Source: an uncultured Verrucomicrobiae bacterium
GTDB taxonomy: Bacteria; Verrucomicrobiota; Verrucomicrobiia; Chthoniobacterales; UBA10450
Reading direction: 5' to 3'
Assembly: GCA_963815455.1 (NCBI GenBank)
Contig: CAWFGO010000001.1
Coordinates: forward strand, 128,001-192,000
Length of the DNA stretch: 64,000 nt
Shown here: positions 1 through 64,000 of the stretch, piece after piece
How positions within the stretch are numbered: the first letter of the stretch is position 1
Layout of the letters: each line of letters opens with the position of its first letter
The notes under the pieces: generated by a model
The model's input: the letters and a program-made list of their open reading frames with translations, nothing else
What the model was told of the DNA's origin: nothing
The model's database searches: none
Position numbers and translations under genes: made by a program

Positions 1-1
1 G

Positions 2-1681
2 GAAAATTTATGCGCGGCCACGGGAATTCAACGCCAACTCGATCCCGCAAGCGCGGGACACACTCCGATTACGGTGAGCCCGAATGGAAATTACAGCATC
101 GAGTTTGTGGAATGTCTCGCCAGTTGCGGCACCGCGCCCGTTTGCATGGTGAACGACGATTTGCACGAGAACGTTCAACCGGAGATTGCCGGGAATATCT
201 TAGGCGGGCTGCCAGCGCTGCGTTATGTCAACCAGCCGCATCCTTTGGAGCATCGCCTCGTCTTCAAAAACGTCGGGCGCGGCGATTGGACGACCGACAT
301 CGATTGCTATTTGCGCGACGGCGGTTACGCGGATTTGCGCAAAGCGGTAACGATGTCGCGCGAACAAATCGTCAGCGAAGTCAAGACCTCGGGCTTGCGC
401 GGCCGCGGAGGCGCCGGATTTTCCTGCGGACTCAAATGGAGCTTTATCAAGCCGGATGAAAAACGTCCGGTCTATCTGATCTGCAATGCGGACGAATCCG
501 AACCCGGCACGTTCAAGGACCGCTACATCATCCACGAAGACCCGCACCAGCTGCTCGAGGGCATCCTGATCTCCTGTTTCGCCCTGAACGCCCGGACGGC
601 GTACATATATATAAGAGGTGAATTCCCCGAGGGGGCCCGAATCCTAGAAAACGCCATCGAGGAGGCCCGGGCCCATAATTTCCTGGGCAAGGACGTTCTC
701 GGCACAGGGTTCGACGTTGAGGTTTACATTCACCGCGGCGCGGGCGCTTACATCTGCGGGGAAGAAACCGGGCTGATCGAATCCCTGGAAGGGAAACGCG
801 GCTATCCCCGGATTAAACCGCCTTACTTCCCCGCCGTGCTCGGTCTTTACATGTGCCCGACCATCGTCAACAACGTCGAAACGCTTTGCCATGTGAAACA
901 CATCATCGCCATGGGTGGCGCAAAGTATTCGGGTTTGGGGCGTCCCAATAATACCGGCACCCGCATCGTGTGCGTCAGCGGCGACGTGCAACGACCCGGT
1001 TATTTCGAGATCGAGGTCGGCGCGGTGACGATGGGCCAATTGATTTACGAAATGGCCGGCGGAATCAGGAACCGACGCACGCTGAAAGCTGTCATCCCCG
1101 GCGGCACCTCTGCAAAAGTGCTGCGGGCCGACGAGCGTTTCAAACTAAAACAAAAACAGCCCGATGGATCGACAATCGAACGCGAAATGTCGATCGACGA
1201 GCTCCCGATGGATTTCGATTCACTCGCCGCGGCGGGCTCCATGGCCGGCTCGGGCGGCGTGATCGTTCTGGACGATTCCCGCGACATGGTCTGGGCCCTC
1301 AACAACATCAACGAATTTTACGCTCACGAATCGTGCGGCCAATGTACCCCCTGCCGGGAAGGCTCGCTCTGGATGAAAAAAATCACCGAACGGATGTTGC
1401 TCGGCGGCGGCGTGGTCCAGGATCCAAAAACGCTCAAGACGATCGGCGACAACATTGCCGGCCGCACCATTTGCGCTTTCGGCGAAGCCTGCGCCTGGCC
1501 GACTCAAAGTTTCGTCCAGAAATTTCCCGACGAATTCGCCGCTCGCGCCCAGAAGCCCCTTCCGCCGCCGCTCCCGCCCGAGATCACGCCTGAAGAATTA
1601 ATCGAAGAAGAAGAAATCCCAACCACTCCCCTCGCCCACGACCCCGGCTGGGAAAAAGCCGGCACTGCCGGAACAATCTGA
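2..1681 (+). CDS. nuoF: NADH-quinone oxidoreductase NuoE(C-terminal part)-NuoF, apparently one fused ORF, 5'-truncated by the window
   Basis: Frame is open from base 2. NuoE [2Fe-2S] motif ECLASCGTAP is followed in frame by NuoF motifs GLRGRGGAGF, NADESEPGTFKDR, GAGAYICGEETGL and ESCGQCTPCREG. Confidence 0.93.
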   Translation, partial: ENLCAATGIQRQLDPASAGHTPITVSPNGNYSIEFVECLASCGTAPVCMVNDDLHENVQPEIAGNILGGLPALRYVNQPHPLEHRLVFKNVGRGDWTTDIDCYLRDGGYADLRKAVTMSREQIVSEVKTSGLRGRGGAGFSCGLKWSFIKPDEKRPVYLICNADESEPGTFKDRYIIHEDPHQLLEGILISCFALNARTAYIYIRGEFPEGARILENAIEEARAHNFLGKDVLGTGFDVEVYIHRGAGAYICGEETGLIESLEGKRGYPRIKPPYFPAVLGLYMCPTIVNNVETLCHVKHIIAMGGAKYSGLGRPNNTGTRIVCVSGDVQRPGYFEIEVGAVTMGQLIYEMAGGIRNRRTLKAVIPGGTSAKVLRADERFKLKQKQPDGSTIEREMSIDELPMDFDSLAAAGSMAGSGGVIVLDDSRDMVWALNNINEFYAHESCGQCTPCREGSLWMKKITERMLLGGGVVQDPKTLKTIGDNIAGRTICAFGEACAWPTQSFVQKFPDEFAARAQKPLPPPLPPEITPEELIEEEEIPTTPLAHDPGWEKAGTAGTI

Positions 1682-1691
1682 AGATGAAACT

Positions 1692-1765
1692 TCATGCTCG
1701 TGCTCATACTCCTGCTCATGATCGATCCTTTTCGATTACGAGTATGAGCACGAGCATGAGCAGGA
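1692..1765. repeat. Hexamer-based inverted repeat, (CTCRTG-like)n ... (YAYGAG-like)n, between nuoF and nuoG
   Basis: tcatgctcgtgctcatactcctgctcatg is paired with cgagtatgagcacgagcatgagcagga. Confidence 0.8.
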
Positions 1766-1772
1766 CCAGATA

Positions 1773-3497
1773 ATGGCCGATCTCACGACAGCTCAGCCGA
1801 TGTTCAACGTCCAGATCGATGGCGTGTGGCATCAGTTCCCAAAAGGGACCCGCGTGATCGAGGCCTGCGCCCAGGCCGGCGTGTTCGTGCCGCGATATTG
1901 TTATCACAAGAAGCTCAGTTCGCCGGGCAATTGCCGGATGTGTTTGATCGAGATGGGAATGCCGAAGATGGGACCCGATCGCAAACCGGAGCTCGGTCCG
2001 GATGGCCGGCCGGTGATCAACTGGATGCCACGGCCGCAAATTTCCTGTGCCCAGGAAGTCTCGGACGGCATGGGTGTGCGCACCGATTCGCCGCTGGTGA
2101 AAGAATGTCAGCGCGGCGTCATGGAATTTCTGCTCATCAATCATCCGCTCGATTGTCCGATTTGCGATCAGGCCGGTGAATGTCGATTACAGGAATTCAG
2201 CGTGGAGTTCGGAAACGCTGAATCGCGTTTTCTGGAAAACAAGGTGAAGAAGCCAAAGAATGTCGTGCTCGGCCCGCGCGTCACGCTCGATGACGAGCGC
2301 TGCATTCTCTGCTCGCGCTGCATTCGGTTCTGCAACGAGATTGCGCATGACGACGTCCTCGGCTTCGTCGATCGCGGCAGTCACACCGTCCTCACCGCGC
2401 ATCCCGGCAAACGCCTGGAAAATAATTATTCGCTTAACACCGTGGACATTTGTCCGGTCGGCGCGCTGACTTCGAGCGATTTCCGTTTCAAGATGCGGGT
2501 CTGGTTCTTAAAGGAAACAAAAAGTTTCTGCACGAGTTGCGCGACAGGTTGCAACACGCTCATCGGAACCCGCGAAGACGTGATCTATCGCCAAACTCCG
2601 CGCGAGAATGACGCGGTGAACTCCGCCTGGATGTGCGATTATGGCCGGCTCAAGTTTGATTATCTCCAATCGGAGAAACGATTATTGGAGCCGCGTGTCC
2701 GCCTCGGGGACAAATTGCAACCGACGGACTGGAGCAACGCGACGACGCAGGCTGCCATGCTCTTGAAACAATTTTCCGGCTGGGAAATTGCCATCGTCGC
2801 GTCCGGCCGGATGACCAATGAAGAGCTTTGGCTCACCGCGCAACTGGCCCGCACCCTCAACGTTCAGTTGATCGACATCGTCCCGCGCAGTGGACCCGGC
2901 GACGATATTTTACTGAGCACTGATCGTAATCCGAATACGAACGGAGCGCGTTTGCTCGGACTCACTTCAAAACCGGGCGCGAATTTGTCCGCCATTGCCG
3001 AAGCGGTGAATTCGGGACGGGTGCGAGCGTTGGTCACGCTTGGCGAAAATCCGATCGCATTCGGAACCGCGCCTGAATCTCTTGCGAATCTTGCGGCGCT
3101 TGTGGTGATGGATATTTTGTCGAACGCGGCAACCGATTGCGCAACGGTTGTGCTGCCTGCATCGGGCTTTGCCGAAAAACGCGGTTCGATGGTCAATGGC
3201 GAGGGACGGCTGCAACGTCTGAACCGCGCCGTGCGCGCGCCGGGTCAGGCCCGCGATGATTGGGAAATCCTGCGCGACCTGCTTCAAGCCGTCGGCGGCA
3301 GCAACGGACTCTATTCGATCGAAGATGTTTTCCGGCAAATGAGCCAATGGGTTCCGCAATTTGCGGGATTGAGTCTCAGCTGGATCGGCGACCTCGGCAC
3401 GCATGTGATGGATGCGCACGATCCCCCGCCGCCGCCGGTCGATCTTGAGGCGCAAGATATTGAAGAAGCAGATTTGAAAAAACCGCCGGGCCGGTAG
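1773..3497 (+). CDS. nuoG: NADH-quinone oxidoreductase subunit G
   Basis: CYHKKLSSPGNCRMC, NHPLDCPICDQAGEC, CILCSRC and CTSCATGC Fe-S motifs; operon position. Confidence 0.95.
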   Translation: MADLTTAQPMFNVQIDGVWHQFPKGTRVIEACAQAGVFVPRYCYHKKLSSPGNCRMCLIEMGMPKMGPDRKPELGPDGRPVINWMPRPQISCAQEVSDGMGVRTDSPLVKECQRGVMEFLLINHPLDCPICDQAGECRLQEFSVEFGNAESRFLENKVKKPKNVVLGPRVTLDDERCILCSRCIRFCNEIAHDDVLGFVDRGSHTVLTAHPGKRLENNYSLNTVDICPVGALTSSDFRFKMRVWFLKETKSFCTSCATGCNTLIGTREDVIYRQTPRENDAVNSAWMCDYGRLKFDYLQSEKRLLEPRVRLGDKLQPTDWSNATTQAAMLLKQFSGWEIAIVASGRMTNEELWLTAQLARTLNVQLIDIVPRSGPGDDILLSTDRNPNTNGARLLGLTSKPGANLSAIAEAVNSGRVRALVTLGENPIAFGTAPESLANLAALVVMDILSNAATDCATVVLPASGFAEKRGSMVNGEGRLQRLNRAVRAPGQARDDWEILRDLLQAVGGSNGLYSIEDVFRQMSQWVPQFAGLSLSWIGDLGTHVMDAHDPPPPPVDLEAQDIEEADLKKPPGR

Positions 3498-3512
3498 CGC
3501 TCGAAGATCGAC

Positions 3513-4574
3513 ATGGATTTTTTCTTCATCATCACGTCACTGCTGAAAATTCTCGGGATCCTTTTTGTCATAATTCTGCCGATGGTTTCTTACAGCGTGT
3601 ATGCCGAACGCCGCGTCAGCGCGCTAATTCAAGACCGGGTCGGACCGAACCGAGTCGGGCCATCGGGATTGCTTCAGCCAATCGCGGACATGTTCAAATT
3701 GCTGCTCAAAGAGGATTTCACACCGCGGCATGTGAACACGTTTTATTACTGGCTCGCGCCGGCGCTGGCGATGATGCCGGCCATTATTACCATCGCGGTT
3801 GTGCCGTTTGGCAGCACGCTTTTCGGCGTCCCGATGGTGATTGCCGACGTCAATGTTGGCGTTCTTTTCATCTTCGCCATCGCGTCGCTCGGCGTTTACG
3901 GGATCGTCATTGCCGGTTGGGCATCGAATTCAAAGTATCCGTTTCTCGGTGGAATCCGTTCCAGTTCGCAAATGCTTTCCTACGAGCTCTCCCTCGGGCT
4001 CGCCGTTATTCCGATCTTCATGCTCGTTGGAAATCTCCGGCTGACCAGTGTCGTTCAGTATCAGATCGACAACGGCTGGTTCATCGTCCCGTTCGTCGGT
4101 GACTGGATGAACCCATGGAAATGGCTCCTCGCCGTTCCGATGATAGTTTCGTTCGTAGTTTTCACGATCGCCATTTTCGCCGAAACAAATCGGTTGCCGT
4201 TCGATCTGCCCGAAGCCGAACAGGAGCTCGCCGGCGGTTATCACACCGAATACAGCTCGATGAAGTTCGCCCTCTTTTTTCTCGGTGAATACGCAGCCAT
4301 GATCACCGGCTCGGCGATTATCGTGACCTTATTTTTCGGTGGCTGGCATTTTCCCGGAATCCCGAATGGATCGCATGGATGGATTTTCGGTCTCATCAAC
4401 ATCGCGGTGTTTTTCACCAAAGTCGCCCTGCTGCTCTTTTTCTTTATCTGGGTTCGCTGGACCCTGCCCCGGTTTCGTTACGATCAATTGATGCGACTCG
4501 GCTGGCTCTTCTTTTTCGAAATCGCGCTGGTAAACATTTTTATTGTCGCGGGAATCCTGGCATTTGCCCACTAA
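3513..4574 (+). CDS. nuoH: NADH-quinone oxidoreductase subunit H
   Basis: ERRVSALIQDRVGPNRVG and AETNRLPFDLPEAEQEL motifs. Confidence 0.97.
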   Translation: MDFFFIITSLLKILGILFVIILPMVSYSVYAERRVSALIQDRVGPNRVGPSGLLQPIADMFKLLLKEDFTPRHVNTFYYWLAPALAMMPAIITIAVVPFGSTLFGVPMVIADVNVGVLFIFAIASLGVYGIVIAGWASNSKYPFLGGIRSSSQMLSYELSLGLAVIPIFMLVGNLRLTSVVQYQIDNGWFIVPFVGDWMNPWKWLLAVPMIVSFVVFTIAIFAETNRLPFDLPEAEQELAGGYHTEYSSMKFALFFLGEYAAMITGSAIIVTLFFGGWHFPGIPNGSHGWIFGLINIAVFFTKVALLLFFFIWVRWTLPRFRYDQLMRLGWLFFFEIALVNIFIVAGILAFAH

Positions 4575-4649
4575 ACACACGAAATATCACGAAACCGTTT
4601 AGAACTAACTTGATCACATTTTTTGTGTCCTTTCGTATGTTTCGTGGGC
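4566..4649. repeat. Family A inverted-repeat element (GCCCAC-GAAACACACGAAAT ... TTTCGTGTGTTTCGTGGGC); supplies the nuoH stop codon
   Basis: Same ends as elements at 5922-6021, 6355-6831, 8705-8813 and 14181-14261. Confidence 0.85.
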
Positions 4650-4660
4650 AATTCTGATTC

Positions 4661-5191
4661 ATGACCGTTACCGTTACACGACCCAATCTAAACTGGCGCG
4701 AGCGATTATATCTGCCCGCAATCGTGGCCGGGCTCGCCATTACCTTTAAGCATTTCAAGAACATGTTGCTCGGCCGGACCAAGGTCACGATGCAATATCC
4801 CGAGCAAAAATGGGACGCGAACATGCCCGATTATTATCGCGGCGCGCCTGCGCTGGTCCGCGACACCGACGGTCGCGTCCGATGTGTGGCCTGCCAGCTT
4901 TGCGAATTCATTTGTCCGCCGCGCGCGATCACCATCGTTCCGGACGAGATTTCTTCGACCGACCGGTTCGCCAAGGTCGAGAAATACCCGATCGAGTTCG
5001 ACATCGACATGATCCGCTGCATTTACTGCGGGATGTGCGAAGAAGTTTGTCCCGAGCAGGCGATCTTTCTGCGCAAAGATTACGCCATCACCGGGTTTAC
5101 CCGCGAAGAAATGGTGCATCACAAAGACAAGCTAATCGAAATCGGCGGCGTCATGCACGGGGTCGTTTTGAAATGGAACGCAAAGAAGTAA
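4661..5191 (+). CDS. nuoI: NADH-quinone oxidoreductase subunit I
   Basis: Two CxxCxxCxxxCP [4Fe-4S] motifs; TMQYPEQ. Confidence 0.97.
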   Translation: MTVTVTRPNLNWRERLYLPAIVAGLAITFKHFKNMLLGRTKVTMQYPEQKWDANMPDYYRGAPALVRDTDGRVRCVACQLCEFICPPRAITIVPDEISSTDRFAKVEKYPIEFDIDMIRCIYCGMCEEVCPEQAIFLRKDYAITGFTREEMVHHKDKLIEIGGVMHGVVLKWNAKK

Positions 5192-5194
5192 GAC

Positions 5195-5314
5195 TTGTCA
5201 TCCCGAACCGCGAAGACGGTGAGGGATCTCGCTATTACCTGAAATTGTCGAGCCAAGGCAAGTCGACGACTTGGGCTCCGGCTGTGAGATCCTTCACTTC
5301 GTTCAGGATGACAA
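5195..5314. repeat. Family B palindromic element (TGTCATCCYGA ... GAGATCCTTC..TTCG.TCAGGATGACA)
   Basis: Related copies near 12962-13025, 23852-24036, 26450-26481, 36576-36656, 42826-42995, 45693-45817, 53925-53966 and 54656-54728. Confidence 0.85.
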
Positions 5315-5320
5315 AGCGGC

Positions 5321-5356
5321 GGCGGCGTAATGCACGGCGTCGTCCTAGAATGGAAT
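5321..5356 (+). repeat. Second, diverged copy of the nuoI 3' end (GGVMHGVVLEWN vs GGVMHGVVLKWN at 5144-5179)
   Basis: Direct codon-by-codon comparison. Confidence 0.85.
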
Positions 5357-5373
5357 ACGACAAATGAGTTCGG

Positions 5374-5406
5374 AAATCCGAAATTCGAAATCCGAAATCC
5401 GAAATT
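5374..5406 (+). repeat. Heptamer tandem repeat (AAATCCG/AAATTCG)x4
   Basis: aaatccg aaattcg aaatccg aaatccg aaatt. Confidence 0.85.
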
Positions 5407-5413
5407 AAAGAGA

Positions 5414-5917
5414 ATGTCGCCTTTTTTATTTTGGACTTTCGCAATGCTGATGCTGGTCTTCGGCGCGGCCGTTGTCATCAATCGCAATCCGGTGGCGAGC
5501 GCGCTGAGTCTGGTCGTTTCGTTTCTCGGGCTGGCCGCCCTCTTTATGTCGCTCAATGCCTATTTCATCGGCATCATTCAAGTGCTCGTTTACGCCGGCG
5601 CGGTGATGGTCCTGTTCCTTTTCATCATCATGCTTCTCCATCTTCGCATCGAGGAACGGCGCCGGATCAACTGGACGGCGTCAGCGGGCGGAATTGTCGT
5701 CGCGCTTGTTTTGCTTGTTCAAATCTTTTTCGTGATTGGAAATTTCGAGCCCGCTCGGCAAGCGATTCCGCCACTCACAGCATCGACAATTGATGATGTC
5801 CACAACATCGGCGCTCTGCTTTTCAGCAATTACAATCTTCCTCTGCAAATCATCGGGGTTCTCATTCTCGTGGCGACCATCGGCGTCGTTCTCCTGAGCA
5901 AACGCGAACCAAGATAG
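5414..5917 (+). CDS. nuoJ: NADH-quinone oxidoreductase subunit J
   Basis: NPVASALSL and IQVLVYAGAVMVLFLFIIMLL motifs; start placed at MSPFLFW. Confidence 0.95.
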   Translation: MSPFLFWTFAMLMLVFGAAVVINRNPVASALSLVVSFLGLAALFMSLNAYFIGIIQVLVYAGAVMVLFLFIIMLLHLRIEERRRINWTASAGGIVVALVLLVQIFFVIGNFEPARQAIPPLTASTIDDVHNIGALLFSNYNLPLQIIGVLILVATIGVVLLSKREPR

Positions 5918-5921
5918 TTTA

Positions 5922-6021
5922 GCCCACGAAAATACGCGAAATGACACGAAAACAGAAAATGTCAGGAAATTGCCGATGTTTATCTCTGACATTTTCGCGT
6001 TCTTTCGAGTGTTTAGTGGGC
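5922..6021. repeat. Family A inverted-repeat element (empty)
   Basis: gcccacgaaaatacgcgaaatgacacgaaa ... tttcgcgttctttcgagtgtttagtgggc. Confidence 0.85.
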
Positions 6022-6034
6022 ACAAAACAATAAC

Positions 6035-6355
6035 ATGATCACGCTGGGCGATTATCTCATGGTCAGCGGCGCGCTGTTCGCCATCGGATTCGCCGGCGTG
6101 ATGCTGCGACGCAATCTCATCATTATTCTGATGTCGTTGGAGTTGATGTTGAACGCATCAAATCTATCTCTGGTAGCTTTCTCGCGATTCCGGATCGATC
6201 CCGCCGGCTTGCCGAATTACAGCGCTCAGGTCTTTGTCTTTTTTATCATCACCGTTGCCGCGGCCGAAGTTGCTGTCGGGCTGGCCATCATCGTCGCTCT
6301 CTATCGCGCCCGCCAAACGACGCATGTGGAAGATCTCAGGAGTTTGAAATTTTAG
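6035..6355 (+). CDS. nuoK: NADH-quinone oxidoreductase subunit K
   Basis: [17 protein letters not shown] and [11 protein letters not shown] motifs. Confidence 0.97.
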
Positions 6356-6831
6356 CCCACGAAACACACGAAATGACACGAATGGAAGAAAAGGGAGAAC
6401 TCGTTTACAAAGATGAAAGCTACGCCAGCATCGGCGCGTGTTTCGTCGTCTACAAAGAGAAAGGGCTGCGGATTTCTCGAGCCGGTTTATCACGAGTGCC
6501 TGGAAATCGAGTTCGAATCCCAAAGGATCCCGTTTCGGTCAAAACCACCCCAAACGCTTCAATATCACGGGCGGACCCTTATCCAGACATTTCATCCCGA
6601 TTTCATTTGCTATGATAAGATCATCCTCGAAATCAAAGCTGTCTCCGTACTATGCGATGAGCATCGCGCTCAGGTGCTTAACTATCTCAGCGCGACGGGA
6701 TGCAAATTGGGGCTGCTCGTCAATTTTGGTCATTGGCCAAGAATCGAATACGAACGCCTCCTTCCTAGAAAACATGAACCCGCCGATTTCCGTCTCTGAA
6801 AATTTCGTGTCCTTTCGTGTGTTTAGTGGGC
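6355..6831 (+). mobile_element. Family A element carrying a GxxExxY gene
   Basis: Family A inverted ends enclose the GxxExxY ORF; a second copy of the nuoK 3' end follows. Confidence 0.7.
6382..6799 (+). CDS. GxxExxY family protein (PD-(D/E)XK nuclease-like), one frameshift near 6460
   Basis: MEEKGELVYKDESYASIGACFVVYKEK joins GCGFLEPVYHECLEIE ... PDFICYDKIILEIKAV ... AQVLNYL ... GLLVNFG. Confidence 0.88.
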
Positions 6832-6836
6832 AAAAA

Positions 6837-6902
6837 ATGACTCTTCTTTGCCGTGCCCGACAAACAACCCACGTGGAAGATCTGCGTAGCCTGAAATTTT
6901 AG
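6837..6902 (+). repeat. Mini-ORF (21 aa) containing a synonymously recoded duplicate of the nuoK 3' end; abuts the nuoL ATG
   Basis: 6852-6902 encodes [16 protein letters not shown], identical in peptide to 6305-6355. Confidence 0.9.
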
Positions 6903-8705
6903 ATGGAAGCCGAGAACCTTGTTCCCTGGATCGTGTTGCTCGCGCCGCTGGCCTCGGCGGTCGTGATCACGCTCTTCGCCCGTCGGTCACAAGGGTTGAG
7001 CAGTTTTCTTTCCGTCACTGCTGTGCTCGGGAGTTTTGCCGGGAGCTGCTGGATTTTTCAGCGCACCGGCGATTTCACAGTTGAAATCAATTGGATCGAC
7101 ATCAGCGGCGGGCTCAAGGCGCCGCTCGGGCTCACTCTCGATTATTTGTCCAAGACAATGCTGGTTCTCGTTTCTGGTGTGGGAGCGATTATCCACATTT
7201 ATTCGCTTGGTTACATGCGCGGCGAAGAGGGCAAATCGCGTTATTTCGCCGGTCTGTCGCTCTTCATGTTCGCCATGCTCGGGATCGTTCTGGCCAACAA
7301 CTTCGTGATGTTATTTATTTTTTGGGAGCTGGTGGGATTCACCTCCTACGTGCTCATCGGTCACTGGTTCGATCGTCCGGCGGCGGCAGACGCGGCCAAG
7401 AAGGCGTTCATCACCAATCGTCTCGGCGATTTCGGATTTATGCTTGGCATCCTGATGATTTGGGTGCCGACCGGCTCGGTCGTTTTTCCCGACATCAACG
7501 AGCGATTGTCGATCCTGACGAACAATCCCGCGTATCTGACGGTAGCCGCGCTTCTGATCTTCTGCGGCGCAGTCGGAAAATCCGCGCAATTTCCGCTGCA
7601 CGTCTGGTTGCCAGACGCGATGGAAGGTCCCACGCCGGTCTCAGCGTTGATCCACGCGGCGACGATGGTTGCCGCAGGCGTTTACATGCTGGCCCGCGTC
7701 GCGTTCATCATTCAAGCGTCGGAAACAGCGCTCATGGTCATTGCCTGGATCGGGACGATCACGGCGCTCATGGCCGCGCTGATTGCCACCCAACAGGACG
7801 ACATCAAGCGAGTCCTGGCTTATTCCACGCTTTCGCAGCTCGGTTACATGGTGATGGCCATCGGTCTGGCCTCGAGCGAAGCAGCGATGTTTCACTTGTT
7901 CACCCACGCGTTTTTCAAAGCGCTCCTGTTCCTCGGCGCCGGCTCGGTCATCATCGCGCTGCATCACGAACAGGACATTTGGGAAATGGGCGGCCTCTGG
8001 CGCAATCTCAAGATTACGTTTGTCACATTTCTCATCGGCGCGTTGGCCCTCATGGGTTTGCCGCCGTTCAGCGGTTTTGTCAGCAAGGATGCGATCCTTG
8101 CTCTGGCCTACGAGCATAACAAATCGATCTTCGTGCTCGCCCTGGGCACCGCGTTCTTGACCGCGTTTTATGTCACTCGTTTGCTCATGGTTGTTTTTCT
8201 TGGGCACCCGCGCGGACACGCGGCCCGGGTCAGCAAAGAATCGACGTTTGTCATGACGGGGCCGCTCGTCGTTCTCGCGCTCCTCGTGATTGCGAGCAGT
8301 TTCGCTGCGTTCAACAATCATTTCCTTGTTCTTCCAAGCCAGGGCGCATTTTTAGAGACCGTTCCTTTGTTCGCCACCGGCGCGCTCGTCTTCGGCGTCG
8401 GGCTCGCCTTTCTGTTTTATCGCGGACGCGCCACCGAAGCTGTCTACGTCGATCTTCTCCGCCGCCGTTTTTACATCGACGATTTTTATCAATGGCTCAT
8501 CAACTGGACCCAGGAACTGCTCGCCCGCGTCGCTGCGTTCTTCGATCGCTGGATAATCGACGCCGGCGCGGTCCGCGGAGTGAGCGGCGGCACCTGGGGA
8601 GTCGGCGCGCTGTTGCGATTGGTTCAAGTAGGTAATTTGCAGGCTTACGCGTTTCTCTTCGGCCTGGGCATCGTCGCGCTCATTTATTTTGCCGTTTTCC
8701 GATAG
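6903..8705 (+). CDS. nuoL: NADH-quinone oxidoreductase subunit L
   Basis: GKSAQFPLHVWLPDAMEGPTPVSALIHAATMV; HLFTHAFFKALLFL. Confidence 0.97.
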   Translation: MEAENLVPWIVLLAPLASAVVITLFARRSQGLSSFLSVTAVLGSFAGSCWIFQRTGDFTVEINWIDISGGLKAPLGLTLDYLSKTMLVLVSGVGAIIHIYSLGYMRGEEGKSRYFAGLSLFMFAMLGIVLANNFVMLFIFWELVGFTSYVLIGHWFDRPAAADAAKKAFITNRLGDFGFMLGILMIWVPTGSVVFPDINERLSILTNNPAYLTVAALLIFCGAVGKSAQFPLHVWLPDAMEGPTPVSALIHAATMVAAGVYMLARVAFIIQASETALMVIAWIGTITALMAALIATQQDDIKRVLAYSTLSQLGYMVMAIGLASSEAAMFHLFTHAFFKALLFLGAGSVIIALHHEQDIWEMGGLWRNLKITFVTFLIGALALMGLPPFSGFVSKDAILALAYEHNKSIFVLALGTAFLTAFYVTRLLMVVFLGHPRGHAARVSKESTFVMTGPLVVLALLVIASSFAAFNNHFLVLPSQGAFLETVPLFATGALVFGVGLAFLFYRGRATEAVYVDLLRRRFYIDDFYQWLINWTQELLARVAAFFDRWIIDAGAVRGVSGGTWGVGALLRLVQVGNLQAYAFLFGLGIVALIYFAVFR

Positions 8706-8813
8706 CCCACGAAACACACGAAATGACACGAAAAGGAGAAACAGATCTGATTTACGGCGACTCGCTGATTCCTATTTCTGAAAATTCCGTGTCTTTTCGT
8801 GGGTTTCGTGGGC
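8705..8813. repeat. Family A element, internally deleted GxxExxY-element derivative
   Basis: Family A ends. The interior reads GETDLIYGD (cf. GELVYKD) and tctgaaaattccgtgtc (cf. tctgaaaatttcgtgtc near 6795-6811). Confidence 0.75.
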
Positions 8814-8838
8814 AAGCAAATCCCCTCCTCTTTCTCTG

Positions 8839-10320
8839 ATGCTTCTTTTCCTCATATTTTGCCCGATCGTTGCGGCGTTCGTGATCATGGCCGGCGCGCC
8901 GGCCCGAAAAACGGCGTTGCTCGCTTCGTGGTTGATGCTCGCGTCCGCGGCCGCACTCTTCGCTCAATTCGCGCAGCTCGAACCGAAGTTTCAGTTTGTC
9001 AGTTCATTTCCAATTTCTCCCGAGTTGCATCTCGGCTTTACCGTTGGGCTCGACGGTTTGAGCCTGATCATGGTGCTGCTGGCCGCCATCGTCACGGTCG
9101 CGGCCGTCTGGTTCGCCGGTAAGATCGACAATCACGAAAATGCATTCTACGCCTGCCTGCTTTTTATTTCCGGCGGCGCGATCGGAGCATTTTCGTCGCT
9201 CGATTTGTTTTTCTTTTATGCCTTTCACGAACTCGCGCTCATCCCGACATTCCTGCTGATCGGAATCTGGGGGAGCGGAAATCGCGTGGCCGCGGCGTGG
9301 AAGATCACAATTTATCTCGCAGTCGGTAGCTTCATCTTGCTGCTTGGCTTGATCCTGCTTTACCAAAGCGTCCCGGCCGCATCGCGGAGTTTCGATATTC
9401 GCGAGCTACAGGCTGCGATCGCGACGCGGCAGATTCCGGCGAATGCGCAGCACAACATTTTCCTGCTCCTGCTTGTCGGCTTCGGAATTCTCGTCTCGCT
9501 GTTTCCGTTCCATACCTGGGCGCCGGAGGCGTACGCATCCGCGCCCGCCCCGGCGGCAATGCTGCATGCCGGCGTCCTGAAAAAATTCGGGCTTTACGGT
9601 TTGCTGCGGATTGCCCTCCCGCTGCTCCCGGAAGGAGCGCGGCACTGGAGCCATCTGTTAATCGTGCTGCTGCTCGGGAATATCATTTACATCGGGTTGG
9701 TCACCATCGCGCAAAAACGACTCGATTGGATGCTTGGTTACTCCAGCGTGATGCACATGGGTTACATTTTTCTCGGGATCGCCAGTGCCAACGTTCTCGG
9801 CACCACTGGGGCCGCGACTCTGATATTCGCGCACGGGCTTTCCATCGCGTTGCTGTTCGCGCTGGCGGGGGAAATTCGCACCCGTACCGGCACGCTCGTG
9901 TTCAGCGATCTCGGCGGTCTCGCGAAAGTGATGCCATTCGCCGGTCTCGCCTTCGGGCTCGGCGCATTCGCGGCCATCGGTCTTCCCGGCTTCGCCAACT
10001 TCGCCGGCGAAATCATGATCTTTTTCGGCGCGTTCCGAACCGGCTGGGATATGACGCGGTTCCACACGTTTCAAATCGCGACCGCGCTGGCGCTCTGGGG
10101 CGTGGTGATCTCAGCCGTTTATATGCTCCGCGCGTATCGAAATGCATTCATGGGTCCGCCGAATGAGCGCTGGAACAAGCTTGTCGATCTTCGTCCCGGC
10201 CTGCGCATCCCGATCGCGTTGCTGGTCGCCGCGCTTCTCTGGATCGGATTTTATCCCCAATCGTTTATCCGCATTCTTGCGCCGGCGCCGAGCACTTATT
10301 CCGCATCCGCAAAGCCATGA
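8839..10320 (+). CDS. nuoM: NADH-quinone oxidoreductase subunit M
   Basis: GLDGLSL, FPFHTWAPEAYASAP and YSSVMHMG motifs. Confidence 0.95.
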   Translation: MLLFLIFCPIVAAFVIMAGAPARKTALLASWLMLASAAALFAQFAQLEPKFQFVSSFPISPELHLGFTVGLDGLSLIMVLLAAIVTVAAVWFAGKIDNHENAFYACLLFISGGAIGAFSSLDLFFFYAFHELALIPTFLLIGIWGSGNRVAAAWKITIYLAVGSFILLLGLILLYQSVPAASRSFDIRELQAAIATRQIPANAQHNIFLLLLVGFGILVSLFPFHTWAPEAYASAPAPAAMLHAGVLKKFGLYGLLRIALPLLPEGARHWSHLLIVLLLGNIIYIGLVTIAQKRLDWMLGYSSVMHMGYIFLGIASANVLGTTGAATLIFAHGLSIALLFALAGEIRTRTGTLVFSDLGGLAKVMPFAGLAFGLGAFAAIGLPGFANFAGEIMIFFGAFRTGWDMTRFHTFQIATALALWGVVISAVYMLRAYRNAFMGPPNERWNKLVDLRPGLRIPIALLVAALLWIGFYPQSFIRILAPAPSTYSASAKP

Positions 10321-11741
10321 TTGCCGCGCCCTCACTCGAAATTGCCGTGCTCGTTCTGGGCATGCTGCTCCTGATGTGGGAAGCGTTTGCCACCAAGACC
10401 GACAAGCGCGTTTTGGCCGTTACTGGAATTGTCAGCCTCACGCTCGTGCTGGCAGCGTCGTTCTTTTTGATTCCAAATATCGAACCCGGACAGATCAGCG
10501 GTTTCCGTGGCTTTTGCACCGTCGATCCGCTGTCGATCTTCTTTAAGCGATTTGCGCTGGTTACGACCATTTTCGTGCTGGTGATGATGATCGATTACGC
10601 GCCGGTCGTGCGCAGTTGGTTCCCCGGCGGGACTGCGCAAGCCGGCCTCGGTGAATTTTTCTCGATCCCGATCTTTACCTGCGCCGGACTGATGTATCTG
10701 GTCTCGGCCGTCGATTTCATTTTCATTTTCGTCGCGCTCGAGCTGGTCACGATCTCATTTTATGTCCTGGTCAGTTTCACTCGACGAAACCCGCTGACGC
10801 TCGAAGCCGGAGTGAAATATCTGGTGTTGAGCGCCCTCTCGACCGGATTTCTGGTTTACGGGATTACCTGGATCTTCGGAGCAACAGGCGAAACGAATCT
10901 GCAACGCATCGCCGAGGCTTTGGCGAACCCCGAAACCGAACATGGCGCCGCGCTCTTTGGCATGGTGCTCGTCCTCATCGCGCTCGGATTCAAAATCGCA
11001 GCGGTGCCATTCCAAATCTGGGTGCCCGATGTTTACCAGGGCGCGCCAACGCCGGTGACAGCGTTTCTTTCCGTCGGCTCGAAAGCGGCGGGGTTCGTCG
11101 TTTTGCTGCGCGTGTTGCAACCGTTCTCGATGATGCCGCAAATGCACCGGTTGATCGTCCTGCTCGCGTTCCTCACCCTGATTTACGGAAATCTGGCCGC
11201 GTTGCCCCAAACAAATTTGAAACGACTGCTGGCTTATTCGAGCATCGCTCACGCCGGCTATTTGCTCGTCGGCGTGGCCTGCTTCGACGGACCGGCAGTC
11301 GGGTTCTATCTCATCGCGTATCTAATTATGACGCTTTTGAGCTTTGCTGTGCTGGTCATCGTTTCGCAACAAACCGGCGAACAGATCGCCGATTTCAACG
11401 GCCTGGCCACGCGCTCGCCCTTTCTCGCCTTCGCCATGTTAACCGGAATGATCTCACTCGCCGGCGTGCCATTCACCGCCGGGTTTCTCGGAAAATTCTT
11501 TATCTTCTACGCCGCCATCGCGCACCGACAGATCGCGCTGGTGGTCGTTGGCGTGATCACGGTCGGCTGCGGATTTTATTATTATCTCAAAGTGATCCGC
11601 GCGATGTATTGGCAACCCGCACCGAACACCGACAAGATCCCAGTCAGCGCCCTGTCACGTTTCGCGATCAGCGCCTTGATTATCGCCACGATCTGGCTCG
11701 GCGTTTATCCGCAGCCGATCCTCGATGCGTTAAAGCGGTAG
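10317..11741 (+). CDS. nuoN: NADH-quinone oxidoreductase subunit N
   Basis: EAGVKYL, FKIAAVPFQIWVPDVYQGAP and KRLLAYSSIAHAGY motifs. Confidence 0.96.
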   Translation: MIAAPSLEIAVLVLGMLLLMWEAFATKTDKRVLAVTGIVSLTLVLAASFFLIPNIEPGQISGFRGFCTVDPLSIFFKRFALVTTIFVLVMMIDYAPVVRSWFPGGTAQAGLGEFFSIPIFTCAGLMYLVSAVDFIFIFVALELVTISFYVLVSFTRRNPLTLEAGVKYLVLSALSTGFLVYGITWIFGATGETNLQRIAEALANPETEHGAALFGMVLVLIALGFKIAAVPFQIWVPDVYQGAPTPVTAFLSVGSKAAGFVVLLRVLQPFSMMPQMHRLIVLLAFLTLIYGNLAALPQTNLKRLLAYSSIAHAGYLLVGVACFDGPAVGFYLIAYLIMTLLSFAVLVIVSQQTGEQIADFNGLATRSPFLAFAMLTGMISLAGVPFTAGFLGKFFIFYAAIAHRQIALVVVGVITVGCGFYYYLKVIRAMYWQPAPNTDKIPVSALSRFAISALIIATIWLGVYPQPILDALKR

Positions 11742-11760
11742 CATCTGCGATCTGACCTCC

Positions 11761-11809
11761 GGAGGGTCGTGCTTCTGCACGACCAGGACGTGAAGAATCA
11801 CGTCCCTCC
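11761..11809. repeat. Family E double-hairpin element (GGAGGG ... CCCTCC)
   Basis: Related copies at 13312-13367 (inside the GST gene) and 44002-44050; half copy near 14273-14297. Confidence 0.8.
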
Positions 11810-11817
11810 GAACCGGA

Positions 11818-12429
11818 TCAGTCGCTCAGTTCGACGTTCCAGTAGGCAAGATCGACAAAGTGCCGCCAGCTTTCGTGTTGCGGCGCGGAGAACGTGACAT
11901 GCACGAATGGACGCCACTTCGGCCGCTTCGGTTTGCGAATGAGAATCATGTGCGCTTCCTGCGGAAGCCGGTTCCCCTTGCGGGTATTACAGGGGATACA
12001 CGAGCAAACCACATTTTCCCACGTCGTCGTCCCACCCCGGTCGCGCGGGACCACGTGATCAAGATTCAGATCGTTCCGATCGAACGTGTGACCGCAATAC
12101 TGGCAGGTGTTCTTGTCCCGTTCGAAAACGTTGTGCCGGGTAAATTTCACTTCCTTTTTCGGCAACCGATCGAAAAACAGCAGCACGATCACCCGCGGGA
12201 CCCGGATCTTGAACGAAATCGTCGGGACCAGCTCATGGGCGGGCGCGTTAGCCGAAAAATCGCGCCAGCTATCGAAATCGTGGGTAAGAAAATTGTTTGG
12301 CTCGTCCGACGAAACGACATGAGCGTGTCCCGCATAGACAAGCGAGAAAGCCCGCCGGGCAGAACAGATATTCACCGCCTGCCAGAGGCGATTCAGCACC
12401 AGAACCTGACTGTTCAACGAGGATTGCAA
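11818..12429 (-). CDS. HNH endonuclease family protein
   Basis: VLVLN N-terminus; RDKNTCQYCG ... DHVVPRDRGG..TWENVVCSCIPCNTRKGNR. Confidence 0.92.
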   Translation of the reverse strand: MQSSLNSQVLVLNRLWQAVNICSARRAFSLVYAGHAHVVSSDEPNNFLTHDFDSWRDFSANAPAHELVPTISFKIRVPRVIVLLFFDRLPKKEVKFTRHNVFERDKNTCQYCGHTFDRNDLNLDHVVPRDRGGTTTWENVVCSCIPCNTRKGNRLPQEAHMILIRKPKRPKWRPFVHVTFSAPQHESWRHFVDLAYWNVELSD

Positions 12430-12702
12430 ATGTGTCCCTCCTACCGCTTTGCGCCCGCACTACCGCGAGCATTTACGGAAATGGGCCGACAGGTACCACC
12501 CGCGTTTTTCATTGTCAACGCGGAGGGCCCAGCCTGTTCTGGTGCCTGCGCTGTAGCCGCGGTCGCTGACCGCGGCCGCGCGGATTATCTCTGTTCCTTG
12601 CGGCCGATCCGCCTTCGCTGGGCTTCGGCGTGACGGGCACGGCCACCTCTACACCTACGAAATCTGACTTGTCGATCTTGTATTCGATCATAAGGTCGAA
12701 GC

Positions 12703-12906
12703 ATGAGCGGGCAAGGTTCGGCGGGCAATGTACTGGCGGCGCTCTGCAGTTTCTTTATCCCGGGGCTGGGACAATTGCTCCAGGGACGATTGCTGATGGC
12801 GATCTTCCAGTTTTGTCTGGCGGCGGTTCTCTGGTTCGTTCTGCTCGGCTGGGTGATTCATTTGTGGTCGATCCTTGACGCGGCGCTGTTCAAGCCGGCA
12901 ACGTGA
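12703..12906 (+). CDS. Small membrane protein
   Basis: 67 aa hydrophobic ORF with SFFIPGLGQL motif. Confidence 0.75.
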   Translation: MSGQGSAGNVLAALCSFFIPGLGQLLQGRLLMAIFQFCLAAVLWFVLLGWVIHLWSILDAALFKPAT

Positions 12907-13048
12907 CGTCGCATCCGGATTGACGGCGTCTGACACAACGACCTACAGGGGGATTACATTAAGAGATGTCTCCCAGCCTCCGCGTAAAGCTACGGCGCGG
13001 CAGGCGACTCCGCTCGACATGACAAGCGATTCGTGTCCATTCGTGGTT

Positions 13049-14091
13049 ATGACCGCGCAGTTTCCTAGCGAGCAGACGGAGTCCGGGGAATTTAAGCGTC
13101 AGGAAGACGCGTTTCGGGAATGGATCTCGAATGATGGATCAACTCCCTATCCCGCTACGGCTAATCGTTATCATCTTTACGTTTCGCTGGAGCCTGCCCG
13201 TGGGCGAGCCGGACGGTGATATTTCGGAAGCTGAAAGGACTCGAAGAAGCGATCGGCCTGACGATTGTCGATCCTGTTCGGGACAACAATGGCTGGGCGT
13301 TCCGCGATCCTGGAGGGGCGACCTCCGTGTCGTCCTCCTGCCCGGACGTGCCGAAGCACGTCCCTCCGTCGACTGATCCGGTTAACGGGTTTCATTATCT
13401 GAGCGAAGCCTACGCGGCGACCGATCCGAATTACGACGGGCGCGTCACTGTGCCGGTACTGTGGGACAAGGAAACAAGAAAGATCGTTAACAATTGCGAG
13501 GACGATATCTGTCGCATGTTCAACGACGCGTTCAACGAGTTTGCCCGGAACAAAGACGTCGATCTTTTTCCGGATGAGATTGAGGCGGAGCACATGAAGC
13601 TTTGCGAATTCATTCACGACAACGTAAACAACGGCGTTTATCGGGCCGGGTTCGCCACTCGCCAGCGAGCTTACGAGATTTCCTGCCGAAAACTCTTTGA
13701 GGCACTCGACGAACTGGAACAACGCCTGTCGAAAAGCCGCTATTTGTTTGCGAATCCCGGTGGAGAGAGCGGGAAGCTGTCAGCTTCCCCTACAGTTGGG
13801 AATCGAATTGTCGAAGCGGACTGGCGATTATTTTGCACGCTGGTCCGGTTCGACGTCGTCTATCACGGGCATTTCAAATGTAACATTCGCCGCATCATCG
13901 ATTACCCGAACCTGCAGGGTTATCTGATGGATTTGTATCAGCGGCCTGGGATCGCGCAGACCGTGAACTTCGATCACATCAAGCGTCATTATTATATGAC
14001 GCACACCGAGATTAATCCGACGCGCATTGTTCCGCTTGGTCCGGCACTCGACCTCACGACGCCGCATGGGCGGGAGGCCATGAAGAATTGA
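13049..14091 (+). CDS. Glutathionyl-hydroquinone reductase / omega-like glutathione S-transferase (YqjG-like), frameshift near 13190, two in-frame palindrome insertions
   Basis: GEFKRQ..FREW, RYHLYVS..CPWA, RVTVPVLWDK, NNGVYRAGFA and HIKRHYY motifs. Confidence 0.9.
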
Positions 14092-14261
14092 GCCCGCGAA
14101 TTACGCGAATGGGCGCGAATGAAAAACGGATTGATCCGCCAAACACGCCAAAAGACCCCAAATAGGAACGGATTTGCTTCCCCCCTAAACACACTAAAAG
14201 GCGCGAAAATGTTCCAGGCACTTGTGATAAACCGGTTCGTCATTTCGTGTGTTTCGTGGGG
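14092..14261. repeat. Cluster of family A-like arms, including a minus-strand mini element with a GxxExxY gene fragment
   Basis: Reverse complement of 14211-14238 matches 6479-6506 at 25 of 28 nt (EPVYHKCLE vs EPVYHECLE). Confidence 0.85.
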
Positions 14262-14381
14262 TTAGTTCCCCCGGACGGGACAGAGCCCATCCCTCCAGGT
14301 TCGCCGAACGGATGCGAAAGCTATAGAGGCGGCGAGATTCATGAATTGACGGAGTCTTCCTGTTAAGATAGCGGTGGGGTC

Positions 14382-15200
14382 GTGAGACGGACTGCCTCAA
14401 CCCTGTCGATCCTGCTGGCCTTGAGCGCGTTCGCGTTTGCCGGGCCCGAAAGCTATTCCGGTAAGGAAATGAAGCAGGTAGCGCGCTACGAAACGCCCTC
14501 CTGTCCGAACTGGACCGGGTTCTACATTGGCGGCTTTGGCGGATACAAGTTTGGAGTGATCGATCCAACCCTTCGGTTGGGTGGATTCTGGGAAGACTCA
14601 CAGCCGGACTTGGAGACGTTAAAGTCCCGCGCCGACGACAACCTCGACACCAGCGGCGCGGAGCTGGGAGGATTGATCGGTTACAATCATCAGTGGAACA
14701 ACTGGGTGCTGGGTCTGGAGGCCGCCGGCAGTTATCTCTGGTTGCGAGATTCGCACGGGGACGGTGATTTCTTCTCATCAAACGGGAACCAGTTCTTCAC
14801 TGAGACTTCATTCAAGACGCACTACCTGTTCACGGTCGGACCACGCATTGGTTATGCCTTATGCAAGTGGTTGCCATACGTCACCGGGGGGCTGGCGGTG
14901 GGAGACCTGGATTTCCACCAGCAATTTCACGCGCCGGACTTCTTTCCCGAAATAGCCGGCGGCACAAAAAGCGAGACGAATGCCGGGTGGTTTGTTGGCG
15001 GCGGGCTGCAATATGCCCTAACCGATCGGTTTCGTGAGGGACAGAATTTTCCCGCCTGGAGCGTCAGAGTCCAATATCAATACGTCGATCTTGGATCGAC
15101 GAGTTTCGATCACGATTCGGTGCCCTCCAGTTACCCGAGCGGCAGCAAAGTGGAATTGCGGGAGGACAACGCTTCGTTCGCCATCATCTACGGTTTTTAA
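14382..15200 (+). CDS. Outer-membrane beta-barrel protein (Omp25/Omp31-like)
   Basis: Signal peptide, NWTGFYIGGFGG, LPYVTGGLA, C-terminal aromatic residue (YGF). Confidence 0.85.
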   Translation: MRRTASTLSILLALSAFAFAGPESYSGKEMKQVARYETPSCPNWTGFYIGGFGGYKFGVIDPTLRLGGFWEDSQPDLETLKSRADDNLDTSGAELGGLIGYNHQWNNWVLGLEAAGSYLWLRDSHGDGDFFSSNGNQFFTETSFKTHYLFTVGPRIGYALCKWLPYVTGGLAVGDLDFHQQFHAPDFFPEIAGGTKSETNAGWFVGGGLQYALTDRFREGQNFPAWSVRVQYQYVDLGSTSFDHDSVPSSYPSGSKVELREDNASFAIIYGF

Positions 15201-15281
15201 GTGCGTCCCCGCCGGGGCGCCGGCGACCCTTGAACTCGGAAACGAATTGCTGTTTTCACGCTGATCGGTAAATCTGCGCGA

Positions 15282-16592
15282 ATGTCCGCGCTCTCGGCCC
15301 CAAAAGAAGAAGCGGGATTGATTCGCGCGATTGGCGTTCCGGGACTGGCCGCCAACATTGTTAATTCAACGGTCGGCGCGGGCATTTTCGCATTGCCGGC
15401 CGTGGTCGCGCTTCAGCTCGGCGCGGCTTCTCCTCTGGCCTACGTGATTTGCGGATTGGCGATGTGTTTGTTCGTCACTTCGTTCGCTATGGCGGGCAGT
15501 CGGGTTTCGCTCACCGGCGGTCTTTACGCATACGTTGAAGTGGCCTTCGGCCGATACGTCGGTTTTCTGGGCGGCGCACTTTATTTTCTCACCGCGATCC
15601 TGGCGATTTCCGGAATTGTCGGCCTCATCGCCACTTCCGTGGGCGGTTTGATTCCGATCCTGGCGCCCCAGATTGGCCGGGTGTTCACCATCCTGTTCAT
15701 CCTGACGTTTCTCGTCACGATCAATATCCGGGGCGTCCGGGGCGGCGCGCGCGCGGTCGAAGCGATCACATTGATCAAGCTCGCACCGCTGATCATTTTC
15801 ATCGTAGCCGGTATTTTTTTCATCCGGCCCGAGGCTTTGGCCTGGCCCGGCTGGCCGTCGGGCGACCTGCTCGGCCGAAGCGTTCTGCAATTACTGTTTG
15901 CTTTTGTTGGTGTGGAGGTGGCGTTAATGCCGAGTGGCGAAGTCAAGAATCCGGCTCGCACCGTGCCGCGGGCGATTTTCACCGCGCTCGGGATAACGAC
16001 GTTGCTCTACATTCTGATTCAACTCGTGGGGCTCGGTGTTTTGGGGAACGAGCTTGGGAAATACGGGGAAACGGCGCTGGCCGAGGCTGCCGGGCGATTC
16101 ATGGGAAACGTGGGGCGAACACTGATGCTCTCCGGCCTGGCGATTTCCGCGTTTGGATTTGCCACTAGCGATATTTTGAGTTCGCCCCGGATCATCTTTG
16201 CCTTCGGGCGGGACGGCGTTCTGCCGAAATGGTTCGCCCACGTGCATCCGCGATTCCACACACCCGATGTCGCGATTGTGACTTACGCCGTGGCGGCGTT
16301 TGCGCTTTCGTTCTGGTCCACGTTTCAGGAACTGGCGGTGCTTTCCAACATGGCGGTGCTGTTGCTTTATATTCTCTGCTGCCTGGCCGCGCTGGAATTG
16401 AACCGGCGCGATGTTCGCAGCGACGGCGCGCCGTTCAAGTTTCCTGGGGCGATGTCGGTTCCAATCCTGGCGATCGGCGTGATCATTTGGATTCTGGCAC
16501 ACGCCACGGTCAAGGAAGTCGTGTTCACCGGGATCTGTCTTGCGGTCGCGTCGATGCTGTTTGTTGTCCGGCAAGTGGTGGCGAAACATTGA
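15282..16592 (+). CDS. APC-superfamily amino acid permease
   Basis: VGAGIF, GGLYAYV, FAFVGVE...GEVKNPARTVPRA; about 12 TM segments. Confidence 0.92.
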   Translation: MSALSAPKEEAGLIRAIGVPGLAANIVNSTVGAGIFALPAVVALQLGAASPLAYVICGLAMCLFVTSFAMAGSRVSLTGGLYAYVEVAFGRYVGFLGGALYFLTAILAISGIVGLIATSVGGLIPILAPQIGRVFTILFILTFLVTINIRGVRGGARAVEAITLIKLAPLIIFIVAGIFFIRPEALAWPGWPSGDLLGRSVLQLLFAFVGVEVALMPSGEVKNPARTVPRAIFTALGITTLLYILIQLVGLGVLGNELGKYGETALAEAAGRFMGNVGRTLMLSGLAISAFGFATSDILSSPRIIFAFGRDGVLPKWFAHVHPRFHTPDVAIVTYAVAAFALSFWSTFQELAVLSNMAVLLLYILCCLAALELNRRDVRSDGAPFKFPGAMSVPILAIGVIIWILAHATVKEVVFTGICLAVASMLFVVRQVVAKH

Positions 16593-16634
16593 GTGGACAA
16601 GGATCGATGCCGATCAAGGGGCGGTTGACTGCTG

Positions 16635-16658
16635 CATCTGATGCATTATCATCAGATG
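16635..16658. promoter_or_regulatory. Inverted-repeat operator (CATCTGATG-N6-CATCAGATG) overlapping the TA operon promoter
   Basis: Perfect 9-bp inverted repeat; TTGACT at 16625 and TATCAT at 16647; ends on the antitoxin ATG. Confidence 0.7.
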
Positions 16659-16895
16659 ATGCGAACCACCCTTGAGATCGATGATGATGTTCTGGCCGCC
16701 GCCAAGGAACTAGCGGCCCGGCAAAATACCACCGCCGGAAAAATGATCTCTGAAATGGCCCGGCGCGGGATTCAATCCCGGCACGGCAAAGGATCGTCCA
16801 AGCACAGGAATGGATTCGAGATCTTGCCAGCAGACAAACGAGTTGTTACGCCCGATCTCGTCCAGAAGCTTCTTGAAGAATCGGTCGAGCCGTGA
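16656..16895 (+). CDS. vapB: VapB-type antitoxin (RHH/CopG-like)
   Basis: MRTTLEIDDDVLAAAKELA; overlaps the PIN toxin start. Confidence 0.85.
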   Translation: MMRTTLEIDDDVLAAAKELAARQNTTAGKMISEMARRGIQSRHGKGSSKHRNGFEILPADKRVVTPDLVQKLLEESVEP

Positions 16896-17320
16896 TTGCA
16901 CTGCTCGACATTAACATGCTCATTGCGCTCTTCGATGCGGCTCATGTGCATCATGGCGCCGCCCACGAATGGATGACGAAACACCGCTCGTTCGGTTGGG
17001 CAACCTGTCCGATTACCGAGAACGGGTGCGCTCGAGTGATGTCGCAGCCTAACTATCCGGGCCATCTTCCGGTGGCGGAGATTGTGCGCCGGGTTGCGGC
17101 GGCAACGTCGGAACGCGACCACAGGTTCTGGGAGGATTCGATTTCGTTGTGCGATCCGAAGCGGTTCGAACCAGGTCTAATACTGACGTCGCGAAATCTA
17201 ACCGATGTTTATTTGCTCGCGTTAGCGGTTGAAAAAGGGGGCCGGCTTGTCACTTTCGATCGCGCCATACCCTCGCGGGCGATACGAGGAATCAAAGATC
17301 GACATCTCCTTGTATTGTAG
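16892..17320 (+). CDS. vapC: PIN-domain toxin (VapC family)
   Basis: LLDINMLIAL ... TCPITENG ... TDVYLLALA ... LVTFD acidic PIN residues. Confidence 0.9.
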   Translation: MIALLDINMLIALFDAAHVHHGAAHEWMTKHRSFGWATCPITENGCARVMSQPNYPGHLPVAEIVRRVAAATSERDHRFWEDSISLCDPKRFEPGLILTSRNLTDVYLLALAVEKGGRLVTFDRAIPSRAIRGIKDRHLLVL

Positions 17321-17511
17321 CCGTTCTGATTGAAAGTTTGAGGTTCGTTTTTATGGATGTTGATTGTGGACAATCGGATGTTCGCCCAAGCCGGCCACAA
17401 TATGGTGTGGTCGGACGGCTGCCAGACCCTTCAAATTGTGTAATTTTAAGCTTGTAACCCCCCGAACCCCCCTATATTTACCCTTCAAGGCCCGAGCTTT
17501 GCGGCCACCAC

Positions 17512-20500
17512 ATGCATCTCCAATCGCTCGAACTTTTCGGCTTCAAATCGTTCGCCGATAAAACCACCTTCAATTTCCACGAGGGCGTGACGGCCATTGT
17601 GGGGCCTAACGGCTGCGGCAAATCCAATGTGCTCGACGCCATCAAGTGGGTCCTGGGCGAGCAATCCGCCAAATCGCTTCGTGGCGGCGAAATGGCCGAC
17701 GTCATTTTCAACGGCACCGACTCGCGTAAACCGGTCGGGTTTGCCGAAGTCTCCCTCACCTTTTCGGATTGCGCGACGGAACTCGATGTCGATTGGAACG
17801 AAGTGCGGGTGACGCGCCGCGTTTTTCGCGACGGGAATTCGGAGTATTTCCTCAACAAAACGTCCTGCCGTTTGCGCGATATCCAAAGTCTGTTTGCCGA
17901 TACCGGCGTGGGCCGGGCCGCCTACTCGATGATGGAGCAAGGCAAGATCGACATGATCCTGAGCTCGCGTCCGGAAGATCGCCGCGCCATTTTCGAAGAA
18001 GCGGCCGGGATTACGAAGTATAAAACGCAAAAGCGCGAAGCGCTGCGCAAACTGGAAGCGACCGAGGCGAACCTGTTACGCGTGGGTGATATCATTAAGG
18101 AAGTGAAACGCCAGATCGGGTCGCTTCAACGCCAGGCTGGCAAGGCGCGACGTTACCAGGCGTTGCACGCCGATTTGCGGGCGCTCGACACCCACCATTC
18201 TCGCAAGCAACTCGAATCGCTCGAGACCGAGTTGGGAAAATGTCGAGCCGAGATCGAGCGAATCGGCGAATCGGAAACCGCGACGCGCCAGAAGATCGAC
18301 AGCGGCGAAACCGAACTCGGCGAACAACGGCGCGCTCTCGATGAGATCGATACGAAGATCGCCGATGGCCGGACCGAGTTGCAGCGTTTACAAAGCGAAA
18401 TCGGCACGCACCACAGCCGGATCGAATTCAATCGGCAACGGGCCAGTGAACTAACCGAGCTGATCGAGCGCTCCCGAAAAGACATCGCGGGGGCGGAAGC
18501 GAAGCGGACGCAACAACATAAGGACATCGAGCAGGCCAACGCGCTCATTGAAAAAACCAGCACCCTGGTTCAAGCCAGGGAAGCCGAATTGGCCGAGCTG
18601 ACTGCTTCCATTGCCGAATTGCGGACTGAGCGTTCCACGCACGAAACAGAATTGGAAAAACTCCGGGCGTCGTTCTCGAAAAACGAGAGCCGAACGGAGG
18701 AGCTGGAAGACGAGCTTTCCGGAATCACGATTCGCCGGGAAACAACCCAGGAGAATCAGCGCGATCTCGATGCTGCAATTTCCGAGGCGAACAAAGCTCG
18801 AACCAAAGTTGAACAAGAGATTGCCGCCGCGCGCACGGCGACCGCGAGCGCGTTAAAGAACGTCGATCTTCTGAAGACCGACGCGCAGACGCGGGAAGAA
18901 ACTTTGCAGCAACATCGACAGCTTTTGGCCGAAGCCGAGAAGAGCCTCTTGGCGATGGAGCGGGCGCTGGCCGAAAAGGAATCGCGCCTGGAAATCCTGC
19001 GCCAGCTGAATGAAGAAGGCGCAGGACTCGCCCAGGGTTCGCAGGCCGTGCTCAAAGGTCTCGATGATCCGGCCCGGATCCAATCCGCGCTGGCCGGCCC
19101 ATTTGTTTCGAAGCTCGATGTCGATCCTAAGTTCATCGGCGCGATTGAGGCGGCGCTGGGCCGAAGTCTGCAGGCGATCGTTTTGGAAGATCCGGCGCTC
19201 GCGCCGGAAATAATTTCGACATTGACCAGGAAGAATCTGGGACAGGCCGCGTTGATCATTCCGAGACTCGGCAGTTCATCGGCGAAGAAACACGGAAAAC
19301 TTCCGGGAAACTCGCTCGGCTGGGCCATCGACAAAGTGAGGGCTCCGGAATCGCTCGCTCCGCTGGTTGCCCAATTGCTTCACAACGTCGCACTTTTCGA
19401 CAATCTCGATCAGGCCCTGGCCGCGCGCCAAAAACAGAGGCGAGTTCGGCGCAGCCACACTTGCCGGCGAATTTATTTCGATGGAGGGCGTTGTCTTCGG
19501 TGGCAGCAGCGAAACTGCGTCCGATTCGTTGCTCGAGCGCAAATCGCGCATCTCGATCCTGACCGCGGAACATTCGGTCCTGGGCAAGCAACGGGACACT
19601 CTGCGAGAAAAACGAGACGAAGAAACCGCGCGGCTGGAAAAAGCAACGCGCGAATTCGAAAGGGTCCGCGCTCAATTCGAATCGGCTGGGCGTGAGCAAT
19701 CGGTTTCCGAAAGCCGGATTCAATTTCTGGAGCGCGAACGGGAAGAAGTCCAACGCAAGATCGACAATCTGCGCTCGGAAGATGCAACGCTCCGGCAACA
19801 ACTGGACGCGGCCGACGAACGGATTACAGCGCTGCAGGCGGAATTGGAAACGGAACGGGACGCTCTTGCCGAGAAACAGTCGGAACAATCCAGGGCAGAG
19901 GCCGCACGCAACGACCTATCAAAACGCGAAGAGGAAGCCGGTGAGAAGTTGAATGAGCTTCGCCTGGCGCTGGCAACAGAACGTCAACGACAGGACAACC
20001 TGCTGGCGCAACGCCAGCCGATGACCGCCCGCGAAACGGAGCTGGCCGAGACCATCGCCGCTCGCAGGGCCGAGATTGCCGATTTTGAAAAGCGACTGGC
20101 CGCGCAATCGAACGAATCGAGGGACGCGGAAACGGCGATTGAGAAGCAGACCGTGCAACGCGCCGCGTTGGAGCAATCGATTGTTGCGCTGGCGGATCAA
20201 CGTTCAAAACAGCTGGCCGCGACGAATGAAATCGAGTCGGGCCTGCGGAATGTTCGCAACAGCTTGAACGAGCTGCACGATCTGCGTGCGCAACAGCAAG
20301 TCCGCGAATCACAGCTGGGAATGCAGATCGACAATCTGCTCGAACACATCGAGCGGCGGTATCAGCTCAATCTGCGCGAGTTCGCGCTGGATCAGCCGGC
20401 GTTCGAGAAGACGTTGCGAGTGCAGCTGAAACGGCGCGGTGGATCGGCCGCTCCGTCGGACGATGTTAATAATGGCGGCGAAGCCGCGTTAAACTCAGCA

Positions 20501-21277
20501 TCGCGCTCGGAGATCGCGATCCACCAGGATCTTTCGGATGAAGACCTGCAAAAATTAATCGGTGATCTGACCCGCCAGCTCGACAACATGGGCCCGGTTA
20601 ATCTCGAAGCCGTGCAGGAATACGACGAACTCGAAGAGCGTTACAAATTTCTCGAGACCCAGAACAACGATCTCACCAATTCGCGGCGTGAACTGCTGGA
20701 TGTCATCTCCAAGATCAATTTAACCACGCGAAAACTATTCGCCGATACGTTTGCGCAGGTGCGGGCGAATTTTAAAGAGATGTTTGCGGAGCTATTCGGC
20801 GGCGGCCGGGCCGATCTTTTGTTGATGGACGAGAACGATCCGCTCAATTGCGGGATCGAGATCAGCGCAAAACCGCCCGGGAAACAGCTCCAAGCGGTTT
20901 CGCTGCTCAGCGGCGGCGAGCGCGCCATGACGGCGGTGGCGTTGCTCTTTGCGATTTACATGGTCCGCCCGAGTCCATTCTGTATTCTGGACGAGATCGA
21001 CGCGCCGCTCGATGAAAGCAACATCAACCGGTTCGTCAAAATGCTGGAGCGGTTCGTGGCCCAGAGTCAATTCATCATCATCACTCACAACAAGCGCACC
21101 ATCTCCAAGGCCGATATTCTTTATGGGGTCACGATGGAAGAACGCGGCGTGAGCAAACTGGTCGGGATGAAACTGACCGGGCCGCGCGAAGTCGCGACCG
21201 ATCAGGCATCCAACGGCAACGGTAACGGGCATCAGGAAACCGCGACGCAGCGGCATTTCGCCCTGGCAGGACGATAG
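17512..21277 (+). CDS. smc: Chromosome segregation protein SMC, frameshift near 19430, in-frame palindrome at 20438-20525
   Basis: GFKSF, Walker A VGPNGCGKSN, hinge region, LSGGE signature and Walker B ILDEIDAPLD, split over two frames. Confidence 0.95.
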
Positions 21278-21288
21278 AATTCTCATCG

Positions 21289-21433
21289 CTGGGGAGCACA
21301 GGCTGCCAGCCTGTTGTTTTCGGCAGCTTGCCGAAAAGCTCTTCGAACACACAATGTTTAGTCGGCTACGACGTCGAGCAAATGTCGTCGGCAAGCTGCC
21401 GCCGACTGCAGGCTGGCAGCCTGCGCTCCCCAG
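21289..21433. repeat. Family C palindromic element (CTGGGGAGCRCAGGCTGCCAGCCTG ... CAGGCTGGCAGCCTGYGCTCCCCAG)
   Basis: Related copies at 22635-22768, 26252-26382 and 30685-30824; partial copy near 24935-24983. Confidence 0.9.
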
Positions 21434-21494
21434 AATCGATATGCATCCTAAAAAAATTTTGCGCACGGTTGTCGATCCTGCGTAAAATCACTGG

Positions 21495-22562
21495 ATGCTT
21501 CAGACGGCGCAGCGCAAAGGGAAGAAATCCGCCGCTAAATCTGCGCAGGCAAAAACAGCGAAGAAGCCCCGGATCCACGAGCGATTCGTCGAGGCGTTTC
21601 GCTGGATGCTTTTAGCCCGAATTCTCGAGGACAAACTGGCCAGCCTTTATCGCGGCGGCATGATTGTCGGCGGCGTTTACCTCGGCAAAGGCCAGGAAGC
21701 GGTCAGCGCGGCGTGCGGCATGTTCTTGAAAAAGGGCGACGTGTTTGCGCCGCTCATTCGCGACCAGGCCGGCCGGTCGGCGTTCGGTGAACCGTTGCTC
21801 GACGTGGTGCGCACGTATCTCGGCTCGGTAAAAGGACCGATGCGCGGCCGCGACGGCAATATTCATCGAGGACGCCCGGGAGAAAATCAGCTGGCCATGA
21901 TCAGCCATTTGGGGGCGATGACGTCGGTCATTACCGGAAAGCTGCTGGCGAAACGGATGAAAGGCGAAAAGGACTTCGTCGGGCTAACGACTTTGGGTGA
22001 AGGGGGGATGCAGACCGGGGCGACGCATGAAGGGCTGAACATCGCGGCGGTTGAGCAAGTGCCCCTGGTGGTCGTAGTCACGAACAATCATTGGGCCTAC
22101 TCGACCCCTAACGAACGCGAATTCGCCTGCGCGAACCTGGTCGAGCGCGCCAAAGGCTACGGGTACGAAGGGCATACGATAGACGGCACCGACTTGAACC
22201 AATGCCTTGAGATTATCGAGACTGCAGTGCAGCGCGCGCGGGCCGGCCGGCCACCGCAAATGGTGGTCGCGGAGGTCTTGCGCCTGGCGGGGCACGGCGA
22301 ACATGATGACGCCAGCTACGTTCCGCCGGAGATGAAGAACGAGCCTTTCGCCCAGGATCCGGTTCAGCGAACGGAAAAATTCATTCTTGAGCACGGGCTG
22401 CTTGACCGCGACGGGTTGCAACAGATGCGCGCGGAGATCGCAAAGCAAGTCGATGAAGCGGTGACGACGGCACAGCAAGAAGAGGCGCCGAACGCGAATG
22501 AAGAAAATTGGTGCGCCTTATCGCGACGCGAACTGGCCGGCCGCGGCGAAGCCGGCGAATGA
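21495..22562 (+). CDS. 2-oxoacid dehydrogenase E1 alpha subunit (TPP-dependent)
   Basis: GQEAV, TPP motif GEGG...NNHWAYST, RLAGHGEHD. Confidence 0.92.
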   Translation: MLQTAQRKGKKSAAKSAQAKTAKKPRIHERFVEAFRWMLLARILEDKLASLYRGGMIVGGVYLGKGQEAVSAACGMFLKKGDVFAPLIRDQAGRSAFGEPLLDVVRTYLGSVKGPMRGRDGNIHRGRPGENQLAMISHLGAMTSVITGKLLAKRMKGEKDFVGLTTLGEGGMQTGATHEGLNIAAVEQVPLVVVVTNNHWAYSTPNEREFACANLVERAKGYGYEGHTIDGTDLNQCLEIIETAVQRARAGRPPQMVVAEVLRLAGHGEHDDASYVPPEMKNEPFAQDPVQRTEKFILEHGLLDRDGLQQMRAEIAKQVDEAVTTAQQEEAPNANEENWCALSRRELAGRGEAGE

Positions 22563-22864
22563 CGAAGCTCGAATGACGAAATCCGAAGGAATGTCCTAAT
22601 GACGAATGACCAAAAGGCGCGCATTCGCGTAACTCTGGGGAGCACAGGCCGCCGGCCTGTGGGATTCGGCCGCTGGCCGAATGCATTTGGGTGCAAATAC
22701 GTTGAGGAACCTAAACAGATTCGCGGCAAGCTGCCGCGAAGTACAGGCTGGCAGCCTGTGCTCCCCGGACACAAAACCCGTTCGCCAATTTTTTATCATG
22801 GCTTCGACATTCGTCGTTGGAATTTCGTCATTGTATCGGCATTCGGATTTCGTGCTTCGTCATT
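22557..22864. repeat. GAATGAC-heptamer inverted arms enclosing a nested family C element
   Basis: Left arm gaatgacgaagctcgaatgacgaaatccgaa; right arm ttcggatttcgtgcttcgtcatt; family C copy at 22635-22768. Confidence 0.8.
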
Positions 22865-22870
22865 TTCCCC

Positions 22871-23839
22871 ATGAGCGTCACGTACTTGGAGGCTATTCGC
22901 GAGGCGCAGGCGAAGTTGCTGCGTGAAGACGAGCGCGTTTTCATCTACGGACAGGACATCGCGGGAAAATTCGGCGGCGCATTCAAAGCGACGAAAGGTT
23001 TGGCGGCAAAATTCCCAGGGCGAGTGCTGAACACGCCGATCAGCGAAGACGCCATGGTAGGAACGGCAATCGGCGCCGCGCTGGAAGGAATGCGGCCGAT
23101 CGTGGAGATGCAGTTTGCCGACTTTTCCAGTGTCGCGCTCAACCAGATCTTAAACAACGCCGGCACCCATTATTACCGAACAAATATACCTGTGCCGATC
23201 ACGGTGCGGTTGCCATCGGGTGGAACCAAAGGAAGCGGCCCGTTTCACAGTCAGAGCATGGAAGGGCTCTATTCGCATTATCCGGGGGTGATCGTCATGA
23301 CCCCGGCAACTGTCGAGGACGCCTACACGATGTTGATCGATGCGGTCCGGATCGACGACCCGGTCGTCTACTGCGAGCACAAGTATTTGTATTACCATCT
23401 CAAGGCCGACAAGCTGCCGACCGAAGGCTTGCCAACCGGCAAGGCGCGGATTGTCCGCCCGGGACGCGATCTCACGATCGTAACTTACAGCGCGATGGTC
23501 CACGAGTCGCTCGCAGTGGCTAACGAATTGCACAGGGACGGATTCGAGATCGAAGTCGTCGATCTGCGAACGGTGAAGCCGCTCGACACGACAACGGTGC
23601 TGGCATCGGTCGCGCGAACCGGCCGGCTGTTGTGCGTCGGCGAAGCGTTCCCCTGGGGCGGCGTCACCGCGGAAGTCATCGCCCGCGTCGCGGCTGAAGG
23701 TTTACATCTGCTTGATGCCGCGCCGGCGCGCATCAACGCGAAGGACACGCCGATTCCCTATCACCCGAACCTCTGGATCGAACACCGGCCGAATCAAAAG
23801 ACGATCGCGGCCAAGGCTCGCGCTGTATTAGCGGAATGA
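22871..23839 (+). CDS. 2-oxoacid dehydrogenase E1 beta subunit
   Basis: GRVLNTPISE, RPIVEMQFADF, GPFHSQS, DPVVYCEHK. Confidence 0.93.
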   Translation: MSVTYLEAIREAQAKLLREDERVFIYGQDIAGKFGGAFKATKGLAAKFPGRVLNTPISEDAMVGTAIGAALEGMRPIVEMQFADFSSVALNQILNNAGTHYYRTNIPVPITVRLPSGGTKGSGPFHSQSMEGLYSHYPGVIVMTPATVEDAYTMLIDAVRIDDPVVYCEHKYLYYHLKADKLPTEGLPTGKARIVRPGRDLTIVTYSAMVHESLAVANELHRDGFEIEVVDLRTVKPLDTTTVLASVARTGRLLCVGEAFPWGGVTAEVIARVAAEGLHLLDAAPARINAKDTPIPYHPNLWIEHRPNQKTIAAKARAVLAE

Positions 23840-24045
23840 TATCAATCTGGCGTCATCCTGAGCGAAGCGAAGGACCTGGCAAAAGGTATTGCGCTTCCGC
23901 GTGTGCAAACGCATTATCTGCCGGTGCAAACGCGACGAACGCTTGCGCGATTGTAGCTTCGACTGTGAGGTCCCTCGGTCCGAGCCGGACTGGCATTGTC
24001 TGCGCGGCTCCCGCCACGGCAGGCAGGCGGGATGACAAACGATCA

Positions 24046-24156
24046 TAGATTATGCCTCAAGTTCCAATCACCATGCCGCAGCTCGGCGAATCGATGGCCG
24101 AGGCAACGATTGTTTCAATCAAAGTGAAGCCGGGCGACAAAGTCGCCGCCGATCAG
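24046..24156 (+). repeat. 111-bp direct repeat of the E2 gene 5' end (other copy 24987-25097)
   Basis: 107 of 111 nt identical; encodes MPQVPITMPQLGESMAEATIVSIKVKPGDKVAADQ. Confidence 0.95.
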
Positions 24157-24791
24157 TCGGGAATAGACGGATCGCGGTTGATCACCCGCGATCGGTTAAT
24201 GCGTCGCGGGCGCGTTCTGTAACGTCCCGAGCGTTCTCTTACATGAAACCCGATCTGTTTCGGTAGCGGCTCCGGTTCTGGTGGCGGATCGATGATGTCC
24301 ATCACGCGCTGAAGGATGGTAACAATAGCGGCTTCATGGACATCGAGGCGTTCCTTTAATTCCTTCTCGAGGGCGGACAGTTTGCGCGCCAGTTGGTTCG
24401 TGTCGTTCAGGACCCGCCGCATGGCAATGAACGCGCGCACGACAAACACGCTCATCTGAGCGGCCTGGGTGCTATTAAGTACGTTTGCCGCCATGATCGC
24501 GCCGTGCTCGGTGAAAGCATATGGGCGGCGGCGGCGGCCGCCATGGCTCAAACTTGAGGTGCCAAATTGGTACTTCAAGTCTTGCCATTCGGTGGCAGAA
24601 ATCTGGAACATAAAGTCTTTCGGAAAACGATCGCGATTACGCTTAACAGCCCGATTCAGCGCCTTGGTCTGGACGCCGTAGACTTGGGCCAAGTCAGAAT
24701 CCAGCATGACCTTCTCGCCACGAATTTCGTGGATCAGGCTCGCGAGTCGCTCTACCGCCAACGCCAATCGTTTGTCCGTTCTTGGCATCAT
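24153..24791 (-). CDS. ORF6N (KilA-N-like) domain DNA-binding protein
   Basis: IRGEKVMLDSDLAQVYGVQTKALNRAVKRN..RFPKDFMFQ ... PYAFTEHG; coiled coil; IGF tail. Confidence 0.92.
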   Translation of the reverse strand: MMPRTDKRLALAVERLASLIHEIRGEKVMLDSDLAQVYGVQTKALNRAVKRNRDRFPKDFMFQISATEWQDLKYQFGTSSLSHGGRRRRPYAFTEHGAIMAANVLNSTQAAQMSVFVVRAFIAMRRVLNDTNQLARKLSALEKELKERLDVHEAAIVTILQRVMDIIDPPPEPEPLPKQIGFHVRERSGRYRTRPRRINRSRVINRDPSIPD

Positions 24792-24992
24792 GCGACCGTA
24801 GTGACAATCAGGCCGAAAGAGAAGCGATTTGCTGGTCAGAAGGTTGAGGCTCCGAACTGGCGTTTCATTCTCTGCCACCCTAGAATTGCGGCACGCGTTG
24901 ATCCGATTAAGATGTGCCACAGAATAGAACATTCGGCAGGCGAGACGCCTGCCGGCCTCACAGGCAGGATGCCTGTGCTCCGGAAGTAGATT

Positions 24993-26249
24993 ATGCCTCA
25001 AGTTCCAATCACCATGCCGCAGCTCGGCGAATCGATGGCCGAAGCGACGATTGTTTCAATCAAAGTGAAGCCGGGCGAGAAAGTCGCGGCCGATCAGGAG
25101 ATCATTGAAGTCGAAACTGACAAAGCGATCATGGGCGTGACCACGCCGTGCCCGGGGGAGATTGCGAAGATCGACGCAGAAGTGAAAGGCGTTTATCCGG
25201 TTGGCGCCGTGCTCGGATACGTGGAAGCGAGCGAAGCAGATGCGGCGCGATTTCAAAAACGCGCACCCGAACCGCCAAAGGGCGAAGTATCGATGGAAAT
25301 TCCCGGTCGCGAAGAGGAGCCTGCTGGCGCGGGTAATGGCAGCAGCTCCCATTTTCAAGTGGACGATACCGCTTTGCCGCAAGTCGCAGTGGGGTCGGAT
25401 GTCGATCAACGCGGCGGTTTGCCGGTTCCGGCGAGCGCCAAAGGCGCGGGATATCTTTCGCCGCGGGTCCGAGCCCGCATGGCCGAGTTGCAATTGACCC
25501 AGGCCGATCTTGCCAGCATCGCTGGCACAGGCTCGGCCGGCCGGGTTACGATCAAGGACCTGGAGACTTTTCTCAGTTCGATCGAATCGCAACCAGCGGA
25601 AAAACCGAGCGCGATTCGCACCGGCGTTGCCGATGCGATGCGACGCAGCTGGGCCCGGCCACTGGCAACGGTGGGCGTTTCGGTTTGTTTGGATCCGGTG
25701 CTGCAGGACCGCGCGCAACGCGACCCGAAACCCGGCCCGGCGTTGTATGCGGTGCGCGCGCTAGCCCTCGCACTTGCCGAGCAACCGAACGCCGCCGCTC
25801 GATTGATCGGCGGCCGGGCGATCAGCTCACAATCGATCGACATCGGAGTCGCTGTCGAAGCTGGGGAAGGAATCATGGTCCCGGTGATTCGTAACGCCGA
25901 CAAAACTTCGCTGGCCGACATGATGAATCGTTACACCGAGCTTGTCGATCTTGCGCGACGCCGGCGCCTGACGAGCGAGATGACTTCGGGCGGAATTGCT
26001 TCCGTTTCCAATTTTGGAACGTTCGGCCTGGACTGGGGCACACCGATTCCTCTCCCGGATCAGACGATGATCCTTGGACTCGGCGCAGGAAAGAAAACCC
26101 CGGTGTGGGACGAATCGAAAAATGAATTCGTTCCGAAAACCGAAGCGCAAGTCACATTAAGCTTCGATCATCGTAGCCTCGATGGCGGCGGCGCCGGACG
26201 CTTGCTCAAGCGGGTGATCGAGTTGCTGGAAGAGCCGGAGACGCTCTGA
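24993..26249 (+). CDS. 2-oxoacid dehydrogenase E2 (dihydrolipoamide acyltransferase)
   Basis: Lipoyl domain EVETDKA, binding domain GTGSAGRVTIKD, catalytic LSFDHRSLDG. Confidence 0.92.
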   Translation: MPQVPITMPQLGESMAEATIVSIKVKPGEKVAADQEIIEVETDKAIMGVTTPCPGEIAKIDAEVKGVYPVGAVLGYVEASEADAARFQKRAPEPPKGEVSMEIPGREEEPAGAGNGSSSHFQVDDTALPQVAVGSDVDQRGGLPVPASAKGAGYLSPRVRARMAELQLTQADLASIAGTGSAGRVTIKDLETFLSSIESQPAEKPSAIRTGVADAMRRSWARPLATVGVSVCLDPVLQDRAQRDPKPGPALYAVRALALALAEQPNAAARLIGGRAISSQSIDIGVAVEAGEGIMVPVIRNADKTSLADMMNRYTELVDLARRRRLTSEMTSGGIASVSNFGTFGLDWGTPIPLPDQTMILGLGAGKKTPVWDESKNEFVPKTEAQVTLSFDHRSLDGGGAGRLLKRVIELLEEPETL

Positions 26250-26489
26250 ATCTGGGGAGCGCAGGCTGTCGGCCTGCAGTCGGCGGCAGCTTGCCGACGA
26301 CACGTAATTATTGCAACACCATGACTGACAAGCTTTTCGGCAAGCTGCCGAAAACAACAGGCTAGCAGCCTGTGCTCCCCAGACTCGCTTGCCTCGCGCA
26401 AGTTGAGAACTATCTTCTGGACAGCACGAGCGGTGATCGAGTTAGCAGTAAGAGATTCTTCGACTTCGCTCGGAATGACAAAGGACGTT

Positions 26490-27044
26490 ATGCACGAGAA
26501 CACTGAATTTACTTTGAGTCGCGATTGCGAGGTAATCCTGATCCCGAGCGGGACGAAATTTACGGTACCGGCCGGAACCAAAGGAGTAATTACGCAGACG
26601 CTTGGTGGAAGTTATACCATCGCTACTTCGTATGGTCTCTCACGCGTCGCCGAGAAGGACATCGACGCGCTCGGAATCGAGAAACCGGTGGCCAAGACCG
26701 AATCGAAGGCCGCGGCCACGACTAATGGCGAAGTCTCCGAGGACGATGTTTGGAATCAATTGCGCCAGTGCTTCGATCCGGAAATTCCGGTTAACATTGT
26801 CGATCTTGGCCTGGTTTACGATTGCCGGTTGATCAAGAAAGATGGCGGCGGCACGCGGGTGGAAGTGAAAATGACTCTCACCGCGCCCGGGTGCGGAATG
26901 GGACCGGCCATTGCCCACGACGCGCAAAGCAAGATTTTGAGCATCGACGGCATCGATGAAGCCGATGTGCAGCTGGTCTGGGACCCGCCGTGGAATCAAA
27001 GCATGATCAGCGAACCGGGCCGGATGAAGCTGGGAATGATTTGA
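26490..27044 (+). CDS. sufT: Fe-S cluster assembly protein SufT (DUF59/PaaD-like)
   Basis: ITQTLGGSYT; DPEIPVNIVDLGLVY; MTLTAPGCGMG; VWDPPW. Confidence 0.9.
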   Translation: MHENTEFTLSRDCEVILIPSGTKFTVPAGTKGVITQTLGGSYTIATSYGLSRVAEKDIDALGIEKPVAKTESKAAATTNGEVSEDDVWNQLRQCFDPEIPVNIVDLGLVYDCRLIKKDGGGTRVEVKMTLTAPGCGMGPAIAHDAQSKILSIDGIDEADVQLVWDPPWNQSMISEPGRMKLGMI

Positions 27045-27063
27045 TCGCCGTTCACATGATCTA

Positions 27064-28404
27064 ATGCCTGCGATCTCCTCGGAAAAAACAATCGAGGAGG
27101 AAACGCGTCGCGTTCTGGCCGAACTTTTCGACGGCGCGTCGCTCGACAAGATGGGCGTTCGCCTCTGGAACGGAGCAAGGTGGCCGGACGAGCGTCCCCG
27201 CGACGCGGTTCTGGTCCTGAAGCATCCCGGCTCGCTCGGGAAAATGTTCCTGCCTGGGACGGAGGTCGGCCTGGGCGAGGCATATTTGCGCGACGACTTC
27301 GATATCGAGGGGGACATCGAGGCGGCATTCGAAATTGGCGATTTTCTACTCGGCCGTCTTGGAGGTTGGAAAAAAAAGATCAAACTCGGCGGGCTGCTAG
27401 TTGCCCTTCCGCAGGGTGACGGAACATCGACCCGCCTTCGCACGGCTACGGCGCGGCAGGCAATCGAACGGGCCGCGAGGCAGTTGCTCCCGCGAATTCG
27501 GGGCAAGAAACATTCACCGGAACGCGATCGGCGCGCGGTCACGTTTCATTACGACGTTTCGAACGATTTCTATCGGCTTTGGCTGGATCGGCAAATGGTC
27601 TATTCCTGCGCCTATTTCCGATCGCCGGACGATGATCTCGAAACGGCTCAGGAGCAGAAGTTGGATTACATCTGTCGCAAACTGCGGCTGCGTCCCGGTC
27701 AGCGTTTGCTCGATATTGGCTGCGGCTGGGGCGCGCTGGTCATTCATGCGGCGAAATATTTCGACGTGCGCGCAGACGGAATCACGCTGAGTCAGCCTCA
27801 GGCGGAATGGGCCCGGGCTCGCGTCGCCAACGAGGGCCTAACCGAAAAAGTGAAGATCGATCTGCGGGATTACCGCGAGCTTGCTGCAAACGGCGCGGAG
27901 TCTTACCACGCGATCGTAAGCATCGGCATGGCCGAACATGTCGGACGTGAACGACTCATGGATTACTTTGCCATTGCCCATCGAGTCCTCCGGCCGGGCG
28001 GTGTTTTTCTCAACCAGGCAATCGGCGAAGATGTCGTTCGGCGGCCGGACAATCGAAACGGGTCATTCATCGAGGACTACGTCTTTCCAGACGGCGATAT
28101 TCCGCCGTTGCCGATCATGTTGTCTGCGGCTGAATCGGCCGGCTTCGAGATTCGCGATGTGGAAAATTTGCGTGAACACTATGCGCTGACGCTGCGACAC
28201 TGGCTGCGCCGGCTGGAAACGCACCATGATGAGGCACTTTCCTTCGTGGACGAGAAGACTTACCGGGTGTGGCGCCTTTACGTGGCCGGTTCCGCGCACG
28301 GATTTCAGCACGGCCACATGGCAGTTTACCAAACGCTGCTGGCAAAGCTGGAAGTCTCTGGTGAGATTCATCACCCTCTCACTCGCGACGATTGGTACCA
28401 ATAG
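27064..28404 (+). CDS. cfa: Cyclopropane-fatty-acyl-phospholipid synthase family methyltransferase
   Basis: HYDVSNDFY, MVYSCAYF, LLDIGCGWG, YVFPDG, HYALTLRHW. Confidence 0.93.
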   Translation: MPAISSEKTIEEETRRVLAELFDGASLDKMGVRLWNGARWPDERPRDAVLVLKHPGSLGKMFLPGTEVGLGEAYLRDDFDIEGDIEAAFEIGDFLLGRLGGWKKKIKLGGLLVALPQGDGTSTRLRTATARQAIERAARQLLPRIRGKKHSPERDRRAVTFHYDVSNDFYRLWLDRQMVYSCAYFRSPDDDLETAQEQKLDYICRKLRLRPGQRLLDIGCGWGALVIHAAKYFDVRADGITLSQPQAEWARARVANEGLTEKVKIDLRDYRELAANGAESYHAIVSIGMAEHVGRERLMDYFAIAHRVLRPGGVFLNQAIGEDVVRRPDNRNGSFIEDYVFPDGDIPPLPIMLSAAESAGFEIRDVENLREHYALTLRHWLRRLETHHDEALSFVDEKTYRVWRLYVAGSAHGFQHGHMAVYQTLLAKLEVSGEIHHPLTRDDWYQ

Positions 28405-28428
28405 AGTCGGACAACGGCGGCTTCGATC

Positions 28429-28498
28429 TGTAGCGGCGGTCTCTGGCCGTCGATATCTTTCAGAAGAGAGTTTGCGACGGCCAGAGACCGCCGCTACA
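28429..28498. repeat. GTAG-type REP doublet (TGTAGCGGCGGTCTC ... GAGACCGCCGCTACA)
   Basis: Closely similar 70-bp copy at 49116-49185; related copies at 12552 and 47808-47883. Confidence 0.9.
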
Positions 28499-28549
28499 AA
28501 GAGATCGCGATATTGCGAGCTCGCTCACAATTTTATTTTTTGCGAATCG

Positions 28550-28577
28550 TTGACAGTGAGCGGTGTGCTTTTATACT
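28550..28577 (+). promoter_or_regulatory. Sigma70-type promoter of rplI-dnaB
   Basis: TTGACA-N16-TATACT. Confidence 0.65.
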
Positions 28578-28633
28578 CGTGACCCGCGCTTACCGATCAA
28601 AACTTTCTTGAGCGTGGTTTGGAGAAGATCGAC

Positions 28634-29181
28634 ATGCCTTTGACTGAACTTATTCTGACTGAAAACGTGCCCGGGCTGGGTGCTGAAGCCGACGCCGTAA
28701 AGGTGCGCCGCGGTTATGCCCGTAATTATTTACTGCCACAGGGCAAAGCATTCGAGGTTACCCCGGCGGCCATGCGCCAGCTCGATAATCTGAAGAAAAA
28801 ACGAGCCGAACGCGAAGCGCGCGAGCTAAACGAATCGGAAGAACTTGGCCCGGCGAATTGGCAAACTGCGAATCCCACCTTTACGCTGGCGACCGGCGAG
28901 ACTGGAAAAGCATTCGGATCGGTCACCGCGCAGGACATCGTCAACCGGCTCAAGAACGAAATCGGAGCCGAGATCGATCGCCACAAGGTCGTTTTGGAGC
29001 GACCGGTCAAAGATACCGGCGAACATGAAGTGCAAATCAAACTGCATCACGACGTAAGCGCGACTTTAGTTTTGTGGTGAAATCGACGGAAGAACCGAAG
29101 CCCGAGCAAACCGCGGCGGCAGAGCCCGAGAAAAAGCACCGCTCGTTTTTCCGCAGAAAAAAAGAAGAACCAGAAAAATAG
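28634..29181 (+). CDS. rplI: 50S ribosomal protein L9 (several probable indel errors)
   Basis: VKVRRGYARNYLLPQG; GKAFGSVT; C-terminal tail continues in another frame to TAG at 29179-29181. Confidence 0.93.
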
Positions 29182-29184
29182 TTA

Positions 29185-30680
29185 ATGGCGACTCAACCGT
29201 CCTCTCCTTGGAGCGGTGGGAAGCCTCGTAAAGCAGCTGGGAATGGCGCTGGCCGAGGTTCGGCAGCGCGAAGCGGCGAAAATGTTATTCCCATTTCGCC
29301 AACAGGTTCTCGCAGGATATTCACCGCACTCCGCCGCACAGCGTGGAAGCCGAGCAAGGCGTGCTCGGATCGATGCTGATCTCGCCGCGTGAGGCGATCG
29401 GGGAATGCGTCGAAAAAATCAACGAGGAATATTTTTACATTCCCGCGCACCAGACCGTCTACGGCGTCCTGGTCGAGCTTTGGAACGCCGGACAGGCAAT
29501 CGATCTGATTACTTTCACGCAAATACTGCGTGACCGAAACCTGCTCGACGCCATCGGCGGGCCGGCATTTGTGACCAGCCTTTTCACCTTCGTCCCCACG
29601 GCCGCGAACGTCGAATACTACATCGACATCGTCCGCGATAAGTACATCCTGCGCCAAATCATCGCGACCTCTACGGAGAGCGTGCGACGCGCTTTCGAGG
29701 AGCAGGAAGACGTCAGCAATCTGCTCGATGAAGTAGAACAGCAGATTTTCGCCGTGGGCGAGGACCGGTTCAAAGGGCAGATGCTCTCGATGAAGGACCA
29801 GGTGATGGAAGCGATCGAGTCGATCGAGAAACTCTACGAGCGCAAGGGCGGGATCACGGGCATTTCGACCGGCTTCATCGAATTCGATCGAATGACCAGT
29901 GGATTGCATCCGGCGGAAATGATTGTGATCGCGGCGCGCCCAAGCATGGGAAAAACCGCGCTGGTGATGAACATCGCCGAGCACGTGGCTGTCCACGATC
30001 AGCTCCCGGTCGGCGTATTCAGCCTGGAAATGAGCAGCCAGCAGCTCGTGCAACGCCTTCTTTGCTCGCGTGCGCGGGTGAATCTGCAAAAAGTGCGCGA
30101 CGGATTTCTGGCCGAACGCGATTTCCCGAGCCTGACCGCCGCCGCGTCGAAATTGGCCGAAGCGAAGATTTTCATCGATGACAGCGCGGGCCTGAGCATT
30201 CTGGAACTGCGAGCGAAAGCGCGCCGGCTCAAAGCGCAACACGATGTGCAACTTTTGGTGATCGATTATCTGCAATTATTAAGATCGACATCGCGCCGGG
30301 CCCAGGACAATCGACAGCTGGAAATCTCGGAAATTTCCGCAGGACTAAAAGGATTGGCTAAGGAATTGAAAATCCCGGTGATCGTTGTGGCACAATTAAA
30401 TCGCCAACCGGAGCAGCGCACTGGAGGCAAGCCGCGTTTGAGCGATCTGCGTGAATCCGGCTCAATCGAGCAGGACGCCGATCTGGTTGGGTTGCTGGTG
30501 CGTCCGGAACTGTACGAGGAAGACGAAGAAGCCCGAGTCGAGAAATCCGGGGAAGCCGAGTTGATCATCGCCAAGCAGCGCAACGGTCCGGTCGGTGAAA
30601 TTCCGCTCACATTCCTAAAAGAATTCACGCGATTCGAAGATCGTGCCCGCAACGTGAGCGAGCCCGACGAAGCGTTATAA
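29185..30680 (+). CDS. dnaB: Replicative DNA helicase, frameshift near 29310
   Basis: PPHSVEAEQGVLG, AARPSMGKT, IDYLQL, SDLRESGSIEQDAD, IIAKQRNGP. Confidence 0.97.
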
Positions 30681-30825
30681 GGCTCTGGGGAGCGCAGGCT
30701 GCCAGCCTGCGGGTTTCGGCAGCTTGCCGAAACCGGGCATCCACTCGTCCACCGAAAATACCATTGCAAAGATGTTGCCGGCGGGGCCGTCGGCAACTAC
30801 AGGCTGGCAGCCTGTGCTCCCCGGA

Positions 30826-32811
30826 TCAGAGACTTTTGGCTGCGTCGACAACGTGTTGGGCGTCGATGCCGAGCTCCTTCATCACTTGATCGCCCGGGGC
30901 GCTCATGCCGAAGCGGTGCAGACCGATCACTTTCCCATCGAGGCCGACATATTGATCCCAAATTTGAGTGACTCCTGCCTCGATCGCGACACGTTTCCGA
31001 CACGATTTCGGCAAAACCTCATCCCGATACTTTTCCGATTCACGAGCAAACCGTTCGAAGCAGGGCATCGAAACGACGCGGACGCCATCGCCGAGTTCCT
31101 TGGCCGCTGCCAGCGCGTGCTGCAACTCACTTCCGCACGACATGAGGATCAGCTCGAGTTTCCCTTTTTCCTTTCGGGCGATGTAACCGCCCCGGAACAC
31201 ACCCTCGCGCCGCAATTTAACATCGACATCGTTCAGCATCGGAACGGTCTGTCGCGTGAGCGCGAGAAAAGTCGGGCCATCCGTTCGCTGCATGGCGGCG
31301 GCGAACGCGCCGGCTGTCTCCTCCGGATCGGCCGGACGAATCACGTCGATCTGCGGCATCAGACGCACCGAACTCACGGTCTCGACCGGTTCATGGGTGG
31401 GGCCGTCTTCGCCGACGCCGATCGAGTCGTGCGTGAAAATGTAAATATTTGGCAACTTGGAAAGGGCGGCGAGTCGAATGGAGGCGCGGCAATAATCGGT
31501 GAAAACCAGAAAGGTGGCGCCCGACGCGCGAAAAAGTCCGTGGTAGGAAATTCCGTTCATGATTGCGCACATGCCGTGCTCGCGGATCCCGAAATGAATG
31601 TTGCGGCCGCCCGGGGTGTTTCGATTAAAATCCTCTCCGTCCTTGATGTAATTCAGGGTCGATCCGTGGAGATCGGCGCTACCGCTCATGAGCAATGGAA
31701 TCGCCTGGGCGATCGGTTGTAACGCTTCGCTGCCCGCCTTTCGGGTCGCCAGCTTGGCGTCTTTCGGAAACTCCGGAATCTTCGATAAAAGGTCGCCGGG
31801 AATTCTTCGCTCGATGCCGTCATCAAGCATTTTCGCCTTATCGGGATTTTTCTTCCGCCATTCGTTGTAGGTTTTCTCCCAGCGATCGTACTCGGCGACG
31901 AGTTTCTTTTTGTGCTCGGCAAAATAATCGTAGACGTCTTTCGAGACGAAATAATGTTCGTCGGGCAATCCGAGCGCCTTGCGTGCAGCATCGACATATT
32001 TGGCGCCCGCTTCACCGTGGGCCTTGTTGGTTCCGGCCACTTCGGGAATCCCTTTGCCGATCAAGGTATGAGCGACAATAAACTGCGGGCGCCCATTATC
32101 GCGGCGTTTTGCGACCTCGAAGGCATCGAGAAACGCCTGCATATCGTTTCCATCGATTTCCTGAACATCGAAGCCATAGGCCTTAAAACGCGCCGCGGTG
32201 TCCTCGCTTTGCGTCATCTTGGCCATGGCGTCGAGCGTGACGGCGTTGGAATCGTAAATGAGGATCAAATTATCGAGTCCGAAATGACCAGCGAAAGCGC
32301 TCGCTTCGGCGGCCACGCCTTCCTGCAGGCAACCGTCACCGGCGAGACAAACCACGTGTTGATCGAAAATTTTGTGCTCGTCGGTGTTAAAACGCGCGGC
32401 GGCCATTTTCATCGCCACGGCGATGCCCACGGCATTGCCCACACCCTGCCCAAGCGGGCCGGTGGTGCATTCGACACCCGGGGTTTCACCAAACTCAGGA
32501 TGTCCCGGCGTTTTCGAATGCAATTGCCGGAAACGCTTGATCTCCGACATCGGCAAATCGTAGCCGCTCAAGTGCAGCCAGGCGTAGAGAAACATGCTGC
32601 CATGCCCGGCCGAGAGAACGAAGTAATCGCGCCCGATCCAGCGCGGCTTGTCCGGGTTGTGTCTTAGGGCGTAACCGTAAAGGACGGCGCCCATTTCGGC
32701 ACAACCAAGGGGAAGCCCGAGGTGCCCGGATTGCGAAGCCTGCACTGCATCCATGCACAACCCGCGCGCCTGAGTCGCCGCCTTCGAAAGAATTTCGATG
32801 TTCAAACTCAT
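30826..32811 (-). CDS. tkt: Transketolase
   Basis: [40 protein letters not shown]. Confidence 0.97.
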
Positions 32812-32921
32812 GGATGATTCATACTCGGTTTCTCGTCGAATTGGAAACGTTGAAATGCGGCAAGCGTGCTTTTTGGCAAAATCGACGGTATGAATGACAT
32901 TCGTGATTGGTCATTCCCGCC

Positions 32922-34046
32922 ATGAATCAACCGATGTTACTTCACATTGTTGAGCGCCTCGAAGGTTTCCTGGGGAAACTCCCCGAGACAATTCGCAAAC
33001 CGATCCTGAGCGAGTTGACTCCGCTCAAAGAACTGTTCCTGCAACAGCGTCCGCCGCGATTCCTCTTCCTCGGATCGAGCACCACGCCGATGCCGCAGCT
33101 TATCGACGGAATCTTTTCAATGAACGAAAAGGAGCAAGTAAGCGTCGCAGTAACACTGGTGCATCGCTGGACCGACTGGAACATTCCCGGTCGCGGCATG
33201 ATGTCGATCCTTGACGCCCGCAACGCAGGGCGAGCCGCCGAAGATCAGATCCGAGACGAGCTGAATCGCCAGCCTCCAGATATCATTTTCTTTCTTGGAA
33301 GCGAGAATTTGGAAGAATTGTCGATCACGAACGAGGCAAAGATTGTCGGGATATCAATCGGACAATCAGATCGCGCGAGCGAGATCAAAAAGGCCCTTAG
33401 CGCGCAACCAGCGGTCCGCGAGCGTTTGCTCACAGTCATTCAACTGACCGGAGAAAGATCGGGCGAGGCAAACCAGCTGATGTCGATCCTGGCTCGCGAG
33501 TTGCCCAACCAAGCCAAGATCGAGATGATCCGGATTTCGCGCGACCGCGAAGCGCAGGAGCACGTCGCGCAGGTACTGGTAAAATCGACAACCGCGATTT
33601 GCACCGCGATCGGCGCGCAGCCCATTCCATTGGCCGACCTGCCAATTCTCACCACGCTTCAACTGGTCATGGTCTCCGGCATCATGTACGTCAGCGGCCG
33701 CGAACGAAGCCTGCGGGCCGCCACGGAATTTGTCGGGGCGCTCGGGGCAAACGTCGGCGCGGGGATGCTGCTGCGGGAGGGAGCCCGCGCCGTCCTGAAG
33801 TTCTTTCCCGGCTGGGGTAACGTGGTCTGCGGCATGGTGGCGGGTGCCGGAACGTATGCCATTGGCCGCGCCGCGATCGCTTATTTCCTCGAAGGCGTTT
33901 CGTTAAAAGATGCCCGGCGGACCTATCTGGCGAGCCGGAAAAAGCGGGCCCGGCCGCGCCCTGGATGGGCCGAAAACGGCCAAAACGACTCGAACCAGGA
34001 AATAATAATCACATCGCCGGTTGATCGATCTCACCGGATTGAATAA
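32922..34046 (+). CDS. YcjF/DUF697-like protein
   Basis: C-terminal AQPIPLADLPILTTLQ..M...I and LKFFPGWG...AGAGTYAIG pattern; N-terminus resembles a GTPase domain without a clear P-loop. Confidence 0.65.
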   Translation: MNQPMLLHIVERLEGFLGKLPETIRKPILSELTPLKELFLQQRPPRFLFLGSSTTPMPQLIDGIFSMNEKEQVSVAVTLVHRWTDWNIPGRGMMSILDARNAGRAAEDQIRDELNRQPPDIIFFLGSENLEELSITNEAKIVGISIGQSDRASEIKKALSAQPAVRERLLTVIQLTGERSGEANQLMSILARELPNQAKIEMIRISRDREAQEHVAQVLVKSTTAICTAIGAQPIPLADLPILTTLQLVMVSGIMYVSGRERSLRAATEFVGALGANVGAGMLLREGARAVLKFFPGWGNVVCGMVAGAGTYAIGRAAIAYFLEGVSLKDARRTYLASRKKRARPRPGWAENGQNDSNQEIIITSPVDRSHRIE

Positions 34047-34128
34047 CTTGTGAATAAGGTGGTCGCTCCAGCGCGTTTTGTTCACACCATTTTGTGAACA
34101 AACGTGGCCGGTTGGCGGCCGCTAAAGG

Positions 34129-35496
34129 ATGACTGTCCATCTTAGTATGACGCTCACGCAAATTAGTAAGACACTCCGGGCAATTCAGGTGTCGCCGGTT
34201 AAATCGCTCGGCCAAAATTTCCTGCACGACCAAAATCTTGCGCGGTGGATTGTCGATCAGGCGGACATTACGCCAGACGATTTCGTTTTGGAAATCGGAC
34301 CCGGCCTGGGGGCGCTGACGGAATTGGTTCTGGAAAAAGGCGCGCAGGTTCTGGCCATCGAGAAGGACACGCGCCTGGCTAATTTCTTGCAGGAACGCCT
34401 CGGCAGTCCGCGCCTGGAAGTGCTCAACACGGATGCGCTCGATTTCGACGTGCTCACGCTATTGGCCAAGCCGCGAGTGAAACTGCTGGGCAATCTTCCT
34501 TACAAGATTTCGAGTCAACTTCTGTTGAAGTTTTTGGAATATCCGAGTCCTATTTATCTGTGGTTGTTTATGTTACAAAAGGAGATGGCGCAGCGTTTTT
34601 CTGCTTCGCCCTCGACCAAAGATTACGGCGCGCTCACCCTGCTGGTCCAATTGCACTACCGTGTCGAACTTCTGCGCGCAGTTCCAGCGACAGTTTTCCT
34701 ACCCGAGCCCGCGGTGGATTCCGCGGTGGTGCGAATCGTCAAGCGCGATCCCGGTGAGCTGCCTGCGCGCGACAACGACTTGTTTGGAAAACTGGTTCGC
34801 TCTGGTTTTTCTCATAGACGAAAGCAGTTACAGAAATTGCTGCGCCCACATGTTCCGCGGTGGCACGAAGCCGCTGAAAGTCTGGGTTTCAATCCGAAAG
34901 CTCGAGCCGAAGAGTTGTCCCTGCTCCAGTGGATTGGCCTGACCAATCTGGCGGCCCCGCCGACGGTGCCTGAGAGGCGTATGCTGCAGCAGGAGCGCTT
35001 CCCGGTGGTTGATGAATCGGACCGAATTCTGCGGTATGCCTACCGGTCGGAAGTGCATGGGAATAACTTGTGCCACCGGGCCGTGCACGTCCTGATTTTC
35101 GACCCGTCCGGCAGGGTTTACCTCCAAAAACGGTCCCGAGAAAAGGATCGATACCCGTTCCGGTGGGATTCGAGCACCGGCGGACACGTTACCGCGGGCG
35201 AAGGCTACGACGAGGCGGCGAAACGCGAGCTTCGGGAGGAGATTGGCATCGCCGTTCCGCTGGAAAAAATAGCCAAGCTCGCGGCCTCCCCGGAGACCGA
35301 CAACGAGTTCATTTGGCTGTACCGCGGTGAACTCCTCGACGAGCTTCATCCCAATCCAACAGAGATCGAGGCCGGCGGCTTTTTCCGGCCGGCAATCGTC
35401 GATGGCTGGATCGCGGCCCGAACGGACGACTTCACCCCTGCATTCCTGGAATGCTGGAAGGCGTACCGCGAGAGAAGCGCGATTAAGGCGGCGTAG
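34129..35496 (+). CDS. rsmA: 16S rRNA m6,2A dimethyltransferase fused to a C-terminal NUDIX (IDI/YfcD-like) domain
   Basis: KSLGQNFL, LEIGPGLG, GNLPY, then HRAVHV..QKRS..KD..P..WD and the NUDIX box GGHVTAGEGYDEAAKRELREEIG. Confidence 0.93.
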   Translation: MTVHLSMTLTQISKTLRAIQVSPVKSLGQNFLHDQNLARWIVDQADITPDDFVLEIGPGLGALTELVLEKGAQVLAIEKDTRLANFLQERLGSPRLEVLNTDALDFDVLTLLAKPRVKLLGNLPYKISSQLLLKFLEYPSPIYLWLFMLQKEMAQRFSASPSTKDYGALTLLVQLHYRVELLRAVPATVFLPEPAVDSAVVRIVKRDPGELPARDNDLFGKLVRSGFSHRRKQLQKLLRPHVPRWHEAAESLGFNPKARAEELSLLQWIGLTNLAAPPTVPERRMLQQERFPVVDESDRILRYAYRSEVHGNNLCHRAVHVLIFDPSGRVYLQKRSREKDRYPFRWDSSTGGHVTAGEGYDEAAKRELREEIGIAVPLEKIAKLAASPETDNEFIWLYRGELLDELHPNPTEIEAGGFFRPAIVDGWIAARTDDFTPAFLECWKAYRERSAIKAA

Positions 35497-35499
35497 CGG

Positions 35500-35739
35500 T
35501 TAACGAAAACCGCCGGAGCGTTTTTTCGGCAGCCTGCGCAAGACGCTCTTCTTAAACTTTCGCGCAGCGCGCCGGGCACCCTCTCTGCCGCCGTGCATGC
35601 TGTCGCTGAACATCTTGGTCACGACCTGCTTACCACGCAGGAAATGGACTTGAAAGCCGTGTGTTTGTTTCTTCGCCCGAGCTTTGGTGTCGATGCGACG
35701 AATATTTTCTTCTGAATCTGGATTAGGACGTTTTCGCAT
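35500..35739 (-). CDS. Small basic protein resembling a stand-alone AP2-type DNA-binding domain
   Basis: NIRRID...THGFQV.F.R....KMFSD..HGGRE.A..AA..F pattern. Confidence 0.55.
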   Translation of the reverse strand: MRKRPNPDSEENIRRIDTKARAKKQTHGFQVHFLRGKQVVTKMFSDSMHGGREGARRAARKFKKSVLRRLPKKRSGGFR

Positions 35740-35777
35740 GGAGAATAACTAGAAAGCTTCGCGAAGGATGCAAGCAA

Positions 35778-36542
35778 TCAATTTAAGTTACGGTCAGATA
35801 AAGACTTGACGGGCGGGGGCAGGTTCCAGGCCCGCCACTTGTTTTGATACTCAGCGGCAGGCAAGAGGGCGTAACAGGGACGCCTCGGCGCACGCAGCAA
35901 AGTGATCAATTTTACGAGATTTTCCTCAGCCATGGTGGTGCAACCCGTCGTCGGCCGATTCACCCCGCGCCGGATATGGAAGAAGATCGCGCTCCCTTCG
36001 CCGGGGACGGGCGGATCCGAATTATGCCGGATTTCGACCAGCCAGCGGTAGGCAAAATCGTTGTGCCTCATTTTCTGCTTTTCGAACCAGGGCGGCGGAT
36101 GCGCGGGATCGTCGATGGTGACAAAGCGGTTGTAATCGGGATTTTTTACGTCGTCGATCCAGGCATCGGCCGTTGTGACCTGATGAAAGGGAAAATCGGC
36201 GCCTTCGGGCAATTGCGCGTCGTAAGTGTAAATGGTCCCAATTCGGAAAACTCCCGCAGGCGCGCGGCCATCTCGCTCTTTCTTGTGAACGCCAGGCTCA
36301 TTCTGGCCGGCCAGACCGGCGCCCCAGGCGAGTCCTTTTCTGCCAAAAAGCGCCGGGAACGGTCCGGCCACGGGCTTCCAATTGCCGCCGCGCGGACGTT
36401 CGAACAATTGCACTTCGCCGCGCATCGAGTCCCAGGTGGGCGCGAGGCCGAGGATAAGTTGCGTGCAATCATCGGGCACCCCATCGGCACAGGCATTGCT
36501 CCCGAGCAGGGCCAGGCACCAGATCGTGGCAAGGCATTTCAT
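35778..36542 (-). CDS. L,D-transpeptidase (YkuD-like) family secreted protein
   Basis: KKERDGRAPAGVF; GSAIFFH......PTTGC catalytic motif; signal peptide. Confidence 0.85.
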   Translation of the reverse strand: MKCLATIWCLALLGSNACADGVPDDCTQLILGLAPTWDSMRGEVQLFERPRGGNWKPVAGPFPALFGRKGLAWGAGLAGQNEPGVHKKERDGRAPAGVFRIGTIYTYDAQLPEGADFPFHQVTTADAWIDDVKNPDYNRFVTIDDPAHPPPWFEKQKMRHNDFAYRWLVEIRHNSDPPVPGEGSAIFFHIRRGVNRPTTGCTTMAEENLVKLITLLRAPRRPCYALLPAAEYQNKWRAWNLPPPVKSLSDRNLN

Positions 36543-36693
36543 AAGTAAAATTCAAGCCATCTCATAAGCGAATCCGTCATTCCGAGAGAAATCGCAAAAG
36601 CCGTTGCAATCCTCCACGGCAATTTCGCGGGATCCTTCGACTTCGCTCAAGATGACAATACCGTCTATTGATTCTGTCCACCTCATTTTCGCG

Positions 36694-38481
36694 ATGAAAA
36701 AATCTACCGCCATCTTGCTGCTCTTTGCGGTGGTGGCGTTCTGCTACGCGCCGGCCATGCGAAATGGTTTCGTCTGGGACGATACCGCGCTGGTCTTACG
36801 CGATCCGTTGATTCGAAGCTGGCGCCTCATACCGGAGGGATTCAACCATTTCCTGTTTACCGACGCCACTGCCTCGGATTTTTACCGCCCGATCCAACGC
36901 CTTGTCTACACGCTCGAATATGCCGCGTTCACTTTCTGGCCGGCACCGTATCATTTGACCAGCATCCTCTGCCACGCCGGAGCTGCATGTGCGCTCTTTG
37001 TCCTTGCTCAAGAACTTCTTCTGGTTTTCGGAATGGATCAGAAAAAACGCGAGCCTATCGCCTTCGTCGCCGCGCTGGTATGGGCGATTCACCCGGTTCA
37101 AAGCGCCGCTGTTATTTACATCTCTGGCCGGGCCGATCCATTGGCGGCCGCGTTCGGATTTCTTGGATTGTATCTGGTCGCCCGAAGTCTGCGAGCAAGC
37201 CGGAGTAAAAGTTGGACGTTGCTCGGCGGCGCAACGGCTGCGTTTCTTCTAAGCGCGCTCAGCAAGGAGACTGGTTTGATTTTTCCGCTGCTCGGCATCG
37301 CGTTCCTCGCCCTTAGGAAAAATTGGATCGACATGTTCAAGGCGGTTGGCGTCGCCGTTTTTGTCGGTGTTGTTTATTTGAGTTTACGCGCGCAACCCGA
37401 GCACGTCCCAATACCCGTCTTGAGCCCGCCACCGCCGCCGTTGGTTCGTCCGATCATCGTGGCCCGCGCGGTCGCGGAATACGCCGGGCTCATTTTGTTT
37501 CCGCTCAATTTACACATGGATCGTGACGTCGAAACGCATCCAAGCGGTTTCAGCGAAGCCAGCTTGAGCGGAGCGGCTTGGCGCGAATTGCAAACGCTCC
37601 TTGGAATCCTGGTCGCAGCGGCGTTCATTTATTGGATGATTCGCGCCCGCCGGCGCAACCCCACCGTATTCGCCTGCTTGATGCTTGCCGCGATCAGCTA
37701 CCTGCCGGTAAGCGGGATTGTAACCCTCAACGCTTCGGTCGCCGAGCATTGGATTTATCTTCCAACGGCGTTTCTGTTTCTGGCAGCAGCGATTCAGTTC
37801 GCCGACTTTTTCAAAACCAAAGAAAGAGCAGTCCGCCTTGCCTCAACGACGATTTTCGCGCTCTGGCTCGTTTTCCTCGGCGCCCGCACATTTCTTCGGA
37901 CGTTCGACTGGAAAGACCAGCGCACCTTTCTGGAGCGGACCATCGCGCATGGCGGAGATTCCGCGCGGATGCTGATCAATCTTGGCAGCCTGGAAATAAA
38001 CGAAGGCAAGCTCGATGACGCGGCTGTACATTTGCACGCTGCCCTGCAAAAAAAACCGGATCAACCATTAGCGGTGATCAACCTGGCCGCGATCGCCTTA
38101 AAGCAAAACGATTTCAAACTGGCGCGACAACTTCTTAACCGCGCAACCGAAATGCCGCCCGTGGCCGCATCGGCCCAGGAATCTCTCGCCGTCCTCGAGC
38201 ACAAGGAAAACGGAAAGGTCGATTTCTTGCGTCTCCATCTGGCGGCGCGAACGGGTCCGGCAAACTGGTCGATCGAGAAACGTTACATTAAGACGCTGGA
38301 CGAAACCGGCGCAACCGGGAAGGCGATTGATGAGTTAGAGCACTGTTTGCGAACCGAATGGTATCGCGCGGAAAGCTGGCAATTACTCAGCCAGTTACTC
38401 AGCAAGACCGGTCACGCCAAAGAAGCCGGCTGGGCTCTGGCGCACGCTAGAAATTACGATGTTCACTTGACCGAGCATTGA
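36694..38481 (+). CDS. TMTC-like membrane glycosyltransferase with C-terminal TPR repeats
   Basis: FVWDD, YRP, HPVQS..V.YISGRAD, LSKE, AEHWIYLP, then TPR helices. Confidence 0.8.
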   Translation: MKKSTAILLLFAVVAFCYAPAMRNGFVWDDTALVLRDPLIRSWRLIPEGFNHFLFTDATASDFYRPIQRLVYTLEYAAFTFWPAPYHLTSILCHAGAACALFVLAQELLLVFGMDQKKREPIAFVAALVWAIHPVQSAAVIYISGRADPLAAAFGFLGLYLVARSLRASRSKSWTLLGGATAAFLLSALSKETGLIFPLLGIAFLALRKNWIDMFKAVGVAVFVGVVYLSLRAQPEHVPIPVLSPPPPPLVRPIIVARAVAEYAGLILFPLNLHMDRDVETHPSGFSEASLSGAAWRELQTLLGILVAAAFIYWMIRARRRNPTVFACLMLAAISYLPVSGIVTLNASVAEHWIYLPTAFLFLAAAIQFADFFKTKERAVRLASTTIFALWLVFLGARTFLRTFDWKDQRTFLERTIAHGGDSARMLINLGSLEINEGKLDDAAVHLHAALQKKPDQPLAVINLAAIALKQNDFKLARQLLNRATEMPPVAASAQESLAVLEHKENGKVDFLRLHLAARTGPANWSIEKRYIKTLDETGATGKAIDELEHCLRTEWYRAESWQLLSQLLSKTGHAKEAGWALAHARNYDVHLTEH

Positions 38482-38493
38482 GCCGGCAGGCAG

Positions 38494-39764
38494 TTAGATC
38501 GACAACCCCTCTTTGGCGGTGGCCGCTTCCACTGCGGCTGTGTCGGCGGCGAGATACTTCATTCCCACCAGCCACAGCAAACCCGCAACCAGCATCATTC
38601 CCGACACCACCAGAAAGGCGACCGTCATGTTCGTGTGCCCGCCAATGAAGCCAATGGCGGGGAACGCTGAAACATCGCCCAGTGCGTGAATTACGAGAAT
38701 GTTCAAAGCGAACGCAGTCGCGCGGACCGCGGGCAGCGACACATTGGCGATGGCAGTGTTTGATGGACCGATATTCAAGAAAGCGAAGAAGACGGAAACA
38801 AAAAGAAATATCCACGCTGCCGGAAACGGCACGTAGAGCATGGTGACAAAAAACGGAAACGCCAGGAGCATTCCGACCCCGGAAACCAGGAAGTAAGCTC
38901 CGCCAAAACGCGCCCGCAATCGATCCGCCAGCCAACCGCCGAGCAGGGTTGAGATCAGACCCGCGCTGGCGGCGATGAAGCCGAAGATTACCTTCCCGGA
39001 AGCGGGCGACTGGCCTCGGTAACGCAAGTATTCAGCCATCCAGAAAGCGAGGCCACCTACGGCAAAAGTCGTGGCCGTTTGAGCAAGCGTGTTGATGACA
39101 TAGGAGCGCGCCCGAAAGATCTCGCGGTAGTCGTGCCAGGTGGCGCGTTGTTTTTTGGCCGTTCAATCCCGCGACTCCGTGGATCTCGTTGCGTAAAGCA
39201 AAGCACGCCGAGCAAGAGACCGGGGGGCGTGACCATGTAAAACACCCATCTCCAACCCAAATGCGCGCTGATTGACCCCGCCAGAACGTAGCCGAGCGCA
39301 CTGCCGACCGGGATTGCCGCGCAAAACATTGCGATGATCCGACCGCGCGTGGCCAATGGAAAATGATCGGCCAGGATCGTGGGCGCTGCCGGCCCGTAAG
39401 CACCCTCGCCGATCCCGACAAGAATTCGCATGCCCACCAGGCACGAAAATGTGGCCGCCAAACCGGAGGCGCCGCTGGCCAGACTCCACAAAATCACGGC
39501 ACATCCTATTATCAGCCACCGCGAAAAACGATCGGCCAGCCAGCCAAGCGCGGGTGCCGCCAGCATGTAGGTAATAAGAAATGCGCTCCCCAAAGCGCCA
39601 GTCGTCGCCATGGCGTTGAGATCGGTCGGCAAGAAGAACGTGTCCCGAATCTCGGGCTCAAGAGCGGCCAGAACCTGCCGGTCGATGTAATTGAAAAGAT
39701 TGATCCCGAGCAAGAGCGCCAGGGCAGTCCACGCGCTGGATGTCGATCTTGGCGTGGATGTCAT
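38494..39764 (-). CDS. MFS transporter (spinster-like), frameshift(s) around 39040-39150
   Basis: INLFNYIDRQ, GWLADRFSR, RILVGIGEGAY, GGWLADR, IHALGD. Confidence 0.88.
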
Positions 39765-39814
39765 GGAATTGCTGATTGCAGATAGATGGCTGCACGCGAA
39801 TTGTAAACTCCAAA

Positions 39815-42082
39815 ATGCCTATCATGTCTGCCTCGGAGCGCGCGCTCCGCTTCATAGCTCTGGCCCTTGTTCGGCTTGTGTATCGCGTAACGGCGCATGG
39901 AATCGAAAACCTGCCGGCCGGCGGCTTTTTGCTCTTGCCTAACCATATCACGTGGGTGGACGCCGTTGTGCTGCAACTCGCGTGCCCGCGCCCGATTCGT
40001 TACATCGTCGACCAGCAGTATTATCATAAACCATTCCTGCGTCCGTTCTTAGGACTCGCGGGTTGCATTCCCATCGACACGCGCAATTCGCGCTCCGCGA
40101 TTCGCGCGGCAACGGAAAAGCTCGCCCAGGGCGAAATTGTTTGCCTGTTCCCCGAGGGCCAGCTGGAGCGGGCCGGGACCCTATTGCGTCTACGCCGCGG
40201 TTACGAATTGATCGCGCGGCACGCTGGGGCGGCGGTCGTGCCGGTTTGGCTGGATCAGCTTTGGGGCTCGATTTTCTCGTTCCAAGGCGGCCGGTTCTTC
40301 ACCAAGTTGCCCAAACGAATCCCCTATCGAGTCACGGTTGCCTTTGGAAAGCCGCTCGCGGCTGAGGTCGCGGACATCGCAACGGTGCGCGAAGAACTTC
40401 TTAAGCTCGGCGAATTTTGTTTTGGCGCGCGACCATCGTTGGATCGACATCTGGCCGAGGCCTGCGTCCGCGGCTTGAAAAAGCGACCTTTCGACACCGC
40501 CGTTGTCGATGGTCTCGATCACAGCGCGTTGAGCCGGTCGAAATTGCTCGGCGCTGCCGCGGCCTTGAGCCGCCATCTTCGAAAACAATTTCCCGATGAG
40601 AGAATCGCGATCGTCTTGCCGGCTGGAAAGGCATCGATGGTGGCCAACCTGGCTGTGACGCTGGCGGCGAAAATACCCGTCGATCTTAATTTCACGATGG
40701 GCCGCGCGGCCAATGAATCGTGTTGCAAGCGGGCCAGCTTGCGGGTCGCCATTTCGGCAACGCCATTCATCGAGCGCGTCAAAGATTTTCCGTGGCCGGA
40801 ACAGGTCGTGAAACTGGACGAGCTGCTACCTGGCTTAAAGCGCCAGATCGTTCTCTGGTGGGCGCTATCGATCCTCGTTCCCGCACGATTGCTGTTGCGG
40901 CTCCTGCAAATTCCGAAACGAGGCGGGCACGAGGAAGCAACGCTGCTTTTCACCAGCGGAACCACCGGCGAGCCAAAAGGAGTGGTCCTCAGCCACCGCA
41001 ACATTGTCGGAAACGTCTCGCAATTTTGTGAGCTCCTCGATCTAAAAAAAGGCGACGGCATTCTGGCGTCCCTTCCTTTTTTCCATAGCTTCGGATCGAC
41101 TGTCACGCTTTGGTACCCGCTGATCGAAGGCGTACCGATTGTCACTTACCCGAGTCCGCTCGAAGCAGCGAACAATGCGGCCTTGATCGAGCGCTACAAA
41201 TTGACTCTGCTGCTCGCAACGCCCACTTTCCTGCGGGGCTATTTGCGCAAAGCCGAACCCCACCAGCTCCGCAGCCTGAGGCTCGTCATTACCGGAGCGG
41301 AAAAGCTTCCTGTCGATCTTTCCAAAACTTTCGAGGAGCGCTTTCAGCAACGAGTCTTCGAAGGTTACGGTCTCACCGAAACCTCGCCGGTGGTGAGCGT
41401 CAATCTGCCCGAACCGGTGCCGACCCGGCCGGGAGAACAGGTGCAACCGTCGAGTCGATTGGGCTCGGTTGGAAGAATGGCGCCGGGGATCGCGGCCGAA
41501 ATTCGCGAGCCCGAAACCGGGCGCAAGCTCTCATTGCATGAGAGCGGGATGCTCTGGCTGCGCGGTCCGAATATTTTCGAAGGTTACCTGCACGACCCGG
41601 AACGGACCGCGGAAGTTTTGCACGACGGCTGGCTGAAAACCGGCGACATCGGTCGATTTGACGAAGACGGGTTCCTCTACATCGAAGGCCGGCTCTCGCG
41701 ATTCTCCAAGATCGGCGGCGAAATGGTGCCGCACGAAGCGATCGAACAAAAAGTTATCGATCTTCTCGGTTTGGCCGGACGAGATGAACGTCCATTCGCA
41801 ATCATGGGCCTGCCGGACGAAGCCAAGGGCGAAGCGCTCGTCCTGCTCAGCGCGGTCGATGTCGATCTTAACCAGTTGCGCGACAAACTTCGTGAAGCCG
41901 GCGTCCCGAACCTGTGGATTCCCAAGCAAGTTCAGCGCATCGAAGCGATCCCGGTTCTTGCCTCCGGCAAACTCGATCTCAAAAGATGCCAGGAATTAAT
42001 AGAACACGGTGGATCGAGCGCTCCGTGCCGCCAGTCCGGCTCGGACCTCGATGTTAAGAATGGCGGCGAAACCGCAAATTGA
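39815..42082 (+). CDS. aas: Aas-like bifunctional acyltransferase / acyl-ACP synthetase
   Basis: NHITWVD and FPEG acyltransferase motifs; FTSGTTGEPKG, EGYGLTE, TGDIG, RFSKIGGEMV adenylation motifs. Confidence 0.9.
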   Translation: MPIMSASERALRFIALALVRLVYRVTAHGIENLPAGGFLLLPNHITWVDAVVLQLACPRPIRYIVDQQYYHKPFLRPFLGLAGCIPIDTRNSRSAIRAATEKLAQGEIVCLFPEGQLERAGTLLRLRRGYELIARHAGAAVVPVWLDQLWGSIFSFQGGRFFTKLPKRIPYRVTVAFGKPLAAEVADIATVREELLKLGEFCFGARPSLDRHLAEACVRGLKKRPFDTAVVDGLDHSALSRSKLLGAAAALSRHLRKQFPDERIAIVLPAGKASMVANLAVTLAAKIPVDLNFTMGRAANESCCKRASLRVAISATPFIERVKDFPWPEQVVKLDELLPGLKRQIVLWWALSILVPARLLLRLLQIPKRGGHEEATLLFTSGTTGEPKGVVLSHRNIVGNVSQFCELLDLKKGDGILASLPFFHSFGSTVTLWYPLIEGVPIVTYPSPLEAANNAALIERYKLTLLLATPTFLRGYLRKAEPHQLRSLRLVITGAEKLPVDLSKTFEERFQQRVFEGYGLTETSPVVSVNLPEPVPTRPGEQVQPSSRLGSVGRMAPGIAAEIREPETGRKLSLHESGMLWLRGPNIFEGYLHDPERTAEVLHDGWLKTGDIGRFDEDGFLYIEGRLSRFSKIGGEMVPHEAIEQKVIDLLGLAGRDERPFAIMGLPDEAKGEALVLLSAVDVDLNQLRDKLREAGVPNLWIPKQVQRIEAIPVLASGKLDLKRCQELIEHGGSSAPCRQSGSDLDVKNGGETAN

Positions 42083-42122
42083 TTACCATCGCCCGCGGAG
42101 CGGCCGATCCACCACTTCCCGA

Positions 42123-43970
42123 ATGCGCCAGTTTCACTTCATCGCCAACCGCACTGCGTGCTTGTCGGCGAAAGCTGTGTTCGCTTGCGTCGCGCGCGTC
42201 CACGTGTTGCGGCGGGAGAATGCGAACCGCGCTGGCGGATTTCTGCTGGCGGCAAATCATATCAGCCATTTCGATCCGGTTATTCTTTCGTCGGTCGTAC
42301 GCCGCAAAATTGATTGGATGGCCATGGCGGAATTTTTCCCGCATCCGGTCCTGGGACGCTTCTTGCGGGCAGTTGATGCGTTTCCGACCGACCGGCACCG
42401 GGCGGATCGCAACACGATCCGGACCGCGATTGAGCGGTTACACAGAGGACGCATCGTGGGCGTTTTCCCCGAAGGAGGCATTCGCGACGGAGCGCGCTCG
42501 CTCCTGGAAGGCGCGCCGCTTCGTCCGGGCGCGTCCACTCTGGCGCATATGGCCGGATCTCCGATCCTGCCGTGTGTCATTCTGGGCAGCGATCGGCTTT
42601 ACTCGAAGAAGAGTTGGTTGCCGCGCCGCCGAATGCCGATCTGGGTCGCATTCGGCGATCTGATCCCAATTTTTTCGGATTTGGATAAGACCGCCGCGCG
42701 CGAGCGCATCGAGGGCGAGCTCGCTGCCGCTTTCAAGAATCTTTATTCCGAGCTGCAACAAACATTTCAGCTCACGCCGGACGATTTGCCGCATTCGCCA
42801 CAAGAGCGCATGGGCCAGGCAAGTCGTCATCCCGAGCGGCAACGTGACGTTGCATCCAGTACTGCCGGTCATACCGGCACATATCAAGCCCGCCCTGAGC
42901 GAGCAGTCGCGAGTCGAATGGGAGGGATCCCGTTGCCAAACTCTCCGGTCACTCCCCGGGATTCTTCGACTCCGCTTCGCTCCGCTCAGAATGACAGATG
43001 GAACGGGCTGCGTCGGGCGAGCGCCACGATTGTCGATGGAGCAATGTGTGTCTCAATGAATCTGCTCCAGTCGCGTCATCGTTTGCATGCTGGCAGCCGC
43101 GATGAAATGGAACGCTACGTGACGCATTGCGAAACATTGACCGCTCAACAGTTCTACGCCGCGCCGCCCGATGGCAAAATCACCGGCCAGATCGACAGTC
43201 GGATTGCCAGAATCGCCTGGCGAAGCCCAATCGAAACGAAGTTTTCCGAAAATAATACTGTCCGCGTCGATTTGTTTCCCTGTTCGCTCGGCTGGGGCGC
43301 ACCGACCGTAATCATGTTACACTCACTCCTGTCGGCGAGCAGCATCGGTTATCGCCGATGCGCCGTCCGGTTCAATGAGTTCGGCTGGAACGCTTGCTTC
43401 GTCCATCTGCCCTATCACTATTCGCGGGTGCCACGCGGTTACTGGAATGGCGAACTGGCAATTACCGCCGATCTCATCCGCAGCGCCGAGGGCCTGCGAC
43501 AGGGTGTGACGGAAGTGCGGCAACTCATCGGCGCATTGCGCGAGCGAGGCTGCTCGGAGTTCGGAATCCTCGGTACCAGCTATGGCGGCTGGATCGGCGC
43601 GCTGCTGGCCATGGTTGAGCGTGACCTCCGCTTTGTGGCGTTAATGGCGCCGATAGTAAATGCCGAACATGCGATCTGGGAAAGCCCCGCATCGGCCCGA
43701 ATGAGGAAAGAGTTGGGCCGTGCAAACATCGATGCGCAACTCGTGGCGCGCCATTTTCGACTCTGTTCACCAGTGCATAATCAACCGTTGTGCAATGCCG
43801 AGCGCGTCCTGTTCGTTGCCGGCGAATTCGATTTGGTTGCGCGACAAGCGGATATTGAAACGATCCATCACAAATGGCGCGGCTCGGAGTTGCTGCGGGT
43901 GCCGCAGGGACATTTCGGCTATCGCATGATGCGCGAAACAGTCGGGCGCTTGAAAGAACGTGGCTTGTAG
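42123..43970 (+). CDS. PlsC-type lysophospholipid acyltransferase fused to an alpha/beta hydrolase
   Basis: NHISHFD and FPEGG, then GTSYGG nucleophile elbow, EFD and GHFG; the linker contains a family B element. Confidence 0.82.
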   Translation: MRQFHFIANRTACLSAKAVFACVARVHVLRRENANRAGGFLLAANHISHFDPVILSSVVRRKIDWMAMAEFFPHPVLGRFLRAVDAFPTDRHRADRNTIRTAIERLHRGRIVGVFPEGGIRDGARSLLEGAPLRPGASTLAHMAGSPILPCVILGSDRLYSKKSWLPRRRMPIWVAFGDLIPIFSDLDKTAARERIEGELAAAFKNLYSELQQTFQLTPDDLPHSPQERMGQASRHPERQRDVASSTAGHTGTYQARPERAVASRMGGIPLPNSPVTPRDSSTPLRSAQNDRWNGLRRASATIVDGAMCVSMNLLQSRHRLHAGSRDEMERYVTHCETLTAQQFYAAPPDGKITGQIDSRIARIAWRSPIETKFSENNTVRVDLFPCSLGWGAPTVIMLHSLLSASSIGYRRCAVRFNEFGWNACFVHLPYHYSRVPRGYWNGELAITADLIRSAEGLRQGVTEVRQLIGALRERGCSEFGILGTSYGGWIGALLAMVERDLRFVALMAPIVNAEHAIWESPASARMRKELGRANIDAQLVARHFRLCSPVHNQPLCNAERVLFVAGEFDLVARQADIETIHHKWRGSELLRVPQGHFGYRMMRETVGRLKERGL

Positions 43971-44098
43971 CCGCCGCCCGGCGGGTGGCGTGCAGAGGCT
44001 CGGAGGGACATGCTTCTGCATGTCCCGGACGCGCAGAAGCGCGTCCCTCCGATTCTTGGTGCAGTATCGATTTTTTTCTCGATCCAGAATGGATAGGC

Positions 44099-45622
44099 CT
44101 AATCCACCCAATCCATTGCCGCGAGCATGCTGCGAAAATCCGGGTCATCGGTCGAAAGCGGCGGAAGCCATTCGCCGATTAGCTCGCGTTTCCACCATGC
44201 TTTTTCGCCGGGCGGCGCAAACTGGTAACGATAGAGACGCGCCCGAATGTAATGCGGCGGTGCAGTTGGAAATGGATTGTTTGCGATCAGCGAAAGCGTG
44301 CCGGGATCGTTGTGCAGAAGTTTCCAGACAAAATGGAACGTCCAGGGATAATCGCCTGGCGAGGCCATGGCGGCGAACCAGATTTGCCAGTCGATCCGCG
44401 GTTGATATGGCGCCATGAATGGCGGCCGTCGGTTCGGATCGCCGGGTTTGGCTTTGAATTCGTACTCCTTCCACTCGGCGCCGGTGAGGAACAGGCTGTC
44501 GGTTCCTTCAAAAATGATCTCGTCGCGTTCGCGACCAACAGTTCCGAAGGCACCGTAGGTGTTGACCAGATCAAGCGGGTCGTAGGAGTAATTCATCAAT
44601 TGCCGGCCGGAAGCCAGGTTCAGCACGGGCGCGATGCTCAAATAGGCCACCAGGATCGCCAAAGTGATGGTGAGGCAATTCGTAATCGGCGACGGTTTAG
44701 ATTCCTGTGCAGCTCGCTCAGCGCGCTGAACGAGACCTTTCGGCAAAACGTGGCGTAGAAACGTGTCGTCGAAGCAGGCGAGGAAGGGAATGATCGTCAA
44801 ATAGTTCAGGAACGACAGATTGCCGCTGATGATGAGAAAGATCTGAAGCGTCACCAGCAGCACGCCCGCAACGTGGCGCGCCGTTCGCGGCCCGAATGAG
44901 AACCATGGCACTATTACTTCAACAAAATGGTTCCAAGCCGTTTCAAATTTGAGCAGCCAAAGCGGCGAAAAATGCAAATAGCGGCTGATCGGGTTCGGGA
45001 TCGGCTGGGTCTCGTAGTGATAGTAAAGACAAGTGAGATCGCGCCAGCAAGGATCGCCCCGCAATTTGATGAGCCCGGCCCCGATCATGATTCGAAAACC
45101 GAGCCACCGAAAAAGCCAGATCACAAGAATCGGCGGCCGGCACTTCGGAAACGGGCGGCCATCGAACAGCGGGCAAAGAAAGATCGACAAAAAACCGGTT
45201 TCGAGCAGTTGAATCTCCCAGCCGTAACCGTACCAGATTTGGCCGATGTGAACGATCGACATGTACATCGCCCACAACACCGTGAGAATGATGGCATTGG
45301 CATATCCGGCGAGGAGAACAACCGACAAAGCGAAGCCGATCCAGGAGAAGATCGACAGCGCGTTGTCAGAAATTCCGAACCAGAACAGCGTCGGCATCTG
45401 GAGCATCGCAGCGGACCCCGAACCGGAGTGGGCCTGGATTCGTTCAAGAAAATGATTCGCTGGAGTTAGCCCATGCTCACCAACGAGTGGCACCAGTTGA
45501 TTCGCCGCGACCAGGAAGGCAATCGCGTAAACGAAACCGAGCAGACGAAGAATGATGAATCGCGTCAGCCAGTAGGAATTTCCGAGCGCGAAGAACTTTG
45601 CCAGAATATTCTCGTCATTCAT
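44099..45622 (-). CDS. Lipase maturation factor family protein
   Basis: YGYGWEIQLLETGFL, GLIKLRGD..WRDL...YHYETQPIP, PYQPRIDWQIWFAA. Confidence 0.92.
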   Translation of the reverse strand: MNDENILAKFFALGNSYWLTRFIILRLLGFVYAIAFLVAANQLVPLVGEHGLTPANHFLERIQAHSGSGSAAMLQMPTLFWFGISDNALSIFSWIGFALSVVLLAGYANAIILTVLWAMYMSIVHIGQIWYGYGWEIQLLETGFLSIFLCPLFDGRPFPKCRPPILVIWLFRWLGFRIMIGAGLIKLRGDPCWRDLTCLYYHYETQPIPNPISRYLHFSPLWLLKFETAWNHFVEVIVPWFSFGPRTARHVAGVLLVTLQIFLIISGNLSFLNYLTIIPFLACFDDTFLRHVLPKGLVQRAERAAQESKPSPITNCLTITLAILVAYLSIAPVLNLASGRQLMNYSYDPLDLVNTYGAFGTVGRERDEIIFEGTDSLFLTGAEWKEYEFKAKPGDPNRRPPFMAPYQPRIDWQIWFAAMASPGDYPWTFHFVWKLLHNDPGTLSLIANNPFPTAPPHYIRARLYRYQFAPPGEKAWWKRELIGEWLPPLSTDDPDFRSMLAAMDWVD

Positions 45623-45887
45623 GAAACCACCACCGCGTGACTGAAACCTTCAACGCTCACCGCTCCAGGCCCAACACTCAACTCATTTGCCAGTCATCCC
45701 GAGGCGCGAAGACGCCGAGGGATCTCACAAGTTACGGAACAGCTGCGTAAATAATACGAGCACCGGTTCGAATTCCAATCCGTCCCTCGCGAGGTCCCTC
45801 GCTTCGCTCGGGATGACAAACAAATGACGCCACGCTTCCAGGTCGCGTTGACACGCCCCGCGACGTGTTCAACTTTCTTTGCCTCGC

Positions 45888-45938
45888 GCCAGGGTAGCTC
45901 AGCGGTAGAGCAGCCCCGAAAGCTTTCGGGGTTGGTCG
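45888..45938 (+). repeat. tRNA 5' fragment copy with the anticodon arm replaced by CCCCGAAAGCTTTCGGGG
   Basis: gccagggtagctcagcggtagagcag is identical to the tRNA 5' end, followed by the palindrome and ttggtcg. Confidence 0.9.
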
Positions 45939-45973
45939 CATCCTGAGTTAGAATTGGCGCTACAAAATTTGCC

Positions 45974-46045
45974 GCCAGGGTAGCTCAGCGGTAGAGCAGG
46001 GGACTCATAAGCCCTTGGTCGGGAGTTCAATTCTCCCCCCTGGCA
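45974..46045 (+). tRNA. tRNA with CAT anticodon (Ile2 or elongator Met); CCA not encoded
   Basis: Acceptor GCCAGGG/CCCTGGC, D arm GCTC/GAGC, loop CTCATAA, T arm GGGAG-TTCAATT-CTCCC. Confidence 0.93.
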
Positions 46046-46052
46046 CTCCCCT

Positions 46053-46295
46053 GTGCCGTGGATTTATATTTTGAAAGGTTCATCTGGCCGACATTACATC
46101 GGGTCGACAATTGATCTGGATGCACGACTGGCTCAGCATCGCCGCGGCCACACCCATACAACCAAAAGGCTTGGAAAAAATCTGGACGTGATAGCAAGTA
46201 AAGAAGTAGGGACGCTCGATGAAGCGCGTAAAATCGAGCGGGCATTGAAGGCAAAGAAAAATCCGCAACTCGCCATTCACGCGTTGCAACCCTAG
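46053..46295 (+). CDS. Small GIY-YIG nuclease family protein
   Basis: WIYIL....RHYIGST.DL..RL.QH.....TTK ... A.KIE..LK. Confidence 0.9.
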
Positions 46296-46348
46296 AGCAG
46301 CCCCGAAAGCTTTCGGGGTTGGTCGGGAGTTCAATTCTCCCCCCTGGC
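46293..46348 (+). repeat. tRNA 3' fragment copy with the anticodon arm replaced by CCCCGAAAGCTTTCGGGG
   Basis: tagagcag + palindrome + ttggtcgggagttcaattctcccccctggc, identical to the tRNA outside the anticodon arm. Confidence 0.9.
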
Positions 46349-46386
46349 GCTCCTTCGCCGGAAGGCGATTTCACATCGGATGCAAA

Positions 46387-46477
46387 GGTGGATCGGCCGT
46401 TCCGCGGACGATGCTAACCAAGTGGCGGTCTCCGGCCGCGTAAGATTACCATCGAGCGACTGAGCGCTCGATCCACC
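46387..46477. repeat. Family F palindromic element (GGTGGATCG ... CGATCCACC)
   Basis: Related copies at 20438-20525 (inside smc) and 42008-42113 (aas 3' end). Confidence 0.85.
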
Positions 46478-46481
46478 TCCC

Positions 46482-47256
46482 CTAGTCTTTCTCCTTGGCT
46501 ACGTATGGCCTCAGATCTTTTTCATGGCCACGCAGCGCGGCCATAAAGCAAACGCCGTTGCGTTCCTTTCACTACGCCGGCCCAGCCCTCCTGCTCGACA
46601 TAGCGCCAACCCGAAAATTCCCGCACGGCGCCGGTCTTGGGATCTTTCTCGGCCGGGAACAGAAACAACTGCATTTTTTTCTCCACGATCCAAATCTGGG
46701 CGACGCGATGGCCGTCCTCGTCGTCGAAAACGCGCCAGCCGATCGTGCGAAAATCGGCGAACTCGGGGGGGACATCGTAGCGCTCCAGGTGGTGCTTCAT
46801 AAAAAAGAGATCGCCTAACGTGCCGGCATCGGCCGAAACCGGCTCGAGCAGGACCGATCTCGTCGAACCGGCGGTAGCCAGCAATTTTCTGGCAGCGCTG
46901 ATTCCCGGGAAATCGTGCATGTGTTCGATAAACTGGAAAACGAACACGCCCGCGATCACCGCCAGAGCAAGACCGATTGCCAGCACGGCCGGATTTTGGG
47001 CCGTTTTCTTCCAGCTAAACTTGTGGCTGGGAGCAAGGTCTTCACTGGAAAACCATTCCGCCACGTCCCCCGGAATCGGAATGGTTTGAATCAGCGCGGC
47101 CACGGCGCGATCAAAGCTCTGCTGGTTGGCAAATTCCTCCGTCCCCCGCGCGCGAAAAACCGCCGCGCGCATGAATCGATCGTCTATGAGCTCCTCGTTG
47201 ATGGGAGCGAGATTCAGCAAGACCCGTTGCTGACGAGACAACTGAACCGGTTTCAT
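46482..47256 (-). CDS. Single-pass membrane protein, possible anti-sigma factor; frameshift near 46567
   Basis: Overlaps the stop of a sigma-like ORF; central TM AVLAIGLALAVIAGVFVF; C-terminus continues in a shifted frame to TAG at 46482. Confidence 0.55.
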
Positions 47257-47738
47257 ATCAGCTGCTCCCGCTCGGGAAGGGTCGCATTGAGCCAGGCTTG
47301 AAACTGACGCCGCCCCTGGGCAAGCAGCCGAGACAGATCGCCAATCTTGGTCTCGGTCACGTTGAGGATGTCCTCATAATCGAATTCGCTCAGGTAAAAA
47401 AGGGCCAGCGCGGTTCGTTGCGGCTCGGGCGCGGCCGAAACCCAGATGGCGAGCTGATTGGTATCAAGTTTTTTTAGCTGGTCGGGTGCGGCCGGGGAGA
47501 GATCGCTCTCTTCAAGATCGACATCTTCTGGTTGGAGTCCGTGTTCGCCCGCTTCGATGCAGCGGGAACGGGCATCGCGATAAAGCCAGAAGGGATCGTT
47601 GGGCGCATCGCCGTTGGACGAACGCAACGCGGCTTCGCGCAAGGTTGCATGAAAAACCTCCTGCGCCTTTCGCGCATCGCCTGTCATCAGGAAACAAAAG
47701 CGATAGAGCTGTGGCAGATTTTGTTTTCGATCCGGCAC
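47253..47738 (-). CDS. ECF sigma-factor-like protein (divergent)
   Basis: LYRFCFLMTGD..KAQEVF (region 2-like) and PEPQRTALALFY....YEDI (region 4-like). Confidence 0.6.
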   Translation of the reverse strand: MPDRKQNLPQLYRFCFLMTGDARKAQEVFHATLREAALRSSNGDAPNDPFWLYRDARSRCIEAGEHGLQPEDVDLEESDLSPAAPDQLKKLDTNQLAIWVSAAPEPQRTALALFYLSEFDYEDILNVTETKIGDLSRLLAQGRRQFQAWLNATLPEREQLI

Positions 47739-47878
47739 TCCGGCACCCTTTATAAAAATTCAGCGCACTCTACGCGTATCGCCCGGATCGACAAGGGCGA
47801 TTCGCCCTGTAGCCGCGGCGCTGTCTCGCCGTGGTCGTGACGACAACCGGCGCCTAGCGCCTCGACATAGCGAGGCGA

Positions 47879-49114
47879 CTACAGTTTTTCCAGTCTGCGC
47901 GCGACTTCTTCAGCGTTGGAGCGGCTGTTGAAGGCCGAGATGCGGAAGTAACCTTCGCCTTGAGCGCCGAACCCGCTGCCCGGGGTGACGACAACGCTCA
48001 GTTCCCTTAACATGCGGTCGAACAGTTCCCAACTGGTTAACCCATCCGGCGTTTTCACCCAGACGTAGGGCGCGTTTACCCCACCGAAGACCGCCAGGCC
48101 CGCATCAGCCGCCGCAGTGCGAAGAATCCTGGCGTTGCCCATGTAATGGTCGATCAGCGCGCGCACCTGTTTGCCGCCCTCAGGTGAATAGACCGCCTCG
48201 GCCCCGCGCTGCACGGGATAACTCACACTGTTGGCTTTTGTGCTCCATCGCCGGTGCCACAAGGCGTGCAGCGGCAAACGCCGGCCGCTCTCGGTGCTGG
48301 CCAACAACGATTTCGGCATCACGGTAAACCCGCACCGGATACCGGTGAATCCGCCGTTCTTGGAAAAACTGCGAAACTCGACCGCGCATTCCCGCGCGCC
48401 TGGAATTTCGAAAATGGAGTGCGGAACCGCAGGATCGGAAATGTAGGCTTCATAGGCCGCATCAAACAAAATTAGCGCTTCGTGCTTGCGAGCGTATTCC
48501 ACCCAGTCCGTCAGTTGCTCGCGCGACGCGACCGTTCCGGTCGGATTGTTCGGGAAACAGAGATACACAAGATCGACATGCTCTGTGGGCGGCTCGGGGA
48601 CGAAATTGTTCTTCGCCGTGCAGGGCAAGTAAACAAGGCCTTCGTAACTCCCGTCTTTTCTCACCAGGCCGGTGTGGCCCGCCATCACGTTCGTATCGAC
48701 ATAAACCGGGTAAACCGGATCGGTGATCGCGACTTTGTTTTGGTCGCCCAGGACGTCGAGGATGAAGCCGCAATCGGACTTTGAACCGTCGGAGACAAAT
48801 ATCTCATCGTCGGCGATGTCGATCTTCCGGTCGCGATAATCGTGCTGCGCGATTGTCGATCTTAGAAACTCGTAGCCTTGCTCGGGACCGTACCCGCGAA
48901 ACGTCTCGCGATGCCCAAGCTCTTCGACGGCGCGCTTCATCGCCTCGATGGCAGCTCGCGGTAACGGCTCGGTCACATCGCCGATCCCGCAACGAATCAA
49001 TCTCTTTGCCGCTTCCGGGTTCGCCGCGCAGAATTCGTTCACCCGCCGGGCAATCTCGGGAAAAAGATACCCGGCCTGCAGCTTGAGATAGTTTTCGTTT
49101 AGGTAGGCCATCAC
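47879..49114 (-). CDS. dapL: LL-diaminopimelate aminotransferase
   Basis: [40 protein letters not shown]. Confidence 0.96.
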
Positions 49115-49206
49115 GTGTAGCGGCGGTCTCCGACCGTCGCATATTTCGGGAGAGAAGTTAGCGACGGTCAGAGACCGCCGCTACAGAAAGACGCTGAGAC
49201 TGCGCG

Positions 49207-49805
49207 CTAGTAGTTCTTCGCTACGGCGTCCCAATTCACCACGTTCCACCAAGCCTTGATGTAGTCGGGTCGGCGATTTTGGTAATTGAGATAGTAAGCG
49301 TGCTCCCAGACATCGAGGCCGAGGATCGGGGTGTTGCCGTCCATCAGCGGACTGTCCTGGTTCGGAGTGGAGACCATTTCAAGCTTGCCGATTTGTTTTT
49401 GATCAACCAGGCCCAGCCGCTGCCGAAACGGCCGGCACCCGCGGCGGCGAACTTCTCCTTAAACGCGTCAAAGCTGCCAAAGGTGGATTTGATGTCGTCG
49501 GCGAGTTTGCCTTTCGGTTCGCCGCCGGCTTTCGGGCCCATGATTTTCCAAAAGAAGGAATGGTTGGCGTGACCGCCGCCGTTGTTGCGGACAACAGTGC
49601 GAATGTCTTCCGGGACCGCGTTCAGATTGCTGATCAAATCCTCGACCGATTTGCTTTCCAGATCGGGTTTGCCTTTGATCGCGTTGTTCACGTTGGTGAC
49701 GTAAGCTTGGTGATGCTTGGTGTGATGGATTTCCATCGTGCGCGCATCGATGTGCGGCTCCAGAGCATCGTAGGGATAAGGTAATTTCGGTAATTCGTAA
49801 GCCAT
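49207..49805 (-). CDS. sodA: Mn/Fe superoxide dismutase, frameshift near 49395
   Basis: [47 protein letters not shown] in the shifted frame. Confidence 0.93.
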
Positions 49806-49816
49806 AATATGTACTG

Positions 49817-51919
49817 TTAGATCGCTTTAGCGACGATAACAGGTTTTATTTTTTCTCGCGCGACGGACCTGTGGCATCGGCGTCCTGCCAGATGTGACAT
49901 GGTGCTCGGAAGCCCATGCGCACTTACGACGCAGCTGTAAAATCCGGGACGCGTGTTCAGGCCGTTCCTGTAATTCACGTAGGTCGCGAGCGCGAGGAGC
50001 GGGAAATTCTGCCGGTACATGTCGTATTTGAGATAGAACACCTTCGGAAATCCGGTGCCGGTGATTTGCGGCTCGTCCCATGAGCCGTCTGGCTTTTGCG
50101 AATTGAGCAGGAAACGCAAGTCCGCGCTGGATGCTCCGGCCGATCGAGATCGCCGCAGGCACAAATGCCCATCAGCGCCCAGGCCGTTTGCGACGCGGTG
50201 CTTTCGCCTTTGCCTTTCATCTGTGGATTGTCGTACGACGCGCAGGTTTCGCCCCAGCCGCCGTCATCGTTCTGACAACTCTCCAGCCAGTCGCGGCCGC
50301 GCAGAATCCAGTCTTGCGTCATGTCCTGGCCGATGGCGCGCAGGCCGCGCAGCACCTGCCATGTGCCATAAATATAATTGACGCCCCAACGCCCGTACCA
50401 GGAGCCGTCGTTTTCCTGCGTTTCGATCAGATATGCGAAGCGCGCGTTTCACCGCCGGATGCATTGCGGTCGAAACCGATGTAACCGAACAGCTCCAGCG
50501 TGCGCGCGGTCAGATCGCTGCAGGTCGGGTCGAGAATGGCGTTGTGGTCGGCGAATGGCATGTCTTCGAGCCAGGGCGTCGTGACGTCCTTGTCGAACGC
50601 TGCCCAGCCGCCGTCGCGGCATTGGAAACTGAGTTGCCACGGAAGGGCCCGCCCAAAAACCGCATCCAGCGACCGTTGCATCGTGCGGCCGGACGAGCCG
50701 CAGCGCCATGAGCACCATCGCGGTGTCGTCCGTGTCGGGATAGTAAACGTTGTTGTATTCGAAAGCCCAGCCGCTCGCTTCCGGATGCGAATTATTTTTC
50801 GCCCAGTCGCCGCGAATTCGGACCTCCTTTTCCAGCAGCCAATTCGCGGCCTTTTGCAGCGCCGGGTGCTCCGGCGGAAGGCCGGACTCGGCCAGCGCGA
50901 TCACGTTGATGGCAGTGTCCCAAACCGGCGACAGACAGGGCTGAATACGAAAATCTTCCGGATCATCGACAAATAGCCCGGCAAAATCCTTTCTCGCTTT
51001 TTCAAACAGCGGATGGTTCTTCGGCGTAACCGAGTGCGCGCAGGGCGATCAATCGAATTGAGCATCGCCGGAAAAACGGTGGCCAGCCCGTCGCTTCCCT
51101 CGCCGATCCGCTCGACCATCCAGCGTTCGGCTTCTTCCAGCGCGACCCGGCGCAGTGGGCATACCAGCAGACCGCCGATAAACTTGAGGACATCGTCGGC
51201 TCGCAGGAAAAAATTTCGCCAAGTAAAAAAGCGCGCATCGCGTGGCAGGGTGAAATCTTCGTGCTCGGTGCCGAGCGGATAAAGCTCGTGCAGATGCTTT
51301 GAGGCCAGGCAAATGCCGCGTCGGTTTGAAATGATTGATGATCGCCAGCGGCACGAGCATGGCCCGGCTCCAGGAGGACATCTTGTAAATGTGAAACGGC
51401 GCCCAGGTCGGGCAGCAGGATCATTTCCACCGGAATCGTCGGCAGATAGTTCCAGGGAAACTGGCCCAGCAACGCGAGATAAAGTTTACTGAACGTGTTC
51501 AGGCGCGGGATGCCGCCGAGGCGCAGAATATTCGCGCGCGCTTCCTGCATGAACGGCAAATCGGCGGAATAACCGGCCAGCTTGAGCGCGAAATAGCGCT
51601 TTGACCGATGCGTTAATCTCGCTCGGGCCGCCGTGATAAATGTTCCAGCCGCCGTCCGGCAGCTGGCGTTTCAAGATGTGGCGGACACAGCGCTGCTGCA
51701 TTTGCTCGTCCACTTCGCCGGCCCAATGCATGAACAACACGAAGTCGGAGCAAAGCGTGCTATCCACGATCAGCTCGCCGCACCAGTGGCCGTCGGGCCG
51801 CTGTTGACGCAAAAGATTTTCCTGCGCCCGCGCGATCGCCTGCAAAATCTCCTCGCGCCGTCAGCGGATGTACGGCGCGCTGCGGCGCGCGGGCAGGTTG
51901 CGCTGGAGTCATGAGTCAT
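49817..51919 (-). CDS. shc: Squalene-hopene cyclase, broken by many frameshifts; both ends approximate
   Basis: QW repeats ([30 protein letters not shown]), YPDTDDTA catalytic motif, [11 protein letters not shown]. Confidence 0.9.
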
Positions 51920-51959
51920 ATTACGGTTGCGTCAGCCGAGCTGGCGCCATGCGTCGATC

Positions 51960-53272
51960 TTACGATGCCTGCGCCGCATTCGTCGGCTCGGCGCGTTTGC
52001 CGGTAAGATGGCCGTTTCCGATGGTCACGCCGTTAAACGCGACCGTCTCGCTTCCTCTTCCGGTCGGTTTCGGTTTCGCCCCGAAATTGAATTTGATCGT
52101 TTTCCAGGTATCGCCGCGCTGGGCTTGCAGGCCGAGGCTGGCGGTCGGCTCGTAGCCGCAGTGCACCATGCAATTTTCGCAACGCGGATCGCGGGCCACG
52201 CCGTCCACGACGCCGTATTTGTCCCACTCCACTTTCTCGAGCAATTCTGCGTAGCTCGAATAATGGGCGTCGGTCATGAGATAGCAGGGGCCTTTCCAGC
52301 CGCGAATGTTGCGGGTCGGAATCGCCCAAGCGGAGCAGGTCAAATCGCGTTTGCCGGCGAGAAATTCGAAATAGATCGGCGTCCCGAGAAAGGTATACCG
52401 CTTCATCCAATCCTCGATCTTCCGGAACTTCTCGACCGTCATCTTGCGGGTGAGGAAGAAATTCTCCGGGCTGCAAATTGAGCCGCTTGATCATGTCCTT
52501 CTTGGCGGCGTCGTATTCGTAGCCGGGCGAGATGGTGTGGCCATCCACGCCGAGATCGGAGAGATAATCGAACATCTGCTCGACCTCCTGCATGTCGGTT
52601 TCCTTATAAATGGTCGTGTTCGTCGCGACTTGATAGCCGAGAATTTTCGCCATCTTGATGGCGAGAATGCATTCCTTGAACACGCCTTCACGCTCGACGA
52701 TGAGATCGTGGATCCGCTCCAAGCCCGTCGAGGTGCACGTTCCAATACATCCATTTGCTCGGCCCGATCGTTGCCTTCGCCGGATCTTTCGGTCCCTTGC
52801 GAATTTCGGCGGCGTCTTTTTCAGAAATCAGACCCTTGGCGAGCAGGATGTCGATCTTCTCCTGCCAAGCTTTCCCGATTCCCGTTTTGCGCGTTCGCCC
52901 AAGTTCCGCCGCCAGCCATTCCCGCATTTTCTTGCGCATGAACATGGCGTTCGTGCAGATGTAAACGATCCGGCCCTGGTCGAGCAGCCCGTCCACGAGC
53001 GCTTCGATGTGCGGATAAATCAGCGGTTCGCCGCCGCAAATGGAAACCATCGGCGCGTTGCACTCCTTTGCCGCGCCCAGACAATCTTCCAGGCTCATCA
53101 TGTCCTTGAGCGAAGTCGAGTATTCGCGGATCCGTCCGCAGCCGGTGCAGGTGAGGTTGCAGGTGTGCAGTGGCTCGAGCTGCAGCACGGTGGCGAACTT
53201 CTTCGTGCCGCGGAGTTTATGGCCGATCATGTAGGCGGCGATCTTCGTGGTCAATGGGAGGGGAAATCTCAT
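51960..53272 (-). CDS. hpnH: Hopanoid radical SAM protein HpnH (adenosylhopane synthesis), two frameshifts
   Basis: LEPLHTCNLTCTGCG, ICGGEPL, VHLDG, CENCMVHCGYEPTA; adjacent to shc. Confidence 0.9.
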
Positions 53273-53282
53273 AGAAGCGAGG

Positions 53283-53310
53283 ATAGTAACAAGGCTCGCC
53301 AGTGTGTCAA
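53283..53310 (-). promoter_or_regulatory. Sigma70-type promoter of hpnH-shc (very short leader)
   Basis: TTGACA-N16-TACTAT on the minus strand, 10 nt before the ATG. Confidence 0.6.
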
Positions 53311-53475
53311 TAGAGGCGGATCGACGCCCAATTTGCAGGTACTTCGGCTGCGGCAACCGGTATGGATGCTTTCCATGTTTTTGGCGGCAAATTATCGTGC
53401 GCGACTGCGATTAGGTTTCATGGTTAAATAGGTCATAACCGAGGAAACCTCGGCAGACGAAACCAAGGACAAGAT

Positions 53476-53853
53476 ATGAAACAACTATTGGCATTACTAT
53501 TCGCCGGCGGCCTCATTGGCTGCGAAGAGCAGTCTCAACCGATCATGACCGGTGGGCCCAATTATCCCTATGCCGCTTATTCCACGCGGGCTGAGGTGAC
53601 CTATCCAACGAACACCGTTTACGCGAGCTGGAGCACTGCAGCTTTACAAAAAAAGCGTCTCGACCTCTACGCAATGCTGCCGCAAACCCAGACCCGAAAC
53701 CAGGTGCCGGTATACATCACGTCTGGACCGCAGCTGCCGCAGCAGGATGAGATCCGGAAGATCGAAGCCGAGCTGAACAAACGCTACAAAGCGGGCGACA
53801 AAACGGCGGAACTAAAAGAGTGGTGGCCAAGAAGCCGCCGGCACATTAGCTAG
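53476..53853 (+). CDS. Hypothetical lipoprotein
   Basis: Lipobox LIGC after a hydrophobic signal; AAGGA RBS upstream. Confidence 0.7.
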   Translation: MKQLLALLFAGGLIGCEEQSQPIMTGGPNYPYAAYSTRAEVTYPTNTVYASWSTAALQKKRLDLYAMLPQTQTRNQVPVYITSGPQLPQQDEIRKIEAELNKRYKAGDKTAELKEWWPRSRRHIS

Positions 53854-53989
53854 CATCGACAGCCGTCGAGGAATTGGTCCTAGAGGACAATCCGCGGTGC
53901 CTGCCACGCCATTGTCAGACAGTGCCGCGGGATCCTTCGACTTCGCTTCGCTCTGCTCAGGATGACAGCGCCCACTGGTGATTTGTGTT

Positions 53990-54562
53990 TCACGTGCCCT
54001 GCCAGCCGCGCCGGATCAGGCTGATGGCGATGGCGGCGAGCAGGAGCGCAATGATTTTCGACACGCCGCGCAGACCCTGCCGGCCCATCAAGCGCGAGAA
54101 CCGATCGGCATTGCAAAGGGCAACCGCGACCAGGGCGAGATTCACGATGAGCGATACCAGGGTGTAAACGAGCCCGACGCTGTCCACCAAAATCAATAAC
54201 GCCGTCAGCAGCGCCGGCCCGGCGATTAACGGCATCCCAAGCGGTACGACGCCGAATTCGTCGCTGCCCCCGCGATCCTGCGGCCCGATCCCGACCAGCT
54301 CGCGCACGGCCAGAAGAAGCAGAATCAAACCGCCCGCCACTTGAAAATCGGCCACGGTAATTCCCAGTGCGGCGAAAATAATTTTGCCGAGAAAAATAAA
54401 ACCGACCGCGACGCACAGGGCGGTCAAAATCCCGAGAAATGCCTGGTGTTTGCGATGTTCGCGGGAAGCGTCGGTGCCCAGGCCCATGAAAATGGCCACC
54501 AAGCCGATTGGATCGACCGCGACAAAAATCGGAATGAAAGCGAGGAAAAACTTGTCGATCAT
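53990..54562 (-). CDS. MarC family membrane protein
   Basis: FVAVDPIG, FQVAGGLILLL, VVPLGMPLIAGP. Confidence 0.92.
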   Translation of the reverse strand: MIDKFFLAFIPIFVAVDPIGLVAIFMGLGTDASREHRKHQAFLGILTALCVAVGFIFLGKIIFAALGITVADFQVAGGLILLLLAVRELVGIGPQDRGGSDEFGVVPLGMPLIAGPALLTALLILVDSVGLVYTLVSLIVNLALVAVALCNADRFSRLMGRQGLRGVSKIIALLLAAIAISLIRRGWQGT

Positions 54563-54747
54563 GTCGGCTCCAGCTTGTTGATCGCGCCAGCCTGAGTCGA
54601 GACATCTCTGCGTTTTCAACATTCGTCGGCTCGACAGAGTCTCGCCCTACCAGCCGTCATGTCGAGCGGAGTCGAGACATCCCGTCGCCAGTTCTTCAGC
54701 GGGATTCCTCGACTTCCCTCGGAATGACGTAAATTCACGCGCTTCGC

Positions 54748-56866
54748 ATGAAGAATCTCGCACTCTTTCTCGGTTCTCTGCTTTTCGTTGTCGATGTTCT
54801 GGGCGCGGAACTGAGGAAGATCGACGACTTCCAATCTGCTGCGGCAAAAGCCGATCGCGCCTTGGCGATTCCAGATTGGGAACAAACGCCGGAGGCAATC
54901 ACGAATGCCATGAAAGACGCGATCGCGAAGGCGAATGCCGCCTTGGATCGAATCGGAAAACAAGATCCGGCCAAACTCACATTCGAAAACACGGTCGGCG
55001 CGCTGGAAGAGTTGCGGGCGGAAACAGCCGCGGTAACCAATCGCGCGGGACTGATCAGCCAAACAAATCCCGACGAAGCGATGCGTGCCGCCGCTGAAAG
55101 CGCGATGCAATCGTTTCAGGAATGGAATGTCGGCATTGATTATCGCGACGACGTTTACAACGCGATCAAAGCGGTCGCGGCAGAAAAGCCGAGGCTCATC
55201 GGTGAAGATGAAAAACTAATGCGCGAGACATTGCGGGATTATCACCGGGCCGGAATGGATCTGGCACCGGATCAGAGAAAAGAAATTCAGAGCTGGCGAA
55301 GAGAGCTTTCAAAACTCGCGACTGAATTCGGCAGCAATCTTTTTGCGGCAAAAGCGCCCGTAATTTTGACCAAGGCGGAATTTGACGGTCTTCCCAACGA
55401 TTTCTTTTCATCGCCGGGAATCAAGATCGACAACGATCGTTACCAGGTGATGGCAAACGCGATGTGGCAATACAATTCCGTCGAAGACAATGCGCGCGAC
55501 GAGAACACGCGCAAAAAGCTCTACGTTGCTCACGACTCGCTGGCGAAGGAAAAGAACGTTCCGGTGATCAATCGAATGCTGACGCTGCGCAACAAGATTG
55601 CGTTGCGTCTCGGTTACAAGTCGTGGGCGGATTACCAGGCCGAAGTGCGAATGGCAAAAACCGCCGATACTGCCCGGCATTACATCGACAATCTTGCGAG
55701 CGGAATCGACCCGAAATTTCAAAAGGAGCTGCACGAATTGCAGCGGTTGAAAGCAGCCGATACGCACAATCCCGCCGCGAAGATCGACATCTGGGATTGG
55801 CGTTATTACACAAACCAGCTCAACAAGGAAAAATTCAATGTCGATAAGGAATCGCTCCGCATTTTTTTCCCGTTTCAGCAAACCCTGGATGGCATGTTCG
55901 CAATTTTCGCGCGCGTTTTCGGAATTCGGTTCGATCAAATCGATGCCCCCCGGAACTGGACCGACGATCTCCGGCTCTACGTCGTTTCCGATCAGGCCAC
56001 CAATGCGCCGCTTGGCCTTCTCTATCTCGATCTTTTTCCACGCGACGGAAAAACGGCTGGTGGCGGCGAATCTGAAATTGTTAACGGGAGACGTTTGCCG
56101 GATGGAAAATATCAGGCGCCGGTCGCCGCGATCGTGCTCAGTTTTCCGCCCGCGCATGATGGCAAGCCCTCTTTACTCAGCCATTCGGAAGCCGAAATTT
56201 TGTTTCATGAGCTCGGCCACGCGCTGCACTGCATTTTAACTCGGGCGAAATACAGCCGATTCGCCGGGACGAATGTGCCTGTCGATTTTGTGGAAGCGCC
56301 CTCGCAGATGCTCCAGAACTGGATTTGGGATAAGAAAGTTCTCGATACGTTTGCGGCCGATTATCGCGATTCATCGAAGAAGATCCCGGCAGAAACAATC
56401 GAGAAGCTTAATGACGCGAAGCTGGCCACGGCGGGCATTTTTTATCGCCGTCAATTTGCCTTCGCTTTGATGGATCTTGCCTCTGCACGGGCCGCATCCG
56501 CCGGATGAACCGTACGATTGCCTCGCAATTTCAAATCCAGTGCTTGCGCGCGTTTTTCTGCCGATCGATCCACAAACAAGTTTCATCACCAGCTTTCGCG
56601 GTTTCGACGGCTATGACGCCGGTTATTATGGATACGCCTGGTCGGACGCGATCGCCGCGGACATGGCGACCGTTTTTGAAAAGTCGCCCGGCGGTTATAT
56701 CGACAGTGAGGCCGGCGCGAGATTACGTCATGAGATCTACGAACAAGGAAGCTCACGCGACGTTTCGCTGTCGATCGAGAAGTTTCTCGGCCGCAAACAA
56801 TCCGTCGAGCCGTTCCTGAAAAAGATCGGCATCGACGGCTCGACCGAGTCTCGCCCCACCAATTAA
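54748..56866 (+). CDS. M3 family metallopeptidase (thimet oligopeptidase-like), frameshift near 56480
   Basis: LFHELGHALH, DFVEAPSQMLQNW, YDAGYYGYAWS; signal peptide. Confidence 0.92.
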
Positions 56867-56878
56867 TTCGGCTTTATC

Positions 56879-56920
56879 ATGAAGAATTTGCTGGATGTTT
56901 TCGGCGCTTTGTCCTACATC
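56879..56920 (+). promoter_or_regulatory. 42-bp motif repeated at 62650-62691 (contains GATGT-N17-ACATC)
   Basis: atgaagaatttgctggatgtttt-N6-tttgtcctacatc in both places, each just upstream of a gene. Confidence 0.75.
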
Positions 56921-56949
56921 GGCCGAAGACGGTGCACTAGCGCTCGCGT

Positions 56950-59338
56950 ATGACTGAAGACGGCGGTCGCGATTCTTACCTGGAGATCGCGCATGTCCTG
57001 TTCATCGACATCGTCGGTTACTCCAAGCTGTTGACCAACGAGCAACGCGAACGGCAGCAGGAGCTGAATCGGATCGTGCGCGAGACGGAGCATTTTCGAG
57101 CCGCCGAGGCGGCTGGCAAGCTGGTTCGCATTCCGACAGGCGACGGCATGGTGCTGGCGTTTTTCACCAGCCCGGATGCGCCAGTCCGCTGCGCGGTGGC
57201 GGTTAGCCGGGCGCTGCGTGGCAAGACGCACTTGCCTTTGCGTATGGGAATCCATAGCGGACCGGTCGACCTGGTTGAGGATGTCAACGACAAGCAAAAC
57301 CTGGCGGGGGCGGGCGTAAACATTGCCCAACGGGTGATGAACTGCGGCGACGCCGGGCATATTCTTCTCTCGGCGCGCGCCGCCGATGACCTCGCGCAAT
57401 ACGCGGAGTGGAAGGCGCAATTGCACGATATCGGCGAAGCAGAGGTGAAACACGGCGCCAAGGTGCGTGTGTTCAGCCTCTACCATGACGGTGTCGGCAA
57501 TCGCCGGCTGCCGCAGAAGCTACACCGCCAGCGACTCGTTAGGCAACGACGCATTTACCTGGCCACGGCATCGGGGGCGATCCTGCTGGTGATCCTCTCC
57601 GTGGGAACCTGGGGTTGGCAACGCCACGCCAGATCCGTTGAGAAGGCAAAGGTGGAAGCAGCGGCCAGGCGCGAAAAAAGTGTTGCCGTTCTTCCCTTTG
57701 AGAGCCTGAGCAAGGACGAGCAGAACACCGTTTTTGCCGAAGGCGTGCACCGCGAAGTGCTTTCGAATCTGGCCAAGGTGGCGGATCTCAAAGTGATCAG
57801 CCGGACCAGCGTGATGCATTACAAGCCGGGAACGGATCGTAACCTAAAGCAGATCGCGGACGAATTAAGCGTTAACTATGTGGTTGAAGGCAGCGTCCAA
57901 CGTGAAGCAAATCACATTCACGTCACGGTGGAACTGATCGACGCCAGGACGGACACGCAGGCCTGGGCGGAGAATTATGACGGCAATCTCTCGGAGGTGC
58001 TTTCGTTTCAAAGCGAAATCGCCCAGCGCATCAGTAATCAGTTAGGTGCCAAGCTCTCGCCGCGGGAAAGTACCGAGCTGGCCAGCCGGCCGACGCAGGA
58101 CCTCGCTGCGTTCGAGAGTTACATCCAGGCGCGCACTTTGATGGAAACTCCGGATCTAGAGGACGACAACCAGAAGTTCGTCGAGGACAACACCCGGGCG
58201 GTCCAGCTGCTGGAGCAGGCGGCGGCGCGGGATCCGAAGTTTGCCGGCGCGTATTGGGCCCTGACGGAGGCGAACATTCAGCTTTACCGCTCGACCGGAG
58301 CGGCGAATCCCGAATATCGCGCCCGCGCCGAAGCGCGCTTTGAAAGAAGCGCAACGTCTTGCCCCGGAAGCCGGTGAAACCTACCATGCTCAATCGCGTG
58401 TAACCTACTATGGTTACCACGATTTTACGCGCGCCCTGGCCAGCCTGGAGCAGGCCGCGAAGTCTTTGCCTAACAATGCCGACGTCACTTTGACGCGCGC
58501 ACTTCTCTATCGGCGCTTCGGCCGCTGGCAAGAAGCGTACGCGCTATTCGTTCGAGTCAGCGAACTCAATCCACGGGATCTTAGCGCCTACATCATGGCC
58601 GGCCACGCCGCCTTTTCCCTGCGCTGGTGGAGCGAGCTAGATCAAAACGTCGAGCGTTTGATAAAACACTTTCCGCGCCGGAGTCGGATCGCCCGAATTG
58701 AGCACGCGGCCACGCTGAGGATGCGAGGAGATGTGGCCGCGGGTAATAAGCAACTGGAAAGCCTGAACCTGCAAATGCCATCGGAGTTCACCCCCTCGTT
58801 TTATATTAACTTTTGGAAACGCGATTACGAAGAATGCCGCAGGCTGCTGGATCAACTGGCTAAATTTCCCGAGTTCGAGGACGAGCGATGGGACAAGGAG
58901 GTTCAGCTTGTCTTCGTTACCAAGGCTCCATTTGACGAGCAGGCTGCCCGCGTCGCGGAGAAGAAACTGGAGGAGCGCCTTCGACAGCCCATCAACCGCG
59001 AGGTAGAAGGGGACCTGAAGATCACGCTAAGCAACGTGAAAATGATCCTTGGAAAAAAAGACGAAGCAGTCCGGATTTCCGAGGAGTCGGTGAAACAGCA
59101 TCCGATATCCGAAGATGCGCTGGCCAATACTGAGCGCCTGCACCGCCTGGCCTATATGTATGTCTACGCGGGCGAACGTGAGCGCGCCTTGCAAACCTTT
59201 GCCCAACTCGTGCAAATCCCGGGGACAGGGGAGAACTACGGGACCCTGAAGTACAACCCAGTCCTGGACGAGCTGCGTAGGGATCCACGCTTCGACGAAA
59301 TCCTGAAGCAGTCGCAAAAGCCGTTTCCGCGATTGTAG
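56950..59338 (+). CDS. Class III nucleotide cyclase-like domain + TM + TolB-like + TPR protein, frameshift near 58340
   Basis: HVLFIDIVGYS, TGDGM, RMGIHSGPV, NIAQRVM; KSVAVLPFE; TPR region ending LRRDPRF. Confidence 0.88.
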
Positions 59339-59451
59339 GTGTTCGCCGCCGGCAACTTATTTTGTTTGATAGGGCGAGAGTAACCTGTCATCTGTTCTTG
59401 CAGTAAACCGAACGGATCGATATTAGCCAAAGCGAAACCCGGCAATCGTGG

Positions 59452-62337
59452 GTGGGCGCGGCAAGGGGGGCCGCGCTAGGAATTGCGCTCCTCTTTCAAG
59501 CCGACGCACTGGCTCAGGAACCAGCGTTGCCGCCAAGCCTGGCCGAATCAAGCGCCTTGCCTGAGGCTGAAGTCGGCCGCGTGATCGTCACCGGCTCGAA
59601 TATTCCGACTGCGGAAGAGGTTGGCCCAAACCCGGTCGATACGTATCGGCCAGAAGACATCCAGAAACTCGGTGTCCGCACCGCCACAGATCTAACTCAG
59701 AAATTGCCGGCGGTGACCGGATTTGCCACTAACGAAAATATCGGCAACCCTGGCGACGGTCGGACGGAAGTCAACCTCCGCGGGCTTTTTCCGAAAGAGA
59801 CCCTGGTTCTGGTTGACGGGAGGCGCGTGGCCCCGGTCGGCTTGGCCATGGGCGCCTCGGTGGACATAAATCTGATTCCATTCCCGCTTGTCGATCATAT
59901 CGACATTTTGAAAGATGGCGCCTCGGCCATTTATGGATCGGACGCTGTCGGCGGGGTAGTTAATTTTATTCTGAACCATAAATTCCGCGGACTCGAAATC
60001 GAAGCTAGCTACGGGAACACCAATCTCGGCGCCTCCAACGACGCGGGCGAGCGGGAAGGTTATCTTTTAGCCGGCACCGGCGATGACAAAATGGACATCG
60101 TTGTGTTTGCGCAGGTCTATGATCGGGCCGCCATCTTCAGCCGCGACCGCGACATTTCCAGCACGGCAGATTATTCAAGATTTGGAGGAGGTGATAATCG
60201 CAGCCCCTTCTACCCCGGTCGTGTTGCTTTCCCTCCCTTCGGCCGCTTTGTCCTTCGACCCGGCTTAGACACGCCGACTCCGCATTCGGCGCCGAATCCG
60301 GCGGCATCATCTGAATACATCCCGGTGGGGTCCGCTCCATACGACTTCCAGGCATTCGACTATGCCGCGCTTACGTCGGCGATTTCCGAAGCGGATCGCC
60401 AGTACTATTACGGTTCAATCTCGCGCGATCTCTGCGACAAGTACCTGACCGTATTCGCCGACTTCAAAGTTGTTCGTTCATTTTTTAGCTCGGTACTGGC
60501 GCCAGTGCCCTTCCAGCCGGACCCATTCAAGCAGGCTGACGGTGTCACTGCGGTAAGTCCCTTTGGCATCAGTGTGCCGCTGAGCAATCCGTTTAATCCA
60601 TTCACAACGCCCACTGGCACTCTGCCCGACGGCACGCCGGTGTTTTCGTTCGTTGGTTACCGTGAACTCGGCGTCGGCGCGCGCACTTTTAAGCAAACGA
60701 CCAAGGATTATCTGTTTGACGGCGGGCTGCGCGGCAACCTGGGCGAGTTTGGGGATTACTTCAAAACGTGGAATTACGAACTTAGTTTCCGTTATAATGC
60801 AAACGATCGCCTCGTCGCTCGGCAGTGGCATCGCGAGTAAATCGGCGCTACGTGAGGCGCTGCTCGATACCAATCCGGCAACCGCATTTAATCCGTTTGG
60901 CCGCGACGCTAACACACAGGCGGCAATCAACAGAGTGCTTGTTACCCTTCAACACTCGGCGTCGCGACGCTGAGCGATGAACTGGGCTCGTTTTATGGAG
61001 ATCTGATAAAACTGCCGGCGGGCCCGCTTTCCTTCGCCTTAGGGTCGGAGCATCGGAAAGAGACCGTCAGTGATTTTCCAGACTCGCTTAACACCACCTT
61101 CAGTACGATAGGGGCGACCGATCTTGAAGCTACCCGGGCGAGCCGAGACGCCTGGTCTTGCTTTGGAGAGCTGCGCATTCCGGTCACCAGCCCGAGCTGG
61201 AATCTCCCTGGCCTTTACAGTCTCGAATTTCAAGTGGCACAGCGGATCGAGTTTTTTAGCGACTTCGGCATTACCGAAAGACCGAAGTTCTCGGTCCGTT
61301 ACCAACCATTCGACTCAAGCCTGACTCTTCGGGGAGACTATACCGAGGCCTTTCACGCTCCGAATCTGTCGGATATATCGCCCTCCGCCGCAGAGAGTTT
61401 CTTCGATGTAATCGATCCGAAATTCGGCGAGGAAGCGTTCGGGCGCGAGCTTCTTGGCGGGCAGCCTAACCTGAGGCCGGAGGTAGCCTACGGCTGGAGC
61501 TATGGCGCCGTCTGGAGTCCAAAGTTTGTGAAAGGGCTGACGCTGAGCGCGGATTTTTATCACATTGATCTCAGAGATCGTACCAATTTCATTCAGGAGC
61601 AATTTATCGTGGACAAGAATTTTGAGAGCAACGGGAGAAGATTCCCCGGCCAGGTGGTGCGCGACCCGGTCACCGGTCAAATCATCTTGATTAGAGATTT
61701 GACGCAAAACATCTCCCGGACAATCACGGAAGGAATCGATTACGAGGCAATCTACGCGCTCGACACAAACATCTTTGGCGGAACTGGTTTTGGCACTTTC
61801 ACCTTCACATTGAATGGAACTTATCTGTCGCGTTATGTTGCCGCCATCAATGTTGGTGACAAAGAGCTTGAATACTCAAACGAGCAGACCGGGTTTGCCG
61901 GATATCTGCCTCATCATCGAATCTATGCCAGCCTCTTTTATGATATCGGTGGGCTGGACGCCGGGGCCACAGTGCATTATGTCGGCCAGGGCAGTGAAGA
62001 ATTTCGCAAGGTCCGGGAGTGGACAACGGTGGACGCCATTGTCTCCTACACCTTCAAGCTCGCTGCGCCGGTAGCAGAAAACCAGATAGCAGGTGCAGCC
62101 AAGGATGGCGGCAAAACCGGTGGTGGCGACAAGAAAGTGATTCCTGTTTCGACTGCGGAATATGAGCCATGCGGCTGGAGAACCTGGTTGAACGGCACAA
62201 CGATCACCGCCGGGATGATTAATATTTTCGATCTCGACCCACCGTTCACCTCCGGCACGCTCGAAAACGGCCACGACGAGTCCAGCTTCAACATCAAAGG
62301 ACGATTCTGGTACCTGTCGCTGAAAAAGCGCTTCTAA
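59452..62337 (+). CDS. TonB-dependent receptor, two compensating frameshifts (about 60815 and 60960); start uncertain
   Basis: VIVTGSNIP, VNLRG, LVLVDGRR, ILKDGASAIYGSDAVGGVVNFI; C-terminal GRFWYLSLKKRF. Confidence 0.9.
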
Positions 62338-62701
62338 TGCGCCACTTCCAAGCGCCGATGTGGTGCTTGCGCCAATTCGCTCACTCAGCGAGCGTCGGAC
62401 ACGATCGCGAGCGAGCGGAAAGAAAAACGTTTGCGTGCGGAGGTGGGATCGATGCCTGGCATACGATTCCATCGCGACGGCGTCGCTCGTTAGGTCGGCT
62501 TACTCCCATGCGCTCCGGCAGCCGCAGTTGGACTCGCCCCGGCGCTGAACACCTCGCGCAATTGCTTTGGCTCCAAACTCATCCCGCCGATTGGACCCAC
62601 CGGTGGCGCTAAGCGGCTTTAGCTAAACCAAAATAAATGCGGGGATGAAATGAAGAATTTGCTGGATGTTTTGCCCGGTTTGTCCTACATCCGTATCCGC
62701 A

Positions 62702-64000
62702 TTGAGCCACTTTTCCGCCGCTAAGAAAACGTTGTCGATCCTGCTGATCCTGCTCTGCGGCTCATTAATCGCTTCCGGCCAGAGCGCGGGTCGGAAGCAG
62801 GTCCCGACCGAACCGATGGAAAAATACGATCAACCGGCTGTTCCATTTTATCTTTTGCGCACTGGAGTTTCGCCGCGGATGATTTCGCAATACGGGCCGT
62901 TCACCAGTTACCAGGTGAATGTGAATGCCAATAACCAGAACATTGCCGGAGACGCGGCGAACGAGCCGAGCATTTGCGTGGACCCGAACAATCCGAACAA
63001 CAAATCGATCGGCTGGAGGCAGTTCAACAGCGTATCGTCGAATTTCCGGCAAGCCGGTTGGGCATATACCACCAACGGAGGCACGATGTGGACGTTCCCC
63101 GGCGTTCTCGAAAACAATGTTTTCCGCAGCGACCCGGTTTTGTACGCCGATGATACCGGACGCTTTTACTACCTCAGCCTTCTCCAGTCCTTTTTCGATA
63201 ACATGTGGCGTTCGCTTAATGGCGGGCAAACCTGGACGAACATCGCCCCCGCGACGGGAGGAGATAAGCAATGGTTCACCATAGATAACACCAACAGCAC
63301 AGGACATGGTTTCCAATACCAATCATGGAGCACCGCCGGTAACAATTACGGGGGCAGGCAATTCACCCGTTCCACGGACGGCGGGTTCACCTGGCTGAAT
63401 CCGATCTTTATTCCCAACTCGCCCCAGTGGGGAACGCTCGACGTGGATACGACCGGCAACCTTTTTATCGGCGGGATCAATACCAGTACGAACCAGTTTT
63501 GGTGCATTCGTTCCTCGAACGCCAAGAATGGCGCGGTAACGCCGACTTTCGACCAAAGCACCGCGTTCAGCCTGGGCGGCACGATCAATTTCTCCGGTTC
63601 GATCAATCCGGAGGGATTAGCCGGGCAACTCTTCGTGGCGGTGGACCGTTCGGGCACCAGCACGAACAACAATATTTATATGCTGGCGAGCGTGCGGCCT
63701 ACCGGCGCCTCGAATGGAACCGACGTGATGTTCGTTCGCAGCACCAACGGCGGATCGACATTCAGCTCTCCCAAGCGGGTCAATGACGACGCCGTTAACC
63801 AAAACAAATGGCACTGGTTCGGCACGCTCGCAGTCGCCCCCAATGGCCGGATCGATTGCGTCTGGTTCGACAGTCGCAACGCCGCGAACAATACCGATTC
63901 GCAGCTTTTCTATTCTTATAGCGTGGACGCCGGGGTTACCTGGAAGCAAAACGTCGCGGTCAGCAATTCGTTCAACCCGTTCCTCGGTTATCCGCAACAG
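62702..64000 (+). CDS. Secreted BNR/Asp-box (sialidase-like) repeat protein, 3'-truncated by the window
   Basis: Frame read by hand from TTG 62702: signal peptide, NEPSICVDP, RSLNGGQTW, RSTDGGFTW, RSTNGGSTF, YSVDAGVTW. Confidence 0.85.
   Translation, partial: MSHFSAAKKTLSILLILLCGSLIASGQSAGRKQVPTEPMEKYDQPAVPFYLLRTGVSPRMISQYGPFTSYQVNVNANNQNIAGDAANEPSICVDPNNPNNKSIGWRQFNSVSSNFRQAGWAYTTNGGTMWTFPGVLENNVFRSDPVLYADDTGRFYYLSLLQSFFDNMWRSLNGGQTWTNIAPATGGDKQWFTIDNTNSTGHGFQYQSWSTAGNNYGGRQFTRSTDGGFTWLNPIFIPNSPQWGTLDVDTTGNLFIGGINTSTNQFWCIRSSNAKNGAVTPTFDQSTAFSLGGTINFSGSINPEGLAGQLFVAVDRSGTSTNNNIYMLASVRPTGASNGTDVMFVRSTNGGSTFSSPKRVNDDAVNQNKWHWFGTLAVAPNGRIDCVWFDSRNAANNTDSQLFYSYSVDAGVTWKQNVAVSNSFNPFLGYPQQ

Follow-up and report, generated by a model that had tools for sequence, protein, structure and literature searches.

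Five copies of one inverted repeat stand behind nuoH, nuoJ, nuoK, nuoL and a GST-like gene in the window, by which we mean the whole 64,000-nucleotide stretch of uncultured Verrucomicrobiae DNA, and one of them encloses a GxxExxY gene. What are these repeats, and does the GxxExxY protein move them? The original prediction was that they are deletion derivatives (MITEs) of a GxxExxY-encoding element, and all five copies were found where it had placed them. The repeat, here family A, is a pair of inverted ends, each made of three CACGAA hexamers at a pitch of 9-10 bp.

Family A copies at the nuo junctions

The copies and the parts of the full cassette are as follows.

4566..4649, + strand: mini copy, 84 bp, between nuoH and nuoI, overlapping the end of nuoH
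5922..6021, + strand: mini copy, 100 bp, between nuoJ and nuoK, with the 3' end of the GxxExxY gene retained
6355..6831: full cassette with the GxxExxY gene, about 476 bp, after nuoK
6355..6382, + strand: left end, three CACGAA hexamers, overlapping the nuoK stop, with an in-frame ATG at 6373
6373..6799, + strand: GxxExxY (TIGR04256/PF13366) gene, with a one-base frameshift near 6460-6466
6804..6831, - strand: right end, the inverted version of the left end
8705..8813, + strand: mini copy, 109 bp, between nuoL and nuoM
14180..14261, - strand: inverted mini copy, 82 bp, after the GST-like gene, with a piece of the gene's middle at 14211-14238

The family A cassette is a left end, one promoterless GxxExxY gene and a right end, and the repeats are the two ends and shrunken remnants of this cassette. 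The left end of the first mini supplies the stop codon of nuoH, and a search of its interior for a trace of the GxxExxY gene found none. The piece in the GST copy is, as predicted, 28 nt long and 25/28 identical to 6479-6506; a 28-mer overlapping it had no other genome match within 7 mismatches. The gene traces claimed for 8705-8813 stood in part. Both ends of that copy are co-linear with a full copy at the same junction in the sister genome G001, but its interior alone was not above shuffles (26 against a shuffle maximum of 31). Because the interior alone fails this test, the traces are those of the alignment and the orthologous full copy, from which the mini reads as an in-place deletion of the cassette present in G001.

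The same junctions were compared among 20 relatives. The nuoJ-K junction was empty in 16, held family A in three and another repeat in one; nuoK-L was empty in 11, with a full GxxExxY cassette in six, a family A mini in one and other occupants in two; nuoL-M was empty in 17, with one full copy, one mini and one other occupant. G001 mirrors the window genome, with the cassette full at nuoL-M and a mini at nuoK-L. Elsewhere, nuoJ-nuoK holds full copies in G166 and G230 and a partial copy in G011, and in one relative a contig passes from 8701 to 8839 over three letters, which makes it an empty nuoL-M allele. In genus g10 (41 genomes), nuoL-M was empty in 20, held a full family A copy in four and was otherwise filled in 17, and these states are scattered over the host tree. 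The nuo minis are very probably deletion products and are mostly in-place remnants where relatives still hold the full cassette.

Could the copies be regulatory hairpins that the host keeps for adjusting the mRNA of the nuo operon, the nuclease having been domesticated? A family A copy is present at four of the seven nuoG-N junctions, the gene is under purifying selection, and three of the four minis gave folds much more stable than those of shuffles (z -5.3 to -7.9), the exception being the GST copy (z -1.5). However, the junctions are empty in most relatives, occupants vary between close hosts, broken cassette copies are common, and the trees of gene and host disagree. Left/right differences between ends are free of G-U bias (86 vs 100) and therefore give no sign of selection on an RNA stem. 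We consider such hairpins a very improbable explanation. An Rfam search of 4300-14400 gave 0 matches at the gathering score.

The GxxExxY gene, its protein and its ends

The window ORF scored 111.7 bits on TIGR04256 (cut-off 35), its only NCBIfam match. The gene had been described as full, which holds for its length; the one extra base, however, places the N-terminus (ATG 6373 or 6382) and the remainder in different frames. Both GxxExxY genes of the window genome are frameshifted in the assembly sequence, and the four DNA runs examined, out of five with shares of 0.05-0.07, contain contigs of relatives rather than of the window strain. In the window genome, G000, frameshifts were found in 12 of the 118 coding regions compared, and two of the 14 in 109 kb are the GxxExxY genes; two in two 0.4-kb genes exceed this background rate.

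More than 7,000 GxxExxY relatives came from one search, and PF13366 was found on all 120 homologues among the matches listed. In 67 distinct intact cognates, E30, D70, K82, Q94 and Y98 are invariant and E80 is present in 66. The median dN/dS was 0.065 (898 cognate pairs) and 0.043 in a sister clade (38 pairs). The predicted active site is intact and under purifying selection. The predicted fold (G011 homologue model, pLDDT 91) is a single nuclease domain of about 125 residues. Its top match was Cas4 SSO0001 (Foldseek E 4e-4; VIA Z 8.1, rmsd 3.4 over 105 residues), with middling scores close to those of restriction enzymes (Z 7.1-7.7), and a fold match does not establish function. The likeness to Cas4 SSO0001 and to RecB/lambda-exonuclease-like nucleases lies in these top matches and in a D...ExK core plus QxxxY, a motif linked to RecB/Cas4, although SSO0001 has 202 residues and 18-19% identity. 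The Cas4 and restriction-enzyme matches, together with the conservation of D70, K82 and E80, agree with the membership of the PD-(D/E)XK superfamily that the original prediction took as established. As for a Holliday-junction resolvase, T7 endonuclease I was the best sequence match but not significant (E 0.48-0.93) and Hjc stood mid-list by fold (Z 5.9), so this remains a lead only. The window protein is a member of the PF13366/TIGR04256 family, which is described in PMC3424549 as of unknown function with multiple horizontal transfers, and the table row there is silent on flanking repeats and mobility. A literature search that lay mostly outside subscription journals and supplements found no link of GxxExxY to repeats or mobility.

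If the prediction were wrong, GxxExxY genes elsewhere might lack such ends; they carry their own cognate ends instead. Among relatives, 47 of 52 GxxExxY ORFs lie inside an inverted repeat scoring above the best control, and the same holds for 63 of 76 homologue loci, spread over many phyla, whose flanks were long enough for evaluation (four of the 80 were not used for this reason). End type follows protein clade, across phyla. Of 80 cognates from metagenomes, 73 have both family A ends, in nearly all cases at a distance of 471-479 bp, and the sites were nuoL-M (30), nuoK-L (21), nuoJ-K (11) and non-nuo (11), with one flank only in 7. The hexamers are 893/936 identical between left and right ends and the spacers 233/321, partly through construction of the pattern. 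In a crude ORF scan, the cassette start lay -16 to +32 nt from a same-strand stop in 38/46 cassettes, and an upstream same-strand gene was absent for 7/46; the cassette sits in sense orientation just behind operon stop codons and is probably expressed from the host transcript.

Ends were then counted genome-wide. A weight matrix trained on 9 of the 10 window ends found 30 sites of at least 16 bits in the 3.6-Mb genome, nine of them the training ends themselves, against 0 in the reversed-genome control. A strict end pattern was too narrow, and a two-mismatch pattern was used instead. Among 201 family genomes, at least five ends occurred in 10 of the 12 with an at least 77%-identical gene and in 18 of the 189 others. 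In genus g10, with the gene's own two ends subtracted, end and gene co-occurred at p=0.025. The 2x2 p-values overstate significance because kin genomes are not independent. The predicted genome-wide co-occurrence was seen in that ends are commoner where the cognate gene is present. The pattern named as speaking against it, abundant family A repeats without the gene, was also seen in part: G102 (11 ends) and G187 (18 ends), both about 90% complete and fragmented, gave no TIGR04256 match, and G022 has 35 ends, yet only a 62%-identical GxxExxY relative.

The minis are short, non-coding and bounded by terminal inverted repeats, in keeping with a definition of MITEs as gene-less elements of 70-300 bp with terminal inverted repeats of 15-30 bp (PMC3733652). 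Gene sequence is kept in 2 of the 39 interiors tested and most interiors are unique; a deletion origin is therefore putative for the dispersed minis. Small subfamilies with a common interior and flank at distant loci (G022, G108, G000) indicate that minis do get copied. The MITE claim is supported for the short nuo copies as internal deletions of the cassette; the data do not support it where MITE means a non-autonomous family that has been amplified and makes target duplications.

Exchange between hosts and carried flanks

The GxxExxY tree rejects the host clade G000+G001+G013 (p-AU 2.5e-53); a test of G009+G011 (p 0.04) was left out because the frameshifted G009 tail was unmasked. At 16 nuoL-M loci with both flanks, the synonymous divergence of nuoL correlates with that of nuoM at 0.82, whereas nuoL and nuoM correlate with the gene between them at 0.39 and 0.45, values lowered in part by the gene's shorter length and higher saturation (median pS 0.70 vs 0.56). 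In the pair L346/L373, synonymous divergence is 0.15/0.09 in the flanks and 0.57 in the gene. Metagenome contigs can also be chimeric. At one site, cassettes are swapped from host to host irrespective of the host genes.

Five further features concern the sequence next to the copies.

6305..6355, + strand: 3' tail of nuoK in current use, closest to G009 (7/51 differences)
6838..6856, + strand: putative nuoL-start-like stub, assigned by resemblance, joining the displaced nuoK tail
6852..6902, + strand: duplicate nuoK tail, directly before the nuoL ATG
8814..8833, + strand: right flank of the nuoL-nuoM copy, present also beside the 14180 copy (17/20 identical)
14160..14179, - strand: carried-over nuoL-nuoM flank

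Compared with G001, the last window of nuoK is 30/45 identical and the rest 35-40/45, and the tail in current use was probably brought in from a different lineage together with the cassette. The two tails encode the same 16 residues with 10 base differences (9 synonymous, 0 replacement codons), and the second is probably the displaced resident tail. The stub resembles the nuoL start that follows the same cassette type in relatives. Displaced tails or heads were found in G000, G018, L343 and L418; when the whole genome was scanned for duplicated gene tails, the noise was too great for use. At one non-nuo site (L377/L397), 27 nt of the nuoK tail are present, and another (L371/L375) has about 30 nt from the left nuoL-M flank and 37 nt from the right one, the nuoM start included. 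Copies at new sites bring 10-40 nt of donor flank. A nuoK-tail-like left flank was found in 25 of the 30 nuoL-M copies; since this motif recurs just inside the right end, it may, instead of being carried flank, belong to the element itself or reflect a preferred target at nuoL-M.

The nuoI-J junction of the window holds a second repeat family, and there too the tail of the upstream gene is duplicated (5320-5367).

In 46 cassettes, flank similarity had a median of 14.5 against 14 in the control, with an excess in 3 only, which rules out a general long target duplication, although old insertions may have lost a short one. By eye, the overlaps at three nuo sites were roughly 0, 4-5 and about 10 nt. 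These values bear on whether the copies are a classical IS with MITEs, GxxExxY being a novel transposase that makes exact cuts at the terminal repeats and also mobilises minis in trans. Terminal inverted repeats, constant length, a single gene and the mini subfamilies all fit such a pair. It is nevertheless improbable, and had already been weakened by the carried flanks: there is no fixed target duplication, the sense bias behind stop codons is strong, each genome has one or two cognate copies, the query used matched 7/72,556 plasmid and 0/50,697 phage records, and the protein is a lone nuclease domain. The ends and gene almost certainly move together from site to site and across genera and phyla, so that the cassette is a mobile unit, and its movement is likely to be recombination or repair rather than precise transposition.

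A proposed nuclease-started cassette and its relation to known systems

On balance, we favour GxxExxY as the protein that starts this movement, and the cassette would be a selfish one, copied through recombination or repair that its nuclease begins. The protein would bind the hexamer arrays and nick or cut at or near them, and host recombination or repair would then copy the cassette. Homology on both sides would give a homing-like swap, homology on one side only would leave a displaced gene tail, and microhomology alone would place the cassette, flank included, at a new site. Minis would arise when copying is aborted or slips from one microhomology to another; they would decay to scars and may act as landing pads for re-filling.

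Alternatively, the nuclease may be a passenger: the mobile unit would be real but moved by host recombination (e.g. DNA uptake from relatives, breaks at inverted repeats), and the nuclease kept for addiction, for cutting rival alleles or for transcript-stem processing. Homology-facilitated illegitimate recombination gives one-sided joins with displaced tails without an element enzyme, ends persist without the gene, and the nuoI-J family has its duplicated tail as well. In the window genome, 12 of 12 four-helix-bundle (TIGR02436) genes tested, out of 20 hits, lie within inverted arrays above control, and these proteins are not known to be nucleases. Because these cassettes share the layout and several unrelated repeat families share the same nuo junctions, a nuclease may not be needed for such a lifestyle. 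Against a passenger, the sequence of the ends varies with protein clade in different phyla and at loci that are unrelated (linkage alone could also bring this about), ends are more numerous where the cognate gene is present, and the hexamers agree better than the spacers, again without G-U bias. We regard the passenger explanation as rather unlikely.

The cassette resembles free-standing homing endonucleases such as phage T4 seg/mob, described as nuclease genes between conserved genes, often promoterless on the host transcript, with filled and empty alleles and flank co-conversion through recombination repair (PMC2988022). Filled and empty alleles between conserved genes, inheritance discordant with host genes, and flank co-conversion were all found here. 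Unlike those genes, the GxxExxY gene is bracketed by inverted hexamer arrays and leaves gene-less end pairs, its protein belongs to neither the GIY-YIG nor the HNH type but consists of a minimal, Cas4-like PD-(D/E)XK domain, and the cassette, unlike seg/mob, is chromosomal and reaches unrelated sites too. One long recognition site is argued against by the presence of the cognate cassette at three unlike junctions and at non-nuo sites.

An analogy with RAYT had been drawn in the original prediction. REPtrons/TIRtrons and REPINs are described as a small gene flanked by inverted repeats, the repeat family occurring also as gene-less doublets and the repeat type being specific to the RAYT/TIRYT protein type (PMC3733652, PMC3116915), and the GxxExxY family likewise has protein-specific inverted repeats, also dispersed as doublets. 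The analogy fails on the type of enzyme, since a HUH/tyrosine transposase is absent, and on mobility of the gene itself: RAYTs are reported in the same papers to be single-copy genes without mobility of their own; the GxxExxY cassette, by contrast, is found at several sites and swapped between hosts. Moreover, its ends are direct hexamer arrays and those of REP systems short palindromes. With IS and their MITE derivatives, as presented in PMC3733652, the cassette shares gene-less elements next to coding sequences and an internal deletion series of a coding element, but it lacks a known transposase and a fixed target duplication, takes flanks along, has mostly unique interiors and is scarce on plasmids and phages.

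We tentatively suggest that GxxExxY cassettes may form a class of chromosomal mobile element that has not been described before. Their minimal Cas4-like nuclease would recognise the hexamer arrays in the cassette's own ends and start copying by repair; the cassette would home into alleles and into remnants that keep only the ends, would reach new operon junctions together with bits of flank, and would give rise to families of intergenic inverted repeats in many phyla. GxxExxY/PF13366 is a large, widely transferred family of unknown function, and this locus supplies a testable job for it, with defined substrates in the ends, the minis, the empty junctions and the clade-specific hexamers. Such a class would account for where the abundant intergenic inverted repeats of soil Verrucomicrobiota and other phyla come from, and would show one way for selfish DNA to rewrite core-gene tails, that of nuoK for example. 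If true, it would be a route of mobility without transposase, integrase or reverse transcriptase.

Cassette copies and their surroundings

The genome under study, G000, has a size of 3.6 Mb in 7 contigs, and the window, which is part of it, carries the nuoG-N operon, then an HNH gene and then a GST-like gene (the nuo and GST names are those we presume from the protein sequences). Family A is the inverted-repeat end pair of a cassette of ~476 bp with one GxxExxY gene; short gene-less end pairs are termed minis. All five family A copies claimed in the original prediction were confirmed in the sequence. A weight matrix of the ends detected 30 sites of at least 16 bits in G000 and 0 in the reversed-genome control. 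The full gene is a TIGR04256 member with a one-base frameshift, and the 25/28 match between a piece of the minus-strand copy and a gene segment was exactly reproduced. The copies and other features of the window are as follows.

4566-4649, family A copy at nuoH-I
5370-5405, before nuoJ, short run of tandem 7-nt units, of the type bracketing four-helix-bundle genes elsewhere (extracted locus L339)
5922-6021, family A copy at nuoJ-K
6355-6831, full cassette at nuoK-L
8705-8813, family A copy at nuoL-M
11818-12429, minus strand, HNH endonuclease gene, found downstream of nuoN in most relatives (83-92% identity); scores against IscB and Cas9 models were below cut-off
13053-14091, GST-like gene, apparently interrupted near 13190 by two extra bases (both absent from relatives' contigs), which appears to be an assembly error or a pseudogene
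14180-14261, minus strand, family A copy
14090-14300, region in which this family A mini is nested among other repeat-type ends, including two sister GxxExxY end types; similar mosaics occupy intergenic space in two related genomes (G022 and G108)
16641-17320, VapC-type PIN gene (TIGR00028, 99 bits) and a small ORF upstream, probably a toxin-antitoxin pair
21289-30835, repeat family of ~48-54 nt with four inverted doublets in a REPIN-like layout

Filled, deleted and empty junctions

We compared the nuo junctions of 20 relatives. Empty junctions were found in 16 (nuoJ-K), 11 (nuoK-L) and 17 (nuoL-M), and the others held a full cassette, a deleted cassette or an unrelated repeat. G001, of the same genus as G000, was its mirror image (nuoL-M full, nuoK-L mini), and another relative, G011, had a half-deleted copy at nuoJ-K. 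The aligned copies formed a nested deletion series with both ends retained, and microhomologies of 3-5 nt, seen by eye, lay at several deletion joins. Across the 55 genomes of genus g10, of which 41 (three of these unpublished) could be evaluated at nuoL-M, full, mini, scar and empty states were scattered across the host tree. At nuoK-L, about 20 genomes of this genus (L261-L330) retained no more than a scar of 10-15 nt from one end, the last decay stage of the cassette. Among metagenome cognates, 73/80 had both family A ends, almost always 471-479 bp apart; they lay at the three nuo junctions and in two or more unrelated neighbourhoods. The cassette is a real selfish element with a clear deletion series. 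It is apparently unpublished; no description was found in the literature searched.

The minis had been predicted to be deletion derivatives (MITEs). A deletion origin holds for the nuo minis, which form the nested series and are best read as in-place remnants; for the dispersed minis it is no more than a candidate origin. Only 2/39 interiors sampled from G022 (30/35 ends), G108 (30/39 ends) and the paired copies of G000 retained detectable gene sequence, most being unique. Minis are sometimes copied, as some small groups with a common interior and flank occur at distant loci.

Movement of the cassette

No fixed-length target duplication was found at the cassettes. Some non-nuo sites carry donor flank, either 27 nt of the nuoK tail or both nuoL-M flanks including the nuoM start. 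Beside the inverted copy at 14180 stands sequence matching the right flank of the 8705 site at 17/20 positions, and this inverted copy holds a mid-gene piece now absent from the 8705 copy. In addition, the GxxExxY gene tree rejects a host clade, and at nuoL-M the divergence of the gene does not track that of nuoL and nuoM; these patterns point to cassettes having been swapped between hosts at a single site.

The last 51 nt of nuoK stand on both sides of the window cassette, encoding an identical peptide with 10 base differences and 0 replacements. Because a neutral duplicate would not diverge without replacements, both tails were most likely shaped as nuoK ends, each in a separate genome; differences of only a few bases place the upstream tail nearer G009 and the downstream one nearer the sister G001. 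Most simply, a one-sided homologous join would have imported the donor nuoK tail, cassette and nuoL start and pushed the resident tail downstream. Similar arrangements occur in G018, L343 and L418. At nuoI-J, a different hairpin repeat family (5197-5297) is followed by a decayed second nuoI tail (5320-5367), the displaced-tail layout seen at nuoK; in G001 the repeat is present and the second tail absent.

Given the lack of fixed target duplication, the carried flanks, the swapping at one site and the displaced tails, good comparative evidence favors recombination- or repair-based movement over precise transposition. Homology-facilitated illegitimate recombination and abortive gap repair are known recombination routes. 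The cassette resembles a TIRtron or IS in outward build, as far as the relevant parts of PMC3733652 and PMC3116915 describe these. Assignment to the IS/MITE class was not borne out, in that the cassette has neither a known transposase nor a target duplication of fixed length, and a classical IS/MITE pair is unlikely. The proposed RAYT analogy falls as well, the cassette being without the HUH enzyme of RAYT/TIRYT.

Ends, protein and initiation of copying

The original prediction tied the ends to the gene. All 12 genomes with a gene at least 77% identical have family A ends, but gene-less genomes keep ends too. Five or more ends occurred in 10/12 such genomes vs 18/189 others (201 family genomes, including unpublished G008, which had no match; the unpublished genomes bear on nothing beyond this tally and that of the 41 g10 genomes). 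After subtraction of the gene's own ends, a modest excess remained within one genus (p=0.025). G102 (11 ends) and G187 (18) have no GxxExxY match and G022 (35) no close cognate, so strict dependence is not supported; these ends may be remnants after gene loss or reflect gaps in fragmented assemblies.

An end comprises three C(A/G)CGAA-like hexamers at a pitch of 9-10 bp. Since spacers diverge more than hexamers between left and right ends, whose mismatches had no G-U bias, the ends are putative protein-binding DNA arrays, which fits better than selection on an RNA stem. In 75 loci of relatives, 47/52 GxxExxY ORFs lay inside an inverted repeat that outscored the best control, and every protein clade had an end type of its own. 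Likewise, 63/76 evaluable homologue loci had such repeats with clade-specific ends, including loci of Acidobacteriota, Planctomycetota, Cloacimonadota, Myxococcota, Bacteroidota and Pseudomonadota. G000 has just one other GxxExxY gene (C2:225066-225491, behind a tgt-like gene); its ends are of a distinct type, its reading frame is shifted by one base, and the cassette has dispersed relatives that lack the gene (29 overlapping matches). A further GxxExxY clade, with ends of its own, occupies nuoF-G in at least seven relatives (L073, L074, L081, L084, L086, L089, L068), three of which have gene-less pairs of these ends at nuoH-I. A similar ~10-nt A/T-rich motif lies outside the left end (6340-6355, nuoK tail) and inside the right end (6794-6806, gene stop) of the window cassette; chance, target preference or part of a cutting signal are candidate readings.

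GxxExxY is confidently modeled as a single small PD-(D/E)XK domain, with Cas4 SSO0001 as the nearest predicted fold match at only middling scores. We take its QxxxY motif to link it to RecB/Cas4-type nucleases. Residues E30, D70, E80, K82, Q94 and Y98 were retained in 66-67/67 distinct cognates, and dN/dS was 0.04-0.07. Something selects for an active nuclease, even though at any one site most relatives have no cassette and broken copies occur frequently. A host-kept regulator is very improbable. In the parts concerned, PMC3424549 gives PF13366 an 'Unknown' function with multiple transfers, 10.1101/2021.01.26.428298 has a GxxExxY gene adjoining a reverse transcriptase, and PMC12085832 contains the term GxxExxY.

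G000 also has 20 hits to the four-helix-bundle family TIGR02436 (L331-L342), and all 12 genes tested were flanked by inverted arrays built of different short units (6-8 nt), sharing the GxxExxY cassette layout. These proteins are not known nucleases. If their cassettes move likewise, the mover may be the host and GxxExxY cargo with another selfish role, a less likely reading that forms the chief doubt about a nuclease-initiated route. In way of working, the closest known system appears to be the free-standing homing endonuclease, as portrayed in part of PMC2988022. On balance, we lean towards GxxExxY itself initiating the copying of its cassette.

Follow-up and report, generated by a model that had tools for sequence, protein, structure and literature searches.

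Why should the ends of conserved genes occur twice in a bacterial chromosome, with a small insert lying between the two copies? The question is raised by a 64-kb stretch of the genome of a soil bacterium (hereafter the window), which belongs to a 7-contig, 3.6-Mb assembly that is ~90% complete and contains many split genes (G000 in our comparisons). An earlier note on this DNA had described the order gene end, insert, second copy of the same end at four places, namely nuoI, nuoK, the E2 gene and a tRNA gene with anticodon CAU, and we found this layout at all four (Table 1). We call the copy joined to its gene the attached copy, and the other one the orphan.

Table 1. Features at the duplicated gene ends and neighbouring repeats, in window positions. 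TIR-A, inverted-repeat hairpin of the GxxExxY-cassette type; MITE, miniature inverted-repeat element.
Feature	Position	Strand	Remarks
Empty TIR-A hairpin, nuoH/nuoI gap	4563..4652	+	folding
nuoI	4661..5191	+	working tail 5143-5191 is the attached copy
MITE-B, palindromic repeat without gene	5192..5319	+	fold z -3.8
Orphan nuoI tail copy	5320..5368	+	GGVMHGVVLEWN, then decayed; no stop; in frame with nuoJ
Empty TIR-A hairpin, nuoJ/nuoK gap	5917..6027	+	first and last codons of GxxExxY gene kept; fold z -5.5
nuoK	6035..6355	+	working tail 6298-6355 is the attached copy
GxxExxY (PD-(D/E)XK) cassette	6350..6836	+	33-nt inverted repeats 6350-6382 and 6804-6836; ORF 6373-6799
Orphan nuoK tail copy	6845..6902	+	its stop adjoins the nuoL ATG at 6903
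TIR-A hairpin with gene remnants	8703..8816	+	directly 3' of nuoL stop; fold z -8.6
MITE-B copy	23850..24040	+	between E1-beta stop and orphan E2 start
Orphan E2 5' end copy	24046..24156	+	5 nt upstream plus 35 codons
ORF6N-domain gene (cargo)	24153..24791	-	stop overlaps final bases of orphan E2 copy
Attached E2 5' end copy	24987..25097	+	E2 gene 24993-26249
tRNA 5' half (acceptor and D arm), then hairpin	45887..45938	+	hairpin CCCCGAAAGCTTTCGGGG at 45914-45931 replaces anticodon arm
Complete tRNA, anticodon CAU	45974..46046	+	
GIY-YIG nuclease gene	46053..46295	+	80 aa, single-domain; its TAG stop forms the first 3 nt of the tRNA fragment that follows
tRNA 3' part	46293..46353	+	D-arm end, hairpin (46301-46318), variable loop, T arm, acceptor end

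In the nuoI case, the stretch 5143-5178 is repeated at 5320-5355 (36 nt, 83% identity), beyond a 128-nt palindrome of the MITE-B family (the 'family B' of the earlier note), the end motif of which occurs 385 times in the 3.6-Mb genome. The orphan has lost its stop, which corrects the earlier note. Upstream, the hairpin in the nuoH/nuoI gap has a folding energy of -18.1 kcal/mol (shuffles, -6.9; z -5.1), and the nuoH stop TAA (4572-4574) falls within its left arm. The nuoK tail recurs with 78% identity over 58 nt, and the product of the gene in between matches PF13366 (E 2.4e-31; 108.9 bits, cut-off 22) and TIGR04256 (E 2.5e-32; 111.7 bits, cut-off 35). Each inverted repeat of this cassette consists of three 9-nt units, and the reading frame, contrary to the previous description, is broken near codon 30 (near 6465), which may be an assembly error because many genes are split in the same assembly. 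At E2 it is the 5' end that is found twice (111 nt, 96%), around a minus-strand gene whose product matches PF10543 (E 2.5e-33).

The two copies of a terminus differ mostly at synonymous positions, and on this point the proposal that they are not a decaying target-site duplication holds well beyond the window. Over nine gene termini of the genome (three in the window; 10 segments) we counted 122 differences, distributed 22/12/88 over the codon positions, with 30 amino-acid changes; third positions thus make up 72%, against the ~45% that we estimate for free decay of an identical duplicate, and all 10 segments gave P <= 0.052 versus random substitution. Within the window, and tested against random substitution of one copy, the nuoI pair has 7 nucleotide differences and one amino-acid difference (P 0.001), the nuoK pair 13 and one (none of 20,000 simulations as low), and the E2 pair four, all at third positions, with one amino-acid difference (P 0.05). 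Judged by this pattern, the copies are allelic, differing as two working alleles would.

The earlier note also held that the insert-borne copy came from another lineage. A foreign origin of one copy is clearest at two loci that lie outside the window: this copy shares 93-94% identity with another genus, the gene body 76-81%. At the first, the end of an aldehyde-dehydrogenase (ALDH) gene on contig C3, identity to genome G020 is 67-87% along the body (~80% overall) and does not climb to 92-100% until the final ~130 nt, giving 93.6% for the attached tail. The climb begins ~20-30 nt upstream of the repeat, which would fit a homologous junction. The gene-end/insert/gene-end layout is also that of the G020 locus, where the cargo is another one and resembles a HigB/HigA pair, and the locus of the window genome carries a third, 39-nt tail fragment with six changes relative to the attached tail, all synonymous by eye. 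At the second locus, on contig C5, the orphan tail matches G009 at 67/72 positions (93%) versus 60/75 (80%) for its own partner. Within the window the same test is weak, because the relatives compared are only 75-88% identical to the window genome. For nuoI there is modest support for a foreign copy, the orphan agreeing with the same-genus genome G001 at 34/36 positions and the attached copy at 30/36, and we also count for import a soil contig in which nuoI is joined directly to an orphan-type tail, i.e. an insert-free allele. At nuoK the weaker indication of a foreign copy comes from the codon pattern only, and the tie of the two tails against G001 (42/42) counts against import. So does the E2 pair, the copies of which cluster with each other against all 15 relatives aligned and both bear the G000-specific IVSIKVKPG.

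The near-identical E2 copies, specific to this genome, and the perfect repeats at the tRNA locus are what one would expect if the target had been duplicated locally on insertion, by a long target-site duplication or by slippage, and had then diverged in place, as may have happened at E2. As a general account we consider this very improbable, given a share of third-position differences unlike that of a freely decaying orphan, the likeness of one copy to another genus at two loci, and a repeat length that is not fixed; for nuoK, the ALDH end and the C5 pair we rejected it.

The sites are used repeatedly. The nuoK/nuoL junction is uninterrupted in 19 of 28 relatives, and in the others it holds a GxxExxY cassette right after the nuoK stop (six), an empty hairpin (one) or other palindromes (two). 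Orphan nuoK tails of 33 nt in G018 and 12 nt in G009 give junctions of differing lengths, so that across genera the repeat at this one site measures 58, 33, 12 or 0 nt; target-site duplication by a transposon or MITE would give each copy a short repeat of constant length, and none was found at this junction in the several genera compared. As the orphan is absent in four of the six other genera with a nuoK cassette, a count against import, insertion does not depend on the duplication. The cassettes of the window genome and G009 are 75.8% identical, about the divergence of the flanking genes, which would also fit old vertical descent. The ALDH end and the tRNA-CAU gene, like the nuoK/nuoL junction, are reused in other genera, at times with different cargo. 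Nor is the cargo limited to nuclease and DNA-binding genes, as had been supposed: besides PF13366, PF10543 and PF01541 it includes PemK, DUF4258 with DUF2283, and DUF2442, toxin-antitoxin genes occur at three loci beyond the window, and some inserts are bare palindromes.

The tRNA locus differs in kind from the others: its element is a small cassette with a GIY-YIG nuclease gene and with tRNA fragments that bear a hairpin. The 3' part of the tRNA is indeed repeated beyond the nuclease gene (46319-46353; 35 nt, 97%), and yet this second piece is not the allelic end it was taken for, since its anticodon arm is swapped for the hairpin and a third piece, the 5' half with the same hairpin, lies upstream. 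A 33-nt perfect direct repeat (45906-45938 and 46293-46325) encloses the complete tRNA and the nuclease gene, the product of which matches PF01541 (E 5.4e-13) and has UPF0213 proteins as its best solved relatives (E 0.011-0.03). The hairpin core occurs ~40 times in the genome, mostly within the abundant MITE-B palindromes. Among 25 related loci, all but one from Verrucomicrobiota, 18-19 contain the element, and a cultured organism, Rubritalea marina DSM 17716, shows the layout as well.

The last observation also bears on the quality of the data, as two strain alleles could have been strung in tandem in a 7-contig, incomplete assembly with many split genes. We regard such a chimera as extremely improbable: the nuoI tail, the entire palindrome and the orphan start are spanned at ~92% identity by two soil contigs from other runs, orphan nuoK tails and the ALDH layout recur in other genomes, the tRNA layout is found in a cultured organism, and the copy edges contain no long common identical word able to close an assembly bubble.

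Two of the four cargos in the window, those of nuoK (PF13366) and the tRNA (PF01541), belong to nuclease families, each being an endonuclease ORF between the copies, and homing driven by the cargo deserves consideration. The nuclease would cut an insert-free gene end, and repair would copy the cassette and a recoded terminus from the donor, leaving the recipient terminus as the right-hand homology arm. Occupation of the nuoK site in six other genera and the wide presence of the tRNA element would suit this, as would the empty hairpins, which keep the first and last nuclease-gene codons as a decayed homing gene would, and the likeness to the atp6, atp9, cox2 and nad3 hybrids, as far as they are described in the available part of PMC3630166. 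We nevertheless think it unlikely as the common cause: there is no endonuclease ORF between the copies at nuoI, at E2, where the cargo is predicted to bind DNA, or at the three outside toxin-antitoxin loci; the window genome and G020 share the ALDH tail allele and not the cargo; an orphan accompanies only two of the six nuoK cassettes found in other genera; and cutting by either nuclease is a prediction only.

Equally relevant is the machinery at hand. Among the 56 window ORFs scanned, none matched integrase or transposase families, in agreement with the earlier note, and no recombinase gene was found within the inserts or anywhere else in the 64-kb window. Elsewhere in the genome there are seven tyrosine-recombinase matches above the family cut-off, in five contig regions, the nearest PF00589 match being >1.3 Mb from the window on the same contig; we count these against import, as they would allow a recombinase acting in trans to integrate non-autonomous elements whose attachment site includes the gene end, as for e14 at icd or islands at tRNA genes. 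Perfect direct repeats at tRNA-CAU and at two tRNA-Pro genes (31 and 29 nt), and a 130-nt repeat on contig C1 (C1:373363) whose upstream edge holds an identical block of 33 nt, point the same way. Site-specific integration still seems improbable to us, with no recombinase in the inserts or nearby, an orphan length that at one site ranges from 0 to 58 nt depending on the genus, and no identical block at the edge of the nuoK pair (longest identical runs 11 nt) or the C5 pair.

In our view, the explanation with a slight presumption in its favour is that small cassettes are imported by recombination along with the adjoining gene terminus, which displaces that of the recipient. A small selfish cassette, which may be no more than a palindrome or may hold a toxin-antitoxin pair, a DNA-binding gene, or a nuclease gene framed by inverted repeats, would sit at a conserved gene border and travel between related lineages with the adjoining piece of the conserved gene. 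On entry, the donor and recipient copies of this gene would pair on one side, and the other side would be closed either by a non-homologous join (homology-facilitated illegitimate recombination, HFIR) or by a Campbell-type single crossover of a circularised piece made of terminus and cargo. Either way, one imported and one resident terminus would flank the cargo; at the 3'-end sites that could be judged, the imported copy seems to be the one joined to the gene, with the resident copy pushed aside and not lost. The finished structure could later spread by ordinary homologous exchange. Where the cargo is a nuclease (GxxExxY, GIY-YIG), it may make the starting break, and a recoded or hairpin-bearing copy would escape re-cutting. 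We infer this route, and as no donor was seen, one-sided homology with an illegitimate join is inseparable from a Campbell-type crossover or a site-specific event. HFIR is reported to be rare in the laboratory in the part of PMC5361080 that was available, which counts against import, and the presence of the uptake gene ComEC counts in its favour, this gene being found likewise in 10 of 14 control genomes.

More tentatively, and with considerable doubt, the import of termini could be one instance of a general, recombinase-free movement of small cassettes in bacteria, with a copy of the neighbouring conserved terminus as homing arm. The duplicate beside the cassette, besides being a scar, would then enable the next move: the cassette would be excised between the copies and would enter again by pairing with the conserved gene, whether or not the cargo nuclease had made a break. 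In its sharpest form, a GIY-YIG/hairpin element, mainly of Verrucomicrobiota, would split a tRNA gene at the anticodon arm, cap both halves with a hairpin and carry a spare working tRNA. Should the import reading hold, selfish cassettes would regularly enter the genomes of soil Verrucomicrobiota at conserved operons, such as those for complex I and 2-oxoacid dehydrogenase, and at tRNA genes, and exchange between genera would leave readable scars in core genes. Gene tails can come from another genus, as suggested by the ALDH tail (94% to G020, body 80%), and orphan termini could be used to trace and date gene flow among uncultured lineages. A new nuclease specificity may be found in the tRNA/GIY-YIG/hairpin element, a concrete candidate that is testable in R. 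marina DSM 17716.

Several known systems resemble these loci in part. Prophage e14 or phage 21 at icd, and islands at tRNA genes, integrate into a gene end and restore the gene. As at icd, the element-borne end here seems to replace the resident one, which becomes an orphan, with synonymous differences; unlike at icd, the inserts are only 0.13-0.9 kb, there is no integrase within or near them, and the repeat length varies at one site. The tRNA element recalls the Ssn family of small GIY-YIG single-strand nucleases flanked by SRM hairpin repeats, as described in the accessible part of PMC11893778, in having a small single-domain GIY-YIG gene with the same hairpin on both sides, whereas its hairpin lies within tRNA fragments, a setting that this part of the paper does not mention. 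The published SRM pattern has no site in the window and 20 in the genome, versus 34-44 in three block shuffles, so that neither flanking by SRM nor enrichment was found.

Displacement of C-terminal regions, with orphan 3' regions and HFIR as the proposed route, is reported for Rhs and T6SS loci in the available text of PMC5361080. The conserved upstream anchor, the new downstream module and the old ends moved downstream are shared with our loci, as is the formation of arrays, e.g. the ALDH locus with three tails; relative to that account, the displaced ends here are conserved housekeeping termini instead of variable toxin domains, and no selection for a new tail function is apparent. Mobile endonuclease ORFs (mORFs) of fungal mitochondria make 'gene hybrids' in Glomus atp6, atp9, cox2 and nad3, and in Allomyces atp6 as cited there (PMC3630166, in part). 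These have the same order of host gene core, foreign C-terminus, small ORF and native C-terminus downstream, with a native copy resembling close relatives and largely synonymous differences. Compared with the mORFs as presented in that part, our cases concern core operons and a tRNA gene of a bacterial chromosome; the cargo is in many cases something other than a nuclease, and the nuclease families differ (PD-(D/E)XK GxxExxY and an 80-aa GIY-YIG); the cassettes are bounded by hairpins or inverted repeats; and one case is at a 5' end. To call the route undescribed, as the earlier note did, was therefore too strong, given what these two papers (PMC3630166, PMC5361080) contain in the parts cited: the layout is known from fungal mitochondria and prophages, and in bacterial core operons it is little described.

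The window covers C1:128001-192000 of the genome under study (3.6 Mb in 7 contigs, 90% complete). The layout claimed by the earlier note, a gene end followed by an insert and a second copy of the same end, is present at nuoI, nuoK, E2 and tRNA-CAU. We call the terminus joined to the host gene the attached copy, and the displaced one across the insert the orphan. The short nuoI and nuoK pairs were missed by self-BLAST, and an ungapped all-offset scan with a threshold of 28 matches in 36 was used instead. The palindrome separating the two nuoI tails belongs to MITE-B, a family abundant in this genome, and folds better than 200 of 200 shuffles. In the window, Rfam matches nothing but the tRNA at gathering score. 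A PIN-domain gene preceded by a small ORF, likely a VapBC pair, separates an amino-acid permease from SMC, and the 28/36 ungapped scan detected no terminus repeat there.

Features of the displaced-terminus loci and associated elements (window positions unless a contig or locus is named)
Feature	Position	Second copy	Repeat	Description
TIR-A hairpin after nuoH	4563-4652			nuoH stop TAA (4572-4574) inside left arm
nuoI	4661-5191	5320-5355	36 nt, 83%	tail repeated
nuoI insert (MITE-B)				128-nt palindrome between the two tails, gene-free
nuoK	6035-6355	6845-6902	58 nt, 78%	tail repeated; second tail directly adjoins nuoL ATG
nuoK cargo				GxxExxY / PD-(D/E)XK gene enclosed by 33-nt TIR-A inverted repeats, 3 x 9-nt units each
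PIN-domain gene and small ORF	16641-17320			
SMC	17512-21277			split gene
GGAGCACAGGCTGCCAGCCTGT-type palindromes	21289-21434; 22635-22769			on both sides of E1-alpha
E2 5' end	24046-24156	24987-25097	111 nt, 96%	first 35 codons and 5 nt upstream
E2 cargo				ORF6N gene, minus strand, flanked by both E2 5' copies
MFS transporter	38497-39764			split gene
tRNA-CAU	45974-46046		35 nt, 97%	followed by 80-aa GIY-YIG gene, then repeat of tRNA 3' part
Squalene-hopene cyclase	49978-51845			split gene
Peptidase M3	54748-56866			split gene
TonB-dependent receptor	59452-62337			split gene
tRNA 3' end	C1:1687748-1687796	C1:1689127-1689175		copies 1.3 kb apart flank a 271-aa ORF
ALDH gene	C3:648840-650303			
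ALDH tails	C3:650190-651104			attached, 114-nt orphan, 39-nt fragment; G020 counterpart at L235 1986-2832
Tandem tRNA 5' halves	L105 262-523			four copies, each with hairpin, 81-nt spacing

Each copy pair was placed in the reading frame of its host gene, as were six further termini elsewhere in the genome. Candidates came from two sources, namely 23 aligned pairs (3 hand-placed and 20 from 38 two-copy repeats) and, from the all-offset scan, 117 two-copy repeats that were curated in part; a longest-ORF gene set miscalled nuoI and nuoK, and its terminus scan was excluded from the counts. The 122 differences in the 10 segments of the 9 termini are distributed 22/12/88 over the three codon positions and alter 30 residues. 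The third-position share is thus 72%, against about 45% that we estimate for the free decay of an identical duplicate in which only the attached copy is selected, which supports the reading of the copies as alleles. The nuoK tails carry 13 nucleotide differences over 19 codons, the nuoI tails 7, and the E2 copies 4, all third-position, with one residue altered in each pair. In-frame stops in the orphan of the aldehyde dehydrogenase (ALDH) gene and in one orphan on contig C5 indicate decay; the nuoI orphan no longer has a stop.

Among 28 relatives with a readable nuoK/nuoL junction, 19 are uninterrupted. In six (G011, G013, G023, G018, G009 and G022) a GxxExxY cassette starts directly 3' of the nuoK stop, one (G001, of the same genus) has an empty hairpin of the type found here, and two (G005 and G004) have other palindromes, that of G005 being a copy of the third palindromic family, which flanks E1-alpha in the window (GGAGCACAGGCTGCCAGCCTGT...). 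The elements at this junction have inverted repeats of three kinds, and the arms of one element match each other. Of the genera carrying the cassette, G018 and G009 have an orphan nuoK tail, of 33 nt and 12 nt respectively, and the other four have none. In the genome under study TIR-A hairpins also lie 3' of nuoH, nuoJ and nuoL, without orphans. Since these empty hairpins retain the first and last codons of GxxExxY, they are deletion derivatives. The nuoH stop is inside a hairpin arm, so the element appears to be the source of the last nuoH codons and stop; downstream of this hairpin there is no orphan nuoH tail.

The origin of the copies differs between loci. In G001 a MITE-B-family palindrome lies directly 3' of the nuoI stop, without an orphan, and the nuoI tail of G001 matches our orphan at 34/36 positions and the attached copy at 30/36, which gives modest support for a foreign terminus, because the two genomes are only about 85% identical overall. 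Placement of the junctions in nuoI, nuoJ and nuoK by sliding identity to G001 was rejected at this distance. Both nuoK tails match G001 equally (42/42); the attached one is closest to G009 and G013 (48/57), and the GxxExxY cassette is 75.8% identical to that of G009, no nearer than the flanking genes. At E2, no insert-sized gap was found in 29 relatives (maximum 433 nt, in G013), and both copies carry IVSIKVKPG, against all 15 relatives aligned. The closest relative of the ORF6N gene (75%, in G021) was considered and set aside, as it precedes what by eye is a putative type I methylase and has neither an E2 fragment nor a gene-end repeat; the repeat scan at the relative in G013 (73%) likewise gave no gene-end repeat. 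A homologue of ORF6N (~45% identical) is located 3.4-4.2 kb from nuoK of the second complex I operon in 11 relatives; one paralogue is therefore a conserved resident and not mobile cargo.

The clearest foreign terminus is found outside the window, at the ALDH end on contig C3. The tail joined to the gene has 93.6% identity to that of G020, a related genome, whereas the orphan shows background identity (74-86%) to every relative. The two ALDH genes are 67-87% identical over the body; identity climbs to 92-100% in roughly the final 130 nt, with the climb starting about 20-30 nt 5' of the repeat edge. G020 has its own ALDH tail in duplicate, around a cargo that by eye looks like a putative HigB/HigA-like pair, unlike the DUF4258 and DUF2283 genes found here, so that a single tail allele is accompanied by two different cargos. 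In the genome under study a third, 39-nt piece of the tail has 6 changes relative to the attached tail, all synonymous by eye, and the ALDH end is a hotspot of successive displacement. On C5, a duplicate of about 260 nt spans two convergent gene ends around a DUF2442 gene, and the orphan end of one gene matches G009 at 67/72 positions, compared with 60/75 to its partner. For the pair at C1:373363, with a PemK-like cargo, neither copy has a clear affinity (85.7% vs 86.3% to G001). The proposal that one terminus came from another lineage is supported directly at ALDH and C5, modestly at nuoI, and by the codon pattern at nuoK, where the copies tie; at E2 the two copies group together. Unpublished genomes (G003, G008 and G015) are among those searched, and no claim rests solely on them: G008 is counted in the 19 uninterrupted junctions and the 28-relative nuoI and nuoK tail comparisons, all three in the 29 E2 loci and as rows in the affinity tables of the C5, ALDH and C1:373363 tails, and G003 and G008 in the 15 aligned E2 relatives.

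As a check for assembly artefacts, contigs from two soil runs of one study (each with 5% of sampled words) were compared at 85% likeness, and only the stretches they bridge were taken as evidence. In each run one contig reads from the nuoI tail through the entire palindrome into the orphan, covering its first 24 nt (14-17 mismatches in 179-207). Another links 5125 to 5320 with 17 letters replaced by 17 others, indicating an insert-free nuoI with an orphan-type tail, and further contigs lack the nuoJ/K hairpin or have an empty hairpin 3' of nuoK. Separate assemblies also show orphans (G018, G009 and G020) and the tRNA layout (the cultured strain Rubritalea marina DSM 17716). Many window genes (marked as split in the table) are divided into at least two ORFs each, as expected of an assembly with single-base indel errors, and for this reason frame breaks were not taken as decay.

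The tRNA-CAU locus had been grouped with the other three cases, and it does share their layout, but it is an element of its own. The downstream tRNA fragment extends from the D-arm end to the acceptor end, with a hairpin, CCCCGAAAGCTTTCGGGG, substituted for the anticodon arm; the upstream fragment is the 5' half joined to a copy of that hairpin, and a perfect 33-nt repeat encloses the spacer, the full tRNA-CAU and the GIY-YIG gene. The other two GIY-YIG genes of the genome each lie between a complete tRNA (Pro-CGG and Pro-GGG) on the 5' side and a tRNA 3' part bearing a different hairpin on the 3' side. The public loci closest to the window gene are from Verrucomicrobiota (Chthoniobacterales, Candidatus Udaeobacter and uncultured Verrucomicrobiae). 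At the syntenic locus of six relatives, G010 has the cassette, G013 two in tandem, G024 a remnant, G016 a hairpin fragment at the locus edge, and G011 and G012 a plain tRNA. Pattern matching across species-representative genomes yielded 79 loci, 60 of which were scanned for tRNAs, and features were tabulated for the best 25 (24 Verrucomicrobiota and one Nomurabacteria). Among these 25, all have a same-strand upstream tRNA (23 CAU, 2 Lys-UUU), ending within 20 nt of the nuclease match in 19; a tRNA-tail copy (at least 24/28) lies downstream in 19, and the GAGCAG-hairpin-TTGG motif downstream in 18 and upstream in 15. By eye, hairpin stem variants alter on both sides (GAA...TTC vs GAC...GTC). 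One reading of these sequences is that the element would swap out the host tRNA anticodon arm, cap both halves with its hairpin and supply a spare tRNA; an insertion just 3' of the tRNA plus a second one upstream would fit the same sequence. At locus L105, the tandem 5' halves lie upstream of a tRNA/GIY-YIG cassette. Elsewhere on C1, the repeated tRNA 3' end around a 271-aa ORF looks like a classical attachment-site duplication.

In line with the earlier note, which recognised no integrase or transposase, there is no recombinase near the inserts, tyrosine recombinases being present elsewhere in the genome. Cargo families vary among loci and junction lengths vary at one site. The simplest account would be import by recombination with the conserved gene as anchor, as has been proposed for orphaned 3' regions (PMC5361080). 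The second junction might be illegitimate, or might result from a single crossover of a circular piece carrying terminus and cargo; the C5 pair, in which one copy looks native throughout and the other foreign, fits the latter well. Literature searches outside the subscription journals found no description of such a layout on bacterial chromosomes. The closest precedent for the two nuclease cargos is the mitochondrial mobile-ORF model (PMC3630166), and by analogy a nuclease action of this type may well supply the break.

The tRNA element can also be compared with the Ssn system, in which hairpin repeats (SRM) flank small GIY-YIG nuclease genes. The published SRM pattern is absent from the window and has 20 matches genome-wide, compared with 34-44 in shuffles, thus no enrichment, and the solved proteins nearest to the window GIY-YIG are UPF0213 members (E 0.011), so we do not assign the gene to Ssn. 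The hairpin core of the tRNA element occurs about 40 times in the genome, mostly within MITE-B ends with the outline GTCATCC...GGATC, which resembles the Neisseria NTS repeat bound by the small GIY-YIG nuclease SsnA (PMC11893778). The likeness in design between the hairpin/GIY-YIG pair described here and the Ssn system stands.

Follow-up and report, generated by a model that had tools for sequence, protein, structure and literature searches.

Prophages, ICEs and their decayed forms are flanked by attL/attR repeats of a gene 3′ end, with the insert restoring the tail that stays in use. REP and REPIN sequences with RAYT transposases are hairpin repeats that lie between genes, in many gene-less and few gene-carrying copies. 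In homology-facilitated illegitimate recombination, one end is homologous and the other is joined at a microhomology of a few bases (PMC3240628). Fungal mitochondrial genomes contain mobile-ORF gene hybrids, among them Glomus atp6, atp9, cox2 and nad3 and Allomyces macrogynus atp6, in which a gene core is followed by a foreign C-terminus, an endonuclease ORF and, further downstream, the native C-terminus; in at least one hybrid the DNA differences are solely synonymous, and the native copy clusters with the host's relatives while the inserted copy falls elsewhere (PMC3630166, which cites the Allomyces case).

Here we analyze a 64,000-nt stretch of bacterial DNA (the window), in which the end of nuoK is encoded twice, on either side of a small cassette carrying a GxxExxY gene. 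The window's genome is referred to as G000, a same-genus relative as G001, and individual loci by L numbers.

Results

The nuoK tail is encoded twice

The nuoK gene (6035..6355, + strand; NF004320 NuoK, 4.5e-33) is complete and functional-looking at 106 aa, and its product is 73-89% identical to the main-copy NuoK of 38 relatives. Its last 16 codons constitute the upstream, in-use copy of the tail (6305-6355, + strand; CGCGCC...TTTTAG), and the same 16-residue peptide is encoded again at 6852-6902 (+ strand; CGTGCC...TTTTAG; z 23.5). This downstream copy is collinear with nuoL (6903..8705, + strand; NF005141, 3.2e-191), its TAG at 6900-6902 adjoining the nuoL ATG at 6903. The copies share 41 of 51 bases, with a longest identical run of 11, and all 10 differences, which fall in nine of the 16 sense codons, are synonymous, bearing out the claim of the initial annotation that the nuoK end is re-encoded with nine synonymous codon changes. 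Silent changes make up 22-26% of the single-base changes available in this stretch, giving P ~6e-7 for ten synonymous differences out of ten; in simulations the peptide survived unchanged in 1 of 200,000 sets of 10 random changes. When the whole of G000 was scanned for genes whose last 16 residues are re-encoded 20-900 nt downstream, 47 matches were obtained, against 0 for a control with reversed peptides, so the tail repeat is not due to chance. A paralogue was ruled out as the source of the second tail, since the second nuoK is only 49% identical.

Soil-metagenome contigs from four runs of one soil study, at ~93-95% identity, bridge cassette, downstream tail and nuoL (X3 record 18, 6353-6967; X4 record 25, 6473-7447; X1 record 5, 6846-7384). 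Because these contigs are independent, the arrangement is not an artefact of the G000 assembly. Among the joints listed, none connected the nuoK body straight to the downstream tail, from which we draw no inference.

The cassette and its gene-less derivatives

Between the two tails lies, as had been claimed, a GxxExxY gene boxed by inverted repeats; the arms measure 28 nt and contain three CACGAA subrepeats each. The left arm (6355-6382, + strand; 0 mismatches to the core), with its subrepeats ~9 nt apart, starts on the G of the nuoK stop codon; the right arm (6804-6831, - strand) has 2 mismatches. The GxxExxY / PDDEXK_3 gene itself (6373..6799, + strand) appears in two frames in the assembly (6373-6465 and 6413-6799). 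It matches TIGR04256 at 2.5e-32 (111.7 bits against a cut-off of 35, covering profile positions 15-115 of 116) and PF13366 PDDEXK_3 at 2.4e-31 (108.9 bits against a cut-off of 22), and an intact ortholog in L005 scores 125 bits. GFLEPVY, PDF and EIK are all present, corresponding to G-x-x-E-x-x-Y, D and E-x-K, which we take to be the functional motifs of the family. The frame breaks at the A-run 6460-6462, where one extra A puts the N-terminus (6373/6382-6465) in another frame; contigs of related soil strains have one base fewer at 6460, within that run, which makes an assembly error the probable cause of the frameshift. The only other GxxExxY gene of G000 (contig C2, 225118-225458) is likewise split between frames. 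Around it (C2:225060-225500, L002/L003), the cassette follows a gene whose stop lies inside the left arm (CACCACGAATGA), and the frame split falls at a T-run.

No other cassette ORF has a family match. A sequence search of the PDB with the GxxExxY protein returned no relative, and our literature search on GxxExxY, PF13366, PDDEXK_3 and TIGR04256 returned no account of the cassette as a mobile element. The function of the family is given as 'Unknown' (PMC3424549). Matches to TIGR04256 occur in 106 of 121 genomes of the same bacterial family. The inverted-repeat-boxed architecture, with arms of ~9-nt subrepeats and accompanying gene-less copies, is present here and recurs widely: of 30 other family loci, 29 have their best inverted pair flanking the ORF at its two ends, usually built as an array of ~9-nt subrepeats, with L058 weak.

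Three gene-less derivatives of the cassette family lie close by, one between nuoL and nuoM (8705..8813) and two further ones at 4566-4649 and 5922-6021, with RNA folds at z -7.2, -5.6 and -5.4. Together with a hairpin copy at 14234-14261, these gene-less copies place the family in the nuoH|I, nuoJ|K and nuoL|M spacers; the window holds 8 of the genome's 19 repeat-arm matches, and the nuoH stop codon lies inside a repeat arm (GCCCACTAA). An Rfam search of 4400-9000 gave no match, and a promoter and terminator scan gave nothing above shuffles.

A putative relic nuoL start precedes the downstream tail

Five nucleotides past the right repeat, the stretch 6837..6855 (+ strand; ATGACTCTTCTTTGCCGTG) aligns with the nuoL starts of G010, G001, L064, L094 and L079, and appears to be the relic 5′ end of a nuoL allele; in cassette-bearing relatives, nuoL itself starts 5-10 nt after the right repeat. 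The alignment switches from nuoL-like to nuoK tail, at position -51, in the 4-base microhomology CGTG (6852..6855, + strand), which occurs both in the relic nuoL start, as CCGTGG, and in the nuoK tail, as CGTGCC, and which alignment suggests is an illegitimate junction. An alternative reading takes 6846-6851 as a diverged nuoK Leu-Tyr. The presence of a nuoL stub followed by a tail tightly joined to nuoL suggests that a cassette-bearing haplotype, reaching to nuoL +19, was joined to a cassette-free one, starting from nuoK -51. In soil relatives the linker that follows the right repeat differs and is ~30 nt longer (according to the joint table, 6831->6280 with 16 other letters), which points either to a second event or to a CGTG junction that is not original.

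The initial annotation had noted both the TAG-ATG abutment and an ATG at 6837 belonging to the downstream copy. Both are present, but 6837-6855 does not belong to the nuoK copy and instead resembles a relic nuoL start. A remnant nuoL start codon is the better explanation for the ATG at 6837 and makes translation initiation there plausible. This ATG opens a putative 21-codon ORF (6837..6902, + strand; no Pfam match) in which the relic nuoL start is fused to the nuoK tail and which may help translation of nuoL; any of the three frames through the downstream tail would stop 0-14 nt before the nuoL ATG.

The insertion site is old and its cassettes are exchanged

Across 103 related junctions, comprising 28 related genomes and 75 soil-metagenome loci, homologous cassettes occupy the nuoK|nuoL site in 18. 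Among the 28 genomes, a cassette directly follows the nuoK stop in 6, other inserts are found in 2 and the genes are tightly joined in 19 (-12 to +10 nt); the same-genus G001 has a 124-nt gene-less cassette remnant at this position. The 75 metagenome loci divide into 12 with a cassette, 17 with inserts of 62-288 nt and 46 that are tight. Over all 65 tight, cassette-free junctions, the nuoK-nuoL gap is -12 to +14 nt. The eight occupied genomes (seven relatives and G000) all belong to one host clade of 11 (SH-aLRT 98). The 19 cassettes form two clades, both with SH-aLRT 99, whose members alternate across the host tree, L064 (clade B) standing beside L079/84/85 (A), for instance, and G013 (B) beside G000 (A), which indicates that cassettes have been swapped between lineages at the nuoK|nuoL site. 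On these trees the insertion site is old, and its cassettes are exchanged between lineages. Trees and counts include L021 from the unpublished genome G008; no conclusion rests on G008, G003 or G015.

The ends of the G000 cassette are 81/78% identical to those of G009, versus 70/51% to the G001 remnant. A metagenome scan for close relatives with NuoL 1-200 yielded none above 77% identity, and a search of sequencing-run indices gave only small shares, 0.09-0.10.

Two close hosts, L094 (2490-3000, occupied) and L008 (empty), can be compared directly, with TAA-[cassette]-AAC-TAATCCT-ATG in the former versus TAG-TGATCCG-ATG in the latter; this pair hints that the cassette inserted immediately behind the stop codon, perhaps accompanied by a 3-base repeat. 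Separately, at least 10 relatives carry a second GxxExxY gene inside the nuo operon, at a fixed distance of ~4.1-4.6 kb upstream of nuoK (for example G009:C1:1123435-1123773, G006:C6:373393-373731 and G021:C4:418413-418751), making the operon a recurrent home for such cassettes.

Tail duplication is not characteristic of the element

Among 39 occupied junctions, a downstream tail is found in G000 (z 23.5) and in L011 (z 13.7, 40 nt), with L012 marginal (z 3.2); in 36 of the 38 others, nuoL follows the insert with no tail. The 40-nt remnant in L011 carries non-synonymous changes. Around GxxExxY cassettes at other sites, flank duplication was seen in only 1 of 29 (L055, z 9.4), and that one is of another kind. 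Being rare both at the same site (one clear and one marginal case in 38) and elsewhere (1 of 29), the tail duplicate is not, on these comparisons, a property of the GxxExxY element, and a general duplication of flanks at GxxExxY loci, as implied at the outset, is not borne out.

L055 was rejected as a tail duplicate because it is a tandem repeat of the cassette right end plus the downstream gene start; across its positions 1200-2000 lie an internally deleted cassette and the downstream gene start, followed by a full cassette and a second occurrence of that gene start. L036 (z 4.0) was likewise discarded as a flank duplication, its 13-nt match lying far from the cassette ends. Two familiar mechanisms were rejected for the nuoK tails themselves: a transposon target-site duplication, because the repeats are 51 nt long, 80% identical and absent at most copies, and integrase-made attL/attR, because there is no recombinase gene and no identical core. 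Nor was a consistent 'immune' recoding of the tails beside cassettes seen across the tails compared.

Which tail is native

At the 10 sites that differ between the copies, matches to the upstream versus the downstream copy number 8 and 1 for G011, so that 8 of 10 discriminating sites fit the in-use copy, 0 and 6 for L104, and 2 and 5 for both G001 and L138. The 18 cassette-bearing junctions match the upstream copy on average at 5.39 sites versus 2.44 for the downstream copy, and the tight junctions at 3.95 versus 3.52. The tails nearest to the upstream copy, those of L079 and L085, both stand beside cassettes of the same element clade, and G013, one of the nearest hosts of G000, favours the upstream copy 5:3. 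The downstream copy is closest to L104, whose tail ends in ...DLRSLKF (9 differences versus 15 for the upstream copy). The upstream tail also differs from G001 at 15 of 48 positions.

Sliding windows along nuoK point to a change of affinity within the gene. Compared with G001, G000 shows 5-10 differences per 45 nt over positions 1-240, rising to as many as 15 at the tail; compared with L005/L012, it shows 7-15 differences per 45 nt, falling to 5-7 at the tail. Positions 1-240 are thus closest to G001 and 241-321 to L005/L012, with a putative switch near position 240 (left 24:11, right 7:14; Fisher P=0.014, uncorrected, and with a G001 tail that is unusually diverged). The 3′ part of nuoK at 6275..6355 (+ strand) is accordingly a putative imported tract whose left edge is approximate. 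In the first 250 nt of nuoL, G000 is closest to G001 in windows 46-225.

The initial annotation took the downstream copy as ancestral and the upstream copy as having come with the element, and proposed comparison with insert-free relatives. The first idea gains from the tight join to nuoL, which resembles the tight gaps of insert-free junctions, and from the genus-like alleles of G001, L104 and L138; the cassette-free relatives themselves are neutral, 28 being nearer the upstream copy and 27 nearer the downstream copy, with 10 ties. The second fits G011, the averages at cassette-bearing junctions and L079/L085, but is not a rule across cassettes. The sites being few and the genomes related to one another, support is moderate that the downstream tail is native and that the upstream tail arrived with the element.

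Similar duplicates flank unrelated inserts

A second tail duplicate occurs within the same operon, where the nuoI end (to 5191) and a copy at 5321-5356 flank a hairpin repeat (GTCATCCCGAAC... family; 5192..5320; RNA fold z -4.5) that is unlike the cassette repeats. Relative to the working nuoI tail of G001, the downstream copy differs at 2 of 36 positions and the in-use tail at 6 of 36. Outside the last ~45 nt, sliding windows along nuoI revealed no clear switch, and genome-wide BLAST pairing of the nuoI-side repeat arms produced 11 arm matches and 0 pairs.

Several further features of this region were noted. The nuoI end at 5140-5191 reads GGVMHGVVLKWNAKK*, and its copy (GGVMHGVVLEWN...) is decayed at the end and open into nuoJ. 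At nuoI 4823-4920 (positions 163-260), G000 is closest to G009, with 3-5 differences per 45 nt versus 8-13 for G001, which suggests another small recombination tract in the nuo operon. In nearly all family relatives the nuoI-nuoJ spacer (L005-L031) holds an 80-140-nt inverted array of 7-9-nt subrepeats, in many sequence types, of which the window retains a single arm at 5369-5413 (CGGAAATCCGAAATTCGAAATCCGAAATCCGAAAT).

Elsewhere in G000, at least five further tail duplicates, all among the 47 matches of the genome-wide peptide scan, flank toxin-antitoxin-like cassettes (L144-L148: C2:89962-90612, C5:179577-180243, C1:373492-374056, C3:281046-281594 and C3:650303-651054). The duplicated tails belong to genes for L11, one unnamed product, a VIT1 protein, a nucleoside transporter and an aldehyde dehydrogenase, and the inserts, of 550-750 nt, carry Unstab_antitox, DUF2442, PemK, HigB or DUF4258+DUF2283 genes. 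The repeats are 72-243 nt long and 78-92% identical where measurable; the nucleoside-transporter tail differs at 19 of 48 bases and leaves no measurable nucleotide repeat. Differences are mostly synonymous, and which copy is native varies by locus.

Discussion

A probable recombination scar between two haplotypes

We favor, at a probability of roughly 0.62, a reading in which recombination brought together a haplotype with the cassette and one lacking it, through a homologous crossover on the left and an illegitimate joining on the right. The two tails would be orthologous nuoK ends from two related lineages, set side by side by recombination. The incoming fragment would have run from the 3′ end of nuoK through the GxxExxY cassette into the donor nuoL, of which it included the first ~19 bases, and the recipient would have been a haplotype with nuoK and nuoL still directly joined. 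On the left, homologous crossover may have occurred inside nuoK near codon 80; on the right, CGTG would have served as the illegitimate joint, 51 bases ahead of the stop codon of the resident nuoK. nuoK would now end in the imported tail, the resident tail would be stranded behind the cassette while still abutting nuoL, and the 21-codon ORF would be a by-product in which the old nuoL start codon is fused to the resident tail. The purely synonymous differences would then reflect a past in which both tails, each in a separate lineage, had served as functional gene ends until they were joined.

The anatomy of the locus, the scarcity of the duplicate, the swapping of cassettes among lineages and the presence of comparable duplicates at unrelated cassettes are directly observed; the direction of transfer and the mechanism of joining are what we infer from sequence comparison. 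The putative switch within nuoK, the G001-like 5′ part of nuoL and the G009-like cassette ends favor import of tail, cassette and nuoL stub, and the L011 remnant, with its non-synonymous changes, fits a dead downstream copy. Such a history would predict cassette-free alleles in which a downstream-type nuoK end is joined to a G000-type nuoL, and cassette-bearing alleles in which an upstream-type tail precedes a nuoL starting ATGACTCTTCTT....

Several observations speak against this recombination account, among them the leaning of G013 towards the upstream copy, the neutrality of the cassette-free relatives, the uncorrected breakpoint statistic, the longer linker of the soil relatives and the possible Leu-Tyr reading of 6846-6851. 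The upstream copy encodes the same lineage-specific L-R-S as the downstream copy, and its nearest nucleotide relatives encode I-T/S/D-S; a donor tail with the LRS residues was not found among the relatives compared, and otherwise two convergent replacements would be needed. The lineage assignments rest on 10 sites. The G001 cassette remnant, which is of the same cassette type, follows a downstream-like tail, so the genus is not simply cassette-free. Finally, at C3:281046 the polarity is reversed, with the in-use copy native (G001 matches upstream 18, downstream 6).

Alternative explanations

The structure would be identical had the transfer run in the opposite direction, with a resident that already carried the cassette receiving a nuoK tail plus nuoL fragment from a cassette-free relative, the fragment being homologous in nuoL and joined illegitimately at CGTG on its left. 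The G001 remnant at the site and the occupancy of 8 of the 11 host-clade genomes are in its favor, but the apparent similarity switch falls inside nuoK near position 240, the first 250 nt of nuoL and the downstream tail look genus-native, and it is the upstream tail that is least G001-like (15 of 48 differences), all of which makes this direction unlikely.

Quite unlikely, in our judgment, is a duplication in place, as a long target-site or tandem duplication whose two copies are held to the same peptide for the sake of a 21-residue product or of nuoL translation. It would account for the lineage-specific L-R-S kept by both copies, for the 0 non-synonymous changes, for a relic ATG placed behind an A-rich spacer that relatives use as a start region, and for the retention of the downstream copy in soil relatives. 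It leaves the nuoL-like segment 6837-6855, which belongs to no repeat, unaccounted for, 36 of the other 38 occupied junctions manage well with no tail, and the L011 copy is decaying. Coupling would moreover constrain an ORF and not 16 particular residues, every frame stopping 0-14 nt before the nuoL ATG; the sole linker ATG in soil relatives appears to be out of frame with the tail, a weak point; and a copy under no constraint would be expected to accumulate changes more quickly than silent positions in a functional copy do.

A homing-type unit, in which the GxxExxY nuclease cuts a cassette-free nuoK-nuoL and repair brings in the nuclease gene together with a cleavage-resistant nuoK tail, has the appeal that its layout equals that of the mitochondrial gene hybrids (PMC3630166), that the PD-(D/E)XK motifs are intact and that one site-associated cassette lineage is exchanged between hosts. 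We consider it very unlikely, given the rarity of the tail duplicate at nuoK|nuoL, the lack of consistent recoding in cassette-side tails, the gene-less family copies at other junctions and the same duplicates flanking nuclease-free cassettes; the function of the family, too, is listed as 'Unknown' (PMC3424549). A more general proposal, which we hold to be quite doubtful, is that recombinase-free cassettes such as GxxExxY boxes and toxin-antitoxin pairs spread between related bacteria as units of replacement gene tail plus cassette, the nuclease of the GxxExxY box opening the cassette-free junction in its case and the tail repeats serving as homology for excision and re-entry; if true, such cassettes would be the bacterial counterpart of mitochondrial mobile ORFs.

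A consensus merged from the reads of a cassette-bearing and a cassette-free strain is barely credible: the assembly is long-read-style with single-base indel errors (the frameshift at 6460), but short contigs obtained independently in four runs of a separate data set span the arrangement, L011 has the same layout in another genome, and assemblers do not join at 4-base junctions.

Significance and comparison with known systems

Under the haplotype-recombination reading, the scar would record a selfish cassette passing between related soil bacteria inside an essential operon and leaving that operon undamaged, the incoming DNA giving a working gene end while the old end stayed attached to the next gene. 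The resulting pattern of tail, insert and differently spelled tail is searchable, and because it also occurs at no fewer than five toxin-antitoxin-like insertions, it could mark recombination-driven gain of small accessory genes generally. Such duplicates should not be read as a mechanism of the GxxExxY element. For GxxExxY cassettes, the analysis adds a single insertion site traced across a bacterial family, at which closely related hosts have exchanged cassette types.

Set against the described systems, the locus has something in common with each. Like attL/attR elements, it has direct repeats of a gene 3′ end, here that of nuoK, flanking an insert that supplies the in-use tail, but it has no integrase, its insert measures ~480 bp and a nuoL fragment lies at the junction. 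Like REP/REPIN, the cassette family consists of hairpin repeats between genes in gene-less and gene-carrying copies, although the gene inside the repeat pair is of the PD-(D/E)XK type and not an HUH enzyme. The putative CGTG junction, which joins non-homologous positions, and the putative crossover inside nuoK resemble homology-facilitated illegitimate recombination; that process is known from laboratory transformation and conjugation, whereas the nuoK case is read from a natural scar. With the mobile-ORF hybrids the locus shares its order of parts, namely core, inserted C-terminus, nuclease ORF and native C-terminus. It differs from them in being bacterial and chromosomal, in having a predicted PD-(D/E)XK nuclease in place of LAGLIDADG or GIY-YIG, and in an ORF that lies between inverted repeats and lacks an in-frame fusion; the C-terminal duplicate, moreover, does not travel with the GxxExxY ORF and is the exception at nuoK|nuoL.

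What the first reader, a model, noticed from the sequence alone, without database searches (positions are those of the whole stretch)
45888..46348. tRNA(CAU) flanked by two partial copies whose anticodon arm is swapped for a perfect palindrome, enclosing a GIY-YIG gene
In both partial copies (45888-45938 and 46293-46348) the 15-nt GGGACTCATAAGCCC is replaced at the same boundaries by the 18-nt palindrome CCCCGAAAGCTTTCGGGG. The rest matches the tRNA exactly. The GIY-YIG stop codon is the TAG of the copied D-arm (TAGAGCAG). Ordinary att-site duplications copy a tRNA end unchanged and come with an integrase; neither applies here. Inference: either a GIY-YIG-driven homing-like element that marks used or immune targets by hairpin replacement, or anticodon-less tRNA-like RNAs acting as decoys or processing signals.
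Basis: partly seen in the sequence, partly recalled or inferred. Interest (0 to 1): 0.82.

Follow-up and report, generated by a model that had tools for sequence, protein, structure and literature searches.

The report
Nuclease-hairpin cassette nested in tRNA-Met gene
A tiny nuclease gene and its signature DNA hairpin sit inside the transcription unit of a methionine tRNA gene, leaving one working tRNA flanked by broken copies whose anticodon arm is swapped for the hairpin; the same design recurs at many tRNA genes in this bacterial phylum and looks like an undescribed kind of small selfish element.

Summary
An intact tRNA-Met(CAU) gene at 45974-46046 is followed after 6 nt by an 80-aa GIY-YIG gene (46053-46295). 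Two partial tRNA copies flank this pair, and in both the anticodon arm is replaced by CCCCGAAAGCTTTCGGGG. No integrase lies nearby.

It is not a one-off. Of 80 related loci from Verrucomicrobiota assemblies, 76 have a same-strand tRNA (Met or Lys-UUU) just upstream of the nuclease gene. Seventy have a downstream 3' copy, and the hairpin stem is perfect in 140 of 151 instances. Sister nuclease clades sit at tRNA-Pro, Asn, fMet, Arg and tmRNA genes with other hairpins.

The gene is under purifying selection (dN/dS about 0.09). It is absent from the same site in a same-genus genome, and it is often tandemly amplified or decayed.

The palindrome is also a generic repeat here (39 copies). In 41 relatives it is almost confined to genomes that carry this nuclease clade.

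Best reading: a cassette pairing a hairpin with a single-domain GIY-YIG nuclease, akin to the published Ssn ssDNA nucleases, nested in a tRNA gene. That paper's main text does not contain the word tRNA.

Earlier notes of this scan describe the same design in other genomes. The mechanism is inferred, not shown.

The parts
45693..45726 (+). Genome-wide hairpin repeat of the GTCATCCCGAG...GAGGGATC type. It resembles the published Ssn-related motif. It is a neighbour of the cassette, not part of it.
   Evidence: Read. The core TCATYCYGAG occurs 401 times in the genome. The motif comparison is with PMC11893778.
45781..45817 (-). Second copy of the same repeat type, in inverted orientation.
   Evidence: inverted pair I3; reverse core at genome position C1:173807.
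45848..45853 (+). TTGACA, a candidate -35 box of the tRNA promoter. It lies about 35 nt upstream of copy A.
   Evidence: GCGTTGACA precedes copy A where copy A exists, and precedes the tRNA itself where it does not (L022, L028, L031). This is inference; the consensus scan did not call it.
45887..45938 (+). Copy A. It consists of the tRNA 5' half (45887-45913), the palindrome (45914-45931) and TTGGTCG (45932-45938).
45939..45972 (+). Spacer between copy A and the tRNA. It is probably the decayed T-arm and acceptor 3' strand of a once complete hairpin-bearing tRNA copy.
   Evidence: GAGTTAGAAT and TGGCG match tRNA 3'-half motifs.
45974..46046 (+). Intact tRNA-Met(CAU). It is probably the elongator.
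   Evidence: It is 97-100% identical across most of the order. The other two CAU tRNAs of the assembly look like the initiator and an Ile2 type (those identity rules are recalled).
46053..46295 (+). Single-domain GIY-YIG nuclease gene (80 aa, GTG start, TAG stop inside the tRNA remnant).
   Evidence: Conserved Y5, Y15, R25, H29, E62 and N70 in 44 sequences. AlphaFold2 pLDDT is 88.6. dN/dS is about 0.09.
46293..46353 (+). Copy B. It consists of TAGAGCAG (D-arm 3' strand), the palindrome (46301-46318), and the variable loop, T-arm and acceptor 3' strand.

Best explanation
What it is. This is a cassette of about 0.4 kb nested in the transcription unit of the elongator tRNA-Met gene. The order is:
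- promoter;
- a decayed tRNA copy whose anticodon arm is the hairpin (copy A);
- the one intact tRNA;
- an 80-aa single-domain GIY-YIG nuclease gene that starts 6 nt after the tRNA;
- a 5'-truncated tRNA copy with the same hairpin (copy B). The nuclease ORF ends in it.

Shown by sequence comparison.
- The design is a family trait across Verrucomicrobiota.
- Nuclease clades go with particular tRNAs or with tmRNA.
- Hairpin type follows the nuclease clade, not the tRNA. Met and Lys cassettes share one hairpin; Met and Arg cassettes in another class share another.
- The protein is under purifying selection.
- The 14 stem bases are almost invariant although neighbouring synonymous sites are saturated.
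- The cassette is present or absent among close relatives, is amplified in tandem, and decays.

Inferred.
1. The nuclease works like the Ssn enzymes. It binds its own hairpin in single-stranded DNA and nicks nearby, so the hairpin is its cognate site rather than a scar.
2. The gene has no promoter of its own and is expressed by read-through from the tRNA promoter.
3. The tRNA-derived arms (26 and 31 nt) are the homology through which the cassette is copied into, kept in and amplified at tRNA genes by host recombination, stimulated by nuclease-made breaks.
4. Swapping the anticodon arm keeps the spare copies from being a second tRNA. It also splits the homology that would otherwise delete the cassette.
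5. The hairpin has also spread to other stem-loop repeats of the genome.
For: Architecture.

The same design elsewhere in this genome. At tRNA-Pro(CGG) there is a different hairpin and again a stop codon in the D-arm remnant. GIY-YIG genes also follow tRNA-Pro(GGG) and the tmRNA gene.

80 related loci.
- 76 have a same-strand tRNA upstream (52 Met, 24 Lys-UUU).
- 63 have a gap of 30 nt or less (median 9).
- 70 have at least one 3' copy and 14 have two or more.
- 37 have at least one 5' copy (maximum 6), and 33 have both.
- 62 of 80 have the strict hairpin within 40 nt after the stop.
- 140 of 151 instances flanked by GNGCRG...TTGGY have perfect stems.
- L043 has a compensatory stem variant.

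Other tRNAs and hairpins. 17 of 30 loci found with the Pro-type query, and 20 of 29 loci sampled across the phylum, have a same-strand tRNA or tmRNA upstream.

Tree. Nuclease clades cluster by tRNA type: 9 label changes against a shuffled mean of 32, reached in 0 of 200 shuffles (quick tree).

Selection. Median pS is 0.77, pN 0.17, dN/dS 0.09.

Patchiness. Of 19 relatives' loci, 8 have the gene plus copy B, 1 has a remnant, 2 have copy A only and 8 have neither. A same-genus genome has an empty site.

Hairpin versus nuclease across 41 genomes. All 17 genomes with the Met/Lys-type gene hold the hairpin (2 to 52 copies). Only 3 of the 24 genomes without it do. In G034 the only two copies are in its cassette.

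Fold. The best matches are minimal or structure-specific GIY-YIG nucleases: UPF0213, HIGLE, Slx1 and the UvrC N-terminal domain.

Ssn precedent. Ssn enzymes are single-domain GIY-YIG ssDNA nucleases that cut upstream of hairpin repeats, and those repeats flank their genes (PMC11893778; sections read).
Against: - No biochemistry exists for this protein.
- It is only weakly similar to the canonical Ssn-like gene of the same genome that is flanked by the published type of repeat (hhalign, 30 columns, E 3e-4).
- Assignment to CDD family cd10448 could not be tested.
- The flanking hairpin is not the published motif.
- The intact tRNA is identical in occupied and empty genomes. If the tRNA gene is the target, self-immunity is unexplained.
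- The 5' boundary of copy B varies, from position 4-6 in L083 and L096 to position 21. So there is no fixed cut-and-paste junction.
- Strong purifying selection and family-wide retention would also fit a host-useful gene.
- The hairpin and gene co-occurrence rests on related genomes, which are not independent. Each cassette also adds 1-2 hairpins by itself.
- 37 of this genome's 39 hairpins lack the tRNA-derived flanks.
Confidence: 0.55

Rival explanations
1. It is a classical double-strand homing endonuclease of the SegB kind. The enzyme cuts the duplex tRNA-Met gene in or near the anticodon arm of cassette-free alleles. Break repair then copies the cassette in. The hairpin-swapped halves are simply cleavage-immune homology arms.
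For: - The gene is patchy among relatives and a same-genus genome has an empty site.
- Nuclease clades are specific to tRNA types.
- Arrays of copy A always lie upstream and arrays of copy B always lie downstream of the single intact tRNA. That is what out-of-register repair of breaks in its anticodon arm would give.
- SegB recognises a tRNA T-arm motif and drives inheritance of its tRNA region (PMC2330249, abstract read).
Against: - The protein is 80 aa with no DNA-binding domain.
- The intact tRNA inside the cassette is identical to that of empty genomes, so it would be cut as well.
- This reading does not explain why the hairpin stem sequence is nearly invariant, why it tracks the nuclease clade across different tRNAs, or why it is multi-copy in the genome.
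- Fold matches to I-TevI are weaker than to minimal and structure-specific members.
Confidence: 0.2
2. It is a domesticated host function. The nuclease and hairpin pair serves the cell, for example by limiting recombination or uptake of DNA as proposed for SsnA in Neisseria. The tRNA location merely supplies expression.
For: - dN/dS is about 0.09 over saturated synonymous divergence.
- The gene occurs in 17 of 41 relatives and profile hits occur in 96 of 301 genomes of the phylum.
- The Ssn paper proposes domestication.
Against: - A same-genus genome has an empty site.
- There are decayed or truncated copies (L021, L026, L028, and the Pro(GGG) copy with an internal TGA) and tandem arrays.
- Several paralogous cassettes sit at different tRNAs in one genome.
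Confidence: 0.12
3. The function is at the RNA level. The hairpin plus T-arm is a 3' stabiliser or processing signal for the nuclease mRNA, or the fragments act as tRNA-like decoy RNAs.
For: - The hairpin begins 8 nt after the stop codon in the window. In 38 of 80 related loci the strict motif starts at offset 9 from the first base of the stop.
- Different cassette types use different GC-rich hairpins at the same place, with compensatory changes.
- One soil metatranscriptome contig from a relative spans the gene end and copy B (depth 2).
Against: - The stem is conserved in sequence, not only in pairing.
- Many forms are perfect palindromes with no loop.
- The same hairpin sits in unrelated repeats on both strands.
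- Neither partial copy can form an acceptor stem, and Rfam does not score them.
- G-T versus A-C mismatches show no strand bias (9 against 7).
Confidence: 0.08
4. The copies are remnants of an integrase-mediated insertion at a tRNA gene, or an assembly artefact.
For: tRNA genes are common integration sites, and integration duplicates tRNA ends.
Against: - No integrase lies within about 10 kb.
- The insert is only 0.3-0.4 kb.
- The anticodon arm is replaced.
- The same layout recurs in more than 100 independent assemblies.
Confidence: 0.02

Closest known systems
Ssn family of site-specific single-stranded DNA nucleases and their hairpin repeats (SsnA and NTS/SRM; Chenal et al. 2025, PMC11893778; Results sections 6-8 and 10 and the Discussion read)
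   Same: - A single-domain GIY-YIG protein of under 100 aa.
- The gene is flanked on both sides by a hairpin-forming repeat.
- The repeat is multi-copy in the genome and co-occurs with the gene across genomes.
- The loop sequence is free while the stem is fixed.
- This genome also holds about 401 repeats of the published motif type and two canonical repeat-flanked genes.
   Different: - Here the hairpin sits inside partial tRNA copies in place of the anticodon arm.
- The gene is nested directly behind an intact tRNA.
- Units are amplified in tandem.
- The hairpin sequence is not the published motif.
- The protein is only distantly similar to the canonical paralogue.
- The word tRNA occurs 0 times in that paper's main text. 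Its supplements were not looked at.
Phage T4 SegB, a free-standing GIY-YIG homing endonuclease in the tRNA gene cluster (PMC2330249, abstract read; PMC13096335, abstract only)
   Same: - A GIY-YIG nuclease gene next to tRNA genes.
- tRNA-gene sequence as the target.
- Non-reciprocal inheritance of the gene and its flanks; the 2026 abstract reports segmental amplification of loci.
   Different: - SegB is a phage enzyme that cuts duplex DNA at a 27-bp site.
- It does not come with hairpin-swapped partial tRNA copies.
- SegB's size and DNA-binding domain are recalled, not checked here.
- The present gene is chromosomal and encodes only 80 aa.
REP elements and their RAYT transposases, and the IS200/IS605 family (recalled; also cited in the Ssn paper's Discussion)
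   Same: A small nuclease gene is flanked by its cognate ssDNA hairpins, and the same hairpins are dispersed through the genome.
   Different: The enzyme family differs (HUH/Y1 rather than GIY-YIG). These elements are not nested in tRNA genes.
Bacterial minimal Slx1-like / UPF0213 GIY-YIG proteins (PDB 1zg2, 1ywl; PMC1564403, passages read)
   Same: These are the best sequence and fold matches. They are minimal domains without accessory parts.
   Different: - Their function is unknown.
- In PMC1564403 the word tRNA occurs 3 times in the main text; the one occurrence among the 12 passages I saw concerns a TrmH methyltransferase fusion, and no gene-neighbourhood link to tRNA genes appeared there.
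- The present protein keeps an Asn (N70), which that paper assigns to the UvrC-like lineage.

Membership tests
GIY-YIG nuclease superfamily (Pfam PF01541) | Match to the family model above the curated cut-off | tested here: met
   49.5 bits against a cut-off of 22.6, E 5.4e-13, covering residues 1-71.
GIY-YIG nuclease superfamily (Pfam PF01541) | Conserved catalytic Tyr, Tyr, Arg, His, Glu (and Asn). The roles of these residues are recalled from the literature. | tested here: met
   Y5 and E62 are invariant. Y15, R25, H29 and N70 are conserved in at least 90% of 44 sequences.
GIY-YIG nuclease superfamily (Pfam PF01541) | The characteristic fold | tested here: met
   The model has pLDDT 88.6 with strands and helices in the expected order. 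The best Foldseek matches are all GIY-YIG domains, but they are weak (E 4e-3 to 0.1, TM 0.59-0.70).
Ssn family (cd10448) | Small single-domain GIY-YIG protein | tested here: met
   80 aa with only the GIY-YIG domain.
Ssn family (cd10448) | Assignment to CDD cd10448 or placement in the Ssn clade | not testable with these tools
   No CDD library and no SsnA sequence were on hand. The comparison with the repeat-flanked paralogue of the same genome is weak (E 3e-4 over 30 columns).
Ssn family (cd10448) | Gene flanked by hairpin-forming repeats on both sides | tested here: met
   A 33-nt direct repeat holding the hairpin lies on both sides. Its ssDNA fold is -11.4 kcal/mol, z -4.65.
Ssn family (cd10448) | The flanking repeat is the published motif type (GTCATTCC...GGAATC) | tested here: not met
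   The flanking hairpin is CCCCGAA-N4-TTCGGGG within tRNA-derived flanks. Motif-like repeats lie only 60-200 nt further upstream.
Ssn family (cd10448) | The repeat is multi-copy and co-occurs with the gene across genomes | tested here: met
   39 copies in this genome. All 17 genomes with the gene hold the hairpin, against 3 of 24 without it. The genomes are kin and not independent.
Ssn family (cd10448) | Strand-specific cleavage of ssDNA upstream of the hairpin, with no activity on dsDNA or RNA | not testable with these tools
   This needs the purified protein.
Free-standing GIY-YIG homing endonucleases (Seg type) | Nuclease domain plus a separate DNA-binding region (the architecture is recalled) | tested here: not met
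   The ORF is 80 aa. The homologues are 70-90 aa in 73 of 80 loci.
Free-standing GIY-YIG homing endonucleases (Seg type) | Sporadic presence next to a conserved target gene | tested here: met
Free-standing GIY-YIG homing endonucleases (Seg type) | Cleavage of the allele that lacks the gene, and gene conversion | not testable with these tools
   This needs assays.
Integrase-borne islands at tRNA genes | A tyrosine or serine recombinase gene within the element | tested here: not met
   None among 17 neighbouring ORFs scanned.

The most novel reading that the evidence does not exclude
These cassettes are an autonomous, recombinase-free class of mobile element. A hairpin-specific single-strand nuclease lets the element nest in tRNA and tmRNA genes. 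There it replaces the anticodon arm of the displaced copy with its own recognition hairpin and keeps or brings a working tRNA. From there it seeds its hairpin into other stem-loops of the genome. If so, tRNA-gene parasitism could be the ancestral lifestyle of the nuclease and hairpin-repeat pairs (Ssn and its repeats) now found across bacteria.
Probability: 0.3. Interest if true: 0.85.

Novelty: new variant of a known kind. Interest (0 to 1): 0.68.

Why it matters
It would give a natural role, and a target, to a very large family of tiny GIY-YIG proteins of unknown function. It would link the recently described hairpin-directed ssDNA nucleases to tRNA genes. It would also explain a recurrent annotation puzzle: partial tRNA copies, tRNA-like fragments and arrays of truncated tRNAs next to small hypothetical genes.

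If the nuclease and hairpin pairs are as specific as their co-variation suggests, each clade is a ready-made ssDNA nuclease and site pair. The design also shows how a selfish element can live inside an essential single-copy gene without harming it.

Tried and rejected
- Expression data. The run search gave only small shares (0.10 or less), which reflect the conserved tRNA. Laying four runs gave cover of the tRNA and of the hairpin modules from other organisms, plus one RNA-library contig of depth 2 over copy B. That is too little to claim transcription or processing.
- Strand test. Counting G-T against A-C mismatches in the hairpin stems to tell the acting strand gave 9 against 7, which is uninformative because the stems hardly vary.
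- Staggered-cut model. I considered that the 33-nt direct repeat is a target-site duplication from nicks 7-8 nt 5' of the palindrome on each strand. I dropped it as the general rule. The 3' edge of copy A is fairly constant (6-7 nt, sometimes 9-12). But the 5' edge of copy B ranges from tRNA position 4-6 (L083, L096) to position 21.
- Immunity by tRNA polymorphism. Rejected, because the tRNA is identical with and without the cassette.
- Hairpin as a relic of the anticodon arm. Rejected for the Met and Lys cassettes, because two different tRNAs carry the same hairpin.
- Rfam gave no family for the partial copies.
- The consensus scan found no convincing promoter or terminator inside the cassette.
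- Literature searches found no description of chromosomal GIY-YIG genes with hairpin-swapped tRNA copies.
- The first locus search, with an 8-sequence alignment, failed for lack of a conserved stretch. It was repeated with 7 sequences.
- One Pfam call failed on a reference with an internal stop. It was not repeated.
- No complex prediction was run.

Full report
**1. What is there**

The window holds one tRNA gene, tRNA-Met(CAU), at 45974-46046.
- Its first 27 nt recur exactly at 45887-45913.
- Its last 35 nt recur at 46319-46353 with one mismatch.
- A 33-nt direct repeat, TAGAGCAG + CCCCGAAAGCTTTCGGGG + TTGGTCG, stands at 45906-45938 and 46293-46325.

In both partial copies the 18-nt palindrome replaces 15 nt of the anticodon arm between identical flanks. 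Two copies in 64 kb are far beyond chance: 0.02 expected, and 0 of 100 shuffles reach 2.

Between the tRNA and the downstream copy lies an 80-aa ORF (46053-46295, GTG start). It matches Pfam GIY-YIG well above the cut-off. Its TAG stop is the start of the copied D-arm strand. Neighbouring genes are ordinary, and no integrase is present.

**2. The palindrome is generic here, yet tied to this design**

The genome (3.6 Mb, 7 contigs) has 39 copies of CCCCGAA-N4-TTCGGGG. Only the two in this locus have tRNA flanks. By my count from the listing, 16 sit at the tip of a 401-copy repeat of the GTCATCCYGAG...GGATCC type.

That large repeat resembles the Ssn-related motif of Chenal et al. 2025 (PMC11893778). 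The genome also has two canonical small GIY-YIG genes flanked by it.

**3. The design is a family trait**

Two paralogues in the same genome sit directly behind tRNA-Pro(CGG) and tRNA-Pro(GGG). A third sits 135 nt behind the tmRNA gene. At tRNA-Pro(CGG) the ORF again ends in a D-arm remnant, and the anticodon arm of the 3' copy is replaced by a different hairpin.

A search of species-representative genomes returned 80 loci. Nearly all are labelled Verrucomicrobiota, Chthoniobacterales or Candidatus Udaeobacter MAGs.
- 76 have a same-strand tRNA upstream (52 Met-CAU, 24 Lys-UUU).
- 63 have a gap of 30 nt or less, with a median of 9.
- 70 have at least one 3'-half copy downstream, and 14 have two or more.
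- 37 have at least one 5'-half copy upstream (up to six units of 78 nt in L088).
- 33 have both kinds of copy.

In the Lys loci the same hairpin replaces the Lys anticodon arm. In the copy-B rows examined (Lys loci; L026), the copy matches the resident tRNA even in lineage-specific T-stem changes.

With a Pro-type query, 48 of 151 genomes of the order had a match. 17 of 30 fetched loci had a tRNA or tmRNA just upstream (Pro CGG/GGG/UGG, Asn, an Ile2-like CAU, fMet, tmRNA), and 10 had a detectable 3' copy. These carry other hairpins, such as GTCGCCGCGGCGAC and TCCGCCTCAGGCGGA.

With a profile, 96 of 301 genomes of the phylum had matches. 20 of 29 loci had a same-strand tRNA within 800 nt upstream, and 12 had a 3' copy. 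In one class a Met cassette and an Arg(CCU) cassette share CCCCGAC...GTCGGGG.

**4. Signs of selection and of mobility**

Among 24 Met-type genes, synonymous sites are saturated (median pS 0.77) while pN is 0.17. dN/dS is about 0.09 in the 105 of 276 pairs where it is defined. Against that background the 14 stem bases are perfect in 140 of 151 instances, while the four loop bases vary. L043 shows a compensatory pair.

A quick maximum-likelihood tree of 84 proteins groups them by tRNA type. The careful search did not finish, and many forks are unresolved.

Among 19 loci from relatives:
- 8 have the gene plus copy B. L021 is truncated and L026 has an early stop.
- 1 has a remnant (L028).
- 2 have only copy A (L023, L025).
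- 8 have neither.

A same-genus genome has the bare tRNA between the same two flanking genes. Tandem units occur in L018, L020, L024, L048 and L119.

Odd arrangements also occur:
- L092 and L096 have a 5'-truncated tRNA in front of the gene.
- L094 has the intact tRNA behind it.
- L111 has an inverted tRNA.

L017 and L025 come from genomes flagged unpublished (G015, G008). The tallies include these and G003.

**5. Hairpin and nuclease go together**

Among 41 relatives, all 17 genomes with a Met/Lys-type gene hold the hairpin (2 to 52 copies). Of the 24 without the gene, 3 hold it and 21 hold none.

Within the family the split is 16 of 16 against 3 of 9. In G034, from another family, the only two copies are those of its cassette.

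These genomes are related, and each cassette contributes copies itself. This is a lead, not a statistical test.

**6. What the protein looks like**

Sequence matches to solved structures are weak: UPF0213 proteins at E 0.011 and the UvrC N-terminal domain. The AlphaFold2 model is confident, at pLDDT 88.6.

Foldseek ranks UPF0213, At-HIGLE, Slx1 and UvrC-N above I-TevI. All of these are weak matches.

The catalytic set is conserved. The roles of those residues are recalled, not tested.

**7. Reading**

The closest published system is Ssn. Its members are monomeric single-domain GIY-YIG enzymes. They bind a hairpin repeat in ssDNA and cut upstream of it, and those repeats usually flank their genes (sections read). 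That paper's main text never mentions tRNA. I did not look at its supplements, which may list gene neighbourhoods.

My searches found no description of tRNA-nested cassettes. In the 2006 GIY-YIG survey (PMC1564403) 'tRNA' occurs three times in the main text; the one occurrence I saw concerns a methyltransferase fusion.

I therefore read the locus as an Ssn-like pair of nuclease and hairpin, living inside a tRNA gene and using tRNA halves as recombination arms. The mechanism is inferred. The rivals are duplex homing of the SegB kind (abstract read), a domesticated function, and an RNA-level role.

**8. Earlier notes of this scan**

A word look-up returned 20 notes in at least 20 other genomes that hold my search words. 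The 8 shown, plus one found by sequence likeness, describe the same layout; several of them say it recurs in many phyla.

Two of them pointed me to the Ssn paper, which changed my reading. I then checked the paper and tested its defining features here.

Noticed in passing
window 45693-45726 (+) and 45781-45817 (-); genome-wide: About 401 copies of a GTCATCCYGAG...GGATCC hairpin repeat occur in the 3.6-Mb genome. It resembles the published Ssn-related motif and has variable nested inner hairpins. Two canonical small GIY-YIG genes flanked by it lie at G000:C2:522238-522456 and C3:443690-443911; the latter lacks an in-frame start.
   Followed up: partly
window 46386-46478: A 92-nt element with inverted ends (AGGTGGATCG...CGATCCACCT) has about 30 copies in this genome (72-97% identity) and many in relatives. 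It is a separate, MITE-like repeat family right after the cassette.
   Followed up: partly
window 45623-46521 compared with L031 (G001) and L021 (G010): The segment carrying the promoter, the tRNA and the cassette is inverted relative to its two flanking genes (a lipase-maturation-factor-like gene and an anti-sigma-like gene) when compared with a same-genus genome and another relative. G015 shares the window's orientation.
   Followed up: partly
L019 copy A, L020 copy A, L111 copy B (relatives): A 23-27-nt secondary hairpin (CTCCGAAAGCTTTCGCGAGCAGGAG type) is inserted into the loop of the main hairpin in L019 and L111. In L020 it lies in reverse orientation in the D-loop. This looks like a hairpin-within-hairpin insertion.
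   Followed up: no
G000:C5:75223-75921 (own genome, outside the window): A GIY-YIG paralogue lies 135 nt after the tmRNA gene. tmRNA-linked homologues occur in three other genomes of the order, and one of them has a duplicated tmRNA 3' end (L143).
   Followed up: partly
window 38494-39764, 49344-49805, 50449-51559: Several housekeeping genes appear split or truncated: an MFS transporter in two ORFs, a superoxide dismutase with a partial C-terminal domain, and squalene-hopene cyclase in fragments. These may be frameshift errors of the assembly or pseudogenes.
   Followed up: no
window 45974-46046: The tRNA-Met has an A31-G39 mismatch at the base of the anticodon stem. It is kept in relatives across the order, where the tRNA is 97-100% identical.
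   Followed up: no
L088 1792-1900 (relative): A hairpin-bearing 5' copy, with its D-loop deleted, also precedes the Ile2-like tRNA-CAU gene. No nuclease gene was seen in the stretch held there.
   Followed up: no
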